From: an uncultured Elusimicrobia bacterium
GTDB taxonomy: Bacteria > Elusimicrobiota > Elusimicrobia > Elusimicrobiales > UBA9959
Assembly: GCA_903879915.1 (NCBI GenBank)
Contig: CAIRNJ010000091.1
Span: 95,718-159,717, forward strand
Direction of reading: 5' to 3'
Length of the DNA: 64,000 bases
The notes beneath the pieces were generated by a model that saw nothing but the letters and a program-made list of their open reading frames with translations, ran no database searches and was not told where the DNA came from. This document shows positions 1 to 64,000 of this stretch, piece by piece. The position numbers and the translations under genes were made by a program. Positions within the stretch are counted from its first letter, which is position 1. Each line of letters begins with the position of its first letter.

Positions 1-776
1 ACCGGCCGGGACGGCAGCGCCCAGACCTCGTAAGGGTACCGCGCGCAGACCGGCACGAAGGCAGCGGCGGAAGCTTCCCGGGCCACCAGGCGGGCGCCGC
101 CGGCCAGTTCGCCGGCCAGCATATCCGCCAGCAGGCCGCGGCCGTGATCCTCCATGTATCCGCGCTGCAGCTCCAGCTCGCGCGCCGGGATGGGCGGGAT
201 GAACGGATAAGCGTAGATCTGCCCGTGCGGATGGTTGAGCGTCACGCCCATTTCCTGGCCGCGGTTCTCGAACGGCATCACATATTGTATTTCCTCGCGC
301 CCGCCTATTTCCTCATAGCGGTCCGCCCAGACGTCCACGAGCAGCTCGAAGTGCGAGAGCGGCAGCGCGCCCAGGCTGGAGGCCGCGTCCTGCGTGAACA
401 CCACCACCTCGCAGACGCCGTTGGCGGGGCGGCTGGGGGTGGGCAGTTCGGGGCGGGCCGAGGCGCCGGCCGCCATGGACGGGAAGCGGTTGTCGAAAAC
501 GGCTATATCGTAGTCGCCGACCGGCAGCTCCGTGGGGAACTGCTCCGACCGGCTGGGCGCCAGCGGGTTGTATTCCGGCGGCGGCAGGAAGGTCCTGTTA
601 TTGCGGTGGCTGGCGTAGGCCACCCACTCGCCGCGCAGCGGATGCCAGCGCAGGTGGGGGTCGGCCTCCACGGGCTCCGCGCCGGGGCTGGGGGCGCGCA
701 GGCCGCCGGGAATAGGCCGCCGCGAGTAAAGCAAAAGCTGTCTGCCGTCCGGCTTTTTTAGTTTTATTTTTTCCAT
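1..776 (-). CDS. galT: Galactose-1-phosphate uridylyltransferase (partial; 3' end runs off the left window edge)
   Basis: Absent from the ORF track because it is truncated by the edge. My minus-strand translation from ATG 776..774 gives MEKIKLKKPDGRQLLLYSRRP...FENRGQEMGVTLNHPHGQIYAYPF, which contains the GalT HPH active-site motif. It starts 6 nt after the lacZ stop. The + ORF 144..761 is its antisense shadow. Confidence 0.8.
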   Translation of the reverse strand, partial: MEKIKLKKPDGRQLLLYSRRPIPGGLRAPSPGAEPVEADPHLRWHPLRGEWVAYASHRNNRTFLPPPEYNPLAPSRSEQFPTELPVGDYDIAVFDNRFPSMAAGASARPELPTPSRPANGVCEVVVFTQDAASSLGALPLSHFELLVDVWADRYEEIGGREEIQYVMPFENRGQEMGVTLNHPHGQIYAYPFIPPIPARELELQRGYMEDHGRGLLADMLAGELAGGARLVAREASAAAFVPVCARYPYEVWALPSRP

Positions 777-781
777 AAGAA

Positions 782-4106
<3,325 letters not shown>

Positions 4107-4419
4107 CTGCCGTCCGCTGTCATTTGAGCCGGAGGCTTAAAGAGGGAATAGGCGGTCGGAATATCGGGAGAGCGCGCAATGTCCGTTAAACTTCCGCATA
4201 CGCATGGTGCTTTTGTCTTGAGGCAACGGTGAAAATAGGCCTTTTAGTCCTGCGAGATATTCTCTTTATGCTCAGGTGCTCCGCTTTATCCCGCCCCGCT
4301 GTCCCGATAGCCTAACGTTAGCTAAAGCACTGACCCGATTATTGCTAAAATAGCAAGGAATAAGCTTGCGATAGCAGCCCTTATGTTCATTACAGCTCAT
4401 CAGCCCCACGGAGGGAACC

Positions 4420-5928
4420 ATGGAAAATAAATTCGAAGAACTTCGTAAACGCTGCGAGGAGATGGCCGCCTTGGGGTCGGCCGGAGCGCTGCTGGGCTGG
4501 GACCAGAACGTCTATATGCCGCCCAAGGGCGCGCAAGCCCGTGGCAGAACGCTGGCGGTGATAAGCGAGCTGGCCCATCACAAGCTTACCTGCAGGGAGA
4601 CCGGGACGCTCATAGCGGACCTTTACGACTGGGCCCAGGCCAAGGGATACGACAGTTTCGAGGCGGCTTTCCTGCGCGCCATAAAGCGCGACTACGACCA
4701 GGAGGTCAAGATCCCGGCCGAACTGGTAAAAGAGCTCTCCCTGGCCACCACGGCCTCTTTCGAAGCCTGGCATAAGGCCAGGAAGGCTTCCGACTTCGCC
4801 ATGTTCGCCCCGCACCTGGAGAAGGTGGCGGAGCTGAACCTGCGCAAGGCGGAAGCGCTGGGCTACGATAAGTCGCCTTACGACGCGCTGCTGGACCTTT
4901 ACGACGCCGGCATGCGCCGCGAGAAGCTGGACGGCATTTTCGCCGAGCTGGCCGCCGGCCTGACGCCCGTGATAAAGGCCATAAACGAAAGGGCGGACAA
5001 AGTTTCAAGCGCCCCGTTCAAGGGCGATTTCGCCCCCGCCGCGCAGCTCGGCCTCGCCCTGGAGATAGCCAGGGCGCTGGGCTATGACCTCGAGGCCGGC
5101 CGCCAGGACCTGGCCGCGCACCCGTTCTCCAGCGGCATACTTTCGCCCGACGACGTGCGCATAACCACGCGCACGCAGGCCGACTGGCTCCCGGCCTGCG
5201 TCTACGCCTCCATCCACGAGACCGGCCACGCCCTCTACGAGCAGGGCTTCCCCGGTGAATTCGCGTTCACCCCGCTGGCCTCGGCCGCCTCCCTGGGCGT
5301 GCACGAATCGCAGTCGCGCTTCTGGGAGAACCTGATAGGCCGCAGCCGGCCTTTCGCTGCCTGGGCGCTGCCGCTGTACCGCAAGCATTTCCCCGGCAAG
5401 TTCGACAGCCTCACGCCCGAGGACATCTACCGCGCGGCCAACCGGTCAGAGGCCTCGCTGATACGCGTGGAAGCGGATGAAGTCACCTACAACCTGCATA
5501 TAGCGCTGCGCTACGAGATAGAAACGCAGCTGCTGGACCGCAGCCTGAAGATAAAGGACGCGCCGGAGCTCTGGAACGCGAAGATGAAGGAGTATTTCGG
5601 CATAACTCCCTCCAACGACGCCGAAGGCATACTGCAGGACGTGCACTGGGGCTACGGCATGATAGGCTATTTCCCGTCCTATACCATCGGCAACCTGATC
5701 TCTGCCCAGCTTTACGCCGCTATCCGCAAGGACCTGCCCGGCATGGACGCCATGATAGAGAAGGGGGAGTTCGCGCCGCTGCTGGCCTGGCTCAGGCGGA
5801 AGGTGCACGCGCAGGGGCGGAAGTACCAGCCCGAAGAGCTGCTGGACCGCGCTGCGGGGCAGAAGCTCAGCGTGAAGCCTTTCGTGGAGTACATAAGAAC
5901 GAAGTACTCCGCGCTGTACGGCTTTTGA
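4420..5928 (+). CDS. M32 family carboxypeptidase (Taq-type metallocarboxypeptidase)
   Basis: HETGHALYEQG (HExxH), HESQSRFWEN, IRVEADEVTYNLHI and DVHWGYG are all M32 signatures. A GGAGGG Shine-Dalgarno sits just upstream of the ATG. Confidence 0.88.
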   Translation: MENKFEELRKRCEEMAALGSAGALLGWDQNVYMPPKGAQARGRTLAVISELAHHKLTCRETGTLIADLYDWAQAKGYDSFEAAFLRAIKRDYDQEVKIPAELVKELSLATTASFEAWHKARKASDFAMFAPHLEKVAELNLRKAEALGYDKSPYDALLDLYDAGMRREKLDGIFAELAAGLTPVIKAINERADKVSSAPFKGDFAPAAQLGLALEIARALGYDLEAGRQDLAAHPFSSGILSPDDVRITTRTQADWLPACVYASIHETGHALYEQGFPGEFAFTPLASAASLGVHESQSRFWENLIGRSRPFAAWALPLYRKHFPGKFDSLTPEDIYRAANRSEASLIRVEADEVTYNLHIALRYEIETQLLDRSLKIKDAPELWNAKMKEYFGITPSNDAEGILQDVHWGYGMIGYFPSYTIGNLISAQLYAAIRKDLPGMDAMIEKGEFAPLLAWLRRKVHAQGRKYQPEELLDRAAGQKLSVKPFVEYIRTKYSALYGF

Positions 5929-5940
5929 GCGTCCTCCGAG

Positions 5941-6504
5941 TTATATGCGCCCTTCGCACGCGGCTTTGGCGGCTTTCCTCAGGCAGGTCACTATTACCAG
6001 CGGCGTTAAAATAACGCCCGCGATAAATCCTAGCAGCCCGAAGAGACCTCCGCGCAATCTGGCGGCGCCATAGCTGTGTTCCGCGTATTTGCCGCGCGAG
6101 CCTAAAAAATAGCCTGCCAGCGCCATCGAGATCGGGGTCATCACGATCGCGATAGGGGCAAGAATAATGCTCTCCACCGCCCTGGCGCGCTTGTGGCTGG
6201 AGATAGGCGCTACATGGGGGGGAGGTACCTGGGCCGCCAGGGAGACCCGCCGTGCGGCGGATACGGCCGCGGCCTGGTCTAAGACAGGGTCCGGGAAAGA
6301 GCCGAGCCTCACGGCCGGCGCCTGCGCCGCCCCGTCCAGGGTTCTGGCGGAAAAAAGCCTGGCGGCTTCAGGCGTGCCGGCTTCGGCGGCCGCGGACAAC
6401 TCCGCGGCCAGCTCGAGCGAAGCGCGCGAGGTCTGGGCGGACGCCCCGGCACCGGTCAGGGACAGAAGGATAAGCAGCGCTCCCGCCGTTAAGTGTTTGT
6501 TCAT
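5941..6504 (-). CDS. Hypothetical membrane-anchored exported protein
   Basis: Signal peptide MNKHLTAGALLILLSLTGAGASA, an Ala-rich linker and hydrophobic C-terminal helices. It has a 4-nt ATGA overlap with the upstream lipase-like gene. Confidence 0.55.
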   Translation of the reverse strand: MNKHLTAGALLILLSLTGAGASAQTSRASLELAAELSAAAEAGTPEAARLFSARTLDGAAQAPAVRLGSFPDPVLDQAAAVSAARRVSLAAQVPPPHVAPISSHKRARAVESIILAPIAIVMTPISMALAGYFLGSRGKYAEHSYGAARLRGGLFGLLGFIAGVILTPLVIVTCLRKAAKAACEGRI

Positions 6505-7505
6505 TTTATCGCTCCCGCCGGCAGCCGCGCGAGCAGCAGCTCGAACAAAGTGTTTATGAACGCTATCCGGTCGAACGGGATGCGGGAACTTTCGCTGATG
6601 GTAGCGTTATGGTCCGGGGTCCCGGCGGTTATAGTATAAGCGCCGGGCAGCAGCGCGCTTTCGGTAGGGACAACCCCGTCGTTCTTCATTCCGTGCTCCA
6701 GCAGGAAATTACGGATCATCGCGTTCTCCGTATCCATGGAACCATCGTCGTTATCTACCCACGAACCGAAAGAGACGAAAGGGACCCGGGCGGTAAGGTA
6801 GGCGATGCCCTCCGCGTTATCCTGCTGATATCTCGTGCGCGTATCTACGGTAAGGTCCAGCAGCGACAGTTCCGAACCGCCCAGTATCGACAGCGCGGTC
6901 CACATGGTAGTGAGCCAATTCTCGAGCACATAATCCGCGATCAGCGTTCCTTTAAAAGGGCTCTGGATCGTGATCACGCCCGCCACTTTCGCGTCCAGGT
7001 CCGGCTCGGCCAGCAGCGCCTCAAGCGTATCCAGGCCGCCCTTGCTGTGCGCCACTATAATGACCGGCCCGGGGGACCGTCTTACGCTTTCGGCTACCCT
7101 TGCGGCATTATCCACTACCGAACTTTCGGACCTTATATCGACGATGCGCGCGTCTATCCCGTTGCTGCGCAGCCAGGCTATCTGCGAATAAAAATACGGC
7201 TTTTTCGGCATCTGCGGGCTCTTGTCCAGTAATTCCGGGGCTACCGAACTGTTGCTCAGGAACCCGGGCACGAAAAGAACGCGGTATTCGCCCAGCTGCA
7301 GCGGAACGGTTCCGCCCTGGGCCCGGGTCTTTTCCGGAAAAATTCGTTCATATTCCGCTGAAATGTCTCCCGGGAGTTCCTGTGTCGGGGCCGTCCCGGG
7401 CGCGGGCCCGGCGCCCCAGCACCGGGCGTGCCAGGGCAGCACCAGCAGGGCGGCCAAAGCCGCCGCGCGCAGGCGCTCATGTCTGAACAGGGCAGTGTAG
7501 GTCAT
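6501..7505 (-). CDS. Secreted alpha/beta-hydrolase, lipase/esterase-like
   Basis: VLFVPGF, nucleophile elbow VAHSKGG (a GxSxG variant) and IQSPFKGT. Cassette copy B lies upstream. Confidence 0.6.
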   Translation of the reverse strand: MTYTALFRHERLRAAALAALLVLPWHARCWGAGPAPGTAPTQELPGDISAEYERIFPEKTRAQGGTVPLQLGEYRVLFVPGFLSNSSVAPELLDKSPQMPKKPYFYSQIAWLRSNGIDARIVDIRSESSVVDNAARVAESVRRSPGPVIIVAHSKGGLDTLEALLAEPDLDAKVAGVITIQSPFKGTLIADYVLENWLTTMWTALSILGGSELSLLDLTVDTRTRYQQDNAEGIAYLTARVPFVSFGSWVDNDDGSMDTENAMIRNFLLEHGMKNDGVVPTESALLPGAYTITAGTPDHNATISESSRIPFDRIAFINTLFELLLARLPAGAIK

Positions 7506-7693
7506 AGGTTTAACGCTTCCTGAGCTTTAAGAACGGACCGCTTCGAGAACATGCGCGGCCGAACTATCGTGTTAAGGATAATTTACCTTACTTTCAGGCG
7601 GTTACCATGAGGCAGGGGAACCAGAACGGGACTTTTTTTTGGCCCAGGAGCGGCGGCTGAATTAAAACAACTATCTTTAAACCTTAAGTTTAA
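7506..7693 (-). promoter_or_regulatory. Type-1 upstream cassette, copy B (lipase-like operon)
   Basis: P0 at 7677..7693 (TTAAAC-N5-GTTTAA variant), core at 7643..7660, CATGAGG at 7606..7612 and AATTTACC at 7580..7587. Linkers are 16/30/18 nt and the leader to the ATG is 74 nt. Confidence 0.7.
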
Positions 7694-7878
7694 AACCGGG
7701 GGTCTTTCAGATCGTTCCGGCAAGCCTGAGGCCGGTAAAGATATGGTAAAAGAGTGCCCGGCTGAAGGTGGGCATAATAATTAAAAAACAGGAACTAAAA
7801 GCACTTAGCTTTGGCGCAGGCTGGAGGTAAACTATAAGCAGGAAGCAGTATCCAGATTCGGGTGTCAACGGAGAGGCT

Positions 7879-8637
7879 ATGAAAAAGATGATCCTGGCGG
7901 CGGCAGCGGTAATAGCGGTTTCCGGCCTCGGATATGCGGGGGAAAGCGCGTTCAACGAGCTCAGCGGCGGGGCGGCCGCGGCCGGCGTGACTATTGCGCA
8001 GCCGCCGGCTCCTTCGGGCGCGGCCGGGGCGGAGCAGGCGGGGAAAGATCCCCTGCGCCGCGGGCTCACCGCCGGCGAAAAGAAACTGCTGGAAAAAATA
8101 TTCGCGGACGGTATCGATTATTCCAGGGTGACGCTGCATCACCATAAATGGCTGCCTTTCCAGTCGGACAAAGTTGCGATGTCCCCGAACGGCAGCATCT
8201 ACCTGCCTGGAGAGCTGTATTTCGAAGATTTCAGCGTCCTGGCCGCGACGGATCCCCACTTCATCCTGTTCCTGCATGAAATGGGCCACGTTTATCAGTA
8301 CAAGCAGGGTGTGGCCGTGACTGCCAGAAGGTTTTTCGAAGGCGGGAGGTACCGCTACACGATAACGCCGGACAAAGACCTTAACGATTATACGCTGGAA
8401 GCGCAGGCCGAGATAATCGGCGACTACGCGTTCTGCATTTTTATAGGGCGGGCCTGGGGCTTTTCGGAAGAGTTCAACGCGCTGCTGAAGGTTAAGTGTG
8501 TCAAAAGGTTCTCGCCCGCGCTGGATAATTTCCTGAAAGACCCGAAGTACCTCCGGGCGGACGAAGAGCGCAGGGCCGCTATCCAGCACGAGCGGGCCGC
8601 GCAACGGCTGCGGCACAAGGGCAACCCCGGCGCATAA
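7879..8637 (+). CDS. Secreted HExxH metallopeptidase-like protein
   Basis: Signal peptide MKKMILAAAAVIAVSGLGYAGE. LHEMGHVYQ (HExxH) is preceded by LTAGEKKLLEKIFADGIDYSRVTLH, which resembles DUF4157-type domains. GGTAAACT lies ~45 nt upstream of the ATG. Confidence 0.5.
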   Translation: MKKMILAAAAVIAVSGLGYAGESAFNELSGGAAAAGVTIAQPPAPSGAAGAEQAGKDPLRRGLTAGEKKLLEKIFADGIDYSRVTLHHHKWLPFQSDKVAMSPNGSIYLPGELYFEDFSVLAATDPHFILFLHEMGHVYQYKQGVAVTARRFFEGGRYRYTITPDKDLNDYTLEAQAEIIGDYAFCIFIGRAWGFSEEFNALLKVKCVKRFSPALDNFLKDPKYLRADEERRAAIQHERAAQRLRHKGNPGA

Positions 8638-8676
8638 CTCGTCTTCCGGCCCTATACCTGGCATCATGAGCATGGT

Positions 8677-8706
8677 CTGGCAGGCGGAGGTTTCCCATGG
8701 TATAAT
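8677..8706 (+). promoter_or_regulatory. Candidate ssrA promoter
   Basis: CTGGCA (8677..8682), an 18-nt spacer, then TATAAT (8701..8706) preceded by TGG (extended -10 like). It lies ~50 nt upstream of the mature tmRNA 5' end. Confidence 0.4.
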
Positions 8707-8755
8707 ATAAAGACGCCATCCAGGGCAAAGTCAGTGCCCGGGCGGCCCGACAGAC

Positions 8756-9107
8756 GGGGGCGAATAGGTTCGACGTTGACTTGTTCTGTCAGATCAGCAG
8801 GCCATGGTTGACCAGGCCATGTAAAACAGGGTCAAAAACATAAAAGCCAACTCCAACGAGATGGCCTGGGCGCACGCTTAAGTGTGCCTCGCTTGTAGCC
8901 TACCCGCCTGAGCGGGCTATAAAGCGTTAAATTCAGGCTGCTGTCGTCAGGGGCGCGCTTCGTCCCGTGCCGGCTTAAGACAATACGGAGCTTGGCCGGG
9001 AATTGTCGTCCTGAACTAATCCCGGCCGAGACACACTCAGGGCTAAGCCTGTAGCGGTTCTGACAAGCTGTTAGCGGACCCGGGTGCGAATCCCGGCGCC
9101 TCCACCA
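8756..9107 (+). ncRNA. ssrA: tmRNA (transfer-messenger RNA)
   Basis: The 5' GGGGGCG pairs with the 3' CGCCTCC-ACCA, including the G3:U alanine identity pair. A T-arm GGACCCGGGTGCGAATCCCGG is present. The internal tag ORF GCC AAC TCC AAC GAG ATG GCC TGG GCG CAC GCT TAA encodes ANSNEMAWAHA. Confidence 0.9.
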
Positions 9108-9114
9108 GATATAA

Positions 9115-9152
9115 AGCGCAGGGTGCTAAAACACCCTGCGCTTTTATTTTTT
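9115..9152 (+). terminator. Rho-independent terminator of ssrA
   Basis: AGCGCAGGGTG-ctaaaa-CACCCTGCGCT followed by TTTATTTTTT. Confidence 0.8.
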
Positions 9153-9156
9153 CCGC

Positions 9157-9185
9157 TTGACCATAACGGAGCGGAGAGTTATAAT
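9157..9185 (+). promoter_or_regulatory. Sigma70-type promoter
   Basis: TTGACC (9157..9162), a 17-nt spacer, then TATAAT (9180..9185). Confidence 0.6.
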
Positions 9186-9283
9186 AATTCCAGTTCTTTT
9201 TGGTCCGGAAACTTAAACTCTGTGTAACCCGGGGGATCGGCCCCGGGGTGAAACGCGATCCCGCCATAACGGGATGAACCCAC

Positions 9284-9331
9284 GGGAAAGATGGTACGGC
9301 TCGGCCGTCCCTGTCTTTCCCGTTTTTGTTT
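9284..9331 (+). terminator. Terminator-like hairpin inside the 5' leader of the 9360 gene (candidate attenuator)
   Basis: GGGAAAGA (9284..9291) pairs with TCTTTCCC (9314..9321), with an inner ACGG/CCGT pairing, followed by GTTTTTGTTT. It lies between the promoter at 9157..9185 and the ATG at 9360. Confidence 0.5.
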
Positions 9332-9359
9332 GCCCGGCAGCATGGCAAGGAGGGAACAA

Positions 9360-9908
9360 ATGGGTATCAGAACGTTAGCGGTTTGCAGCGCGGTTATCGC
9401 CTTCGCATCAATGGCAGAGGGCGCGGAAATACGGTTCGACAGGGGAGTGGACCTTGAACAGTTCGTCACGGCCGCCGGGCAGGGGGAGGTTCCGTCTCCC
9501 GCGCCGGCCCGGTCGCACAACGGGAATATAGGCCTCACGCGCTCCTGCGCGCGGCTGGCGCTGGGCGCGGGGGAAGGCCCGGTCGTATCGAAAAAAGCGG
9601 AACTTGCCAGCCAGCGGTATATAGAAGAGTGCAAGCCGGTGCCCGCCGGCGATACCGGTCTGATAATAGAGCATTGCTATCAGCGCCCGCTGCAGGAGTG
9701 GACGCGCACGGTAAAGCTTCTTGCCGCGCCGCGCCAGCTTCCGCCGGGCGCTGAAGAGATCTTCGAGGTCTGCCTTGAGGGGGAGAAGCTGGAACTGACT
9801 CCGGTAGTGGTTTTCTACCCCTACGCCTTAGCCCGGGAGGGGGAGGGTGAAGTTCTGTTCACCCTGACTCCGCCGCCCGCCGCGCCCGGAAAGAAGAAAG
9901 CCCCCTGA
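9360..9908 (+). CDS. Secreted hypothetical protein
   Basis: I moved the start to MGIRTLAVCSAVIAFASMAEGAE (ATG 9360), which has AAGGAGGGAACAA upstream. The track start 9291 adds a non-signal extension. Confidence 0.55.
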   Translation: MGIRTLAVCSAVIAFASMAEGAEIRFDRGVDLEQFVTAAGQGEVPSPAPARSHNGNIGLTRSCARLALGAGEGPVVSKKAELASQRYIEECKPVPAGDTGLIIEHCYQRPLQEWTRTVKLLAAPRQLPPGAEEIFEVCLEGEKLELTPVVVFYPYALAREGEGEVLFTLTPPPAAPGKKKAP

Positions 9909-9918
9909 GCGGGGGCTT
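9898..9918. terminator. Hairpin between convergent genes
   Basis: AAGCCCCC-tgagc-GGGGGCTT. The U-rich tail (TCTTCTTTCC) is on the minus-strand reading, so it more likely serves the 9951..12893 gene. Confidence 0.4.
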
Positions 9919-9950
9919 CCTTCGCTGTTCACGGGCGGCCGGCCGCCTGC

Positions 9951-12893
9951 TTACTGCACGTACCAGAATTTGCCGTTGAGGGTTTTGCTGATCTTCACTT
10001 TTTCTCCGGCGCCCGCCGTCACTTCCTCGGTAACGGTGGATTTCTCCTCGTGCTTGATGCTGTTCTCGTAGTTGCGCCCGGTTATGGTCGCCTCGTAGGA
10101 GACGCGGTATTTGCCGCCGCCGGCGGGAGTTATTTTTATGTTCGCTATGACGTATTTGATGTCGTTGAAGACCGAGAAGCTGTTCCTCATCGACTCCTGC
10201 AGGTCCGAAAGGGTGGTGCCGTCGCCGGCTTCCCAGTCGTCGCTGATGAAGCTCATCACGCCCGATTCGTCGCGCGATTCATAGGCGTCCTTGAAGCCGG
10301 CGTACAGGTCCTTTATCTTCGCCACGGTCTCGGCGTCCGCTGTCTTCTGAGTTTTTGAGGCGGTCTCGGAGCCGGTCAGTTTTTCCAGCATCTCCTCGTA
10401 CAGCTGTATCTTTTCCGGTATCTTCTCCATCGCGTCGAAGAGCGGATAATATTCCTTCGGGCCGTACCGCACGTAGCTGATCCTGTCGTGGAAGGCTTTC
10501 CTCAGCTCCTGCAACTGCGCCAGCTTGCCTTTGTTGGCTTCCCAGGCCAGTTTCATTTCTTTGAGGTAAGCGGCCCCGTCCGATTCCGCGGGGTCCAGGT
10601 CCAGCTCCGCTTTTTTGTTCTTAAGCTTGAACCTGTTCGTCAGCAGCGTGGTCTCTTTGCCGGGTTTGGGGTCCATCATGTACTGGCCCAGCGCGGTCAC
10701 CACATCGGGCGCGAGGGATTTTATCTTAAGCGCGAGCGTTTCCCCTTCTATGAAGGAAGCGTAGCGCGAATTATACTCGTTCTGCAGCGCGTCCAGGCCT
10801 TTCTTTATGTCTATCTTGGGGAACTGTGCCGGCGCCGGTTCGATCTCAAGCCCCCAGCCGTCTATGGCGCAGCCGTTCCAATTGAACCCGTTGATCCCCC
10901 ACTCGCCGTTGTAAAGAGCGTCGGGAAGCGCGTTCGTGAGCTTGGTTTTCAGGACCGCGAGGTCTTTTTCGTACGCGTCCAGGACCTTCTGCAGTTTTTC
11001 GGGCGCGTCTTTTACCGTTTCCGCGTCTTTCTGGAGATTGACCGCGATCTCGTCCATAAGCGACGCTTTGACCAGGAATTTCCCCGGCTCGGAAATGGCG
11101 ATGTCGCCGCGTTCCGAGCCGAGTTTTACTCCGATGGCCGCAACGGCGTTCGGATCATACCACACTTCCGGGAAGCTGAGCTTGGCGGCATATTCGTCGC
11201 GCAGGGCGTCCTTCGCTTCGTGGGCTTTTTGCGCCAGCAGTTTGGCTTCAGCGTTCAACTGCTCATAGGTCGTCCTCAATTCGGTGTTGCGTTTCAGGGC
11301 CCGGCTGCTGGCCTGCTCTAATATAGCTTCCAGTTCCGAGCCCAGCACGTTGTGTTCCTTATATCTGTTTCTGCTGATCTTTTCCCTTGCGTCGTCGCAT
11401 TCCCTCATTCTCTGCTCAAGCTGCTTCAGCCGCTGCCTGTCGCTCTCGGTCTGATTCAATTTTTTCAAGATCTCACTGTATTCGTCGTCCGCTCTCTTAT
11501 GTTCGTTTTCAATGTTCTTGTAAACCGGGGTCAGATCATTATCTATCCCCTGGTAGACAGTATTATAGCTGGCGTTCGCCGCTTCTATCGTCTTCATGTC
11601 GTAACCCGCGGTCCCGTCCTCTTTGATGTTGTCCGTGATGGCCTGATACGCTGCCAGCGCGGGCTGGCGGTTCAGCGAAGGGTACGAAAACCCCCCGGAA
11701 GGTTTCGGTTCTTTGGCGACTACAGCGATCTTTTCGTTGGTTTCAGCCCTGTTGATCTCGCCTATGCCGCTGAGGCCGCGCTGATAGGCCGCCTTAAGCC
11801 TGGCATATACCGCGGTTTTTTCAGCCCCCATTTTGCCGCCGTTGGGGATCCAGCGCACTACGTCGCGTACGGTAGCGGTTATGTGGGACAGTTCGGCGCG
11901 TACCGTGTCCCCGCTCTGCGCTTTAATGGCCTTTTCAATGATAGGCCCCGCCTGCGAAGAATAGGTCTTTACTTCGGGCCAGGCCTTGAAAGCGCTGCCG
12001 CTTTTCGCCAGGTAGTCGTTCATGCTCATGCCCAGCGAATCCACGAATTTCTGCAGCTTCTGGAACCGCTGAATGGTAAGCACGCGCTGTTCGTCCGCTT
12101 TGGCGATGGCGTTCAGGCTGGTCATCAGCTGTACGAGGCAGCCTTTAATATAGACCTCTTCCTCCTTCAGCTTTGCCGCCTGCTGTTTGTTAATTTCCGC
12201 GGTGCCCAGTGTAAGGGAGTCCCAGAAACTCGGCTCCGGCCAGGTGAGCCCGCAGGCGTCGCTGGCATACTTCTTGTATATTTCCCTGCCGGTGCCGTTC
12301 TTTATAAGTTTCCACATCTTCTCCGAGCTTTCCGCGTTCACCGGCATGGGGTCGCCCTCGCCCAGTTTGCGGCTGCGGTTGCGCATAGTGGATTCTATCG
12401 TGGCATACAGCGTCTCAAGTTCCCTTTCATAAGTGGCTTTTGAAAGCTGCGCGTAAGATTCCCTGGTTACTTTGAAGGTCACCATTACGGCGCTCAGCGG
12501 CCAGGTGCCGGTCATCCCCAGTTTTAGAAGGTAGGCTTTTCCGGTTTCGGTGCCGGCCAGCTCGGCCAGGACCTGTGCTCCCGCCGAAAGAGCCGCTTCT
12601 CCGACTTCACCTTTGTAGAGATTGCCCGACACATCAAGGGCGGTCATGTACCAGCCCAGCCCTTTCGCCAGTATGCTCAGGTCTTTGGCCAGCTCTTTCT
12701 GAGCGTCCGGCCCGGCGTCCGCGTAATGGTCCAGCATTACGCCGTAGATCTCGGGGATGCCTTCCATGGCCAGTTTGTCCAGGAACCCTATGTCCTCTTC
12801 GGCGCTGGTGCCGCGCGGGACACAAACCAGTAATGTCAATATAATAAGGAGCCGGGAACAGTTCTTAATGGTTTTCATGGTTTTATTGGTCAT
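9951..12893 (-). CDS. Large secreted coiled-coil-rich protein with a C-terminal NTF2/SnoaL-like domain
   Basis: 980 aa with a signal-like N-terminus LLIILTLLVCVPRGTSAEE and long K/E/L/A-rich stretches. The C-terminal IKDLYAGFKDAYESRDESGVMSFISDDWEAGDG...KYRVSYEATITG follows the pattern of NTF2-like (DUF4440/SnoaL) folds. Confidence 0.6.
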   Translation of the reverse strand: MTNKTMKTIKNCSRLLIILTLLVCVPRGTSAEEDIGFLDKLAMEGIPEIYGVMLDHYADAGPDAQKELAKDLSILAKGLGWYMTALDVSGNLYKGEVGEAALSAGAQVLAELAGTETGKAYLLKLGMTGTWPLSAVMVTFKVTRESYAQLSKATYERELETLYATIESTMRNRSRKLGEGDPMPVNAESSEKMWKLIKNGTGREIYKKYASDACGLTWPEPSFWDSLTLGTAEINKQQAAKLKEEEVYIKGCLVQLMTSLNAIAKADEQRVLTIQRFQKLQKFVDSLGMSMNDYLAKSGSAFKAWPEVKTYSSQAGPIIEKAIKAQSGDTVRAELSHITATVRDVVRWIPNGGKMGAEKTAVYARLKAAYQRGLSGIGEINRAETNEKIAVVAKEPKPSGGFSYPSLNRQPALAAYQAITDNIKEDGTAGYDMKTIEAANASYNTVYQGIDNDLTPVYKNIENEHKRADDEYSEILKKLNQTESDRQRLKQLEQRMRECDDAREKISRNRYKEHNVLGSELEAILEQASSRALKRNTELRTTYEQLNAEAKLLAQKAHEAKDALRDEYAAKLSFPEVWYDPNAVAAIGVKLGSERGDIAISEPGKFLVKASLMDEIAVNLQKDAETVKDAPEKLQKVLDAYEKDLAVLKTKLTNALPDALYNGEWGINGFNWNGCAIDGWGLEIEPAPAQFPKIDIKKGLDALQNEYNSRYASFIEGETLALKIKSLAPDVVTALGQYMMDPKPGKETTLLTNRFKLKNKKAELDLDPAESDGAAYLKEMKLAWEANKGKLAQLQELRKAFHDRISYVRYGPKEYYPLFDAMEKIPEKIQLYEEMLEKLTGSETASKTQKTADAETVAKIKDLYAGFKDAYESRDESGVMSFISDDWEAGDGTTLSDLQESMRNSFSVFNDIKYVIANIKITPAGGGKYRVSYEATITGRNYENSIKHEEKSTVTEEVTAGAGEKVKISKTLNGKFWYVQ

Positions 12894-12904
12894 AGCGCAG
12901 CCTT

Positions 12905-12947
12905 AAAAAAACCTCCGGCAGGCCGCTGCCCTGTACCGGAGGTTTTT
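12905..12947 (-). terminator. Strong hairpin between operon genes (A-run/T-run flanked, bidirectional-type terminator)
   Basis: AAAAACCTCCGG...CCGGAGGTTTTT. On the minus strand it is followed by TTTTTTTAAGG immediately before the 9951..12893 start codon. Confidence 0.6.
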
Positions 12948-12972
12948 GTGCTTCTCAACCGACCCGTCAGGC

Positions 12973-14193
12973 TTAGAAATTCCGGCCGTTCGGGGAATAC
13001 TTATAGCGCAGGGTCGTTTTCGGTATCTCCAGGCTCTTTATTTCAATAGCGCCGTACGCCCCGCCCGCAAGCTTGAAAGCATAGACATGGTTTTCAGCCA
13101 TGAGAATGGAGGTGTTGTACAGGCAGGTATACCCGGCCGCCGGCGCCGCGGCCAGGTCGTCCAGGCTCATCGTGCCCATATCCTGGTACGAGACGTCAGC
13201 CCTGGTGGTCAGGTGATGGCTGTCGCCGTAGATGGCGAACTCTCCGGAGATATTGGGGTTGATGGTCGGGGGACTGGCCCAGGGCTCCTTCGTTACCAGC
13301 TCGTCCGGGAAACTGAAGCTTTCGAAGTACTTGGCCGAACTGGAATAGTCGTAGGTCATCACGATATTGGCCTGCGCCGAGCCCGTGGCCACGCCCGAGG
13401 GGTCGGAGATCCCGAAGATCAGCGGGGTTTTCATGCTGTAGATCAGCGGGCCTTTGTCGCCCAGGACGAAGACGAACTCGGTGGTGCCGGTGTCCTTGTT
13501 GGTCTTGCCGGTGCTTATCGAGGTCATCATCCTGCTGTAGTTCAGCGACACGGCTATCATCCCTTTCTCGTTGACGGAAACGTTGTTGAAGTTGAACCTG
13601 AGCTCCAGGTTGTCGTAGGCCTGGAAGTCGGTCCGCACCGCGCGGTCGAGCACGGTCTTGTCGCCGGTGAAATCCTCGCTGACGAAGGCCATGAAGCGGG
13701 AAATGCTTTCTTCCTTGTAGGTTTCCACCATGCTGTCCAGCGCTTCTTTTACTCCGTCCTTCACCGTGGTTTCGGCTATCGTCACTTCTTTATAGGTGGC
13801 GTCCACGTCGCTGGGTTTGCCGGTGGTATCTATTGCCTTCACGTAGATCTTGTACGTCGTCCCGGTCTGGGGCTTGAAGCCGTACTCGAAAGCGCCATTG
13901 TCGGAAAGCTTCGCTTTTTCCCATTTCTCTTTGCCGTCCACGCTTACCTGCACGGCGCCTATCTTGGATTTATCCGCTACGGCCTTGCCCTTTATGTTTA
14001 TCATCCCGTCGGGCAGCGTTTCTTTGTACACCGTCAGTTTGGTGCCGGTCTCGTCGAAGGCCAGGCGGTTGAGGAACAGGTGTTCCACCCGCACGGCGTC
14101 CTGCGACTTGCCGAAGATCCACCATTTCGCCGAAGCGCTGGCGGCCGACAGCGCGATTATTGAAATGAACAGTAAGGCTGTTATTTTTTTCAT
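12973..14193 (-). CDS. Secreted hypothetical protein with an NTF2-like central domain
   Basis: Signal peptide MKKITALLFISIIALSAASASA. ALDSMVETYKEESISRFMAFVSEDFTGDKTVL follows an NTF2-like pattern. The overlapping + ORF 12946..14163 is a Gly/Val/Arg-rich antisense shadow. Confidence 0.6.
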   Translation of the reverse strand: MKKITALLFISIIALSAASASAKWWIFGKSQDAVRVEHLFLNRLAFDETGTKLTVYKETLPDGMINIKGKAVADKSKIGAVQVSVDGKEKWEKAKLSDNGAFEYGFKPQTGTTYKIYVKAIDTTGKPSDVDATYKEVTIAETTVKDGVKEALDSMVETYKEESISRFMAFVSEDFTGDKTVLDRAVRTDFQAYDNLELRFNFNNVSVNEKGMIAVSLNYSRMMTSISTGKTNKDTGTTEFVFVLGDKGPLIYSMKTPLIFGISDPSGVATGSAQANIVMTYDYSSSAKYFESFSFPDELVTKEPWASPPTINPNISGEFAIYGDSHHLTTRADVSYQDMGTMSLDDLAAAPAAGYTCLYNTSILMAENHVYAFKLAGGAYGAIEIKSLEIPKTTLRYKYSPNGRNF

Positions 14194-14211
14194 AATAGTA
14201 TCCCTATTTCT

Positions 14212-15921
14212 TTAGAATTCGACGTTTACGCCGGTGGACAGGCTGGTTTCAGTAAAACTCTTGGCGGCCGTAGTGTAGCTGAGGTCGTTGACCCTGGCCT
14301 TGAAATACAGCACGCCCTGGTTCAGGTTGGCGAACAGTTTGTTCAGGAACGGGGCCTTGTAGAAGATATTGCAGTTCAGGAAGGTGCGGGTGAGGTCGTC
14401 GGCGCCGGCTTTCAGCAGCCGCTTCTGCCCCGCCTTGAAGGTGGAGGTGATCTTCTGCGAAGGGATCTCGGGGTCCAGCGCCACCGAGTACTCATAGATC
14501 TTGTCCCTGGAGTTCGACAGCTCGTTCTTGTCGGTCCAGACGCCGAGGTACAGCGCCGGCTTGAACACGAATTTGCCCATCGTCCGCCTGTCGCGCAGCG
14601 AGGTGTTCACCAGCAGTTCCTGCTCGTCCCGCACCTTGGCGTTGGTCTTGTAGATAGAGTAGCCGGCGTTGGTGTCGCTGTCCAGCCCGAAGAAGCGGTC
14701 GCGGTAATTCGCGTTTATCAGGTGGTTCACCGTGCTCGCGCCGCCGCCGTAGACGCGGTCGTATTTATAGTCAAGGTCGGCGGTGCCGTACTGGCGGTTG
14801 AACAGTTTCGCCAGCGTAACCCCTATTTCGGGCTTGTAGCTGCTGGACTGGTAGGCTTTCTGCCGGTTAAGGTCGTCCCGGAACCAGAGCATGGCGAAGT
14901 TGAAGGAAATATCCCTGTCGTATTTATACTTCCATTTCCCTTTCAGTTTTTCCCTGTCGGTGGAAGCCGAGCCGAGCAGCGTCAGGAAATAAGGCGAGAC
15001 GCGCTCGTATTCCAGGTTCACCCTGTTCTTGCCCTGCTCCATTATGAGCTCGGTCTGCTGGGCGGAGCCGTCGGCCTTGGCCGCCGCGGCGCCCTTCTGC
15101 GGCGTCAGCGAGGCGAAGCCGGCGGCCGTTTCGTTGCGCACGGTAAGCCCGGCCGCGGGCCGGTACTCGAAATCCATGGAATAGACCGAGTTCTCGTAAA
15201 CGGGGTCGGTGTCGAAGATCCGGGAATGCGCGTCGTCGGTCACGTTCAGCGCGCTCATCCCCAGCCAGAAATCCGGCGAAAGGGTCTGTTTTAGCCGGGC
15301 TCCGGCAGCGGTCCGTTTCAGGGCCTTCACTTCGCTGTCGCCGTAGAAATTATCCCAGCGCGGGTAGGCCAGGCCGTAGACCAGGGTAAGCTCCGGGGAA
15401 TCTTTTTGGGAGTCGTAATACTTATAGGAGGCGCCTTTGAGCGCGCTGTTCAGGGAATACTGCGAGAAGGATTCGAAAGTATCGCCCACGTTCAGCGTGT
15501 TGTTCCCGTCCGAGATCCTGCCCTGCAGGTTCGTGAGCAGGACCTTTTTAACGTCCAGCTGCTGGTCGTTGGTGTACCTGACGCCCAGGTTCATGCGGTA
15601 TTCGTAGCCTTTGAAAGCGCCGTTGCCGCTGAGATTGAGCGCGTCGGAATACACCCAGCCCTTCTGCAGCGAGGACTGGCTCGCGCCCTGGCCGCCTATC
15701 ATGTTATAGGTAAGGTCCAGCTCGTTGTTGGCGTGCAGCTCGAGCTTCTTGTCCGCTATCGCCGTAGTGTCCGCCGCCGCTGCCGCTTCGGGCGCCGCGG
15801 CCGCTTCCGTTTTCCCGGGCAGGGCGAAAGCCCCTCCGGTCGTGGTCAGAAAAAAAAGAAAGCTCAGCAGAGCCTTGTTCATCCGTGCCGCCCGCGCATA
15901 GTGCATCTTGCCTTTGGTCAT
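14212..15921 (-). CDS. Outer-membrane beta-barrel protein (putative)
   Basis: Alternating aromatic/polar beta-strand pattern, C-terminus ...STGVNVEF (terminal Phe), and signal peptide LLSFLFFLTTTGGAFALPG. I chose the start at M19 (ATG 15921), which has TAAGGA 6 nt upstream. The track start is 15975. Confidence 0.6.
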   Translation of the reverse strand: MTKGKMHYARAARMNKALLSFLFFLTTTGGAFALPGKTEAAAAPEAAAAADTTAIADKKLELHANNELDLTYNMIGGQGASQSSLQKGWVYSDALNLSGNGAFKGYEYRMNLGVRYTNDQQLDVKKVLLTNLQGRISDGNNTLNVGDTFESFSQYSLNSALKGASYKYYDSQKDSPELTLVYGLAYPRWDNFYGDSEVKALKRTAAGARLKQTLSPDFWLGMSALNVTDDAHSRIFDTDPVYENSVYSMDFEYRPAAGLTVRNETAAGFASLTPQKGAAAAKADGSAQQTELIMEQGKNRVNLEYERVSPYFLTLLGSASTDREKLKGKWKYKYDRDISFNFAMLWFRDDLNRQKAYQSSSYKPEIGVTLAKLFNRQYGTADLDYKYDRVYGGGASTVNHLINANYRDRFFGLDSDTNAGYSIYKTNAKVRDEQELLVNTSLRDRRTMGKFVFKPALYLGVWTDKNELSNSRDKIYEYSVALDPEIPSQKITSTFKAGQKRLLKAGADDLTRTFLNCNIFYKAPFLNKLFANLNQGVLYFKARVNDLSYTTAAKSFTETSLSTGVNVEF

Positions 15922-16032
15922 AGTATTCCTTAGCATGCGGTTTTTAAAAGACTTAACGACGTAATTGAACCCCAATCGATTCTATTGCTTTTCAAGTTCA
16001 GGTGTCAACACGGGAAAGAACGGGGACAACGG

Positions 16033-16590
16033 CTACCTGAGCCGGCCGGAATACAGGGTGCTGTAGCGGGGGGCCGAGCCGGTAAGCCGGCTTTCTATCA
16101 CCTCAACGGAGCCGATAACGCTTTGCGCTTCCAGGCCGGCGGCTTTGCGGCCCAATTCCCCGGTCAGGGCCGGCGCCAGCCGCGTTTTAACCCGCCCGAT
16201 GGTGAGATGCGGCTCGAACTTGAACTCGAACATGAACCCCTCGGCCGCCAGTGCTTCCGAAAGCTTAAGGGCCAGTTCTTTCAGCGTCCCGGGCCGCTCC
16301 TCCGCCAGGCCGAGCCACAATACGCGCGGCTTGTCCAGCGCGGGGAAAGCTCCCAGGCCGTTAAGGCGCACGGGCAGGCGCTGGAAAAGGCCGGCCGCGC
16401 GTTCTACGCCGCGGGCCGCCGCCGGCGCCATGGCTTCGGGCACTTCCCCCAGGAAAACGTAGGTAAGATGGAGGTTCTCGGGCTCCACCCACTTTACCGC
16501 CTTGCCGAAGCGCGGCGCCGCGAAAGCCTGCAGCTCCTTTACGCGCTCCGTGAGCTGCTGCGAAAAGCCGGACGCTATGAATAAACGCAT
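16033..16590 (-). CDS. thpR: RNA 2',3'-cyclic phosphodiesterase / 2'-5' RNA ligase family (2H phosphoesterase)
   Basis: Two HxT motifs are present: NLHLTYVFLG and EPHLTIGRV. The length is ~185 aa. Confidence 0.8.
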   Translation of the reverse strand: MRLFIASGFSQQLTERVKELQAFAAPRFGKAVKWVEPENLHLTYVFLGEVPEAMAPAAARGVERAAGLFQRLPVRLNGLGAFPALDKPRVLWLGLAEERPGTLKELALKLSEALAAEGFMFEFKFEPHLTIGRVKTRLAPALTGELGRKAAGLEAQSVIGSVEVIESRLTGSAPRYSTLYSGRLR

Positions 16591-16605
16591 ATTCGGCGCG
16601 GTCCC

Positions 16606-17625
16606 CTATTCCTTTTTCAGGCTGGCCTTTTTATACACCTTGCGCAGTATCAGGTAAGTGCAGCCGCCTATCACGACCATGGCCAGGATGAAAGCGGGGT
16701 AGGCTACCCGCCAGTTCGCGGGGCCGGTCATCATGCTCCATTCGGACATGCCTCCGATCCCTGCCAGCAGCGTGAGCGGCATGAAGATGGTGGTAATGAG
16801 CGTCAGGCGCCTGACGGTGATGTTGGTGCGGTTGGCTATCAGGCTCATATGGTTGTTGACCATCGAAAGGTACATTTCGGTGAGGCTCAGGATAACTTCC
16901 CTGTAGATCTCCGCCTCCTCGTAATACTTGGTAAGGTGGTCGTAGATGTCCCTGAAATTATAGATCGCCTTTTCGCTGACGAATGGGGAATCCCGCCGGC
17001 AGAGCTTTACCAGCACCTCCCGCTCGTAAAAAAGGCTTTTGCGCATCACCAGCACGTTCCTTCTCAGGTCTACGAGCCGGGACATCCGGAACCCCGGCAG
17101 GTCCTTTAAGATGCTCTCTTCCGTGTCGTCCACTTCCGACTCTATCATGTCTATGGCCCTGTGTTTGGCGTCTATCACGTGGTCCAGCAGCGCGTGCAGC
17201 AGGAAATCCGGTCCATGGCCCAGGTTCGGCGCCTCCCGCCGGAGCACCGGCGCGAGTTCCGCGTCTTCCCAGTGCGCGGCCCGGTCTCTGCCGCCTACGG
17301 TCACAAGGAAGCCGGCGCCGATAATGAAGTCTATCTCGCCGGTGGCGAAAACGCCGTCCCGGTACGAGTAGGAATTCATCAGCAGGAAAGAGGTCTTGTC
17401 GAAGTTGTCGATCTTCGGGATCTGGGCCTCGTCCAGGCAGTCCTCCACTGACAAGGGATGTATCCCCAGCAGCTGTACCAGCGGCTTAAGGTCTTCGGGC
17501 GCAGGGTCCCTGAAGTCCAGCCAGGCGTAGCCGCCGCCGGGCGCGGGCCGCGCCGCGTCTTCCGCCGACCCCATAGGGCGCAGTTCGCCCTGCGGGCTTA
17601 CCTGGTAAAATTTATGGTCTGCCAT
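16606..17625 (-). CDS. CorA-like divalent metal ion transporter
   Basis: 339 aa with a cytoplasmic N-domain plus two C-terminal TM helices, FMPLTLLAGIGGMSEW. The canonical GMN motif reads GMS here. Confidence 0.75.
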   Translation of the reverse strand: MADHKFYQVSPQGELRPMGSAEDAARPAPGGGYAWLDFRDPAPEDLKPLVQLLGIHPLSVEDCLDEAQIPKIDNFDKTSFLLMNSYSYRDGVFATGEIDFIIGAGFLVTVGGRDRAAHWEDAELAPVLRREAPNLGHGPDFLLHALLDHVIDAKHRAIDMIESEVDDTEESILKDLPGFRMSRLVDLRRNVLVMRKSLFYEREVLVKLCRRDSPFVSEKAIYNFRDIYDHLTKYYEEAEIYREVILSLTEMYLSMVNNHMSLIANRTNITVRRLTLITTIFMPLTLLAGIGGMSEWSMMTGPANWRVAYPAFILAMVVIGGCTYLILRKVYKKASLKKE

Positions 17626-17818
17626 ATCCCTCCCCGTGCCGTCATCCGCCGCCGGTCCCCAGATTTTATCAATTATAGCCGCCGGATACTTGCGCGGCCC
17701 GAGCGCCGCCCGTTATCTCCACCCGGGCCGGCGTAGGCCTTTTGGCTCTTGTGGCCTTTTCGCCCGCTATATATAGTATTAGTGCCGTGCTGCAAGGCGG
17801 CTATTTTACGGAGGTAAA

Positions 17819-18598
17819 ATGTTTTACAGGCAACCCCGGTACTTCACAGCTATGCTCCGCAGATCCCTCAGCGCTTTAATACTGGCTTCCGGCCTGTTCT
17901 CCGCGGCATATGCCGAAGAAGGCTTCTATTATCTTTCGCCTCAGGCCGTAAGCTTTAACATCCCCGCGGCCCCCGCGCCTGTCGCGGCGGCGCGGCCTGC
18001 TGCCTACCTCACCCAGGCCCAGCTGCAGATAAACGATTTTCCCGCGCCGCCGGCCGCGGGTTCGGCCGAAGATAAGGCCGACCTGGCGGCGGTGCTGCAG
18101 TGGCAGAAAGTCCGCACGCAGGACCAGTGCGACGCGGCCCTGGCGCAGTCGGACGAAAGTTTTATCTCGTTCTTCAGCTCGGTCACCCCGTTCCAGAAGC
18201 CGCTGCCGGCCGCGGTGGCGACTTTCTTCAAACGCGTAGGGGCTAACGCTACCGACGCCAACCAATACATAAAAAAAATATACAAGCGCGACCGCCCTTT
18301 CCTGCGCTCGGCGGCGCTGAACCCCTGCCTGGGCCGCGCGCAGGGTTTCTCCTACCCCAGCGGGCACGCCGGCATGTCCCATCTGTTCGGGCTTGTACTT
18401 TCGGACCTGCTGCCGCGGCAGGGCGCTATTTTTATGCGCGAGGCCGACCAGGCCGCGCTCAACCGCGTGATAGGCGGCGTGCACCACCCCTCGGACGTGG
18501 AAGCCGGCAAGAAACTGGGCGACAGGCTGTATAAAGAGCTGCTTAAGAACCCGGTTTTTGTTTCCGACATGCAGGGGCTGTCCGCTTATTTCCGCTGA
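17819..18598 (+). CDS. Class A acid phosphatase / PAP2 family, secreted
   Basis: KRDRPF, YPSGHAG and RVIGGVHHPSDVEAG match KX6RP-PSGH-SRX5HX3D. A signal peptide and a GGAGG Shine-Dalgarno are present. Confidence 0.85.
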   Translation: MFYRQPRYFTAMLRRSLSALILASGLFSAAYAEEGFYYLSPQAVSFNIPAAPAPVAAARPAAYLTQAQLQINDFPAPPAAGSAEDKADLAAVLQWQKVRTQDQCDAALAQSDESFISFFSSVTPFQKPLPAAVATFFKRVGANATDANQYIKKIYKRDRPFLRSAALNPCLGRAQGFSYPSGHAGMSHLFGLVLSDLLPRQGAIFMREADQAALNRVIGGVHHPSDVEAGKKLGDRLYKELLKNPVFVSDMQGLSAYFR

Positions 18599-18624
18599 TA
18601 GCCTGACCTGAACTATAAATAGAA

Positions 18625-18660
18625 CAGGCGCCCCGCTTTTGGCGGGGCGCCTGGTTTTTT
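18625..18660 (+). terminator. Rho-independent terminator
   Basis: CAGGCGCCCCGC-ttttg-GCGGGGCGCCTG followed by GTTTTTT. Confidence 0.8.
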
Positions 18661-18686
18661 CGCTGTCTTAAGTCCTGCGGAACAGG

Positions 18687-20312
18687 TCAGAGGAAGCCGT
18701 CTATCTGGCCGGCCGCGTGGTCCGCCGCGTCCGGCGAGTAATGCGTGATGCGCGTGCTGCGGGCGATGTCCGTGTCGAACAGGCGCTGCTCTATGTCCTG
18801 CGCCAGGCCGGCGTCGGTCACCACCAGGTTAAGTTCGTCGTTGTTGTAGAAACTGCGGGCGTCCAGGTTGGACGAGCCGAACGTGGCCCAGCGGCCGTCC
18901 ATGACCGCCACTTTCTCGTGCGCCATGCGGCTCGGGTATTCATAGATCTCCACCCCGGCTTTTAGCAGTTTCGGGTAGCTGTACCGCGAAGCGTGCTGCA
19001 CTATCGGCTCATCGTTCTCCCGGGGAAGCACCACCTGTACTTTTACCCCGCGCCGCGCGGCGGCGTTCAGCGCGTCCACCACGTCCTCGTCGGTGAAGTA
19101 AGGGTTGGCTATCCGTATGGACCGCTGCGCGGTGCCTATGGCCCGCAGGTACACGGCTTTTATGTTCTGGTCGCGCTTGCCGGTATGCGGCACCACCCGG
19201 GTTTCGGCGCCCCCCGGGACTTCAGCGCTGAACTGATAAAGTCCGGGTCCGGACAGCAATTCGTCGGTGGCCAGGTACCAGCGCTCAACGAAAGCCTTCT
19301 GGAGTTCGGCCACGGCCGGCCCCATGATAAGCGTCTGCTGGTCGTGCCAGTCCACCTGGTAAAGCCTGCCTACGTTCATCCCGCCCGTAAAGCCTATTTG
19401 CCCGTCTATCACCACCACTTTGCGGTGGTCAAGGTGGTCCTGCAGCAGCGGCGGCTTCTGGGCGTATACCCACACCCCGCTGCTGCGCAGGTTCTCTATC
19501 AGCTTTTTTAATTCATTGTCGTCTTCCAGGTCCGAGCCTTTCGCGTCTATCAGCAGCCGCACCTTTACTCCCTCTTTGGCTTTCTCGGAGAGCACCCTGG
19601 CCAGCCCCTGGCCGATATTGTCGGCCTGCAGCTGGAACAGTTCTATGTGTATGGAACTTTTGGCCGCCCTGAGGGCTTTGCCGCCCTCTATCTCCACGGC
19701 GGGCCCGTCAATAAGGAACTTGATATTATTGCGCTTGGCCTGCTGCGCGCCGGCCGCCACGCCGATATACCTGTCCAGGCCGTCCCAGTCGCCGGGCACC
19801 ACCGAGAAACGCGCGGCTGTCTGCATGTCAAGTATGCGCTTGTAGTCGCCTACGGCCTGGCGCAGGTGGCCGGGGTTGGCCCGGTAGAACATATAGTCGA
19901 AGGCCGCGGCGTCCGGCGCCGAGGCCAGTATGCGCGCGATAGCGCGTTCGCGGTAATCCTGCATGCCGAGGCCGTCGGAACTGGTTGCGGACGGCACGGC
20001 GTTCCTTATCAGGGTAAGCAGCATCTCCACTTTCTGTTCCGGCGCGGCGGCTTTCAGCGACGCGGCGCAGACGGTAACGATCTCCTCCTCTTTGCCGGGG
20101 TTAGCCGTGAACTGCGCGGTGCAGGGGAGGGACTTAAGCTCCGGCATCCCCGCGGGCACCGGCCCCGAGACCGGGAACCCGATGCCTGTTTTGCCGTCGG
20201 CCAGCCCGGCCTCGACGGCCCTTGCGGCTTTTTCGAAATCCCCCGCGCTCAGAAGGCCCTGCGCGGAGAAGGAGAGCGCCGCGGCTATAAGCAAGTTGGT
20301 GTGTTTGTTCAT
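18687..20312 (-). CDS. Secreted phospholipase D / cardiolipin-synthase-like protein (two HKD motifs)
   Basis: HRKVVVIDG and HEKVAVMDGRWATFGSSNLD are two HxKxxxxD motifs. The signal peptide is MNKHTNLLIAAALSFSAQGLLSA. It starts 33 nt downstream of the A1 paralog stop, so it is likely co-transcribed. Confidence 0.85.
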   Translation of the reverse strand: MNKHTNLLIAAALSFSAQGLLSAGDFEKAARAVEAGLADGKTGIGFPVSGPVPAGMPELKSLPCTAQFTANPGKEEEIVTVCAASLKAAAPEQKVEMLLTLIRNAVPSATSSDGLGMQDYRERAIARILASAPDAAAFDYMFYRANPGHLRQAVGDYKRILDMQTAARFSVVPGDWDGLDRYIGVAAGAQQAKRNNIKFLIDGPAVEIEGGKALRAAKSSIHIELFQLQADNIGQGLARVLSEKAKEGVKVRLLIDAKGSDLEDDNELKKLIENLRSSGVWVYAQKPPLLQDHLDHRKVVVIDGQIGFTGGMNVGRLYQVDWHDQQTLIMGPAVAELQKAFVERWYLATDELLSGPGLYQFSAEVPGGAETRVVPHTGKRDQNIKAVYLRAIGTAQRSIRIANPYFTDEDVVDALNAAARRGVKVQVVLPRENDEPIVQHASRYSYPKLLKAGVEIYEYPSRMAHEKVAVMDGRWATFGSSNLDARSFYNNDELNLVVTDAGLAQDIEQRLFDTDIARSTRITHYSPDAADHAAGQIDGFL

Positions 20313-20345
20313 TTATGGTTTCCTTTACGTTGTCCGTGGCTAAGC

Positions 20346-22532
20346 TTAGTCCGTCAGCGTCGCGGGGTCCGCGAAGCGCGCCTGCATCTGGTTCACTTCG
20401 GCTATGTTGGCGTCGAAGCTGTTCTCCCGGTTGTTGAAGAACTGGTAGTTCTGCGTCACGTCGGTCTCGCCCTTAACCTTTTTATCGGTATGGACGTAGA
20501 CTTCCGCGGACACGTTCAGGGGGTCCACCAGCTGCACCAGCACCTTCAGGATCTCCTCGTAGGCCAGGTCGCTCCTGGTGCTGCCCGCCACCACTTTGGC
20601 CAGCTGCTCGGACTGCGCTTTCCAGCCGCCGGCGTGGCGCACCGTGAAGATATCGTGTATCACGTCGCTGGCGTCGTGCGCCAGCCCTCTCACCGTGGCC
20701 ATCGGGTCGTAGCCTTCCGTCACGGCCATCCCGCTCATGCGTTTCTCGGCGGTCTTCCAGTCGTAGTCCACCTGGCCTTTGTTGTTTATCGTGAACAGAT
20801 CGCCTACCCTGTCTACGATCTCGGGGACCACTTCGCGCATCACGTTCATGAACGCTTTCAGGATCTCCTGCGGGGGCGCCAGGATGATCTGCTGCACGCC
20901 GCCCTCGCTGATCAGCAGCTTTAAGTTCATCACGCCGGTCTTATAGAGCTTCATGCTGTGCGTCTCGGGGAAGATGGTGTCGGTGGGCAGCACGTTGGTG
21001 TTGTCCGTGCCGTTGCCTTTCATCCCCACGTAGCGCAGCACGCCGTTGGCGTTCTCCAGCATTTCGCGGGCCTGGCCGTCGCCGTGCTCCACAAAGCCCT
21101 CGTTGTGCTGGTACATCAGGGCGGGCAGGGTGGCTTTCCCGTCGGCGGTTTCTTTGTTCACCACGTAGATGGTCTTCTGCGTGTTGTGCTTCCTTTTGGT
21201 GCCGAGAATGGGCACGTTCAGGGTTTTGCCGTCCGAGGTCTTGGTGCGCTGCTGCACGTGCAGCGTGGTGCCGTTATTGTCCAGGGCCTGGTAGCGGTTG
21301 TAGGAGGTGGTCCAGCTGACGTCCTGCGAATGCGCTATGGGTATCTGCGCGTGCAGGTTGTGGCTGTGGCCGTGGTAGATGTCGCTGGCGGCGAAGTCGG
21401 GCTTCGCGCCTACTTCCTGGCTGGCGTGCGCGGCCGTGTCGGTCAGGTTGCCCAGGCCGCTGGCCGTTTCGTCGTTCTCGGCGAAGTCGTTGAAGTGCAG
21501 GCCCAGCTCCACGAAGCGCTTAAGGATGCTGAAGTCGCCCTGCAGGAATTTCTCCAGCGTCTCCATCTGTACGGGGTCCTTGGGGTTCAGGATGAACTCC
21601 ACCAGCAGCTTCTTGCCGAAGGTGCGGGAATAGCCTAAAGAAAGCTGGGCGGCTATCCACTTGTTCACCTGGCTGGCCCAGGTTTTGTTGATGAAGTTGG
21701 CCAGGATGTTATCCGCGGTCCACAGGCCGAGGTCGGACATGGGGATCTGCACGCTGGAGACGCCGGCGCTCACGCTCTTTACGGTAACGCGGTCCAGGCG
21801 GACGCGCAGCCGCAGGCGGTTCTCGTCCATGCGGTAAAGGGTTACCGAGGGCCTGCGCTCCTTGGTCTCGCCGGCCGAAATGGAAACGTTCACCATCTCG
21901 TTAAAGGTGGCGCCCATGCTGGCGCCGAAGCTGAGGCGCATGGAAAGGGGCAGCTTCCAGATCTCGCCTACTTCCATGGCGGACAGGCGCCTGGAGGTGG
22001 CGGGGATGACCGTTTTCATCTCATAAAGCTTCACCAGCGTGCCCAGCTCCTTACAGTACTTGTCGCTTTCCAGCGGGCGCACCACCTGCGATCTGCCCTC
22101 CAGCTGGCCGCCTATGCTTACGCCCAGCCCCTGCACGTTCGGTACCTGCAGGATCTCGTTGCCGAGGCCGACGGAAAGCTTTACGTTCACTTCGTCCACC
22201 AGGGCCAGTTTTTCATCAGGGAACCTTTTCAGGTAGCGGGCGAAGCCGCCGCCTATGCCCAGTACGTCCACCAGTTTAAGGTTCTGGTTAAGCTTCAGTT
22301 GGGCGGCTTTGCAGACGCTGTCCACGGTGCCGTCCTTGAGCTTTTCCCAGAACTGGTCGAAGTCGCTGGAGACCGGCGCGCCGGTAGAGACGGTCGGGAT
22401 CCTCGCGTCCTTATACTCTTCCAGCACCGAAGGAGGAACAGAACCTCTTAATGAATCCAGCGCGCTGGTTCCCGCGTAGGATACGTTCGCTCCGAACAGC
22501 ACCGCAGCCGCAGCGTATAGCGATCTTTTCAT
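20346..22532 (-). CDS. Secreted protein of unknown function, family A paralog 1 (728 aa)
   Basis: Signal module MKRSLYAAAAVLFGANVSYAGTSALDSLRG. It aligns along its length with 22730..24958 (e.g. RPSVTLYRMDENRLRLRVRLDRVTV is identical) and more distantly with 35952..38258. I recognised no domain. Confidence 0.8.
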   Translation of the reverse strand: MKRSLYAAAAVLFGANVSYAGTSALDSLRGSVPPSVLEEYKDARIPTVSTGAPVSSDFDQFWEKLKDGTVDSVCKAAQLKLNQNLKLVDVLGIGGGFARYLKRFPDEKLALVDEVNVKLSVGLGNEILQVPNVQGLGVSIGGQLEGRSQVVRPLESDKYCKELGTLVKLYEMKTVIPATSRRLSAMEVGEIWKLPLSMRLSFGASMGATFNEMVNVSISAGETKERRPSVTLYRMDENRLRLRVRLDRVTVKSVSAGVSSVQIPMSDLGLWTADNILANFINKTWASQVNKWIAAQLSLGYSRTFGKKLLVEFILNPKDPVQMETLEKFLQGDFSILKRFVELGLHFNDFAENDETASGLGNLTDTAAHASQEVGAKPDFAASDIYHGHSHNLHAQIPIAHSQDVSWTTSYNRYQALDNNGTTLHVQQRTKTSDGKTLNVPILGTKRKHNTQKTIYVVNKETADGKATLPALMYQHNEGFVEHGDGQAREMLENANGVLRYVGMKGNGTDNTNVLPTDTIFPETHSMKLYKTGVMNLKLLISEGGVQQIILAPPQEILKAFMNVMREVVPEIVDRVGDLFTINNKGQVDYDWKTAEKRMSGMAVTEGYDPMATVRGLAHDASDVIHDIFTVRHAGGWKAQSEQLAKVVAGSTRSDLAYEEILKVLVQLVDPLNVSAEVYVHTDKKVKGETDVTQNYQFFNNRENSFDANIAEVNQMQARFADPATLTD

Positions 22533-22715
22533 AGTTTTCTTTCTCTCCTTGATTTCCGTACTGTGTGCGTTACTCGTTCCGTCTTTGAAATCTCTTGTTA
22601 TAGTTTACCGCGTTCTGCGCCGGGCCGCCTGAGGCGGGGGAACCAGCGCGGCCCGCTTATTCGACCCAGGAGCGCCGGCTTATGGAAAACGCCTTTCGTT
22701 AAGCCGCCGGCTTAA
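22533..22715 (-). promoter_or_regulatory. Type-1 upstream cassette, copy C (A1 + PLD)
   Basis: P0 at 22699..22715, core at 22665..22682 (one mismatch), CCTGAGG at 22628..22634 and AGTTTACC at 22602..22609. Linkers are 16/30/18 nt. Confidence 0.75.
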
Positions 22716-22729
22716 CCCGCCCGCCGGTC

Positions 22730-24958
22730 CTAATCCGTCAGCACGGCCGGGTCAGCGAAGCGCGCGTGCATCTGGTTGACCTCCGCTATGCCGGCGTCGA
22801 AGCTGTTGTCCCGGCCGTTGAAGAACTGGTAGTTCCGCGTCACGTCCTCCTCTCCCTCCACCTGCTTGTCGGTATGCACGTAGACCTCGGCCGAGACGTT
22901 CAGCGGGTCTACCACCTGCACCACCACCTGAAGGAAATCCTCGTAGCTGAGGCCGCTGTCCGAGCTGCCGGCGGCTATTTCGGCGAGCTTCTCCGCCTGC
23001 GCCTTCCAGCCGGCGGCGCCGCGCGCCCCGGCCAGGCCGCGCAGGAATTCTTCCGCGCCGAGGGCGAGCTTTTTTACCACGTCCACCGGCTTTACGGGGT
23101 TCGCATAGTCGGCCGAAGTGCCGCCCACGCGCCGGGCGGCCTCCCGGGAGTCGTAGCGCACCCTGCCTTCCTCGCCGATATAGAACAGGCCCATCACCTT
23201 ATCCACTATGCCGGGCACGAACCGGCGCATCATGTTCAGGTACGCTTTCATCACGGCCTGCGCCGGGGCCAGCAGGATCTCCTGCAGGCCGCGCTCGTTT
23301 ATAAGCAGCTTGAAATTCATCACGGCGGTGTCATAATGTTTGAAGAAGCCGCCCGTATCGGGGAATATTTCGGCCGAGGGCAGCGTGTTCCCTTCGTTAG
23401 CCGCGCCGCCGTTCACGCCTACATAGCGCAGTACGCCGTTGGCCGTTTCCAGCATGTCGCGGGCCGTGCCGTCGCCCTGCCTCAGGAAGCCTTCGTTCTG
23501 CTGGTACATAAGCGCCGGCATGCTGGTTTTCCCGTCCAGCCCTTCCTTATTCACTACGTAGACGGTCTTCTGCGAATTGTATTTTACCTGCGAGCCCAGG
23601 AACGGCAGGTTCACCGACCGGCCGTCGGAATTGCGGGTGCGCTGCTGCACGTGCAGCGTTTCGCCCTGCCGGTCGGTGGACTGGTAGCGGTTATAGGAGG
23701 CGCTCCAACTGACGTCCTGGGCGTGCACGAAAGGCAGCCGCATATGCAGGTTATTCGAATGGCCGTGATAAATGTCGCTGCCCGCGAAGGACGGCTTCTC
23801 TCCTACGCCCCGGGCGGCCTGGCCGGCCGCGTCCGTTATCTCGCCCAGGCCGCCGGCCGTTTCGTCGTTTTCGGCGAAGTGGTTGAAATGCAGCCCCAGC
23901 TCTATGAAGCGCTTAAGGATGCTGAAGTCGCTCCGCATAAATTTCTCCAGCGCGGCCATCTGCCGCGCATCTTTGGGGTCCAGGATGAACTCCACCAGCA
24001 GCTTCTTGCCGAAATTCCTCGAATACCCGAAGGAGAGCTGCGCGGCCAGGAACTTGTTCACCTCGCCGGCCCAGGTCCTGTTGACGAAGCCGGCCAGCAC
24101 GTTGTCCGCGTTCCACAGGCCCAGGTCGGACAGGGGGAACTGCACGCCGGAGACGGAGGCGCCGGCGCTCTGCACCGTAACGCGGTCCAGGCGCACGCGC
24201 AGGCGGAGGCGGTTCTCGTCCATGCGGTAAAGCGTTACGGAGGGCCTGCGCTCCTTGCTTTCGCCGGCCGAGACGGAGACGCTTACCAGCTCGTTGAACG
24301 TGGTGCCCAGAGTGGCGCCGAAGCTGAAGCGCAGGCTCAGCGGCAGCTTCCAGATCTCGCCTATCTCCATAGCGGAGATGCGCCCGGCCGTGGCCGGGAT
24401 GGCGGTCTTCAGGTCATAAAGCTTTACGAGCGTGCCGAGTTCCCTGCAGTATTTGTCGCTGTCCAGCGGTCTGACCACCTGCGACCTGCCCTCCAGCCGG
24501 CCGCTGAGGCTGACGCCCAGGCCCTGTACGGCGGGGAGCTGCAGGATATCGTTGCCCAGCGTCGCCGAAAGATTTACATCCACCTCGTCCACCAGGGCCA
24601 GCTTCTGGCTGGGGGCCCTGAGCAGGTAGCGGCCCACCCCGCCGCCCACGCCCGGCACGCTGCCCAGCCTGACGTTCTCATTAAGCTTGAGCTGGGCCGC
24701 TTTGCAGACGTCGTCGATGGTGCCGTCCTTGAGCTTTTCCCAGAAATTGGCGAAGTCGCTGGTGACCGGGGCGCCCGGGGTAACCGTGGGCACGCCGAGG
24801 TTGGAGGACTCAACGCTGGCGCCGTCTACGCCGGCCGAGACCGAGCCGCTGAAAGTGGCGGGGCCGGCCGCCTTTAATGAAGCCAGCGCGCCGGTTCCCG
24901 CGCAGGCCAGGTTCGCCCCGAAGAACAACGCCGCCGCCGCGTAGAGAGTTCTTTTCAT
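22730..24958 (-). CDS. Secreted protein of unknown function, family A paralog 2 (742 aa)
   Basis: Signal module MKRTLYAAAALFFGANLACAGTGALASLKA. It is a close paralog of 20346..22532 and shares the C-terminus ARFADPAVLTD. Confidence 0.8.
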   Translation of the reverse strand: MKRTLYAAAALFFGANLACAGTGALASLKAAGPATFSGSVSAGVDGASVESSNLGVPTVTPGAPVTSDFANFWEKLKDGTIDDVCKAAQLKLNENVRLGSVPGVGGGVGRYLLRAPSQKLALVDEVDVNLSATLGNDILQLPAVQGLGVSLSGRLEGRSQVVRPLDSDKYCRELGTLVKLYDLKTAIPATAGRISAMEIGEIWKLPLSLRFSFGATLGTTFNELVSVSVSAGESKERRPSVTLYRMDENRLRLRVRLDRVTVQSAGASVSGVQFPLSDLGLWNADNVLAGFVNRTWAGEVNKFLAAQLSFGYSRNFGKKLLVEFILDPKDARQMAALEKFMRSDFSILKRFIELGLHFNHFAENDETAGGLGEITDAAGQAARGVGEKPSFAGSDIYHGHSNNLHMRLPFVHAQDVSWSASYNRYQSTDRQGETLHVQQRTRNSDGRSVNLPFLGSQVKYNSQKTVYVVNKEGLDGKTSMPALMYQQNEGFLRQGDGTARDMLETANGVLRYVGVNGGAANEGNTLPSAEIFPDTGGFFKHYDTAVMNFKLLINERGLQEILLAPAQAVMKAYLNMMRRFVPGIVDKVMGLFYIGEEGRVRYDSREAARRVGGTSADYANPVKPVDVVKKLALGAEEFLRGLAGARGAAGWKAQAEKLAEIAAGSSDSGLSYEDFLQVVVQVVDPLNVSAEVYVHTDKQVEGEEDVTRNYQFFNGRDNSFDAGIAEVNQMHARFADPAVLTD

Positions 24959-25140
24959 TTTTTTCGCCTTGCTTATCTGTTCCGTCCCGGGCGTGTGTTC
25001 CTAATCCGCTTTCTGCTTATAAGTAAAGTTTACTTCGCCCGCGGCCGGCTTCCCTGAGGCCGAAGGACCAGCGCTCGCCGCTTCTTCGACCCAGGAGCGG
25101 CGGCTTATAAAAAATGCTTTTAATTAAGCAGACGGCTTAA
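24959..25140 (-). promoter_or_regulatory. Type-1 upstream cassette, copy D (A2)
   Basis: P0 at 25124..25140, core at 25090..25107, CCTGAGG at 25053..25059 and AGTTTACT at 25027..25034. Linkers are 16/30/18 nt. Confidence 0.75.
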
Positions 25141-25237
25141 CAGGCGCGGGTGTTGCCGGGCGCCTGTCCGGGAGGGGGGATCATCCTATCGCCGGCCTGG
25201 GCGTGGTCAGCGGGGTATGGAGGTTTGTTCAGCGGCA

Positions 25238-25278
25238 GAAAAAATAAGCCGGGCGGGGCCCTGAGGCTCCGCCCGGTT
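25238..25278 (-). terminator. Rho-independent terminator of the L,D-transpeptidase gene
   Basis: A 14-bp stem AAGCCGGGCGGGGCC/GGCTCCGCCCGGTT with two G-U pairs. On the minus strand it is followed by TTATTTTTTCT. Confidence 0.7.
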
Positions 25279-25312
25279 CGTTAAGGCTTTGTTCCGGCTG
25301 GTTGCTTTGCTG

Positions 25313-26002
25313 TTATCTGGGCGGCGCGCCCTGCACGCAGATAACGGCATTCCCTTTCCCGCTGGCGCGCACCAGCGAGTAAACAGTGTCCGCGTCCGCC
25401 CGCGACAGGCGCACGCAGCCGTGGGAAGCCGGCTGGCCCAGCAGCGCTTCGTTGGCGGCGCTGGTTGCGTGCACCGCTATGTTCCCGTTGAAGAACATGC
25501 TGTGGGGCATGGGCGCGTTGTTATAAAGGCTGGAATAATGCATTTCCTCCATGGAGTCGGGGGAGTAGCATTTGCCGCTGCCTGGCGTGCGGTGGCCCGG
25601 GATGCCGGAGGAGATCTTGAATTCCTGGTTAAGGGTGGGCGATTTCACTATCAGGCGCTGGCGGTTGAGGTCCACGGTCAGGCGCACCGCGGCGTTCTGT
25701 ATCCTGAGCGGGTCCGTCACCAGGAAGCGCGTATAGTCGAACCCGAAAGCCGCGGCAACTTCGTCCGGGGTATGCTCGTCGATGAATTTAGCCGGGTCGG
25801 CCAGCGCCTCCGCGCGCAGGCTCCGGACCTCCGCGCTGTTGCCGTAAACCTGCGGCCCGGCCGCGGCGGGCGAGGCCGCGGGGGCCGGCGCGGCTTCTGA
25901 AGCCGTAAGGGCGGTCAGCTCCCTGCGTATGCTCTCGATGTCAGTTGAAAAACAGGGGGCGGCGTTCAGGGCCAGCAGTACCAGCGGCAGTAATATTTTC
26001 AT
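25313..26002 (-). CDS. L,D-transpeptidase (YkuD domain), secreted
   Basis: GQPASHGCVRLSRADADTVY carries the catalytic HGC motif. The signal peptide is MKILLPLVLLALNA. I chose the start at the ATG 9 nt after AAGGAG. The track start is 26026. Confidence 0.8.
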   Translation of the reverse strand: MKILLPLVLLALNAAPCFSTDIESIRRELTALTASEAAPAPAASPAAAGPQVYGNSAEVRSLRAEALADPAKFIDEHTPDEVAAAFGFDYTRFLVTDPLRIQNAAVRLTVDLNRQRLIVKSPTLNQEFKISSGIPGHRTPGSGKCYSPDSMEEMHYSSLYNNAPMPHSMFFNGNIAVHATSAANEALLGQPASHGCVRLSRADADTVYSLVRASGKGNAVICVQGAPPR

Positions 26003-26035
26003 GTTCATAGTCTCCTTGTATCTCATGGTCTCAGT

Positions 26036-27055
26036 TCAATTTGCGGCCGCGAATTCTCCGAGTTTTTGGCTCAGTTCGGAGAAATGCGGGTTGGTTTCGG
26101 GCCTGGTAACGGCGGCGTGGGCTATGCCCTCCGCCTGCGGGTAGCGCACGTACACGCTGCCGGACGCGGCCGGCAGCTCCGCCATGAACTCTGTAACGGC
26201 GGCGGGGCTGACCGTGGTATCCGCCTCGGATTCCACCGCGAAGACCGCGGTTCCGGCGGAGCTCAGCCTTTTCAGGATCTCGGCGCGCCCGTCATTGTTG
26301 TCGCCGATCAGCTCGCTGAGCTGGCAGACGCCGTTGATGGCCATCTTTGTATAGTTGTACGGGCTTACCTCGGCGGTTTCGGCAGGCTCCTTATAGTCGC
26401 CTTTGATCTTGGTAGTGAGCCACAGGGACTGGCAGCCCAGGAACACCGAGGTCTGCTCGCTTTCGTTGATAGCCAGGGCTGGGGAGAACAGGAAAAGCTT
26501 GTCCGCCTTAAGTCCCGGATGCCTGTGCAGGGCGTCCAAAGACAGGGCGCCGCCGGTAGAGAACCCGGCCAGGGAAACCCGCTCGCCCAGCCCGGCCGCT
26601 ATCTCCAGGCCGCGGTCTACTTCCGCCTGCCACTCCGCCTTGGTGGCGGTGGTAAGGTCCTCCGGTTTCGTGCCGTGGCCCGGCAGCAGGACGGAAACCA
26701 CATTGTAGCCCCGCTGGTACAGTGTTTCGCCGAGCTGGCGCATGAACCAGGGGGAGTCGGTCAGCCCGTGTATCATCAGCACGGTCTTGGGCGCCTTCGC
26801 GCCGTGCTCGAGCATAAAGGGCAGATTATCTTCGTTCTTGATGCCATTCAGCTTTGACTGCCTGTAATTTTTAAATTCGCCTATCGCGTTCGCGTAGCCG
26901 GCTACGTCCGCCGGCGCCGCCGCTGCGGCCGGCACGCCGAGCTGTATTTCCTGCATAGAAGCGCCCGCGCCGTTCTCGAGCTGCTCCAGCGGGGTGGCCG
27001 CGAAAGAAGGGGCCGCCGCGAACATAACCGCCAGGTAAATAGTTTTTTTGATCAT
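26036..27055 (-). CDS. Secreted alpha/beta-hydrolase (esterase/lysophospholipase-like)
   Basis: VLMIHGLTDSP, nucleophile elbow LAGFSTGGA (GxSxG), and signal peptide MIKKTIYLAVMFAAAPSFAA. Confidence 0.7.
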   Translation of the reverse strand: MIKKTIYLAVMFAAAPSFAATPLEQLENGAGASMQEIQLGVPAAAAAPADVAGYANAIGEFKNYRQSKLNGIKNEDNLPFMLEHGAKAPKTVLMIHGLTDSPWFMRQLGETLYQRGYNVVSVLLPGHGTKPEDLTTATKAEWQAEVDRGLEIAAGLGERVSLAGFSTGGALSLDALHRHPGLKADKLFLFSPALAINESEQTSVFLGCQSLWLTTKIKGDYKEPAETAEVSPYNYTKMAINGVCQLSELIGDNNDGRAEILKRLSSAGTAVFAVESEADTTVSPAAVTEFMAELPAASGSVYVRYPQAEGIAHAAVTRPETNPHFSELSQKLGEFAAAN

Positions 27056-27071
27056 ATTGTTCCTTAATATA

Positions 27072-27102
27072 GGGCCGGGCGCGTTTTGTGCGCGCCCGGC
27101 CC
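27072..27102 (-). terminator. Hairpin terminator downstream of FGE-domain gene 1
   Basis: GGGCCGGGCGCG-ttttgtg-CGCGCCCGGCCC, a perfect 12-bp stem. Confidence 0.55.
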
Positions 27103-27111
27103 CGGTTAAGT

Positions 27112-27993
27112 TTATTTCACCAGCCGGAAGCCTACGTAGAAGCTGCCCTGCTTCATGTAAATATAGCTGCGGAAGTCGGTGCGCAGGTATTCGTTGTCGC
27201 TGCTGTAGAAGGAATTACCGCGGATGACATTGTCGCCGTTGGCGGCGCCTTTAACCGCGCTGCCGTCGGCGGGAGCGCCGGCGTACGATTCCTTATATAT
27301 GTCCTGCGTTATCTGCCAGACGTTGCCGGCCATGTCGCACAGGCCCTGCTTGGTGTTGCCCGCGGGCTTGGAACAGACGGGCCCGGTGCCGTTGTTGCCG
27401 CCGCCTACGCCGTTCTCTACGCCGTCGTATACCGCCCTGGCGTGGGTAACGGGCTCGTTGCCCCAGGGATATTTATTGCTCTTGCCTTCGCTCCGGGCGG
27501 CGTATTCCCATTCGGCCTCGGTGGGGAGCCTCGCGCCGGCGAACTTCGCGTAGTCGTTCATTTGCTTCCCGTTCAGGCAGTTCATCGGGTATTTCTGGTC
27601 GTTGGGAGTATGCCAGTTGCAGTTGAAGCTGTAGTAAGTGACCGGGGGCGTCGTGCACTTCCCTGCGTTAACGCACTGCGCGTATTGCTCCACGGTTACC
27701 ACTGTTTTGGCCATTTTAAAGGTATTAATACTTACCTCGTGTACCGGCCTTGTGTTATTAGACCCCGGGGCGCTTTTCTCTGCCCCCATCTGGTACTTGC
27801 CCCCGTGAATGGTCACCCATTTTATCTGCGCCGCGCCGGCGGCGTAAGCCGCCACATCCGGGTTAAATATATCTCCGTCCGCGTAGGTGGACGCCTCGAT
27901 GTTCCAGGCTTTCACCGCCAGGTCCCCGAATTCAGCGGCAACTGCGTTGCCGGCCAAACCTAACATCGCTATCAGCATCATCGCTTTTTTCAT
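27112..27993 (-). CDS. Secreted FGE-sulfatase (SUMF1/EgtB-like) domain protein, paralog 1
   Basis: CDMAGNVWQITQD, NVIRGNSF and a C-terminal GFRLVK follow the FGE-sulfatase domain pattern. The signal peptide is MKKAMMLIAMLGLAGNAVAAE. Confidence 0.75.
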   Translation of the reverse strand: MKKAMMLIAMLGLAGNAVAAEFGDLAVKAWNIEASTYADGDIFNPDVAAYAAGAAQIKWVTIHGGKYQMGAEKSAPGSNNTRPVHEVSINTFKMAKTVVTVEQYAQCVNAGKCTTPPVTYYSFNCNWHTPNDQKYPMNCLNGKQMNDYAKFAGARLPTEAEWEYAARSEGKSNKYPWGNEPVTHARAVYDGVENGVGGGNNGTGPVCSKPAGNTKQGLCDMAGNVWQITQDIYKESYAGAPADGSAVKGAANGDNVIRGNSFYSSDNEYLRTDFRSYIYMKQGSFYVGFRLVK

Positions 27994-28173
27994 TTGTGGT
28001 TTCTCCTTGGCTATTCTGACCTCTGGGTTTTATTGCCGCCTTCAAAACCTCACACTATAAGTTTACCGAGTTTTCCGTCGTGTTTCCTGAGGCAGAAGAA
28101 CCAAGGCCGCGCGCTTATTTGACCCAGGAGAGCCGGCTTACAAATACTGCTTTTAATTAAGCCGCCGGCTTAA
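27994..28173 (-). promoter_or_regulatory. Type-1 upstream cassette, copy E (FGE-domain gene 1)
   Basis: P0 at 28157..28173, core at 28123..28140 (two mismatches), CCTGAGG at 28086..28092 and AGTTTACC at 28060..28067. Linkers are 16/30/18 nt and the leader is 66 nt. Confidence 0.75.
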
Positions 28174-28177
28174 CCGA

Positions 28178-28231
28178 AATAGAGTGACACACAACTTAAT
28201 TGCTGTCAATTAAGTTGTGTGTCACCCTATT
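28178..28231 (-). terminator. Long palindromic hairpin, family copy 1
   Basis: Perfect 19-bp arms GTGACACACAACTTAATTG (28184..28202) and CAATTAAGTTGTGTGTCAC (28207..28225) with loop CTGT. It lies downstream of the 28289 gene stop and has a T-rich flank on the minus strand. Confidence 0.6.
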
Positions 28232-28288
28232 TGCAGGCAGGCTTTAATATACGGCCGGGGGAACCGTATTTTGATCCCTGTCGTTCCC

Positions 28289-29131
28289 TCAGGCAGTATG
28301 CTGCACGCCATCCAGGCCGGTCCAGCTTAAACCGCCGTTCGCGTTCAGCGTGAAGTCTTTTGCGTAGCGGCTGATCAGCAGGCCGTTGAGGAAGAGGTCG
28401 TGATAGCTGTCGAGCGCGGCCGCATCTCCAGTCCTGGCGGCCACGCTGAACTTGAGCACGTTCGAACCTACCCGGCTGGTGGCGCCGCCGGTGTTCCTGT
28501 AGAGGGTGTTGAACGTGTCCAGCCAGGCGGTTGTTCCGGTGAACGCCGACACTTGATATTCCTTCACACCGGAACCGATCCGGTCCGTTTTTAGGCCCTC
28601 ATTCCTGTAGAGGTAGCCGTAAGTGTCCTTCCAGACCACCTGCCCGGTGAAGGCGTTTACATCCCGGCTCTCTGCGCAAGAGCCTATCCGCGAAGAGTTC
28701 CTGTAAAGGTATTTGTAATGGTCCGTCCAGACCACGTCCCCGGTGAAGGCAGCTATGCCGTATTCCTTTACCTCGCGGCCCAGCCTGTCCGCGTTCCTGT
28801 AAAGGTTGCCGGCCCTGTCGGTCCAGGCGGCGTCGTTGGTGCAGCCGGTCTTGAAGGCCACCGCTCCGCGGCCGAGCAGGGTATGCCCGTTATAGATGTC
28901 GCCTTTGTTGTCTATGAATACCGGCGGCTTATAGCAGGCGGACTGTGGCGGAGCCGGCTGCGGTACGTCCTGCTGGTGCGGCGTCTGGAAGGAATGCCCG
29001 ATATCGGCGGCGCCGCACTTTAAGAGCCCCGCGAAGCTCGCCGAGGGGCCATCAAACGCCGCCCCCGGAGCCGCGGCGTAAGCGCCCGTAGCTGCCGCGA
29101 GCGCGGCAATGATAATCAATATTTTTTTCAT
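28289..29131 (-). CDS. Secreted repeat protein (about five ~38-aa repeats, LYRN...G..V..F.V..FTG...W.D)
   Basis: Signal peptide MKKILIIIAALAAATGAYAA. The repeated units NLYRNADRLGREVKEYGIAAFTGDVVWTD, YLYRNSSRIGSCAESRDVNAFTGQVVWKD and others suggest a beta-propeller-like architecture. Confidence 0.6.
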   Translation of the reverse strand: MKKILIIIAALAAATGAYAAAPGAAFDGPSASFAGLLKCGAADIGHSFQTPHQQDVPQPAPPQSACYKPPVFIDNKGDIYNGHTLLGRGAVAFKTGCTNDAAWTDRAGNLYRNADRLGREVKEYGIAAFTGDVVWTDHYKYLYRNSSRIGSCAESRDVNAFTGQVVWKDTYGYLYRNEGLKTDRIGSGVKEYQVSAFTGTTAWLDTFNTLYRNTGGATSRVGSNVLKFSVAARTGDAAALDSYHDLFLNGLLISRYAKDFTLNANGGLSWTGLDGVQHTA

Positions 29132-29313
29132 TTTGTACCCCTTATCCGGAAAGCATACGGCGAACTTTGCCGCTTGATCAAAGTTTACAGTATCTCCGGA
29201 GTGTTCCGATTGAGGCGAAGGGTAAGCGCGGCGAGGTTATTCGGACTATAACGGGTGAGACGCCACGGAGGGCGTTTTAGGAACAATTATTGTTGCCAAG
29301 GCGCGGGCGCCCG

Positions 29314-30150
29314 TCAGAAAGACTTAACTTTGCGCATGCGCAGCTTTATCAGGTAGAAGCCGGTATTCTGGCCGGCCGAATGCGTGGCGTAGGCGTTGGC
29401 GCCGTCCATGGCCTGCGCCAGCTGCAGCCGGAAGTTGCTCATGGCGCCCTCTTCGGCGCGCACCAGCTCCAGCCGCTCGAAGAATTCCGGCCCGCCGGCT
29501 TTTTCCAGGTAGCCGTTGATGGTTTCCAGCTGGGCGCCCATGCCCTCGAGCCGGCCGGGGTAGGTGAAAAATTTGCCCTGGTGGCGGCACTTGTATTTGC
29601 CAGCCGGGGTTTTAAGGAGCAGGCCGGCTTTCTTCAGCGACTCAAGCGCCTTCGCGACGGCTTTGGGCTCCAGCTCGAGTTTCCCGGCCAGTTCCTCCGG
29701 GGACCAGGTGCCCCCGTCGCTGCACAGCGCTTCGGCGCACCAGTAGACGGCCTCGCTGGCGGCCATAGCGGTGAATTCCTCCGGGCTTAAATGCACCGAG
29801 GAATGGGCCTTCATCCAGGTCATGGCGCCGGGCCCGGCGCCGGCCGCGGACTGGCCGGAAAAAAGCGGGGCTAGTATGTAATCCGCGCACCTGCCGCCGC
29901 CCAGCGAGTCGCGCAGGTAGCTCATAAGCAGCTCCCTGGCCTCGGCCTGCGTCGGCAGCAGCCGCAGGGCCAGCATGATCCGCTCCAGCCACTCGGGCTT
30001 GGGGACGGACGCTCCCTTCTCGATGCGCATGTAGTGGACGAAGGTGAAAGCGAAGTGCTTTCTGCCGCCGTTGCGGTGGTAGAACTTGTAGGCGGTGTCG
30101 AAGCCCGCGGCCGACCTGGCCTTTATAAGGTTTTCGTGGAAACTCAGCAT
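29314..30150 (-). CDS. Putative HTH/winged-helix transcription regulator, paralog R1 (TIGR02147/DUF4423-like)
   Basis: The N-terminus LIKARSAAGFDTAYKFYHRNGGRKHFAFTFVHYMRIEKG and the central PEELAGKLELEPKAVAKALESLKKAGLL are collinear with 41850..42710, 42723..43604 and 50896..51765. Confidence 0.55.
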   Translation of the reverse strand: MLSFHENLIKARSAAGFDTAYKFYHRNGGRKHFAFTFVHYMRIEKGASVPKPEWLERIMLALRLLPTQAEARELLMSYLRDSLGGGRCADYILAPLFSGQSAAGAGPGAMTWMKAHSSVHLSPEEFTAMAASEAVYWCAEALCSDGGTWSPEELAGKLELEPKAVAKALESLKKAGLLLKTPAGKYKCRHQGKFFTYPGRLEGMGAQLETINGYLEKAGGPEFFERLELVRAEEGAMSNFRLQLAQAMDGANAYATHSAGQNTGFYLIKLRMRKVKSF

Positions 30151-30233
30151 TTGCTCTCCTTGACCATAGGCTAGTTATTATAGCGGTAGGGCGCGGTTTT
30201 AGCAACTTTCAGGCGGGAAATAAGGTGGGGAAA

Positions 30234-30283
30234 TAAAGTGACACAGAACTTAATTGTTGCCAATTAAGTTCTGTGTCACTTTA
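30234..30283 (-). terminator. Long palindromic hairpin, family copy 2
   Basis: Arms GTGACACAGAACTTAATTG (30238..30256) and CAATTAAGTTCTGTGTCAC (30261..30279) with loop TTGC. It matches copy 1 except for one position, which is changed in both arms. It lies right after the S8 stop and ~85 nt upstream of the R1 start. Confidence 0.6.
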
Positions 30284-30284
30284 A

Positions 30285-31436
30285 TTATAACAGCTCCATC
30301 GCTTTCTTCAGGTCAAGACGGCCGGTGCCGAAGACTTCATCCCGGCCGGGGTTGCCCAGGTCCACAGTGGATGCCAGCAGCAGGTCGATGAGTTCCTGCG
30401 CGGTCAGGTCAGGTTTTACCGACAGCATCAGCGCCGCCGCGCCGGAAACTATGGCGGCTGACAGCGAAGTGCCGTTGCTGGTTATGTAGCCGCCGCCTTT
30501 GTCGGTGGTATACAGCGCGGAAGACGGCGCGGAAAGGTCCACATACGCCCCGGTGTTGTACGCCGGCGGATGCCAGTCCAGTTCGTTGGTAGCCCCCGCC
30601 ACCAGCATATGCGGGTCGTCGGGGAGGTTGAGATACTCTCCCTTATTGCCGGCCGATACTACCAGCACCCCGCCCTTGTTATAAAGATATTCCGCCGCTT
30701 CCTGCACTGCCAGGTTGCCGGCGGCGTTGCTCATGCTCAGGTTAACCACCTTTATGCCCCGGTCGGCGCCCCACTTAATGCATTTCGCGCTGTTGGCGTG
30801 GTCGGTGGCGCCGTCGGCCTGGTTGCTCACCTTGCCGGGGATCATCGTGACCGCCCAGTTAACCCCTGAGGCGCCGGTGCCGGTATGGCCGCCCTGCGCG
30901 CCTATCAGCCCGGCTATGCGCGTGCCGTGGCCGTTGCCGGTGGGCTCAGTATTAGCGCTGCCGTCCACGAAGTTCATGCCCGGGCCCACGTTGCCGCGCA
31001 GGTCCGGGTGCCCGGACTCTATGCCGGTGTCGCAGACCAGCACCCGCACGCTGCGGCTGCCTTTGCTTTTCGCCCAGAAAAGCGGGGCCTGTATCTTAGA
31101 AAGGAACCAGGTCTTATCCGGAGCGTCCGCTTCTACAGCGGCTTTGGGCGGATAAGCGAGTTCCTGCGGCTGTACCGCGCTCACACTATTGAGCGCCTCC
31201 AGTCTGGCGGCAAGGTCCTTTCCGCCCCTTGAGGTTTTTCCTTTCGCCAGGTAAACGTCGCCAACCACGGGGTCTACCGTAATGCCGGGCAGGTCCCGTT
31301 CCAGCGCCGCAGTGAACGCTTCTATGCCGCTGCCTTTCTGGAGCTTGAACAGTACCGAAGCTTCTCCTTCTTCCGCCGCCGCGCCCGTTGAAAGCGCCAG
31401 CAGCGCCGCCGCCGCAAGTTTTAGTTGTGTTTTCAT
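30285..31436 (-). CDS. Secreted subtilisin-like serine peptidase (S8)
   Basis: The Asp-His-Ser triad contexts are VLVCDTGIESGHPDL, GHGTRIAGLIGA and GTSLSAAIVSGAAAL. A signal peptide is present. Confidence 0.88.
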   Translation of the reverse strand: MKTQLKLAAAALLALSTGAAAEEGEASVLFKLQKGSGIEAFTAALERDLPGITVDPVVGDVYLAKGKTSRGGKDLAARLEALNSVSAVQPQELAYPPKAAVEADAPDKTWFLSKIQAPLFWAKSKGSRSVRVLVCDTGIESGHPDLRGNVGPGMNFVDGSANTEPTGNGHGTRIAGLIGAQGGHTGTGASGVNWAVTMIPGKVSNQADGATDHANSAKCIKWGADRGIKVVNLSMSNAAGNLAVQEAAEYLYNKGGVLVVSAGNKGEYLNLPDDPHMLVAGATNELDWHPPAYNTGAYVDLSAPSSALYTTDKGGGYITSNGTSLSAAIVSGAAALMLSVKPDLTAQELIDLLLASTVDLGNPGRDEVFGTGRLDLKKAMELL

Positions 31437-31439
31437 GCT

Positions 31440-32471
31440 TTAGTTCGCCCCGAGCGCGGGCTCGCTCTTAAGGTTCCAGATGCCGGACGCCACGGACAGG
31501 TTGCATTTATCGCCGGGCTGGCATACTTTCAGCTGCCGGCAATTGCTGGCTCCGTCGTGGAAATGGTCCGCGTGGCCGCTGGACGTTATCCCCAGCACCT
31601 CGCCGGTGGCGGAGTCGAACACCGGGGAGCCGGAGTCGCCGCCGAAAGTGTCCATTTCGGAATCGAAAGCCTGCCCGCTGGGTTTTATATGCAGGATAGG
31701 CGCGGAGTCTTTGAATTTCAGCGGCAGCCCGTTGGAATTCCCGATGTTCACCAGCCCGGTCCCCACGGCCGGCTGTGAGTTCAGGGCCAGCTTTAAAGGC
31801 TTGCGCCCCTCTACCGGGCGGTCCAGCTGCAGGATGGCGTAGTCTATGTCCCCGAAATTCTGGTAGTTCCGGGCTACTATCTTTTTGCACTGGTAGACCC
31901 TGTCCGCACCGACCTTCGTGTAATTCTTGTCGCTCTGGCTCGCCAGCGCGTATTCGAAGACCCATTTGAAATTATCGCAGTCTTCCTGGGCCTTTATACA
32001 ATGCGCCGCGGTCACCAGCAGGTCGGGCTTTACCAGGAACCCCGTGCAGCTGGGAACGGTGATCTGGTCCGCGAAACGATTGCCGGGGCATTCCTTCGCG
32101 CTCAGTGGATCGCCATGCAGCTCCCAGGAAGAGCCGCGGTCTGTGATGTGATCTACGGAAACCTTGCCGGCCAGGGAACGGCCGATCTCCCGCCAGCGGT
32201 CCGGAACGGAGAAAAGCTCCTGCCGGTCGTCCTTCCCGAAAATAGCCCGGGAAGGCAGCACGGCGGCGGAGCTGACAGTTTTCGGCCGCATCTCTTCCCT
32301 GAGGAGGGTCATGATAGAAGACAGGTCCACGCCCTGGGCTTCCGGAGCCTGAACGGCCGCTGCGGCCGGGAAGCCCGCGCTGCCCGCCCGCGGTTGTTCC
32401 AAGCCGTAGGCTAGGTCAAATTTCGCCCAAGCAAACATTAACACGATGGTTAGCGCTATGAGTATTTTCAT
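31440..32471 (-). CDS. Secreted trypsin-like serine peptidase (S1)
   Basis: LVTAAHCI and GGDSGSPVF are present. There is a 3-nt gap to the downstream S8 gene, so they form an operon. Confidence 0.85.
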   Translation of the reverse strand: MKILIALTIVLMFAWAKFDLAYGLEQPRAGSAGFPAAAAVQAPEAQGVDLSSIMTLLREEMRPKTVSSAAVLPSRAIFGKDDRQELFSVPDRWREIGRSLAGKVSVDHITDRGSSWELHGDPLSAKECPGNRFADQITVPSCTGFLVKPDLLVTAAHCIKAQEDCDNFKWVFEYALASQSDKNYTKVGADRVYQCKKIVARNYQNFGDIDYAILQLDRPVEGRKPLKLALNSQPAVGTGLVNIGNSNGLPLKFKDSAPILHIKPSGQAFDSEMDTFGGDSGSPVFDSATGEVLGITSSGHADHFHDGASNCRQLKVCQPGDKCNLSVASGIWNLKSEPALGAN

Positions 32472-32497
32472 TTTTTGTGCCCTTATAGTAGTGGTAT

Positions 32498-32535
32498 AAA
32501 GGACCCGGGCGCGCCCTGCGGCGGCCGGGCCCTTT
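32498..32535 (-). terminator. Possible terminator hairpin downstream of the His/Gly/Pro-rich gene
   Basis: AAAGGACCCGGG...CCGGGCCCTTT is an imperfect stem with a 16-nt loop. The U-tract on the minus strand is weak. Confidence 0.35.
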
Positions 32536-32550
32536 ATTTTACGTCCCTGT

Positions 32551-33666
32551 CTACTGAATGTCCAACATCTCTACGCTGCTGGTCTCCGGGCCTACCGAGC
32601 CCTGGCTGCGGCGCGCGAACTTAACGGTAAGTACGTACTTGCCGGGGTTCGGGTTGTCGGCGAGCCTTATGCTGTACAGCGAGGCCACGTCGTAAGTGCC
32701 GTGCACGGTTATCTGCTGCAGCCCGTTGGGGGACACGTTCCCGCCGGCGGGAAGGACCATAGCCTCTACCGTGAGGTCTATCTGCGAGCCCTTGTAGTAG
32801 GCAGCTTTAGCGTCGGAGAAGGTCAGATAGAACGACCTGCCGATATAGCCGGAGGAGTCCAGCGCGATCTCTTTATACACCGGAGCAGGCTGAGGCGGTA
32901 CGGGGTTGTAGGGCTCGGGGGTAGGCGGATAATACGGCTCGGGCTGGGGCGGCATAGGAGGCTGCGGATGCCACGGCGCAGGCTGCGGATGCCATGGGCC
33001 GGGGCCGTCATGATAACCAGGGCCGTCGTGGTTGCCGGGACCGGGCTGCGGATGCCACGGCTCAGGCTGCGGGCCGGGATGGTTGTCGTGACCGGGGCCG
33101 TCGTGGTTGCCGGGGCCGGGCTGAGGTCCGGGCTGGGGATGCCACGGCTCAGGCTGCGGGCCGGGATGATTATCATGGCCGGGGCCGTCGTGATTGCCGG
33201 GGCCGGGCTGGGGCTGCGGATGCCAAGGTCCAGGCTGGGGACCGGGCTGAGGGCCGGGGCCGTTGTGATGACCGGGGCCGTCGTGGTTGCCGGGGCCGTC
33301 GTGGTTGCCGGGGCCGGGTTCCGGGTGCCAGGGCTGGGGTTCCGGCACAGGCGGAGGGTTAAAGCCGCCGTGATCGCCGCCGGGCTGCGGGTTAAAACCG
33401 CCGTGGTCGCCGCCGGGCTGCTGGCCGCCGCCGTGGTCTCCGCCGCCGTGGTTGCCGCCAGGCTGCTGGCCGCCGCCGTGGTCGCCGAAGCCGGGGCCGG
33501 GCTGGTTGCCGCCGCCGTGGCCGCCGCCGTGGTCACCCGGTCCTTTCAAAGTATCAACGGTTTTCAGCACTTCTCCTACGCTCTTATCGAAGTCTGCTTC
33601 CGCCGCGAACGCCCTCCCGGAAAGCGAGAGCAGCATTGCTGCCGCAACTAAAGATTTCGTTTTCAT
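32551..33666 (-). CDS. Secreted His/Gly/Pro-rich low-complexity protein with a structured C-terminal domain
   Basis: Signal peptide MKTKSLVAAAMLLSLSGRAFAAE. About 220 aa consist of GDHGGG, GPGNHDGPG and PWHPQPGP motifs, followed by a ~110-aa beta-rich C-terminus. Confidence 0.7.
   Translation of the reverse strand: MKTKSLVAAAMLLSLSGRAFAAEADFDKSVGEVLKTVDTLKGPGDHGGGHGGGNQPGPGFGDHGGGQQPGGNHGGGDHGGGQQPGGDHGGFNPQPGGDHGGFNPPPVPEPQPWHPEPGPGNHDGPGNHDGPGHHNGPGPQPGPQPGPWHPQPQPGPGNHDGPGHDNHPGPQPEPWHPQPGPQPGPGNHDGPGHDNHPGPQPEPWHPQPGPGNHDGPGYHDGPGPWHPQPAPWHPQPPMPPQPEPYYPPTPEPYNPVPPQPAPVYKEIALDSSGYIGRSFYLTFSDAKAAYYKGSQIDLTVEAMVLPAGGNVSPNGLQQITVHGTYDVASLYSIRLADNPNPGKYVLTVKFARRSQGSVGPETSSVEMLDIQ
32883..33537 (-). 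repeat. Coding low-complexity/tandem repeat region (GGNCCNGG-rich)
   Basis: Repeated DNA units such as ggccggggccgtcgtggttgcc encode GPGNHDGPG/PWHPQPGP. Confidence 0.7.
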
Positions 33667-33827
33667 AATCCTCCCAGTAATTTTGGCGCATAATGCCTTA
33701 CGCCATTAAAACTATTTTATGGAATCCTGCGAGTCCCCAATAGAGGCGTTGGGCCCAGCGCCTTTTTGTTTATTGACCCAGGAGGAACGGCTTATTAAAA
33801 GCGGCTTTAGTTAAGCATCCGGCTTAA
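33667..33827 (-). promoter_or_regulatory. Type-1 upstream cassette, copy F (His/Gly/Pro-rich gene); divergent
   Basis: P0 at 33811..33827 (TTAAGC-N5-GCTTAA), core at 33777..33794 (diverged), ATAGAGG at 33740..33746 in place of CCTGAGG, and ATTTTATG at 33714..33721 (TAAAAT hexamer). Linkers are still 16/30/18 nt. Confidence 0.6.
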
Positions 33828-33840
33828 CAGAATAGCGGCT

Positions 33841-33877
33841 GAAAAAATGAACAACCCCGCCGGAGAGCGGGGTTGTT
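33841..33877 (-). terminator. Rho-independent terminator of the APP1-like gene / operon G
   Basis: AACAACCCCGC-cggaga-GCGGGGTTGTT, with CATTTTTTC following on the minus strand. Confidence 0.7.
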
Positions 33878-33912
33878 GAAGGATAATCTCAGGTTCCGAC
33901 TTTTTGGGGGGG

Positions 33913-34779
33913 TTACTTGTTCCGGCACAGATCGTTCACGTTCGCTTTAACTTGTTCGTAAATCCCGCTTATAGCCGAAGCGTCCGGGGTTTGGGCCAGA
34001 ATTTTCTGGTTGAGTTTCGGCCAGGCTTTGAAGGTCGCGCACTCCATAAATTCAGGGACCACCTGTTTTGCCAGTTCTCTGTTGCCGCTGTCATACTCTA
34101 TTTCTCCGAGGATCCTCGTCAGGGCGGCTTCGTCCAGCCAGCCGTGGTTGGCGAACTGTACCGCCAGGTCCGCGGAGGTTAAAAACGGAACGTGCCCGGC
34201 CGGGATCTCAAGCCCGTTCGCGCCCGGTTTGTAGACGTGGTGTATGAAAGAATATACCCGGGCGGCGCCGTTCTGGCCTTCAACATGTTTCATAAGCTCG
34301 CCGTAAGCGTAGATATCCTGCTCGCCGTTATCACCGACAAGTATCATCAGCTCGGGTTTTTCCCGTTCATAGATCCTTATAAGTTCGCGGGCTTTGAACT
34401 CTCCGGGGCCTTCCGTCATCGGGTCCCTTCCGCTCACTATGGAATCCTTTATGTCTCCCCGCTGCGGCGGAAAACCGGACATCCTTAAAAAATCTATCCC
34501 TATCTCGTCAAGTTCTCCCGGCGCCGCTGTCAGGTATTCCGTCTTGCCGGCGGCCGCGAAAACGGCCGCGCAGCCGTTATAAAGTATGCTCATGCCGGCA
34601 AATTCATTGTCGGTGCCGAACGCGTGCCCGGCCGTGTTCATGCTGTTTATGCCGGATATTTTAATGGTGTCGTCGATGTCCGAGATCAGCAGGTTCCGGG
34701 CCGCGAACAGGTCCGTCCCCGGCACGGAGAGCATTGCTGTAAAACTTAAACAGCCGGCCAATTTTTTTATATGGTTCAT
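33913..34779 (-). CDS. Secreted APP1-like (DUF2183) phosphatidate/lipid phosphatase
   Basis: LLISDIDDTIK (DxDxT) and LVGDNGEQDIYAY match the App1 catalytic domain pattern. A signal peptide is present. Confidence 0.6.
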   Translation of the reverse strand: MNHIKKLAGCLSFTAMLSVPGTDLFAARNLLISDIDDTIKISGINSMNTAGHAFGTDNEFAGMSILYNGCAAVFAAAGKTEYLTAAPGELDEIGIDFLRMSGFPPQRGDIKDSIVSGRDPMTEGPGEFKARELIRIYEREKPELMILVGDNGEQDIYAYGELMKHVEGQNGAARVYSFIHHVYKPGANGLEIPAGHVPFLTSADLAVQFANHGWLDEAALTRILGEIEYDSGNRELAKQVVPEFMECATFKAWPKLNQKILAQTPDASAISGIYEQVKANVNDLCRNK

Positions 34780-34791
34780 CGTTCGTCCTTT

Positions 34792-35880
34792 TTAATTCGC
34801 CGGCAGGGTGGAGCAGTCAAAATAGCCCTGCCCTGTGCTCCTGCCGGTTACCAGGAATTCTTCCATTACCGCGGCCAGCGGGCGGGACCTGAGGCCGGAA
34901 TACTCGTCCAGCGCCAGCTCGCCGAAGCTGGTAAGGTAAGCCTGCGCGGCCATGGCCGCCAGCTCTGGCGCCCTGCCTACGCCCGGGAACCTGTCGTCGC
35001 CCTTAAAATATATGCTGTCCCGGGGGTCGGCGTTGAAGCCGAAGAGATGGACACAGGCTTTGGCCTCGGCCGGCGGCAGAAGTTCGTTGTCGTAGTAATA
35101 GCACAGGTCTTCTATAACGCGCGGGTCGGCGGCCGACCGCTGCGTGTGCGCGGGGGAAAACGAATCCTCTATGGTGTGCGCCGCCACGCCCAGCGAGAAA
35201 TACATCAGCTCGTAAGCGCGCAAAGCCTCGCTTTTGTCGGGGGTATTATTGCCTCTCAGCCATTCCTTCCAGGCGCTGTCCGTGAACCTTCCGATCAGAC
35301 TTACGGCTTTTTCGCAGGAGCGGCGGGCGGAGTCAAGTTTTACCGGAGGCTTCCCGCCGGTTTCAATGAACGCTCTTAAAAAATGAACCGGCATCCCCAT
35401 GCCGTTCGGGTTGAAGTTCTCGTACGTGGACTCGGCCAGCTCTACGCCCAGCTGCTCGTTCCAGATCCGGGTGTAAAGCCTGAACAGCGCGGATTTGGAG
35501 GTTCCATGTATGTTAAGGCGCTGCGGATAATCGGCCGCCGTGTTGCCCGACTGCAGCCTGTTCGAAGTAAGAAGGGTAGAATGTTTGATGTCGTCGACCT
35601 GAAAAAAACCGCCTTTCAGGGTTTCCGGGTTCAGCTCGAAATCTTCCGGGAGTATCCCGGGCGCGGCCGGTTTCTGGCCAAGCCCCTTAAGCCAGGCCCC
35701 GATGGCCGCGCTTTGAGTGCCGCGCAGCGCGCCGTTCGCGCCTTCTATGGCGGATCTTGTCAGTACGCTGTGCGAATCGAAGATATACTTTCCGAACTGG
35801 TCCCAGCTGCGGGCTACGGACGGAGCGGTGAGGAGGCAGGCTAAGGTTAGAATTCCCGCTGCTATCTTCTGTTTGGTCAT
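34792..35880 (-). CDS. Secreted zinc-dependent phospholipase C-like protein
   Basis: The mature N-terminus WDQFGKYIFDSH has Trp1 and His~11 as in clostridial alpha-toxin. LGVAAHTIEDSFSPAH matches LG.A.H...D...P.H of Zn-PLC. Confidence 0.6.
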   Translation of the reverse strand: MTKQKIAAGILTLACLLTAPSVARSWDQFGKYIFDSHSVLTRSAIEGANGALRGTQSAAIGAWLKGLGQKPAAPGILPEDFELNPETLKGGFFQVDDIKHSTLLTSNRLQSGNTAADYPQRLNIHGTSKSALFRLYTRIWNEQLGVELAESTYENFNPNGMGMPVHFLRAFIETGGKPPVKLDSARRSCEKAVSLIGRFTDSAWKEWLRGNNTPDKSEALRAYELMYFSLGVAAHTIEDSFSPAHTQRSAADPRVIEDLCYYYDNELLPPAEAKACVHLFGFNADPRDSIYFKGDDRFPGVGRAPELAAMAAQAYLTSFGELALDEYSGLRSRPLAAVMEEFLVTGRSTGQGYFDCSTLPAN

Positions 35881-35951
35881 TTTCAGTGTTCTCCCGGCCT
35901 TTAAATGCTGCCGCGCCCGGTGTAATAACCGGGCGCGGTCCGTTCTTCTGT

Positions 35952-43694: not shown

Positions 43695-44627
43695 TTAATT
43701 CGCCGGCATCGTCTGTTCTATCCACTGCAGTCTGTGCATTGTGCTCACTGCGTCTAAAGCCTCTCGGAGGTCCCGGTTGTAGGGGAACTCGGCATTATAC
43801 GCGTCCTCCACCAGCCGGGTCAGCATCTGTACGCCTTCCCCCTGGCTTCCGGCGGTGAAAAGGGTGCCGTTGGGATAATACCAGGCCCCGCTGTTCCCGG
43901 ACTGGACAAGAAAAGCGTATTTCCCGTTGGGATATTTCCAGGACCCCTTGTCGCTGTAGTTGTCCGCTATCAGCGCGTATTTTCCGCTGGGATACTTCCA
44001 GGCGCCTTTGTCGCTGTAGCCGTCGCCTACCAGCGCGTAGCTCCCGTTCGGGTATTTCCAGGAACCCTTGTCGCTGTAGTTGTTCCCTACCAGCGCGTAT
44101 TTTCCGCTGGGATACTTCCAGGCGCCTTTGTCGCTCCAACCCTCACCCACCAGCGCGTAGTTCCCGCCGGGATACTTCCAGGAACCTTTATCGCTCCAGC
44201 CCTCTCCCACGAAAGCGTATTGTCCGCCGGGATATTTCCAGGAGCCTTTGTCGCTGTATTCCGGTCCCGCGTAAGCTATCGTCCCGTCCGGATATCGTAC
44301 CGTGGCTGTCGGCTCGTTAGAAAAATGGCAGACCAGGCGCGCCAGCGCGGCCGGCTCATTCCCTGAGCCCGCGTTCTCAAGCTCCGCTAAAAATTCCATC
44401 GTGCGGGCCTGCGCGCAGCGGTCAATGGTGCCCTCAATATCTCTTAAGGAGGCTTCTGAGCGCGGCCGTTTCTCCGCGCCGTAGTTCACGGGAGAGCCCG
44501 GCAGGACCGCTTCATTAAGTACAGAAGGTGAAACGGAGGTTTTTAATGACCCGATCGCTCCTTCTCCCGCGAAAGCCGCATTAACACCTAACAGCACCGC
44601 CGCAGCCGCATAGATAGAACTTTTCAT
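43695..44627 (-). CDS. Secreted tandem-repeat protein (about seven 19-aa repeats, SDKGSWKYPNGxYALVGxGY)
   Basis: Signal module MKSSIYAAAAVLLGVNAAFAGEGAIGSLK. The repeats resemble MORN-variant GxWxYYxNG motifs. Confidence 0.65.
   Translation of the reverse strand: MKSSIYAAAAVLLGVNAAFAGEGAIGSLKTSVSPSVLNEAVLPGSPVNYGAEKRPRSEASLRDIEGTIDRCAQARTMEFLAELENAGSGNEPAALARLVCHFSNEPTATVRYPDGTIAYAGPEYSDKGSWKYPGGQYAFVGEGWSDKGSWKYPGGNYALVGEGWSDKGAWKYPSGKYALVGNNYSDKGSWKYPNGSYALVGDGYSDKGAWKYPSGKYALIADNYSDKGSWKYPNGKYAFLVQSGNSGAWYYPNGTLFTAGSQGEGVQMLTRLVEDAYNAEFPYNRDLREALDAVSTMHRLQWIEQTMPAN
43856..44303 (-). repeat. Tandem 57-nt coding repeats
   Basis: Recurrent ...ccgctgggatacttccaggcgcctttgtcgct... units are visible by eye. 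Confidence 0.7.
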
Positions 44628-44681
44628 TTCCGATTCTCCTTAACCTGTCCAGACCGTGGAGGAATAGTCGCCTGCCGCCTG

Positions 44682-45272
44682 TCAGTATTTGGACATTCTA
44701 TCCCAGAGCTTCTGGTTCACCGCTACGTAGCGGACCGAGGTGTAATCGGTCATATTCATCGCCATCATCCCGGCGAATTCATAGTCCATCTGTACGCGGG
44801 CGTAATAGCCGTTGCCGTCGTTCTTAAGTTCCGTATATTTCAACCCGGACAGTTTGATCACGTTCTGAACCGCGGCCAGGTCGGCGCTTTTCCAGAACTG
44901 GACCACGAACGGCCCCTGCCAGGCGTCCGCGGCCGGTATAACGTAAAGCTTGCGCACATCGAAGGGATCTGTCTGGTCCTTGGGCGTGGTTACCGCCGCC
45001 TCGAGGGACTTTTTTATTCCGCCGGGCCGGGGCGTCTTAACGGCGGCCGGCGCATGAGCGGGCGGAATGGCGGTATCCCGCGCCGCGGCCTGCGCGTTTA
45101 TGGCGGAGGCGTGCACCGCCAGGTCGGCGAACTGGGGGGAATTCTGGCCGTGGGGCATCTCTCCTCCCAGCGGCCCGTTCGGGAAACACGACACGGAGCC
45201 CGCGCACATCTCGGCTGCATATACGCCGCCGGTCAAGCCTAACATCGCAGCCACCATTAGTATTTTTTTCAT
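44682..45272 (-). CDS. Secreted hypothetical protein
   Basis: Signal peptide MKKILMVAAMLGLTGGVYAAE. It is the first gene behind cassette I and has a GAGGAGG Shine-Dalgarno. Confidence 0.6.
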   Translation of the reverse strand: MKKILMVAAMLGLTGGVYAAEMCAGSVSCFPNGPLGGEMPHGQNSPQFADLAVHASAINAQAAARDTAIPPAHAPAAVKTPRPGGIKKSLEAAVTTPKDQTDPFDVRKLYVIPAADAWQGPFVVQFWKSADLAAVQNVIKLSGLKYTELKNDGNGYYARVQMDYEFAGMMAMNMTDYTSVRYVAVNQKLWDRMSKY

Positions 45273-45423
45273 TTACTGTTTCCTCCTCTGTCTGAAACCT
45301 CTTACTACAAGTTTACCCCGTTTCTCCGCTGCTTTCCTGAGGCCTAAGAACCAGAACGGCCGATTTCTTTGACCCAGGAGCGGCGGCTTAGCTGAATAGT
45401 ATTTCGTTAAGCCGCGGGCTTAA
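45273..45423 (-). promoter_or_regulatory. Type-1 upstream cassette, copy I
   Basis: P0 at 45407..45423 (overlapping the stop codon 45420..45422 of the upstream gene), core at 45373..45390, CCTGAGG at 45336..45342 and AGTTTACC at 45310..45317. Linkers are 16/30/18 nt and the leader is 37 nt. Confidence 0.75.
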
Positions 45424-46070
45424 TACCCCGCGGGCGTAAATACCGCCGGGGCGTTCTTCCGCGCTTCGCCGTAAGACTCCTGCCTGCTCCGGCACGTCTG
45501 CAGCGCCGCGTCAAGGCTTGCCGGGGCGCCGAAGACGGGGCTTACGGCCCTGTCCAGGCACACCAGCGGGGCGAGAGGTTCTGAAGTGCCGCCGCAAAGC
45601 TGAAGGCCGTATTCGAGGGTAAGCGAGTAACCGCCGATGGTCTGGGATACGGTCCGATCAAGGCAGGTGACCGGGGCTTCCGCAACGGAGGTGCCGCCGC
45701 ACAGCTGAATGCCCTGCTTAAGGTTAAGTCTATACTGGTACGCTATTGAATGCCCCAGCGCTTTTTCAAGGCAGGCCAGCGGCGCTTCCGGTTTTGCGCT
45801 GCCCGCGCACAGGTTGAAGCTGTCGTCGCGGGTAAGGTCCCGGCCCCCGACGGGCCTGGTCTTCGCCGTATCTACGCAGTTCTGCATGGTGAACGTCTGT
45901 TCCGCCGGCGCCGCTGCATCGGCATAGGATTTGGCTTCGGCCGGCCGAACCAGCCCAGCGATAGCCGAAACCGGGGTATTAGCTTTCAATGAACCGCGCG
46001 CGCTTTCACCCGCGTAAGAGATATTTATCCCGAATATTACCGCCGCCGCCGTATATAGTGATCTTTTCAT
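45420..46070 (-). CDS. Secreted Cys-repeat protein, family C paralog 1
   Basis: Signal module MKRSLYTAAAVIFGINISYAGESARGSLK. Three units of the type LC.G....APL.CL..A are present. Confidence 0.6.
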   Translation of the reverse strand: MKRSLYTAAAVIFGINISYAGESARGSLKANTPVSAIAGLVRPAEAKSYADAAAPAEQTFTMQNCVDTAKTRPVGGRDLTRDDSFNLCAGSAKPEAPLACLEKALGHSIAYQYRLNLKQGIQLCGGTSVAEAPVTCLDRTVSQTIGGYSLTLEYGLQLCGGTSEPLAPLVCLDRAVSPVFGAPASLDAALQTCRSRQESYGEARKNAPAVFTPAGY

Positions 46071-46085
46071 AGTAGCCAGCTCTCC

Positions 46086-46292
46086 TTACAGACAATATGC
46101 GATGGTCCCTGCGCCCATGTCGGAGCCGTTCTGATCGAACGGTCCCCAGAAGAACAGGTCCTCGCCGTCCGTCCCTTCCACTTCAGCTGCAGTGGGCGCG
46201 CTGGCGGGAACTATTAGTCCGGTGGGGGCCGCTTTCTGCGCCGGCTTTGAAACCATCCTGGAAGTTATATTTAACAGTCCGGAACTTTTCAT
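46086..46292 (-). CDS. Small hypothetical protein (68 aa), no signal peptide
   Basis: It directly follows a full cassette (J) and has an AAGGAGGG Shine-Dalgarno. The sequence is Ala/Pro/Gly-rich and ends in ...AYCL. Confidence 0.4.
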   Translation of the reverse strand: MKSSGLLNITSRMVSKPAQKAAPTGLIVPASAPTAAEVEGTDGEDLFFWGPFDQNGSDMGAGTIAYCL

Positions 46293-46447
46293 GCGCCCTC
46301 CTTGCCTGTCCGCCTTGGAAACCTCTCATTACTAGTTTACCCCGCGGGACGCCTGGCTTCCTGAGGACGAAGCCCCAATGCGGCGCGCTTATCCGGCCCA
46401 GGAGCGGCGGCTTATGAAAAGCGTATTCTGTTAAGCCGCCGGCTTAA
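46293..46447 (-). promoter_or_regulatory. Type-1 upstream cassette, copy J
   Basis: P0 at 46431..46447, core at 46397..46414, CCTGAGG at 46360..46366 and AGTTTACC at 46334..46341. Linkers are 16/30/18 nt. P0 starts 11 nt after the upstream CE4 stop. Confidence 0.75.
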
Positions 46448-46458
46448 CCGCCGCTTTA

Positions 46459-47565
46459 TTACTCTCCTTTAAAAGCCTGCGCCAGCCTTTCGGGGGAAAC
46501 TACTTTGTAGCCGTTCTCGGCCAGCCAACCTGCCAGCCGCTTGGCGGCCGTGCGGCTCTGCGGATGGATGTCGTGCATCAGCACTATGCCCTTGCCGCGC
46601 TTCGCTATCATGGAGATGGTGTTCTTGTAAAGCGTATCGGGGTCTTTCGTGGACCAGTCCAGCGTGTCTATGGTCCAGCCCACCGGCACCAGGTCCAGGT
46701 CGGAGGCTATGGCCCTGGCGGCCTCGGGCGAGACCACGCCGTAGGGCGGCCTGAAGAAAGAGGACTTTTTCCCGGTGACCGCGGTTATGGAGGAGCTTAC
46801 GCCGCCCAGCTGCCTGAGGGTTTCCTCCAGCGACAGCGCGGTGAAAGGCTTGCCTGACGGGGTGGCGTGGTTGTAGCCGTGCACGCCGATAAGGTGCCCG
46901 TCGGCCGCTTCGGCCTTCAGGCGGGTTTTGCCGTTCTCGCCGAGGTTGGCGCCCAGCACGAAGAACAGGCTCTGCGCGCCGGCCTCTTTCATGGAGGAGG
47001 AGACCTCCTCTGTCAGCGGCCCGGGGCCGTCGTCGAAGGTCAGGATCACTTCGCCGTTGTTCAGGAACCCGTCGAACTGCACCAGGTAAGGCGTATTGGC
47101 CTTTACGTAGTTTATCTGGCAGTAGCCGGCTTTTATGGGCACGCCGCGCGTTTCTTCGCCGCGTAAGCCGCCGAAGTTAAAAACGCCGTCCAGTTCCGCT
47201 TTCACCCTGTCAGAAATCCAGCCGTTGTCCCGGGGCGGTTCGGGCCGGTAGGGGGCGCCTGAGGCGGCGGTTATGCCGGCCGAAAGGTTTTCCAGCACGC
47301 CGCGCAGGTATTTGCCGGCGGCCGAGTGCTCGAGGAATTCGGGCGTGTCCTGCCGCTCCGAGAAAGCTCTCTCGGAATATGCCCGGAGGGCGGAATAATA
47401 TTCATCGTAGCCGGCTTTCAGCGAATTTATGTCCGCGGCGGGCGGCTGCGCGGCCGGTACTTCTACGGCGGCGGGGACCTGCGGCAGCTGAGGGGGCTGC
47501 GCGAAAGCCGGAACGAACGGCGCTATTGAAAACAATGAAACCAGCAGGCAGAGCTTTTTGTTCAT
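46459..47565 (-). CDS. Secreted polysaccharide deacetylase (NodB/CE4)
   Basis: ILTFDDGPG, GVHGYNH, FFRPPYG and VLMHD are the CE4 motifs. A signal peptide is present. Confidence 0.82.
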   Translation of the reverse strand: MNKKLCLLVSLFSIAPFVPAFAQPPQLPQVPAAVEVPAAQPPAADINSLKAGYDEYYSALRAYSERAFSERQDTPEFLEHSAAGKYLRGVLENLSAGITAASGAPYRPEPPRDNGWISDRVKAELDGVFNFGGLRGEETRGVPIKAGYCQINYVKANTPYLVQFDGFLNNGEVILTFDDGPGPLTEEVSSSMKEAGAQSLFFVLGANLGENGKTRLKAEAADGHLIGVHGYNHATPSGKPFTALSLEETLRQLGGVSSSITAVTGKKSSFFRPPYGVVSPEAARAIASDLDLVPVGWTIDTLDWSTKDPDTLYKNTISMIAKRGKGIVLMHDIHPQSRTAAKRLAGWLAENGYKVVSPERLAQAFKGE

Positions 47566-47583
47566 TATATTATCTCCTTGGAA

Positions 47584-48132
47584 TTATACTCCAGTCAATA
47601 ATGCGTAACCGGTTCCCCCGGGCAGGCCGGCGGCTTTAAGTATCAGCCTCCCGCCGTTCTGCCTTATCTCCGCGCTGACGGCGGCGCCGGCGGCGGGCTT
47701 GAGCGCCATAACGGCCGTCCCGTCGCTGTAGCCGGTGCCTTGGTAGCCCTTCCCCGCCAGCGCGAGCTCGGCGGAAAAGTAAACCACCGGCCCGACAAAA
47801 TCATAATGGCCGGTTATCTTTATATGCCCGGCGCCCCGGTCGAGTCTGGCGTTAATATCCGCGGTCAGCAGTTCCAGGTCGTAGCCGTCCGGATAGTCCG
47901 GCGAGACCAGTTCGGACAGCGGCACAGCCTGCCCGCTTTCGAAAAGGCCGGCCAGCGCGGCGTAGGTCCGTTTGCCATTTTCGCCCGCGGTAAGCGTAAC
48001 CCGCGCCGGCGCGCCGGCTGCGGGCCCTGCGGCGGCCGCAGGCGCTTGCGCTGCAAGCGTCTTGAGCGCTTCTGCGGCGTACGCGCCGCCTGTTATCCCC
48101 GACACCAGAACCAGTATCATCAGCTTCTTCAT
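47584..48132 (-). CDS. Secreted hypothetical protein
   Basis: Signal peptide MKKLMILVLVSGITGGAYAAE. It is the middle gene of operon K. Confidence 0.55.
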   Translation of the reverse strand: MKKLMILVLVSGITGGAYAAEALKTLAAQAPAAAAGPAAGAPARVTLTAGENGKRTYAALAGLFESGQAVPLSELVSPDYPDGYDLELLTADINARLDRGAGHIKITGHYDFVGPVVYFSAELALAGKGYQGTGYSDGTAVMALKPAAGAAVSAEIRQNGGRLILKAAGLPGGTGYALLTGV

Positions 48133-48189
48133 TATTGTTCCCTCCGGATCTTTTATTTTTTTTGCTGCGGGCTTCGCAAATACTGGCTG

Positions 48190-49110
48190 TTAAATGCCCC
48201 AGCCTTTCCAGAATATCAGGCAGGAGTAGACCCTGCCTTCAGGAGTTTCATTGCTGTAGATCTGCAGGCCCATTACTTTCGAGCGGTGTTCCGCAGCGGA
48301 GAGCAGGATTTCCACGGCTTTTTCCGCGCTCTTATACTTGCCTTCATAGTCGGCCTTGCAGGTTTTAGTGTTCGCAAGGTGAGAGGCCGCGCCGGAGATA
48401 TACGCGCCCACCTGGTGCGTGCCCTCGAAGATAACGCCTATTCCCGCCTCCATCCCGTACAGGTCCAGCGCTTTCTCCGTGTTAGCGGCGGCAGGCCTGT
48501 TGATGCTGTAATAGACCGTGAACGAGAACTTGTCGCCCTGCATAACTACGAGTTTCGCCAGCACTTTCCCGCCGGCGCGCTCTACCATCAGAGCGGCTGC
48601 CGCGGCGTCCGTGGCGGCCGCCGCCGCGGTCTGGTAAACGCGTCCGGCGGCGAAGCCGTCGAAGCTTTCAATGGCCGGCGAGCCGCTGTAAAGGATCTCC
48701 AGGGTGTAGCCTTGCGCAACGGCCGGGGCGTCCAGGCTGTGCAGCTTCAGCCCCGCGTTCTGCAGCAGTTTGGTCCAGAAGTTTATGGCTTTAGAAAGGT
48801 TTTCCTTGTCCGGTAGCGCGGCATGGGACCGGAGCACGGGATAGCCGCTGTTAATGCCCGCCTCCTGCGGCGTATACGCGGGGAGGGGGGCCATTAAAAA
48901 ATACGGCATTGTAACGCCGTTCTGCTCTATCCCGCTGTCGGCCGAAGATGGCGAGAGGAAACTTAAGATGGATTTAGGGCCGGCCGCCCTGGCGACCGCC
49001 GCGCTTTCCGTGCCGGCCAGCGTCAGGAGCCCGCCCAGGGCGGGGGCCGCGCACTGCCCCAGCTGCGCCGAACACATCGTAACCGCGAATATCGTCAGCA
49101 TTCTTTTCAT
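48190..49110 (-). CDS. Secreted hypothetical protein
   Basis: Signal peptide MKRMLTIFAVTMCSAQLGQCAA. It is the first gene behind cassette K. Confidence 0.55.
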   Translation of the reverse strand: MKRMLTIFAVTMCSAQLGQCAAPALGGLLTLAGTESAAVARAAGPKSILSFLSPSSADSGIEQNGVTMPYFLMAPLPAYTPQEAGINSGYPVLRSHAALPDKENLSKAINFWTKLLQNAGLKLHSLDAPAVAQGYTLEILYSGSPAIESFDGFAAGRVYQTAAAAATDAAAAALMVERAGGKVLAKLVVMQGDKFSFTVYYSINRPAAANTEKALDLYGMEAGIGVIFEGTHQVGAYISGAASHLANTKTCKADYEGKYKSAEKAVEILLSAAEHRSKVMGLQIYSNETPEGRVYSCLIFWKGWGI

Positions 49111-49287
49111 CTGGTTCTCCTTATCTTCTGTACGGGCCGGGGCTTGTTCCAGGCCTCAAAACCTCACAATATAAGTTTACCGCGGTTTTTGCCGGATTAC
49201 CTGAGGCCGAAGAACTAACGCGCGCGGCTTATCCGGCCCAGGAGCGGCGGCTTATCAGCGCCGCCTTTCGTTAAGCCTTTGGCTTAA
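49111..49287 (-). promoter_or_regulatory. Type-1 upstream cassette, copy K
   Basis: P0 at 49271..49287 (TTAAGCC-TTT-GGCTTAA), core at 49237..49254, CCTGAGG at 49200..49206 and AGTTTACC at 49174..49181. I counted the linkers base by base as 16/30/18. Confidence 0.8.
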
Positions 49288-49410
49288 CGCTGTCGGGCGC
49301 CGGACAATAACCTGTAATTGTAGCGGGGTACAGCTCCGCCCGTGACAAATACTTAACACAACCATAGTGGTGCTATTGGGATTTGTTTTATTAATGGCAG
49401 ACAAGCAAAC

Positions 49411-49439
49411 TTGACAATGTATAACTTAAGGTATACAAT
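49411..49439 (+). promoter_or_regulatory. Canonical sigma70-type promoter
   Basis: TTGACA (49411..49416), a 17-nt spacer, then TACAAT (49434..49439). It lies ~160 nt upstream of the response-regulator ATG. Confidence 0.65.
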
Positions 49440-49602
49440 AAAAAAGGGGAATACATTCTCATAGTGATGTTTTAGTGGGGTAATCGAGAAAGGTATCTGG
49501 GGGGGAATGAGATCACACTGTAAGGCTGAAGCGTACTAAGGGGCCGGCGGGCTGACGCCGTACCTGGCGATCGTCCGCTGAGATCTTTGTAGGGAGAGCT
49601 TT

Positions 49603-50052
49603 ATGCTGAAAGTAATGGTGGTTGATGACGAAAAAGACACTGTCTGCCTTGTGAAATACCTGATGGAGCGTGAAAAGCTGGAAGTTGTTGAAGCCAGCAA
49701 CGGGCTTGAAGCTTACGCGCGTCTTACCTCCGGCACCGCGGCCCTGAGGCCGCCCGACGCTATAATTCTCGACGTTATGATGCCTGAAATGGACGGCTAC
49801 ACTTTTCATACCAAGCTGCAGGAAACGGAGGGGTTGCAGGATATCCCTATCGTTATCCTGAGCGCCAAAGATAAGCTGCGGGAGATGTTCTCGTCCTCTT
49901 CCAATATCTTCGCTTTCGTGGAAAAACCGTTCGAGGCCAAAACGCTGGTGGACACGGTGAAAGCCGCCATGGACAGCAGAAAAAGCAGAGGTTTTGATAC
50001 CCTGAACAACCCCGCCAACAGCGGCAGAATGATAAAGCCGCCGCTGAATTAA
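49603..50052 (+). CDS. Single-domain response regulator (CheY-like receiver)
   Basis: VVDDEKD, ILDVMMPEMDG (phospho-acceptor Asp), LSAKD and VEKPF are present. There is no output domain. Confidence 0.85.
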   Translation: MLKVMVVDDEKDTVCLVKYLMEREKLEVVEASNGLEAYARLTSGTAALRPPDAIILDVMMPEMDGYTFHTKLQETEGLQDIPIVILSAKDKLREMFSSSSNIFAFVEKPFEAKTLVDTVKAAMDSRKSRGFDTLNNPANSGRMIKPPLN

Positions 50053-50103
50053 ATGGAGCCCGGAGCCGCGGCGTGTAGAACGCAGAGTAATAAAGGAAGA
50101 ACC

Positions 50104-50718
50104 ATGAAAATAACAGTGTTGACCATCATGCTCGCGGCAGCGGCGCTTTCAGCCGCTTACGCCGGCGAAAGCGCGGCAGGCCTGCTCAGGTCCGCCGTTC
50201 CGGGGCCGGCCCCGGAGGCCGTTCTTCCCGCTGCGCCAACTGCTGCGCCGGCCGGTACGCAGCTTGATGCTAAAACCCGGTACCAGGCCGACGCGCCCAT
50301 AGCGTGCTATCTCAAGGCCGTAACCTCATTATTCCCGGCCGCTTATCCCTTCGCGGCTGAAAGGGCCGTAAAGTTCTGCAGCGGCGCACAGTCCGCGGAC
50401 GCGCCTTTAGCCTGTTATAGCACGGCCCTGGCCTTAACCTACCCGGGCGGCGCTCATTTTACTGTGGACAGCGCCATCAACCTCTGCAGCGGTGCGCAAT
50501 CCGCTGAGGCGCCCATAGCCTGTTATGGCAAAGCCCTGGCCTTAACTTATCCAAGCGGCTATCCCTTCACGCCTGATAACGCTGTCAGGCTCTGCGCCGG
50601 CGCGCTATCCGCTGATGCGCCCATAGCCTGCTATAGCAAAGCTATGGCCTTAATTTATCCGAGCGGTGCTCCTTTCTCGGCGGACAGCGCCATCAAGCTG
50701 TGCGGGGATGCGCTGTAA
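50104..50718 (+). CDS. Secreted Cys-repeat protein, family C paralog 2 (four 36-aa repeats)
   Basis: I moved the start to MKITVLTIMLAAAALSAAYAGESAAGLLR (ATG 50104, AAGGAAGA upstream). The repeats are DAPIACY.KA.AL.YP.G..F..D.A..LC.GA.SA. Confidence 0.65.
   Translation: MKITVLTIMLAAAALSAAYAGESAAGLLRSAVPGPAPEAVLPAAPTAAPAGTQLDAKTRYQADAPIACYLKAVTSLFPAAYPFAAERAVKFCSGAQSADAPLACYSTALALTYPGGAHFTVDSAINLCSGAQSAEAPIACYGKALALTYPSGYPFTPDNAVRLCAGALSADAPIACYSKAMALIYPSGAPFSADSAIKLCGDAL
50290..50715 (+). repeat. Four tandem 108-nt coding repeats
   Basis: The 36-aa Cys-pair unit recurs four times to the end of the ORF. Confidence 0.65.
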
Positions 50719-50842
50719 TGGCGTACGCTTGTCTGTCTCCTGACAGGCGTAGTTCTGGTCGTCTTAAAAGTCAAGTGATGCGGCTGTTCACGTAGCGAAG
50801 TTCTGTGCCGGGCGGTAAAGCTGGTTTTCCCGCATTCATAAA

Positions 50843-50876
50843 AGAACGGGACCGGCGCAAGAGCCGGTCCCGTTCT
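50843..50876 (-). terminator. Terminator between convergent genes (best U-tract on the minus strand)
   Basis: AGAACGGGACCGGC-gcaaga-GCCGGTCCCGTTCT is a perfect 14-bp stem. The minus strand continues TTTTATGAA. Confidence 0.6.
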
Positions 50877-50895
50877 TCTGTGCCCGCTTCCGCGG

Positions 50896-51765
50896 TCAGT
50901 CCTTGGGGAGCAGCTGGAAGATGCCGGCGTCGACCATATAGATGGCTGACGCCTGCCTGTTCTCTCCGGAGTCGGCGTAGATGGCGGCCAGCTCCACGAA
51001 TTTATCCATGTGCTGGCGGTAGATATCCAGGTTGGCCCTCGACATACGGATGGTTATCCGTCTCGTATCCACCCGGCCGGCTTTCTTCATCCACTTCTCC
51101 AGGTGTCCCAGCAACGCGGCCTTCACCGGGGCGGTAGCCGGCGTCGCGGGCAGCAGCTCCACTACTTTCGCCGCGTATTCGGAGCGCGTTTTATCATTGG
51201 TAAACTCAGCTATGCCCTGGGCCGCGAACGTTCTGAGGGTTTTCCTTATCAGGTCGGGTTTGAAGCCCGTGGCGTTGGATAATTCGCGCACCGTTACCCA
51301 GCCCGTGGTGTTGAACAGATAATACTGGCAGAGGAACGACACCATGTCGCGGGCGCATACTTTCCATTGTTCCAGCGTAAGATTGGCGGTGCGCTGCGCG
51401 AGCGCTTTTTGTGTCGCGGCTTCCGCCAGCTCCCTGCTGGGGAGGTCCTCGTCCGCGGCGCCGGCTGCCGCCGGGGCGGACAGGGAATCGAGCAGTTCGT
51501 CCGAGCCCGACAGCGCTTTGAAATAGGCCCGGATCAGCTCCTGGCCCCGGGGGGAATCCTGTTCCACGCCCAGCGCGGCTATTATCGCTTTCAGGCGCCA
51601 GCTCCTGGGCAATTTCTTCCCGTGCTCCGTGTTCCAGTAGGTCATCAGGCTGAAGCCCAGGCTTTTTTTCCCGCCTACGCTGTTATAGAACTGGTGCGCG
51701 CTGGAGAAGCCCAGCTCTTTCCTTATCCTGGCCAGTACGCTGCCGAAAGCTTTTGAATTATTCAT
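50896..51765 (-). CDS. Putative HTH/winged-helix transcription regulator, paralog R4
   Basis: MNNSKAFGSVLARIRKELGFSSAHQFYNSVGG... and WVTVRELSNATGFKPDLIRKTLRTFAAQGI are present. Its start codon is 21 nt from palindrome P0 of divergent cassette L. Confidence 0.6.
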   Translation of the reverse strand: MNNSKAFGSVLARIRKELGFSSAHQFYNSVGGKKSLGFSLMTYWNTEHGKKLPRSWRLKAIIAALGVEQDSPRGQELIRAYFKALSGSDELLDSLSAPAAAGAADEDLPSRELAEAATQKALAQRTANLTLEQWKVCARDMVSFLCQYYLFNTTGWVTVRELSNATGFKPDLIRKTLRTFAAQGIAEFTNDKTRSEYAAKVVELLPATPATAPVKAALLGHLEKWMKKAGRVDTRRITIRMSRANLDIYRQHMDKFVELAAIYADSGENRQASAIYMVDAGIFQLLPKD

Positions 51766-51785
51766 TCGGCAATTATAACAAATAG

Positions 51786-51969
51786 TTAAACCACGGGTTT
51801 AGGAAAATGCGTTATCCCTAAGCCGCCGCTCCTGGGCCGTAATACGGGGCGGCGCTGGTTCCGCGGCCTCATGTGGCCGGTCCGCCAACGGAGTAAACTA
51901 TAGTAAGAAGTTTTGAAAGCCGCGCGGCCGGACAGCCGGAGCGGAACATAAATAAGGAGAGCAACTAAC
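51786..51969 (+). promoter_or_regulatory. Type-1 upstream cassette, copy L (the only plus-strand copy)
   Basis: P0 at 51786..51802 (TTAAACC-ACG-GGTTTAG), core TAAGCCGCCGCTCCTGGG at 51819..51836, CCTCATG at 51867..51873 and AGTAAACT at 51892..51899. Linkers are 16/30/18 nt and the leader is 70 nt. Confidence 0.75.
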
Positions 51970-52968
51970 ATGAAAAGAACAGTATGCGCTGCGGTGGCGG
52001 TGTTGTTGGGGGGAAATGTTTGTTACGCGGGAGAAGCTGCTCTTAACTCTTTAAGAGCCGCCGTTACGCCTTCGGCTCTGGCCGAGGCGGCTTCGCCGGA
52101 AAGCCCCAGGGGCTATGTGGTAGAGAACGATGCCCTGGCCGGTGCGCCATCCACTCCGGTGGAATGGGTTTCGGTGGGCGGCGGCCGGTTCATAATGGGC
52201 ACCGACAGCGCGGACGAGCAGTTCGCGGCGTCCAAACCGGCCCACGCTGTCAATGTAAGGTCTTTCGAGCTGTCCAGAACGCCCGTTACGGTGGAGCAAT
52301 ACGCGGAATGCGTGGTGAAAGGCAAATGCACGGAGCCGGGCACCGAGAAAGTGCCGGGTTCTAAACCGCCGCATTACGGCTACTGGATCGATCCTTCCGG
52401 GCCCGTGAATTTCACCGGCTACTGCAACTGGAAGGTGCCGGGCAAAGAACTTCACCCGGTCAACTGCGTAAGCTTCAAGCAGGCCGCGGATTACGCTAAG
52501 TTCAAGGGCGCGCGGCTGCCCACCGAGGCCGAATGGGAATACGCGGCCACCGGCGGCGGCAATAACCTGAAATATCCCTGGGGCAACAATAATCCCACGC
52601 CGGAAACGGTGGTGATGGATTTCTGCGGCGGCTACGCCGGCTGCCCCGGCCTCTACGGCCCCAAGCCGGTCTGCTCCAAGCCCGCGGGCAACGCGAAGGT
52701 GTCGGGCGGCGAGCTGTGCGACATGGCCGGCAACGTGTGGCAGTGGTTGCAGGACGGCTACAGGGATTCTTATAAAGGCGCGCCGGTCAACGGCTCCGCC
52801 GTCAGGGGCAGCGCGACCGGCGAACGGGTGGTGCGCGGCGGCTCTTTCGGAGACTACGGCGGGCCCGGCGACGGCCCCACCGATTCCTTCGCCTCGCGCT
52901 CGGATTACCGCGGCCACCGCAGCCCCGCCGGCCAGTACGACTTCCTCGGGTTCAGGCTGGCCAGGTAA
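51970..52968 (+). CDS. Secreted FGE-sulfatase (SUMF1/EgtB-like) domain protein, paralog 2
   Basis: Signal module MKRTVCAAVAVLLGGNVCYAGEAALNSLR. CDMAGNVWQWLQD, RVVRGGSF and GFRLAR are present. Confidence 0.78.
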   Translation: MKRTVCAAVAVLLGGNVCYAGEAALNSLRAAVTPSALAEAASPESPRGYVVENDALAGAPSTPVEWVSVGGGRFIMGTDSADEQFAASKPAHAVNVRSFELSRTPVTVEQYAECVVKGKCTEPGTEKVPGSKPPHYGYWIDPSGPVNFTGYCNWKVPGKELHPVNCVSFKQAADYAKFKGARLPTEAEWEYAATGGGNNLKYPWGNNNPTPETVVMDFCGGYAGCPGLYGPKPVCSKPAGNAKVSGGELCDMAGNVWQWLQDGYRDSYKGAPVNGSAVRGSATGERVVRGGSFGDYGGPGDGPTDSFASRSDYRGHRSPAGQYDFLGFRLAR

Positions 52969-53042
52969 AAGTTACGGTTCCGGACCCCCCGGGCGCCACG
53001 CGCGCCCGGGAGCGGACGGTAGAAAGAAAGGGTACGAACAAT

Positions 53043-54410
53043 ATGAAAATAACTCTATACGCCGCGGCAGCAGCGCTGGCAATGGCCGGAGCCGCCTATG
53101 CGGGCACGGCGGCAGAACAGCTGGGGCTTAATACGGAAAAAGCCGCGCGGGCGGCCGCGGCGCTGCCGGCGCCGGCCGCGGTCCGGATGCTGGCCGAAAC
53201 AAAAACTGCTGTTTCCCGACGGCCGGAGAAAGCCGGTCCGGAAAAGCTTAAATTCGACTTCGTTTCAAAATACGAGCGGCTGGACTATATAGCGAAGGCG
53301 TCACTGTGGGTGCCGGAAGCGGAGCTGAATACCGCGGCGCTGGATCTCAGTCAGACTCCTTTCAAGCGCCCCTGGTACCGGCCCGACGAGACTGTGGACT
53401 GTAAATACATCCCTATGGCGGCCGCCTACGCGGAAGGCAAGCCCAACGGCGCCACGCCCAAGTTCAAATGCGAGGACGCGAAAGGCAGGAAGCTCAAGGT
53501 GAAATACGGCCTGGAGGACGGCGAGGTCTATACGGAAGTGGCCGCTACCTGGATCATGACCGCGATCGGCGCCTATGCCGATAAAATGTATCCTGTCAGG
53601 CTGAATTGCCCGGACTGCCCGTCCGATCCTTTCGAAAGCGAAGAGGACAGGGGCGGGTGGGCGAACGGCGCCAAAGTAGCCGTCGAGGACAAGCTCGCGG
53701 AGCGCATCGAGAACCATGAGAATTCCGGGATAGGCTTCGACGAATATTTCCGCATCGAGAACAGGATGGAGGCGGAAGCGCTGATCGGGCTGGCACATTT
53801 CCTGAAGAACGGGGACAATAAAGCCGCCAATCAGGCGCTGGGCTGCCTGTCAAAGGACATGGCAAGGGACCCCGCCGACGGAAAGGTAAAATGCCTGAAA
53901 CCTATAGTTTATCTGCAGGACACCGGCATGGCTTTCGGCGCGCCCGGCGTGTTCTCGTTCGGCAAGGGTAAAATGGATTTTGACGCCTGGGCGCATGCGC
54001 GGGTATGGGACGACGCGGCTAAATGCAGGCTTTCCATGAAAACGCACATCACCTGTTCGTCCTTCGAGCGGGTAGATTTCAGCGGCCGGGACCAGCATCA
54101 GATAGGCGAAAAAGCCCGGCAGCTGCTGGTGCGCAGGCTGTCGCTGCTTTCGCGCGCGCAGCTGATAGACATTTTTACCGCTGCCCGCGCCCCCGAGCGG
54201 GAGCCCAGGCACACGGCGCAGGAGTGGGCGGACCTGTTCCTCAATAAGGTGGAGGAACTGCGCAACCCCGCCGGCGCGGGGAACCCCGGGAAGTTCTCCT
54301 GCCCTTACGACATAGTGCCGCGGAATTCCGCGGACCTGTCCCTTTATGAGTTTACCGGAGACTATACCTGTTATCCCGACGGTACGCAGTATAACCCGTA
54401 TGGACACTGA
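53043..54410 (+). CDS. Secreted protein with kinase-like catalytic-loop motifs (function unproven)
   Basis: Signal peptide MKITLYAAAAALAMAGAAYAG. KLKVKYG...EVYTEVAATWIM resembles the Lys/Glu pair, LKNGDNKAANQ resembles G-D-x-K/H-x-x-N as in GDRHxxN, and YLQDTGMAFG is DFG-like. Confidence 0.55.
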   Translation: MKITLYAAAAALAMAGAAYAGTAAEQLGLNTEKAARAAAALPAPAAVRMLAETKTAVSRRPEKAGPEKLKFDFVSKYERLDYIAKASLWVPEAELNTAALDLSQTPFKRPWYRPDETVDCKYIPMAAAYAEGKPNGATPKFKCEDAKGRKLKVKYGLEDGEVYTEVAATWIMTAIGAYADKMYPVRLNCPDCPSDPFESEEDRGGWANGAKVAVEDKLAERIENHENSGIGFDEYFRIENRMEAEALIGLAHFLKNGDNKAANQALGCLSKDMARDPADGKVKCLKPIVYLQDTGMAFGAPGVFSFGKGKMDFDAWAHARVWDDAAKCRLSMKTHITCSSFERVDFSGRDQHQIGEKARQLLVRRLSLLSRAQLIDIFTAARAPEREPRHTAQEWADLFLNKVEELRNPAGAGNPGKFSCPYDIVPRNSADLSLYEFTGDYTCYPDGTQYNPYGH

Positions 54411-54506
54411 ATACAGGGAACATCTAGTATGCTTAAGAGAACTTCCTTAAGCGCCTGCTGCCCGGGAACAGTGTGCGCTGACCGTTAACGGAAGACCCCA
54501 CGGTAC

Positions 54507-54535
54507 TTGACAGACGTAATTGCGCGCTATACAAT
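54507..54535 (+). promoter_or_regulatory. Canonical sigma70-type promoter
   Basis: TTGACA (54507..54512), a 17-nt spacer, then TACAAT (54530..54535). It lies ~50 nt upstream of ATG 54587. Confidence 0.65.
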
Positions 54536-54586
54536 TGAATAACCGAACTGGACAAGATTTTACAGGTCAGGCTTTCAGGAGAAAAT

Positions 54587-55672
54587 ATGAAACGGATAAA
54601 TATAGCGGTCTTTGCTGTTCTGGCGGCTGCGGGCGCCTGGATAGTTCCCGGCATAAGTACAGCTTCGGAGTATGTTCCTCCGGCCGGCCTGCGTGACGCC
54701 GTTGCCGATAACGGCGGGCAGGCGATGCAAAGTCTGCCTAAGGCAGCGCTGGAAGGTCCCGCCGCCCCCAGAGTTACCCCACCCTCTCCCAAAAAAGGAG
54801 CTATTGAGGTTCCGGAACATAAGGTGCTGAAAATATATTCGAATAAACCTCTCCCGGAGGCAAAGATAGAAGAGGATAAAAAGAACGTGACGGTCTGGGT
54901 CAACCCCGACTGCAGCAACAAGAACTGCGAGGTGAAAGCGGTCAGGTTCGCCTCCTGGGATTACAGGATCACCGCCCAGGGAGAGCTGTCTTTCGCCAGC
55001 GGCTTTTCGGCGCATTACAGGACCGATACGGTCCCGACCCTGGAGAAGTACGGTTTCGTGCAGTGGATCAAAGGCTGCGTTTTTGACTCCGAGGTGGAGA
55101 ACGGGAAGCTTAAATACACCCACGCTTACTCGCGCCCCTACTGGCAGCATGGGACGGAGGAACAGGACCACTACGCCAGTTTCCATCATCCGGTGCTGGC
55201 GCTGGACAGCGTGGACGCCGATCCCGTGTACGCCAGTTCGCCCGGCGTGCCGCACCCGGGCGGCTACAAATGGAACCGCGTCAGGGGGTCATTAGCGAAT
55301 GACTCGATGGTGCGTTATTTTAACGAAAAGCCCGTGGTGCCGGAGCTGTACGTTACCGACTATCCCTCCACTTCGTTCACTCACACTCTCGGCGGAGTGA
55401 AGCTGGCCAAGAACACCTCGCTGACTTTCCGCACCTGCTTGTACAGGATAGCCGATATCCCGCAGGTGACCGCCCCGGAAACGGACGTTTTCCCGGGCGC
55501 GCTGGTCTGCTACGACTGGAGCTCGTCGCATATCTATAACCATACCGCCAAAGTTTTCGAGAAGTGGGACAGGCTGCATCCGGAATGCGCGCGAAGCCTG
55601 GCCGAGATAGAAGCGGAAAAGAACGCGCCCGCTCTTCAGGGGAAATCCATTATTCGGGACATGGAAAAATAA
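54587..55672 (+). CDS. Secreted hypothetical protein
   Basis: Signal peptide MKRINIAVFAVLAAAGAW and an AGGAGAAAA Shine-Dalgarno. I recognised no domain. Confidence 0.6.
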   Translation: MKRINIAVFAVLAAAGAWIVPGISTASEYVPPAGLRDAVADNGGQAMQSLPKAALEGPAAPRVTPPSPKKGAIEVPEHKVLKIYSNKPLPEAKIEEDKKNVTVWVNPDCSNKNCEVKAVRFASWDYRITAQGELSFASGFSAHYRTDTVPTLEKYGFVQWIKGCVFDSEVENGKLKYTHAYSRPYWQHGTEEQDHYASFHHPVLALDSVDADPVYASSPGVPHPGGYKWNRVRGSLANDSMVRYFNEKPVVPELYVTDYPSTSFTHTLGGVKLAKNTSLTFRTCLYRIADIPQVTAPETDVFPGALVCYDWSSSHIYNHTAKVFEKWDRLHPECARSLAEIEAEKNAPALQGKSIIRDMEK

Positions 55673-55833
55673 ATATTCCCGCCGCCTGCCAGCCCAGGGC
55701 CGCTACGCCGGCCATATAGTATTTAGTATTTCTCCTTAAAGTCCGGACAAGTCCGCGGCGGGGCGTCCCGCCATCCCGCACGCTACGTATAAATAAAAAC
55801 GCTCCTCAGCGGCGCCGCCGCTGGTTGCGTATA

Positions 55834-55997
55834 GTGCCCTTTCAGGGTACTAAAACTCTCTTATTCATACGAAGGCCGGCGTAAGCCAAAAAACTTTCCT
55901 GCCGGGTCCGGCGCCTCTTATCGCGCGCCGGGGAACAAGGTAGACTTATATTAAGAAGTTAGGAGATTCCCGGAAAGCCGTAATAAAGGAGAGCAAT
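55834..55997 (+). promoter_or_regulatory. Type-2 upstream cassette, copy 1
   Basis: Hairpin GTGCCC-tttca-GGGTAC at 55834..55850, then 23 nt, then GGCCGGCGTAAGCCAAAAAACTTTCCTGCCGGGT...GCCTCTTA..., then TAGACT at 55941..55946. It aligns without gaps to 63208..63320. Confidence 0.6.
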
Positions 55998-56130
55998 ATG
56001 CCAAAGGTCTTGATAACTCATGATTTCGCGGTGAAGGCAGAGGCGCCTGGGCGGATACCGCGGCCGAAAGGTCCGGGGCCGCGGCTGGCAGTAAAATAGC
56101 GGGTGCTGCGGCTACGGACGGCTATTGCGT
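55998..56130 (+). pseudogene. Decayed duplicate of the 5' end of gene 56197..57183
   Basis: ATGccaaaggtcttgataac...gggcgcctgggcggataccgcggcc...tccggggccgcggctggcagtaaaatag parallels ATGacaaagatattgataac...gggcgcctgggcgggtaccgccgcc...tccgggccgcggccggcggggaaatag. A stop occurs after 33 codons. Confidence 0.5.
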
Positions 56131-56196
56131 TCCGCGGCTGCCTCCCGGCAACGCCATTGCGTCGCAATAATAAACACGGGGAATAATAGGAGCGAT

Positions 56197-57183
56197 ATGA
56201 CAAAGATATTGATAACGCTGGTTCTTGCGGCGCTGGCCCGGGGCGCCTGGGCGGGTACCGCCGCCAACCAGCTCCGGGCCGCGGCCGGCGGGGAAATAGT
56301 GTACGCGACTGAGCCGCCGGTTTCAGCGCCGGCTAAGGCCGGGCAGGAAGAGGGGCCCTATCTCCCCAGGCTTAAACCCGTATCCTATAGCGATATTACC
56401 GCCGGGCTTAAGAAAGCCCGGGGCCTGGTCTTTGAATGGAAAGAGAATACCGCGGCGCCCAGGTTCGCCGTTCCCTGGACCTATCTTAACGGTAACCATT
56501 GCGCCGACCGCGCCCTGGCTACCTATCTGGCGCTGGCTGCGCCTGACGGCCAGCCTGTGCTGAAGATCCCGCTGTCGCAGGCGGCCGCGAACGCTTACAC
56601 CGCCTCTCCGGCCATAGAAGCCACGCAGATAGACCTGATGGCGCCGATCAACGGAAAGCAAACCCTGTATTTCCCGGACGGCACCTCCAAGGAATATCCC
56701 ATCAGCTGGTCCCACCACAGGGCTTTAGGCGTTAATGTGGACGGCCAGCTTATGGCCATAGACCTGGCCGCTTCCGACGAACCTCTCCCCATAAAGGATT
56801 GGGTCGGCCTGTATTTCCGTGAGTATGAGAAAGTGAAGTGCTCGAATCTGAACGAGGCGGATTATGTGGAGCTGATGATCTATGAGACCTGCTTGCATAA
56901 CGGCTGGATCCCCGGCCCGCACGGGGAAGTGCCGGTGTGCAAGGAACCGAAGCTGACCTGCGGGTATAAGTTCCTGGAGGATGTCGGCTTTGATCCTAAG
57001 GTGAAAGGGGATGCCTGGGGAGGGCTTATCTCCGCGACCGCCGGGGTCGCGTACGCGTTCGCCTCGGACCTGCAGAATTTGCAGGCAGATACGGGATTAA
57101 AACTGGACCCGGTCAAGGAAGTCCCTGATCTGCGTTCGAAGCTGATCCTCGATTATCCCAGTACCTGGACGCATAAGTATTAG
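56197..57183 (+). CDS. Secreted protein-glutaminase-like (papain-fold Cys-His-Asp) protein
   Basis: I moved the start to MTKILITLVLAALARGAWAG (ATG 56197, AGGAG upstream). NGNHCADRALATYL, SWSHHRALGV and MAIDLA parallel DGCYARAHKM, AWSYHVAILV and IIDPS of Chryseobacterium protein-glutaminase. Confidence 0.5.
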   Translation: MTKILITLVLAALARGAWAGTAANQLRAAAGGEIVYATEPPVSAPAKAGQEEGPYLPRLKPVSYSDITAGLKKARGLVFEWKENTAAPRFAVPWTYLNGNHCADRALATYLALAAPDGQPVLKIPLSQAAANAYTASPAIEATQIDLMAPINGKQTLYFPDGTSKEYPISWSHHRALGVNVDGQLMAIDLAASDEPLPIKDWVGLYFREYEKVKCSNLNEADYVELMIYETCLHNGWIPGPHGEVPVCKEPKLTCGYKFLEDVGFDPKVKGDAWGGLISATAGVAYAFASDLQNLQADTGLKLDPVKEVPDLRSKLILDYPSTWTHKY

Positions 57184-57262
57184 CAGCTGCTGAGCCCGCG
57201 TTGCGGGGTATCCGATAAGTAACCAGGTTCTTTTGTAAGAAGCCTTAATAAATATAAAGCCG

Positions 57263-57310
57263 GGGACATAATATCGTGAGGTCTAAACGGTATTATGTCC
57301 CTGACTTTTT
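57263..57310 (+). terminator. Rho-independent terminator
   Basis: GGGACATAATA (57263..57273) pairs with TATTATGTCCC (57291..57301) around a 17-nt loop, followed by TGACTTTTT. Confidence 0.65.
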
Positions 57311-57367
57311 ATGGCGCGTTGTTTTGAATACACAAAGACAAGTTAACGCTACATAATGGAAAACATA

Positions 57368-57396
57368 TTTACAAAAGAATATGTCTGTGATATACT
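57368..57396 (+). promoter_or_regulatory. Sigma70-type promoter of the FG-GAP/C1/C11 operon
   Basis: TTTACA (57368..57373), a 17-nt spacer, then TATACT (57391..57396). Confidence 0.6.
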
Positions 57397-57438
57397 TTCA
57401 GGAGGTTTTTAGCCTGTAGCGCAGCGAAGGAGTAAATA

Positions 57439-58824
57439 ATGAGGAAAACGAACTTTGTCCAGGGTTATTCTGCGGCCGCATTGATGGCGGCGGGCCTGAC
57501 GCTGGCAGCAGGGATAGGTTCTGCGGGCGCCGCGCCGGTCTCGGCCTCTGATGTCCCGTGCCGCGGAGAGGGCTGGCAGAACTGCGTGAACCCGGAGATC
57601 CCTGACAGGTCCGTTCCGGGTCCCGTGCTGTCGTTATCGGCGGCGTCGGCCTATGAAACTATAGTTATCGACCCCGCGCCTGAAAAACCGGCTTTTATCC
57701 TGTCCAACGATATAAACGGCGACGGCTTCCCGGAGCTGATAGTGAGCAAGTTCGCGGGCTCGGGGCCCACCGGCAGCGGGGCGCTGGACATTTATTCCAT
57801 GGATACTCCCGGCGATCCGCGCAAATGGAAGAAGCAGCGCGTGGCCGACAAAATTAAATTCCCGAACATGGTAACGGTGGACGACGTGAACGGCGATTCG
57901 AAACCCGACATCCTGCTGCCGTACGGCTTCCTGGCCTGCACGCCTGGAAAATGCGGCGGCATCGAGTGGCTGGAGAACACCGGCGGCGGCTGGACGCGGC
58001 ATACGGTGATCACCAACTACGGGCGCTTCTTCCACCGGGCGAAGCTGGTGGACATGGACGGCGACGGCATAAAGGATATCCTGGCCGTGGGCGAAGAAAA
58101 GGGCCTTACGGGCGCCGGCTCGGCGGAGGTCTACATGTTCAAAGGCGCCGGCGGCGGCTCGTTCAGCTCCAAGCCGGCGTTCGTGGACGCGGGCATGGGC
58201 GCCCTTTTTGACGCGGGGGACGTGGACGGCGACGGCGACACCGACATGGTCTCGCCGGAATTTTTCGGCAGGAAAACTTCTTTCGCCTGGCTGGAAAACT
58301 CCGCGCCCGGCGTGTGGAAGCGGCACGCCATAGATAACACCAGCGGCGGCGGCATGCAGATAACGCTGGTGCCGAACCTTTACGGCGACGGCCGGCTGCG
58401 GGCCGTGGCCGACAACCACACCAATACAAGCGACGACCAGGCCGCTCCCGAGTCGGCGGTGTTCGTGTTCGACATCCCCGCCGGCCCAGCCGGCGGCGCC
58501 TGGTCCAAGACGAAGATCTCGGAAGGCATCAAATGCCGCAAATCCCCGCTGATGGGGCCGCAGGGCGCGCCCGGCCCGCTGGACTGGGGCGACGCCGACG
58601 GCGACGGGGACATAGACGTGCTGGTGCACGGCGACGGCGACCCGAGGGCTTTCCTGCTGGAGCAGGTAACGCCGGGCAAGTTCCGCACCGTGGTGATAGC
58701 CGAGGACGTGCCGCAGGGCGCGGCTTCTTTCTCCGATACCGATAAGGACGGCATTCCGGAAGTGGTGGTTTCGAGCTACGAAAAGGACAAGCTGCTGCTT
58801 CTGAAAAAAAGACCGGGCAAATGA
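57439..58824 (+). CDS. Secreted FG-GAP/VCBS repeat (integrin-alpha-like beta-propeller) protein
   Basis: Recurrent Ca-binding loops DINGDGFPELIV, DVNGDSKPDILL, DMDGDGIKDIL, DVDGDGDTDMV, DADGDGDIDVLV and DTDKDGIPEVVV. A signal peptide is present. Confidence 0.8.
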   Translation: MRKTNFVQGYSAAALMAAGLTLAAGIGSAGAAPVSASDVPCRGEGWQNCVNPEIPDRSVPGPVLSLSAASAYETIVIDPAPEKPAFILSNDINGDGFPELIVSKFAGSGPTGSGALDIYSMDTPGDPRKWKKQRVADKIKFPNMVTVDDVNGDSKPDILLPYGFLACTPGKCGGIEWLENTGGGWTRHTVITNYGRFFHRAKLVDMDGDGIKDILAVGEEKGLTGAGSAEVYMFKGAGGGSFSSKPAFVDAGMGALFDAGDVDGDGDTDMVSPEFFGRKTSFAWLENSAPGVWKRHAIDNTSGGGMQITLVPNLYGDGRLRAVADNHTNTSDDQAAPESAVFVFDIPAGPAGGAWSKTKISEGIKCRKSPLMGPQGAPGPLDWGDADGDGDIDVLVHGDGDPRAFLLEQVTPGKFRTVVIAEDVPQGAASFSDTDKDGIPEVVVSSYEKDKLLLLKKRPGK

Positions 58825-59750
58825 CCAGCAAAAGAATATCGGCAGGCTATGCGGCGCTCCTGTTCTTTTTGTCAATTCCCGCGGCAAGAGTCTTCGGTCT
58901 TGAGGCCGGCGGCGGCAGGCAGCGCCTGGACGCGCTGCGCAGCGGGATAAAAGAAAAAGGCGCGCGCTGGACCGCCGGCGAGACCAGCCTCTCCGGGCTT
59001 TCGTTCGAAGAGCTGCGGCTCAAGGCCGGCCTTTTCGAACAGCTCAACGCCGCGCCGCTGCTGGAAAAGCCTATGGCGGACCTGCCGGCCGCGGCGGACT
59101 GGCGCAGCTTCAACGGCAATTACGTGGGCACCGTAAAAGAGCAGGGAAAATGTAATTCCTGCTGGGCTTTCGCGCTGACCGGCGGGCTGGAATCCCATCT
59201 GATGATAACCAGGGGCAAGCCCGGCGAGAACCTCGACCTGGCGGAGCAGATACTGGTCTCCTGCAGCGGCTTCGGCTCCTGCCGCGGCGGCAGCCTTTAC
59301 GCCAATTACCTGCGGCGCACCGGTCTGCCTCCCGAGCGTTTTTATCCGTATACGGCCGCGGACGGCCCCTGCGAGGCCGCGCAGCCCGGCTGGCAGCAGG
59401 ACGCCTACCGGGCGGAGGAGTGGGATTCGGTCCCCAACAAGCTTTACGACCTGAAGTCGGCGCTGGTGCGCTACGGGCCCCTGCCAGCCGCCATGATAAT
59501 GTACGAGGACCTGGCGCATTACAAGGCCGGCGTTTATTCTTACGTGTCAGGCAAAAAAGTGGGCGACCACGCCGTGCTCATTATAGGCTACGACGACCCC
59601 GGCGGCTATTTTATCGCCAGGAACAGCTGGGGCACGAACTGGGGGGAGAACGGATTTTTCAGGATAGCCTATTCGGAAATGGGCAGCGTGGTGTCGTTCG
59701 CCTACGACTCGGTGGTTTTCAGGTCCGGCGCGGCCGCCGGGCCGCGGTAG
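58821..59750 (+). CDS. Secreted papain-family cysteine peptidase (C1A)
   Basis: QGKCNSCWAFALTGG (Cys), GDHAVLIIGYDD (His) and NSWGTNWGENGFFRIAY (Asn/Trp). It has a 4-nt overlap with the upstream gene. Confidence 0.88.
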   Translation: MTSKRISAGYAALLFFLSIPAARVFGLEAGGGRQRLDALRSGIKEKGARWTAGETSLSGLSFEELRLKAGLFEQLNAAPLLEKPMADLPAAADWRSFNGNYVGTVKEQGKCNSCWAFALTGGLESHLMITRGKPGENLDLAEQILVSCSGFGSCRGGSLYANYLRRTGLPPERFYPYTAADGPCEAAQPGWQQDAYRAEEWDSVPNKLYDLKSALVRYGPLPAAMIMYEDLAHYKAGVYSYVSGKKVGDHAVLIIGYDDPGGYFIARNSWGTNWGENGFFRIAYSEMGSVVSFAYDSVVFRSGAAAGPR

Positions 59751-59772
59751 AACTTTTATGTACGGAGGGAAC

Positions 59773-64000: not shown

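Follow-up and report, generated by a model that had tools for sequence, protein, structure and literature searches.

The regulators R2, R3 and R4, encoded in a 64,000-nucleotide window of the genome of an uncultured Elusimicrobia bacterium, are best explained as one subfamily that probably reads the palindrome P0 and thereby governs its own genes and the promoter cassettes in which P0 recurs. Two observations carry this reading: a divergent gene layout that is kept to within 1 bp across lineages, and co-variation of the XRE-type recognition helix with the bases of P0.

Regulator genes and their paralogy

The first-pass annotation of this DNA had placed four paralogous regulator genes among the cassettes, and all four open reading frames were found on the strands and at the positions that it gave:

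29314..30150, minus strand: R1, 278 aa; SD (AAGGAGAG) and TATAAT box of its own
41850..42710, plus strand: R2, 286 aa; regulator with XRE-type HTH and winged helix; second gene in a tandem array, weak SD (TAAGGCAGG); helix residues M38, M41, L46
42723..43604, plus strand: R3, 293 aa; third gene of the array, SD AAGGAG; L38, M41, M46
50896..51765, minus strand: R4, 289 aa; sole (first) gene of its own array, leaderless by prediction; F38, M41, T46

Alignment confirmed that R1-R4 are collinear, and both motifs quoted earlier for these proteins are present. R2, R3 and R4 share 57-67 % protein identity among themselves and 70-84 % DNA identity over stretches of 200-300 nt. This paralogy, like the relatedness of the cassettes (nhmmer E-values 1e-23 to 1e-35), is far beyond chance. 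Treating the four as one group, and linking them all to the cassettes, holds for R2-R4 but not for R1, which is only 22-26 % identical to the others and should be kept apart from them functionally. No P0 was found near R1 orthologs, and their neighbouring genes are unrelated. The degenerate cassette proposed downstream of R1 retains a core, GCCTCA-N23-TAAACT (29216-29182, minus strand), but has neither P0 nor CTCCTGGG, and the palindrome upstream of R1 has arms of 26 nt rather than 19 (30231-30286). R1 is a distant paralog and is best explained as a separate, cassette-independent regulator. All database matches with a named organism (a minority of the matches) are from Elusimicrobia and every homolog is annotated as hypothetical. 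Judged by these searches, R2, R3 and R4 would represent an uncharacterised, Elusimicrobia-specific family of DNA-binding regulators.

Domain structure and family membership

A subfamily protein of ~286 aa is predicted to begin with an XRE-type HTH, which a flexible linker joins to a winged helix, and to end in a helical C-terminal part. The HTH and the winged helix had been suggested before for all four proteins and are borne out by profile, fold-model and Foldseek evidence. The model of the N-terminal domain has a pLDDT of 89.6, and its top 50 Foldseek matches in the PDB are all XRE-family HTH proteins with probability 1.00, among which C.BclI, ClgR, C.AhdI, C.Esp1396I, BldD, SinR and DdrO. 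Target-normalised TM scores are 0.7-0.8 for the best matches (0.18-0.82 across the top 50), the rmsd is ~2-3 Å in most compact matches (1.8-10.2 Å across the top 50), and the E-values are weak (6e-3 to 0.27, none in the top 50 at or below 0.001). The full-length model (pLDDT 85.5) shows a helix-turn-helix with a beta wing at residues 156-192, and residues 140-190 match MarR, ArsR, Rrf2 and DtxR winged helices in sequence and profile searches. Likeness to MarR/ArsR/Rrf2 regulators over residues ~140-195 (profile matches to AdcR 3tgn, E 1.2e-4, to Rrf2 and to SmtB; MarR-family fold, Foldseek E ~0.01) stays under all family cut-offs. Moreover, the winged helix of R is internal, whereas these regulators are stand-alone dimers of ~150 aa. 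In R, the recognition helix predicted for this domain (KPEAVKKALKAL) is near-invariant in the subfamily and follows no operator variant; the role of the domain is a presumptive one.

The layout of the R proteins resembles that of the TIGR02147/DUF4423 paralogous family of Fibrobacter, Bdellovibrio and Leptospira. Membership of TIGR02147 was not borne out, as an HMM search gave no match in R1-R4 or in 126 relatives. The resemblance to DUF4423 (PF14394) survived as remote matches below the Pfam cut-off of 30 bits: scores of 20.6 and 17.4 bits, the aligned parts being residues 114-188 of R1 and 154-282 of R3, with no match in R2 or R4 in the Pfam profile search. DUF4423 was matched at E<1e-3 by 21 of the 126 relatives (best 7e-8), and five R1 orthologs carry a precomputed PF14394 match. 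Proteins of the DUF4423/TIGR02147 family are, like R, ~270-290 aa long and multi-copy in one genome, and the winged helix and helical C-terminal region align, but the window proteins are sub-threshold or unmatched. The R2-R4 subfamily is a remote, sub-threshold relative of DUF4423, for which the searchable literature holds one passing mention and no published function.

Conserved layout of R genes and cassettes

The features surrounding R2-R3 and R4 are:

41524..41655, minus strand: core of cassette H, with P0, third half-site, CTCCTGGG, GCCTCAGG and TAAACT -10 box
41638..41654: P0 of cassette H, TTAAGCC-AAC-GGCTTAA, GCC type; centre 30 nt upstream of the relic ATG
41664..41669, plus strand: relic -10 box TATACT, preceded by TGA (extended -10), 6 nt to the ATG at 41676
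41676..41791, plus strand: delta-Rx, relic of a deleted paralog (the fifth, and first in its array); end coordinate approximate
43628..43657: GC-rich, terminator-like 13-bp hairpin with T-runs on both sides, which would end the R2-R3 unit
51772..51777, minus strand: R4 -10 box TATAAT in TGT TATAAT (extended -10), 6 nt to ATG, no SD
51784..51915, plus strand: core of cassette L, predicted to drive the signal-peptide protein at 51970-52968(+)
51786..51802: P0 of cassette L, TTAAACC-ACG-GGTTTAG, ACC type; centre 29 nt upstream of the R4 ATG

R4 starts beside the P0 of divergent cassette L, as had been noted, with 20 nt between this site and the ATG at 51765. R2-R3 are indeed divergent from cassette H, which is predicted to drive the signal-peptide protein at 40220-41479(-), but they do not directly adjoin its P0: they lie 195 nt off, with delta-Rx between. 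This relic consists of ~43 nt of a 5' end (ATGAAAAC-TTAAAGGCGTTCGGCGGCGTCCTGG, with a frameshift and a stop) fused to ~65 nt of a 3' end; intact counterparts occur at locus L001 (2882-3751) and at L024. The array has thus lost its first gene by deletion, R2 and R3 being the second and third, and the TATACT promoter at 41664-41669 would now drive them through the relic.

Upstream DNA was compared for 65 unique R2/3/4-type genes from related Elusimicrobia loci. In 55 of them the gene is divergent next to a cassette, with P0, 8-9 nt, a TAnnnT -10 box (TATACT) and the ATG in this order; none of these 55 has an SD-like motif. The spacer between -10 box and ATG is 6 nt in 54 of 58 genes and 7 nt in the other four. 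Of the ten exceptions, seven stand in later positions of tandem arrays. A few R genes have -10-N6-ATG but no P0 (L071), or a divergent palindrome (L073). The layout is kept to within 1 bp across lineages down to ~50 % protein identity. Because the -10 box is followed by 6 nt and the ATG without an SD, a leaderless mRNA is predicted, with transcription putatively starting at the R ATG and P0 centred near -30.

The cassettes themselves are also regular. P0, the palindrome at their distal end, has the consensus TTAAGCC-N3-GGCTTAA, and the reported GCC and ACC variants both occur in the window, in nine and three of its 12 cassettes. In 91 unique cassettes the distance from the P0 centre is +35 (59 cassettes) or +34 (13) to CTCCTGGG, +73 (53) or +72 (15) to CCTCAGG, and +100 (66) or +99 (10) to the TAAACT -10 box; the distance to the ATG is variable (140 to 231). 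The genes predicted to be driven by cassettes encode products with signal peptides, including proteases, a deacetylase, a GH2 glycosidase, FGE-sulfatase-domain proteins and many proteins of unknown function. A third half-site, 32 bp from P0, co-varies with it: 19 sequences have changes on both sides at the T/A position, and 8 have them at the C/T position. Among the cassettes of the window, those of ACC type retain an AGCC-type third half-site.

Co-variation of the recognition helix with P0

It had been proposed that regulator variants match operator variants, and a co-variation check supports this for residues 38, 41 and 46 of the XRE recognition helix (G37-L-A-F-M41-S-Y-W-D-L46-E-R-G) and bases 3 and 5 of the half-site. 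Residue 41 and base 5 combine as M/T in 21 cases, V/A in 17, V/T in 3 and T41/A in 1, with the same direction of change in 14 of 14 nearest-relative contrasts. Base 3 (C/T) tracks residues 38 and 46; the F38/T46 combination accompanies GGT (ACC-type) half-sites, and R4 (F38/T46) adjoins an ACC-type P0. In a phylogeny-aware test on an NJ tree, with all ~290 alignment columns as empirical null, column 41 ranked first for base 5 (Jaccard 0.45, next 0.25), and columns 46 (0.45) and 38 (0.42) ranked first and second for base 3 (next 0.29). Column by column, the co-variation is confined to the HTH recognition helix. The residue rules were fixed in writing before new loci were fetched. The residue 41 rule was correct in all four new loci with a recognisable P0 (L072, L074, L075 and L077), of which L072 is near-identical to the in-sample L030 and hence not independent. 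The residue 46 rule was correct in 3/3, with one mixed site, and that for residue 38, a poor predictor alone, in just 1/3. Co-variation of residue 46, predicted to be buried in the core, may be indirect. A separate candidate pairing, of residue 24 with the CTCCTG[GG] block, failed the phylogeny-aware test, was correct in 2/4 out-of-sample cases and was rejected.

Probable reach of P0 beyond the R genes

P0 might be the operator of the R genes only, R controlling itself and perhaps one divergent gene, so that the P0 of R-less cassettes would stem from promoter duplication and have no regulatory effect, or be the site of another factor. Indeed, the predicted cassette start lies ~112 bp downstream of P0, beyond the range of simple repression and of class I/II activation; the R genes of L012, L038 and L043 hold P0 and promoter without the rest of the cassette, and cassettes and the coding 5' ends for signal peptides look co-duplicated (repeat family D11). 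However, P0 is equally conserved in R-less and R-adjacent cassettes, with its spacing fixed within 1 bp, and cassettes share the base-5 class of the R gene resident on the same contig: the R-less cassettes of L004, L008, L009 and L023 are all TAAA-type, matching residue 41 of the resident R. Such sharing would need continued selection, and a purely autoregulatory P0 is considered unlikely.

Still less probable is that the R proteins bind other targets, or are components of mobile or defence systems, and merely share a duplicated intergenic region with cassettes whose P0 is read by a different protein. The family has no characterised member, all homologs being hypothetical, and winged helix and C-terminus lack an assigned role, but the tightly kept divergent layout and the restriction of co-variation to the recognition helix speak against it, and among the genes scanned in the window no mobile-element or defence genes lie beside R genes. 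Least credible is that P0 and the third half-site form nucleic-acid hairpins (a terminator of the upstream gene, or an attenuator with alternative stems P0-left:P0-right and P0-right:half-site 3) and no protein operators: the sole RNAalifold helix does join P0's right half to the third half-site, with compensatory changes, P0 frequently lies a few nt past the preceding stop codon and that of cassette H scored as a weak terminator-like hairpin (41637-41655), but the consensus fold energy is just -4.3 kcal/mol with the rest of the cassette unfolded, both predicted promoters lie downstream of P0, ~10 nt separate the T-run from the stem, an Rfam search of the region gave no match, and co-change of stem bases with helix residues of the adjacent protein is left unexplained.

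Comparison with known regulators

The N-terminal five-helix XRE fold is shared with 434/lambda-type repressors, ComR, SinR, BldD, ClgR and DdrO, and the stretch Y-W-D-x-E-R-G-K-K-L-P of R fits the XRE-family motif helix 3-E-x-G-x-x-x-P. Palindromic operators with 7-bp arms and specificity positions at the start of helix 3 are common to R and 434/lambda-type systems; residue 41 presumably corresponds to Gln29 of 434 repressor. R differs in having one more short helix, inserted between helices 2 and 3, and in its putative contact positions, which are hydrophobic (M, V, L, F) instead of Gln, Ser or Arg. Its C-terminal part is a winged helix in place of a peptide- or ligand-binding domain.

The N-terminal domain has some of its best structural matches in the controller (C) proteins of type II restriction-modification systems (C.PvuII, C.AhdI, C.Esp1396I). 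C.PvuII, an XRE-type HTH protein, binds to C-boxes, palindromes that overlap the -35 region of the gene encoding it; its mRNA is leaderless, and autogenous activation and repression proceed via two adjacent sites (PMC2175313). As with C.PvuII, the mRNA of R is predicted to be leaderless, its putative operator lies at ~-30, and a further site that co-varies lies ~3 helical turns off. However, C proteins are single-domain proteins of ~80 aa tied to restriction-modification genes, whereas R has ~286 aa, an extra winged helix and C-terminus and no restriction-modification context, and its putative operator is repeated at a dozen further promoters in the 64-kb window.

Proposed model

R is likely to bind P0. 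In each array the first gene, divergent from a cassette, would be transcribed from a promoter that has only a -10 box, (TGn)TATACT, which ends 6 nt short of the ATG, and no ribosome-binding site. An R dimer would occupy P0, its half-sites being read by the XRE recognition helices, and a further R subunit or dimer would probably fill the third half-site 32 bp off; such occupancy is expected in every cassette with a matching P0. For the R gene itself autoregulation is most likely, probably repression, since P0 covers the -35 region; its sign is suggested by this position. At the cassettes, R would modulate the genes for signal-peptide proteins from P0, 100 bp upstream of the TAAACT -10 box. Residues 38 and 46, at which the paralogs differ, track GGC versus GGT half-sites. 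On this basis the three cassettes of ACC type are provisionally assigned to R4 and the nine of GCC type to R3 and the lost Rx; no assignment is made for R2. Given the co-evolution of helix and P0, R2-R4 very probably control both their own leaderless genes and genes for secreted proteins.

Regulator genes and family assignment

The window harbours four genes coding for putative regulators and the relic of another:

29314-30150, minus strand, R1
41676 to ~41791, relic of a deleted first paralog (Rx)
41850-42710, plus strand, R2
42723-43604, plus strand, R3
50896-51765, minus strand, R4

The first-pass annotation had described R1 to R4 as collinear paralogs resembling the TIGR02147/DUF4423 family. 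Indeed, the four open reading frames are present exactly at these coordinates and are collinear over their full length (alignment A1). R2, R3 and R4 are close paralogs sharing 57-67 % protein identity and, over stretches of 200-300 nt, 70-84 % DNA identity (repeat families D8, D12 and I1-I3) in a window of ~60 % G+C from an uncultured Elusimicrobia bacterium, while R1 shares just 22-26 % protein identity with R2-R4. When 1.84 billion representative proteins were searched exhaustively with an HMMER profile, no more than 353 relatives emerged, mostly of ~280 aa, and 126 of the profile-detected relatives were scanned for families. All database matches of R1 and R2 with a source-named organism were from Elusimicrobia and were annotated as hypothetical throughout. 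A cluster look-up gave a name for a single distant relative, likewise from Elusimicrobia, and a profile search aimed at distant relatives led back to the R2-type proteins.

In the window proteins, matches to these families were below threshold or absent. R1 and R3 matched DUF4423 (PF14394) with 20.6 and 17.4 bits, against a Pfam gathering cut-off of 30, and R2 and R4 had no match to this Pfam family at E<0.01. Among the 126 relatives scanned, 21 matched DUF4423 at E<1e-3 (best E 7.1e-8), and a precomputed PF14394 match was present in 5 of 60 R1 orthologs versus 0 of 102 R2-type homologs. TIGR02147, taken to be present in the searched copy of the library, was matched at E<0.01 by none of the four window proteins and none of the 126 relatives. 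Judged from sequence, the DUF4423/TIGR02147 label is a remote resemblance only. A published function for DUF4423 was not found; in the searchable literature it is mentioned once, in passing.

Domain architecture

Reading the R proteins as an XRE-like domain combined with a winged helix agrees with the models: the N-terminal model has XRE matches only in the PDB, and the model of R2 contains a helix-turn-helix (HTH) with a wing. As modelled by AlphaFold (pLDDT 85.5), R2 divides into four regions.

Regions of R2 in the AlphaFold model
Residues 4-95: helical N-terminal domain
Residues 98-105: disordered linker
Residues 156-192: helix-turn-helix and beta wing
After the wing: C-terminal helices

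Modelled alone, the N-terminal domain reached a pLDDT of 89.6. All 50 of its 50 top Foldseek matches in the PDB were XRE proteins, among which C.BclI, ClgR, C.AhdI, C.Esp1396I, BldD, SinR and DdrO, with target-normalised TM scores of 0.7-0.8 for the best matches and 0.18-0.82 across all 50. The R N-terminus is modelled as a five-helix bundle of the XRE type with helices 2-3 as the HTH, and the E-x-G-x-x-x-P turn E47-R-G-K-K-L-P53 is nearly invariant in R proteins. At the sequence level, XRE families were matched among the 126 relatives (HTH_31 in 8, HTH_3 in 5); R1-R4 themselves had no Pfam match to HTH_3 or HTH_31 at E<0.01, and a profile search against PDB sequences was marginal (ComR, E 0.2).

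In the putative winged-helix region of the R2 model, helices 156-163 and 167-179 come before two strands, 183-186 and 189-192. Pfam winged-helix matches fell at residues ~145-190 and were all sub-threshold (MarR_2 22.4 versus 27 bits, Fe_dep_repress 23.2 versus 26, HTH_24 19.9 versus 21.9; also ArsR). The region gave a profile E of ~1e-4 against the PDB, and full-length Foldseek against the PDB returned weak winged-helix matches only, with an E of ~0.01.

The cassettes

A conserved promoter module of ~135 nt, the cassette, occurs in 12 copies in the window, each directly 5' of a gene. Its distal palindrome, P0, is of GCC-type in nine copies and of ACC-type in three, corresponding to GGC and GGT half-sites.

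Order of cassette elements in the direction of the gene
P0, TTAAGCC-N3-GGCTTAA
AT-rich spacer
Third half-site, TAAGCC
CTCCTGGG
CTGGTTC..GGCCTCAGG
GTAAACT
Variable 5' UTR
AAGGAG
ATG

Spacing was analyzed in 91 unique cassette copies from the window and 65 related loci. Measured from the P0 centre, CTCCTGGG lies at +35 in 59 and +34 in 13 of these, CCTCAGG at +73 in 53 and +72 in 15, and TAAACT at +100 in 66 and +99 in 10, while the distance to the ATG varies from 140 to 231. Because spacing is near-fixed up to TAAACT and variable from there to the ATG, TAAACT behaves like a -10 box and the cassette upstream of it like a rigid protein-binding platform. Cassette genes code for products with signal peptides, among them a GH2 glycosidase, FGE-sulfatase-domain proteins and a large number without a Pfam family.

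Other readings of the cassette did not hold. A sigma-54 promoter, looked for by eye in CTCCTGGG...AAGCG and TGGTTC...CCTCA, was rejected, as the GG-to-GC spacing there is N9 or N7, not N10, and the GC is not conserved. A structured RNA was likewise rejected: RNAalifold on 73 cassettes gave -4.3 kcal/mol, the sole helix pairing the right arm of P0 with the third half-site, and the only Rfam match in the window at the gathering threshold, with none at a cassette, is a tmRNA gene (8756-9107, plus strand; RF00023, 135.7 bits).

The promoter-proximal half comes in two types. Type I reads CTGGTTCTTCGGCCTCAGG...GGTAAACTTATA..TGAGGTTT; type II reads TGGGCAC..GGCCTCT(A)TTGG...GCTAAACTATAGTATCGCAAC and has a better -35-like element, TTGGAC, 16 nt before TAAACT. 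This observation covers alignment A6, window positions 33696-33829 and the related Elusimicrobia loci L048, L052, L053, L056, L013, L023, L042, L045, L059, L016 and L017. The types do not track the adjacent R protein, and no pattern was seen between winged-helix residues and the type I (CTGGTTC...CCTCAGG) and type II (TGGGCAC..CCTCT.TTGG) variants. Gene 28289..29131 (minus strand) carries the promoter-proximal part only, GCCTCA-N23-TAAACT (29216-29182, minus strand), lacking P0, the third half-site and CTCCTGGG. This partial cassette points to GCCTCA...TAAACT as a core promoter sufficient by itself, with the distal half as a regulatory add-on.

The paralogous genes 20346-22532, 22730-24958 and 35952-38258 (all minus strand) code for proteins of ~730-770 aa without a Pfam match, and all three are preceded by a cassette; the first and second form a tandem duplicate, with 72-79 % DNA identity across stretches of 300 nt. 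Several cassette genes have the conserved signal peptide MKRSLYAAAAVLFGANVSYAG..ALxSLK in common (repeat family D11). Tandem repeats occur inside secreted-protein genes at 43855-44318, 50287-50713 and 32963-33538, namely 60-nt units x6, 108-nt units x3 and a Gly/His/Pro-rich low-complexity array (GDHGGG..QPGPG), the array lying within 32551..33666 (minus strand).

Promoters of the R genes

Loci with R genes were collected from species genomes (23) and metagenomes (42). One layout was found in 55 of the 65 unique R2/3/4-type genes with upstream DNA.

Promoter layout in the direction of the R gene
CCCAGGAG-CGGC-GGCTTA
~17 nt
P0, TTAAGCC-N3-GGCTTAA
8-9 nt
TATACT, in many cases after TGn
6 nt
ATG

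The palindrome overlaps the core promoter of the regulator's own gene: in 53 of 58 unique genes P0 stops 8-9 nt short of the -10 box, its centre lying ~30 nt 5' of the ATG. Exactly 6 nt separate the -10 box from the ATG in 54 of 58 genes and 7 nt in the remaining 4, and a Shine-Dalgarno (SD)-like motif was found in 0 of the 55 layout-bearing genes. The arrangement is consistent with a leaderless R mRNA transcribed from a -10-only promoter, P0 being centred near -30. Of the ten exceptions, seven are the second or third gene in a tandem array, each with an SD.

As they lack a -35 box, the R promoters escape a canonical sigma-70 scan; this fits -10-only promoters but proves nothing. A near-consensus sigma-70 promoter (49411-49439, plus strand; TTGACA-17-TACAAT, 11 of 12 matches) lies upstream of 49603..50052 and 50053..50718 (plus strand), so canonical -35/-10 promoters are also present in this genome.

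Some related loci deviate from the layout. P0 occurs without a cassette in L012, L038 and L043, P0 is missing in L071, and in L073 and L046 the palindrome, TTCAATC-GCC-GCATGAA, is divergent. Such R genes are a minority; they retain the -10-N6-ATG design though the rest of the cassette is lost or the palindrome has diverged, and their lineages could show operator evolution.

The R genes of the window

R4 fits the layout exactly, with P0 at 51786-51802, TATAAT at 51772-51777 and the ATG at 51765. R2 lies outside it. The canonical slot behind P0 (41638-41654) of the neighbouring cassette H, with TATACT at 41664-41669 and an ATG at 41676, holds the first 43 nt of an R gene, frameshifted and fused to its last ~65 nt. 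In the near relative L001 and in L024 an intact gene occupies this slot, followed by R2 and R3 orthologs; the window lineage has thus lost ~760 bp of the first paralog. Following this deletion R2-R3 are now, on the DNA sequence, predicted to be transcribed through the relic. At 41676-41684 the conserved leaderless start opens a 3-codon reading frame (ATG AAA ACT TAA), with a ~170-nt leader before R2.

R1 has its own SD and a TATAAT box. Its orthologs, 80-88 % identical, lie in unrelated contexts in related genomes, with different neighbours; upstream of them P0 is absent and the palindrome that precedes R1 is not conserved. R1 stands outside the cassette system.

Two near-identical perfect palindromes with 26-nt arms (AAATAgAGTGACACAnAACTTAATTG and its complement) lie at 28177-28232 and 30231-30286, directly after the stop codons of genes 28289..29131 and 30285..31436 (both minus strand), the first adjoining P0 of the cassette c28001. 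What sets them apart is a compensatory C/G change present in both arms, and their 19-mer core has 4 matches versus 0.01 expected. They are terminator-looking, yet AT-rich and unusually long.

Co-variation of R proteins and P0

Mutual information per alignment column was calculated for 47 full-length R proteins with an adjacent P0. Written from the centre outwards, the half-site is G-G-C-T-T-A-A, in which base 3 (C/T) and base 5 (T/A) vary. The top column for base 5 was residue 41, with M beside T in 21 cases, V beside A in 17, V beside T in 3 and T41 beside A in 1; rarer residues at this position went with other half-sites, S41 with GGCTGAA and G41 with GGTCTAA or GGTTGAA. For base 3 the top column was residue 38 (L versus F, I or V), followed by residue 46. 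These three residues are all inside the predicted recognition helix, G37-L-A-F-M41-S-Y-W-D-L46-E-R-G, and in our alignment residue 41 would be the equivalent of the base-contacting Gln29 of the 434 repressor.

To account for shared ancestry, changes were followed on the protein tree, on which each operator character changes at least 8 times; of 14 nearest-relative contrasts, all 14 show residue 41 shifting in the same direction. A parsimony test of co-change, with every alignment column as the empirical null, ranked column 41 first for base 5 (Jaccard 0.45 versus 0.25 for the next), and columns 46 and 38 first and second for base 3 (0.45 and 0.42 versus 0.29). Predictions were also fixed before new loci were fetched, and counted over loci with a recognisable P0. 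Residue 41 was correct in 4 of 4, including L072, which is near-identical to the in-sample L030 and so non-independent; L073, from a distant lineage, has G at base 5 beside V41 in a diverged palindrome and was left out of the counts, the result being 4 of 5 with it. Residue 46 was correct in 3 of 3, one site being mixed. As sole determinant of GGC or GGT, residue 38 was correct in 1 of 3 and was rejected, residue 46 being the better predictor. Residue 24 (H/Y) was rejected as a correlate of CTCCTG[GG]: raw agreement was 30/31 and 10/11, but it was not top in branch co-change and was correct in 2 of 4 new loci.

Co-variation with P0 extends to the third half-site, 32 bp away (19 and 8 double changes), and the cassettes on one contig all share the base-5 class fitting the resident R protein. 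In the window every paralog carries M41 and each of the 12 P0 copies a T at base 5, in agreement with the rule. On this co-variation, R proteins probably bind P0 and may thereby change transcription. Residues 38 and 46 lead to the following assignment.

Predicted targets of the paralogs (paralog; residues 38/46; adjacent P0; predicted targets)
R4; F38/T46; ACC-type; cassettes c4039, c7577 and c51785
R3; L38/M46; none (third in array); nine GCC-type cassettes
Rx, lost, intact in L001; L38/M46; GCC-type; nine GCC-type cassettes
R2; M38/L46; none (second in array); no target class assignable

Overall, the first-pass proposal found partial support. The support is strong for R2-R4 as regulators that are coupled to cassettes and have variant-specific operators; the inclusion of R1 and the membership of TIGR02147 found none.

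The ACC-type cassettes (4039-4112, 7626-7699 and 51784-51853) retain an AGCC-type third half-site (GAAGCC, TCAGCC and TAAGCC), so that the two sites of one such cassette may be read by different paralogs.

Possible mechanism and relation to known systems

P0 would be bound by R dimers, as would, probably, the third half-site at a distance of three helical turns. In the promoter of the R genes P0 covers the -35 region, which makes autorepression the most likely outcome. At the cassettes, occupancy would be at about -112 of the promoter, and it may be speculated that the winged helix bridges to the cassette blocks, because the winged helix is nearly invariant and the blocks are invariant and rigidly spaced. 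Carried further, R would be a two-headed addressing factor, an idea considered rather unlikely. Its variable XRE head would read a paralog-specific address, P0 plus the third half-site, evolving fast at the far end of the cassette, and its nearly invariant winged helix would dock on an invariant block, CTCCTGGG or GCCTCAGG, or on RNA polymerase, giving a rigid nucleoprotein promoter of ~100 bp.

Of the circuits worked out so far, the one closest to R is that of the C proteins in restriction-modification systems, in which an XRE-type HTH protein acts at two adjacent palindromic boxes, the mRNA is leaderless, and autogenous activation gives way to repression (PMC2175313). However, C proteins are single-domain proteins of ~80 aa encoded next to restriction and methylase genes, whereas R proteins have 278-293 aa and three regions. 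The R-gene neighbours scanned were secreted-protein genes, none of them restriction-modification genes. The R system would be an autoregulated XRE-type transcription factor of a familiar kind; unusual are its two predicted DNA-binding domains, the conserved, putatively leaderless design and the co-evolution with operators across a whole regulon.

Significance

Elusimicrobia are almost entirely uncultured, and nothing on transcription regulation in this group was found in the searchable literature. The analysis offers a specific candidate operator (TTAAGCC-N3-GGCTTAA), a type of promoter with an extended -10 box and a predicted leaderless transcript, and a partial recognition rule, in which M or V at residue 41 goes with T or A at base 5, and base 3 with residues 38 and 46. 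Each of these is testable with purified protein and short DNA duplexes, without culturing. The system would be a natural example of a transcription factor co-evolving with regulon-wide operators across species, and of paralogs dividing one regulon within a single genome. If the two-headed reading were true, paralog arrays would split a phylum-specific secretome regulon into separately switchable sub-regulons, and a first function would be assigned to the DUF4423-like superfamily. The operator classes could be used to predict co-regulated secreted hydrolases in metagenome-assembled genomes.
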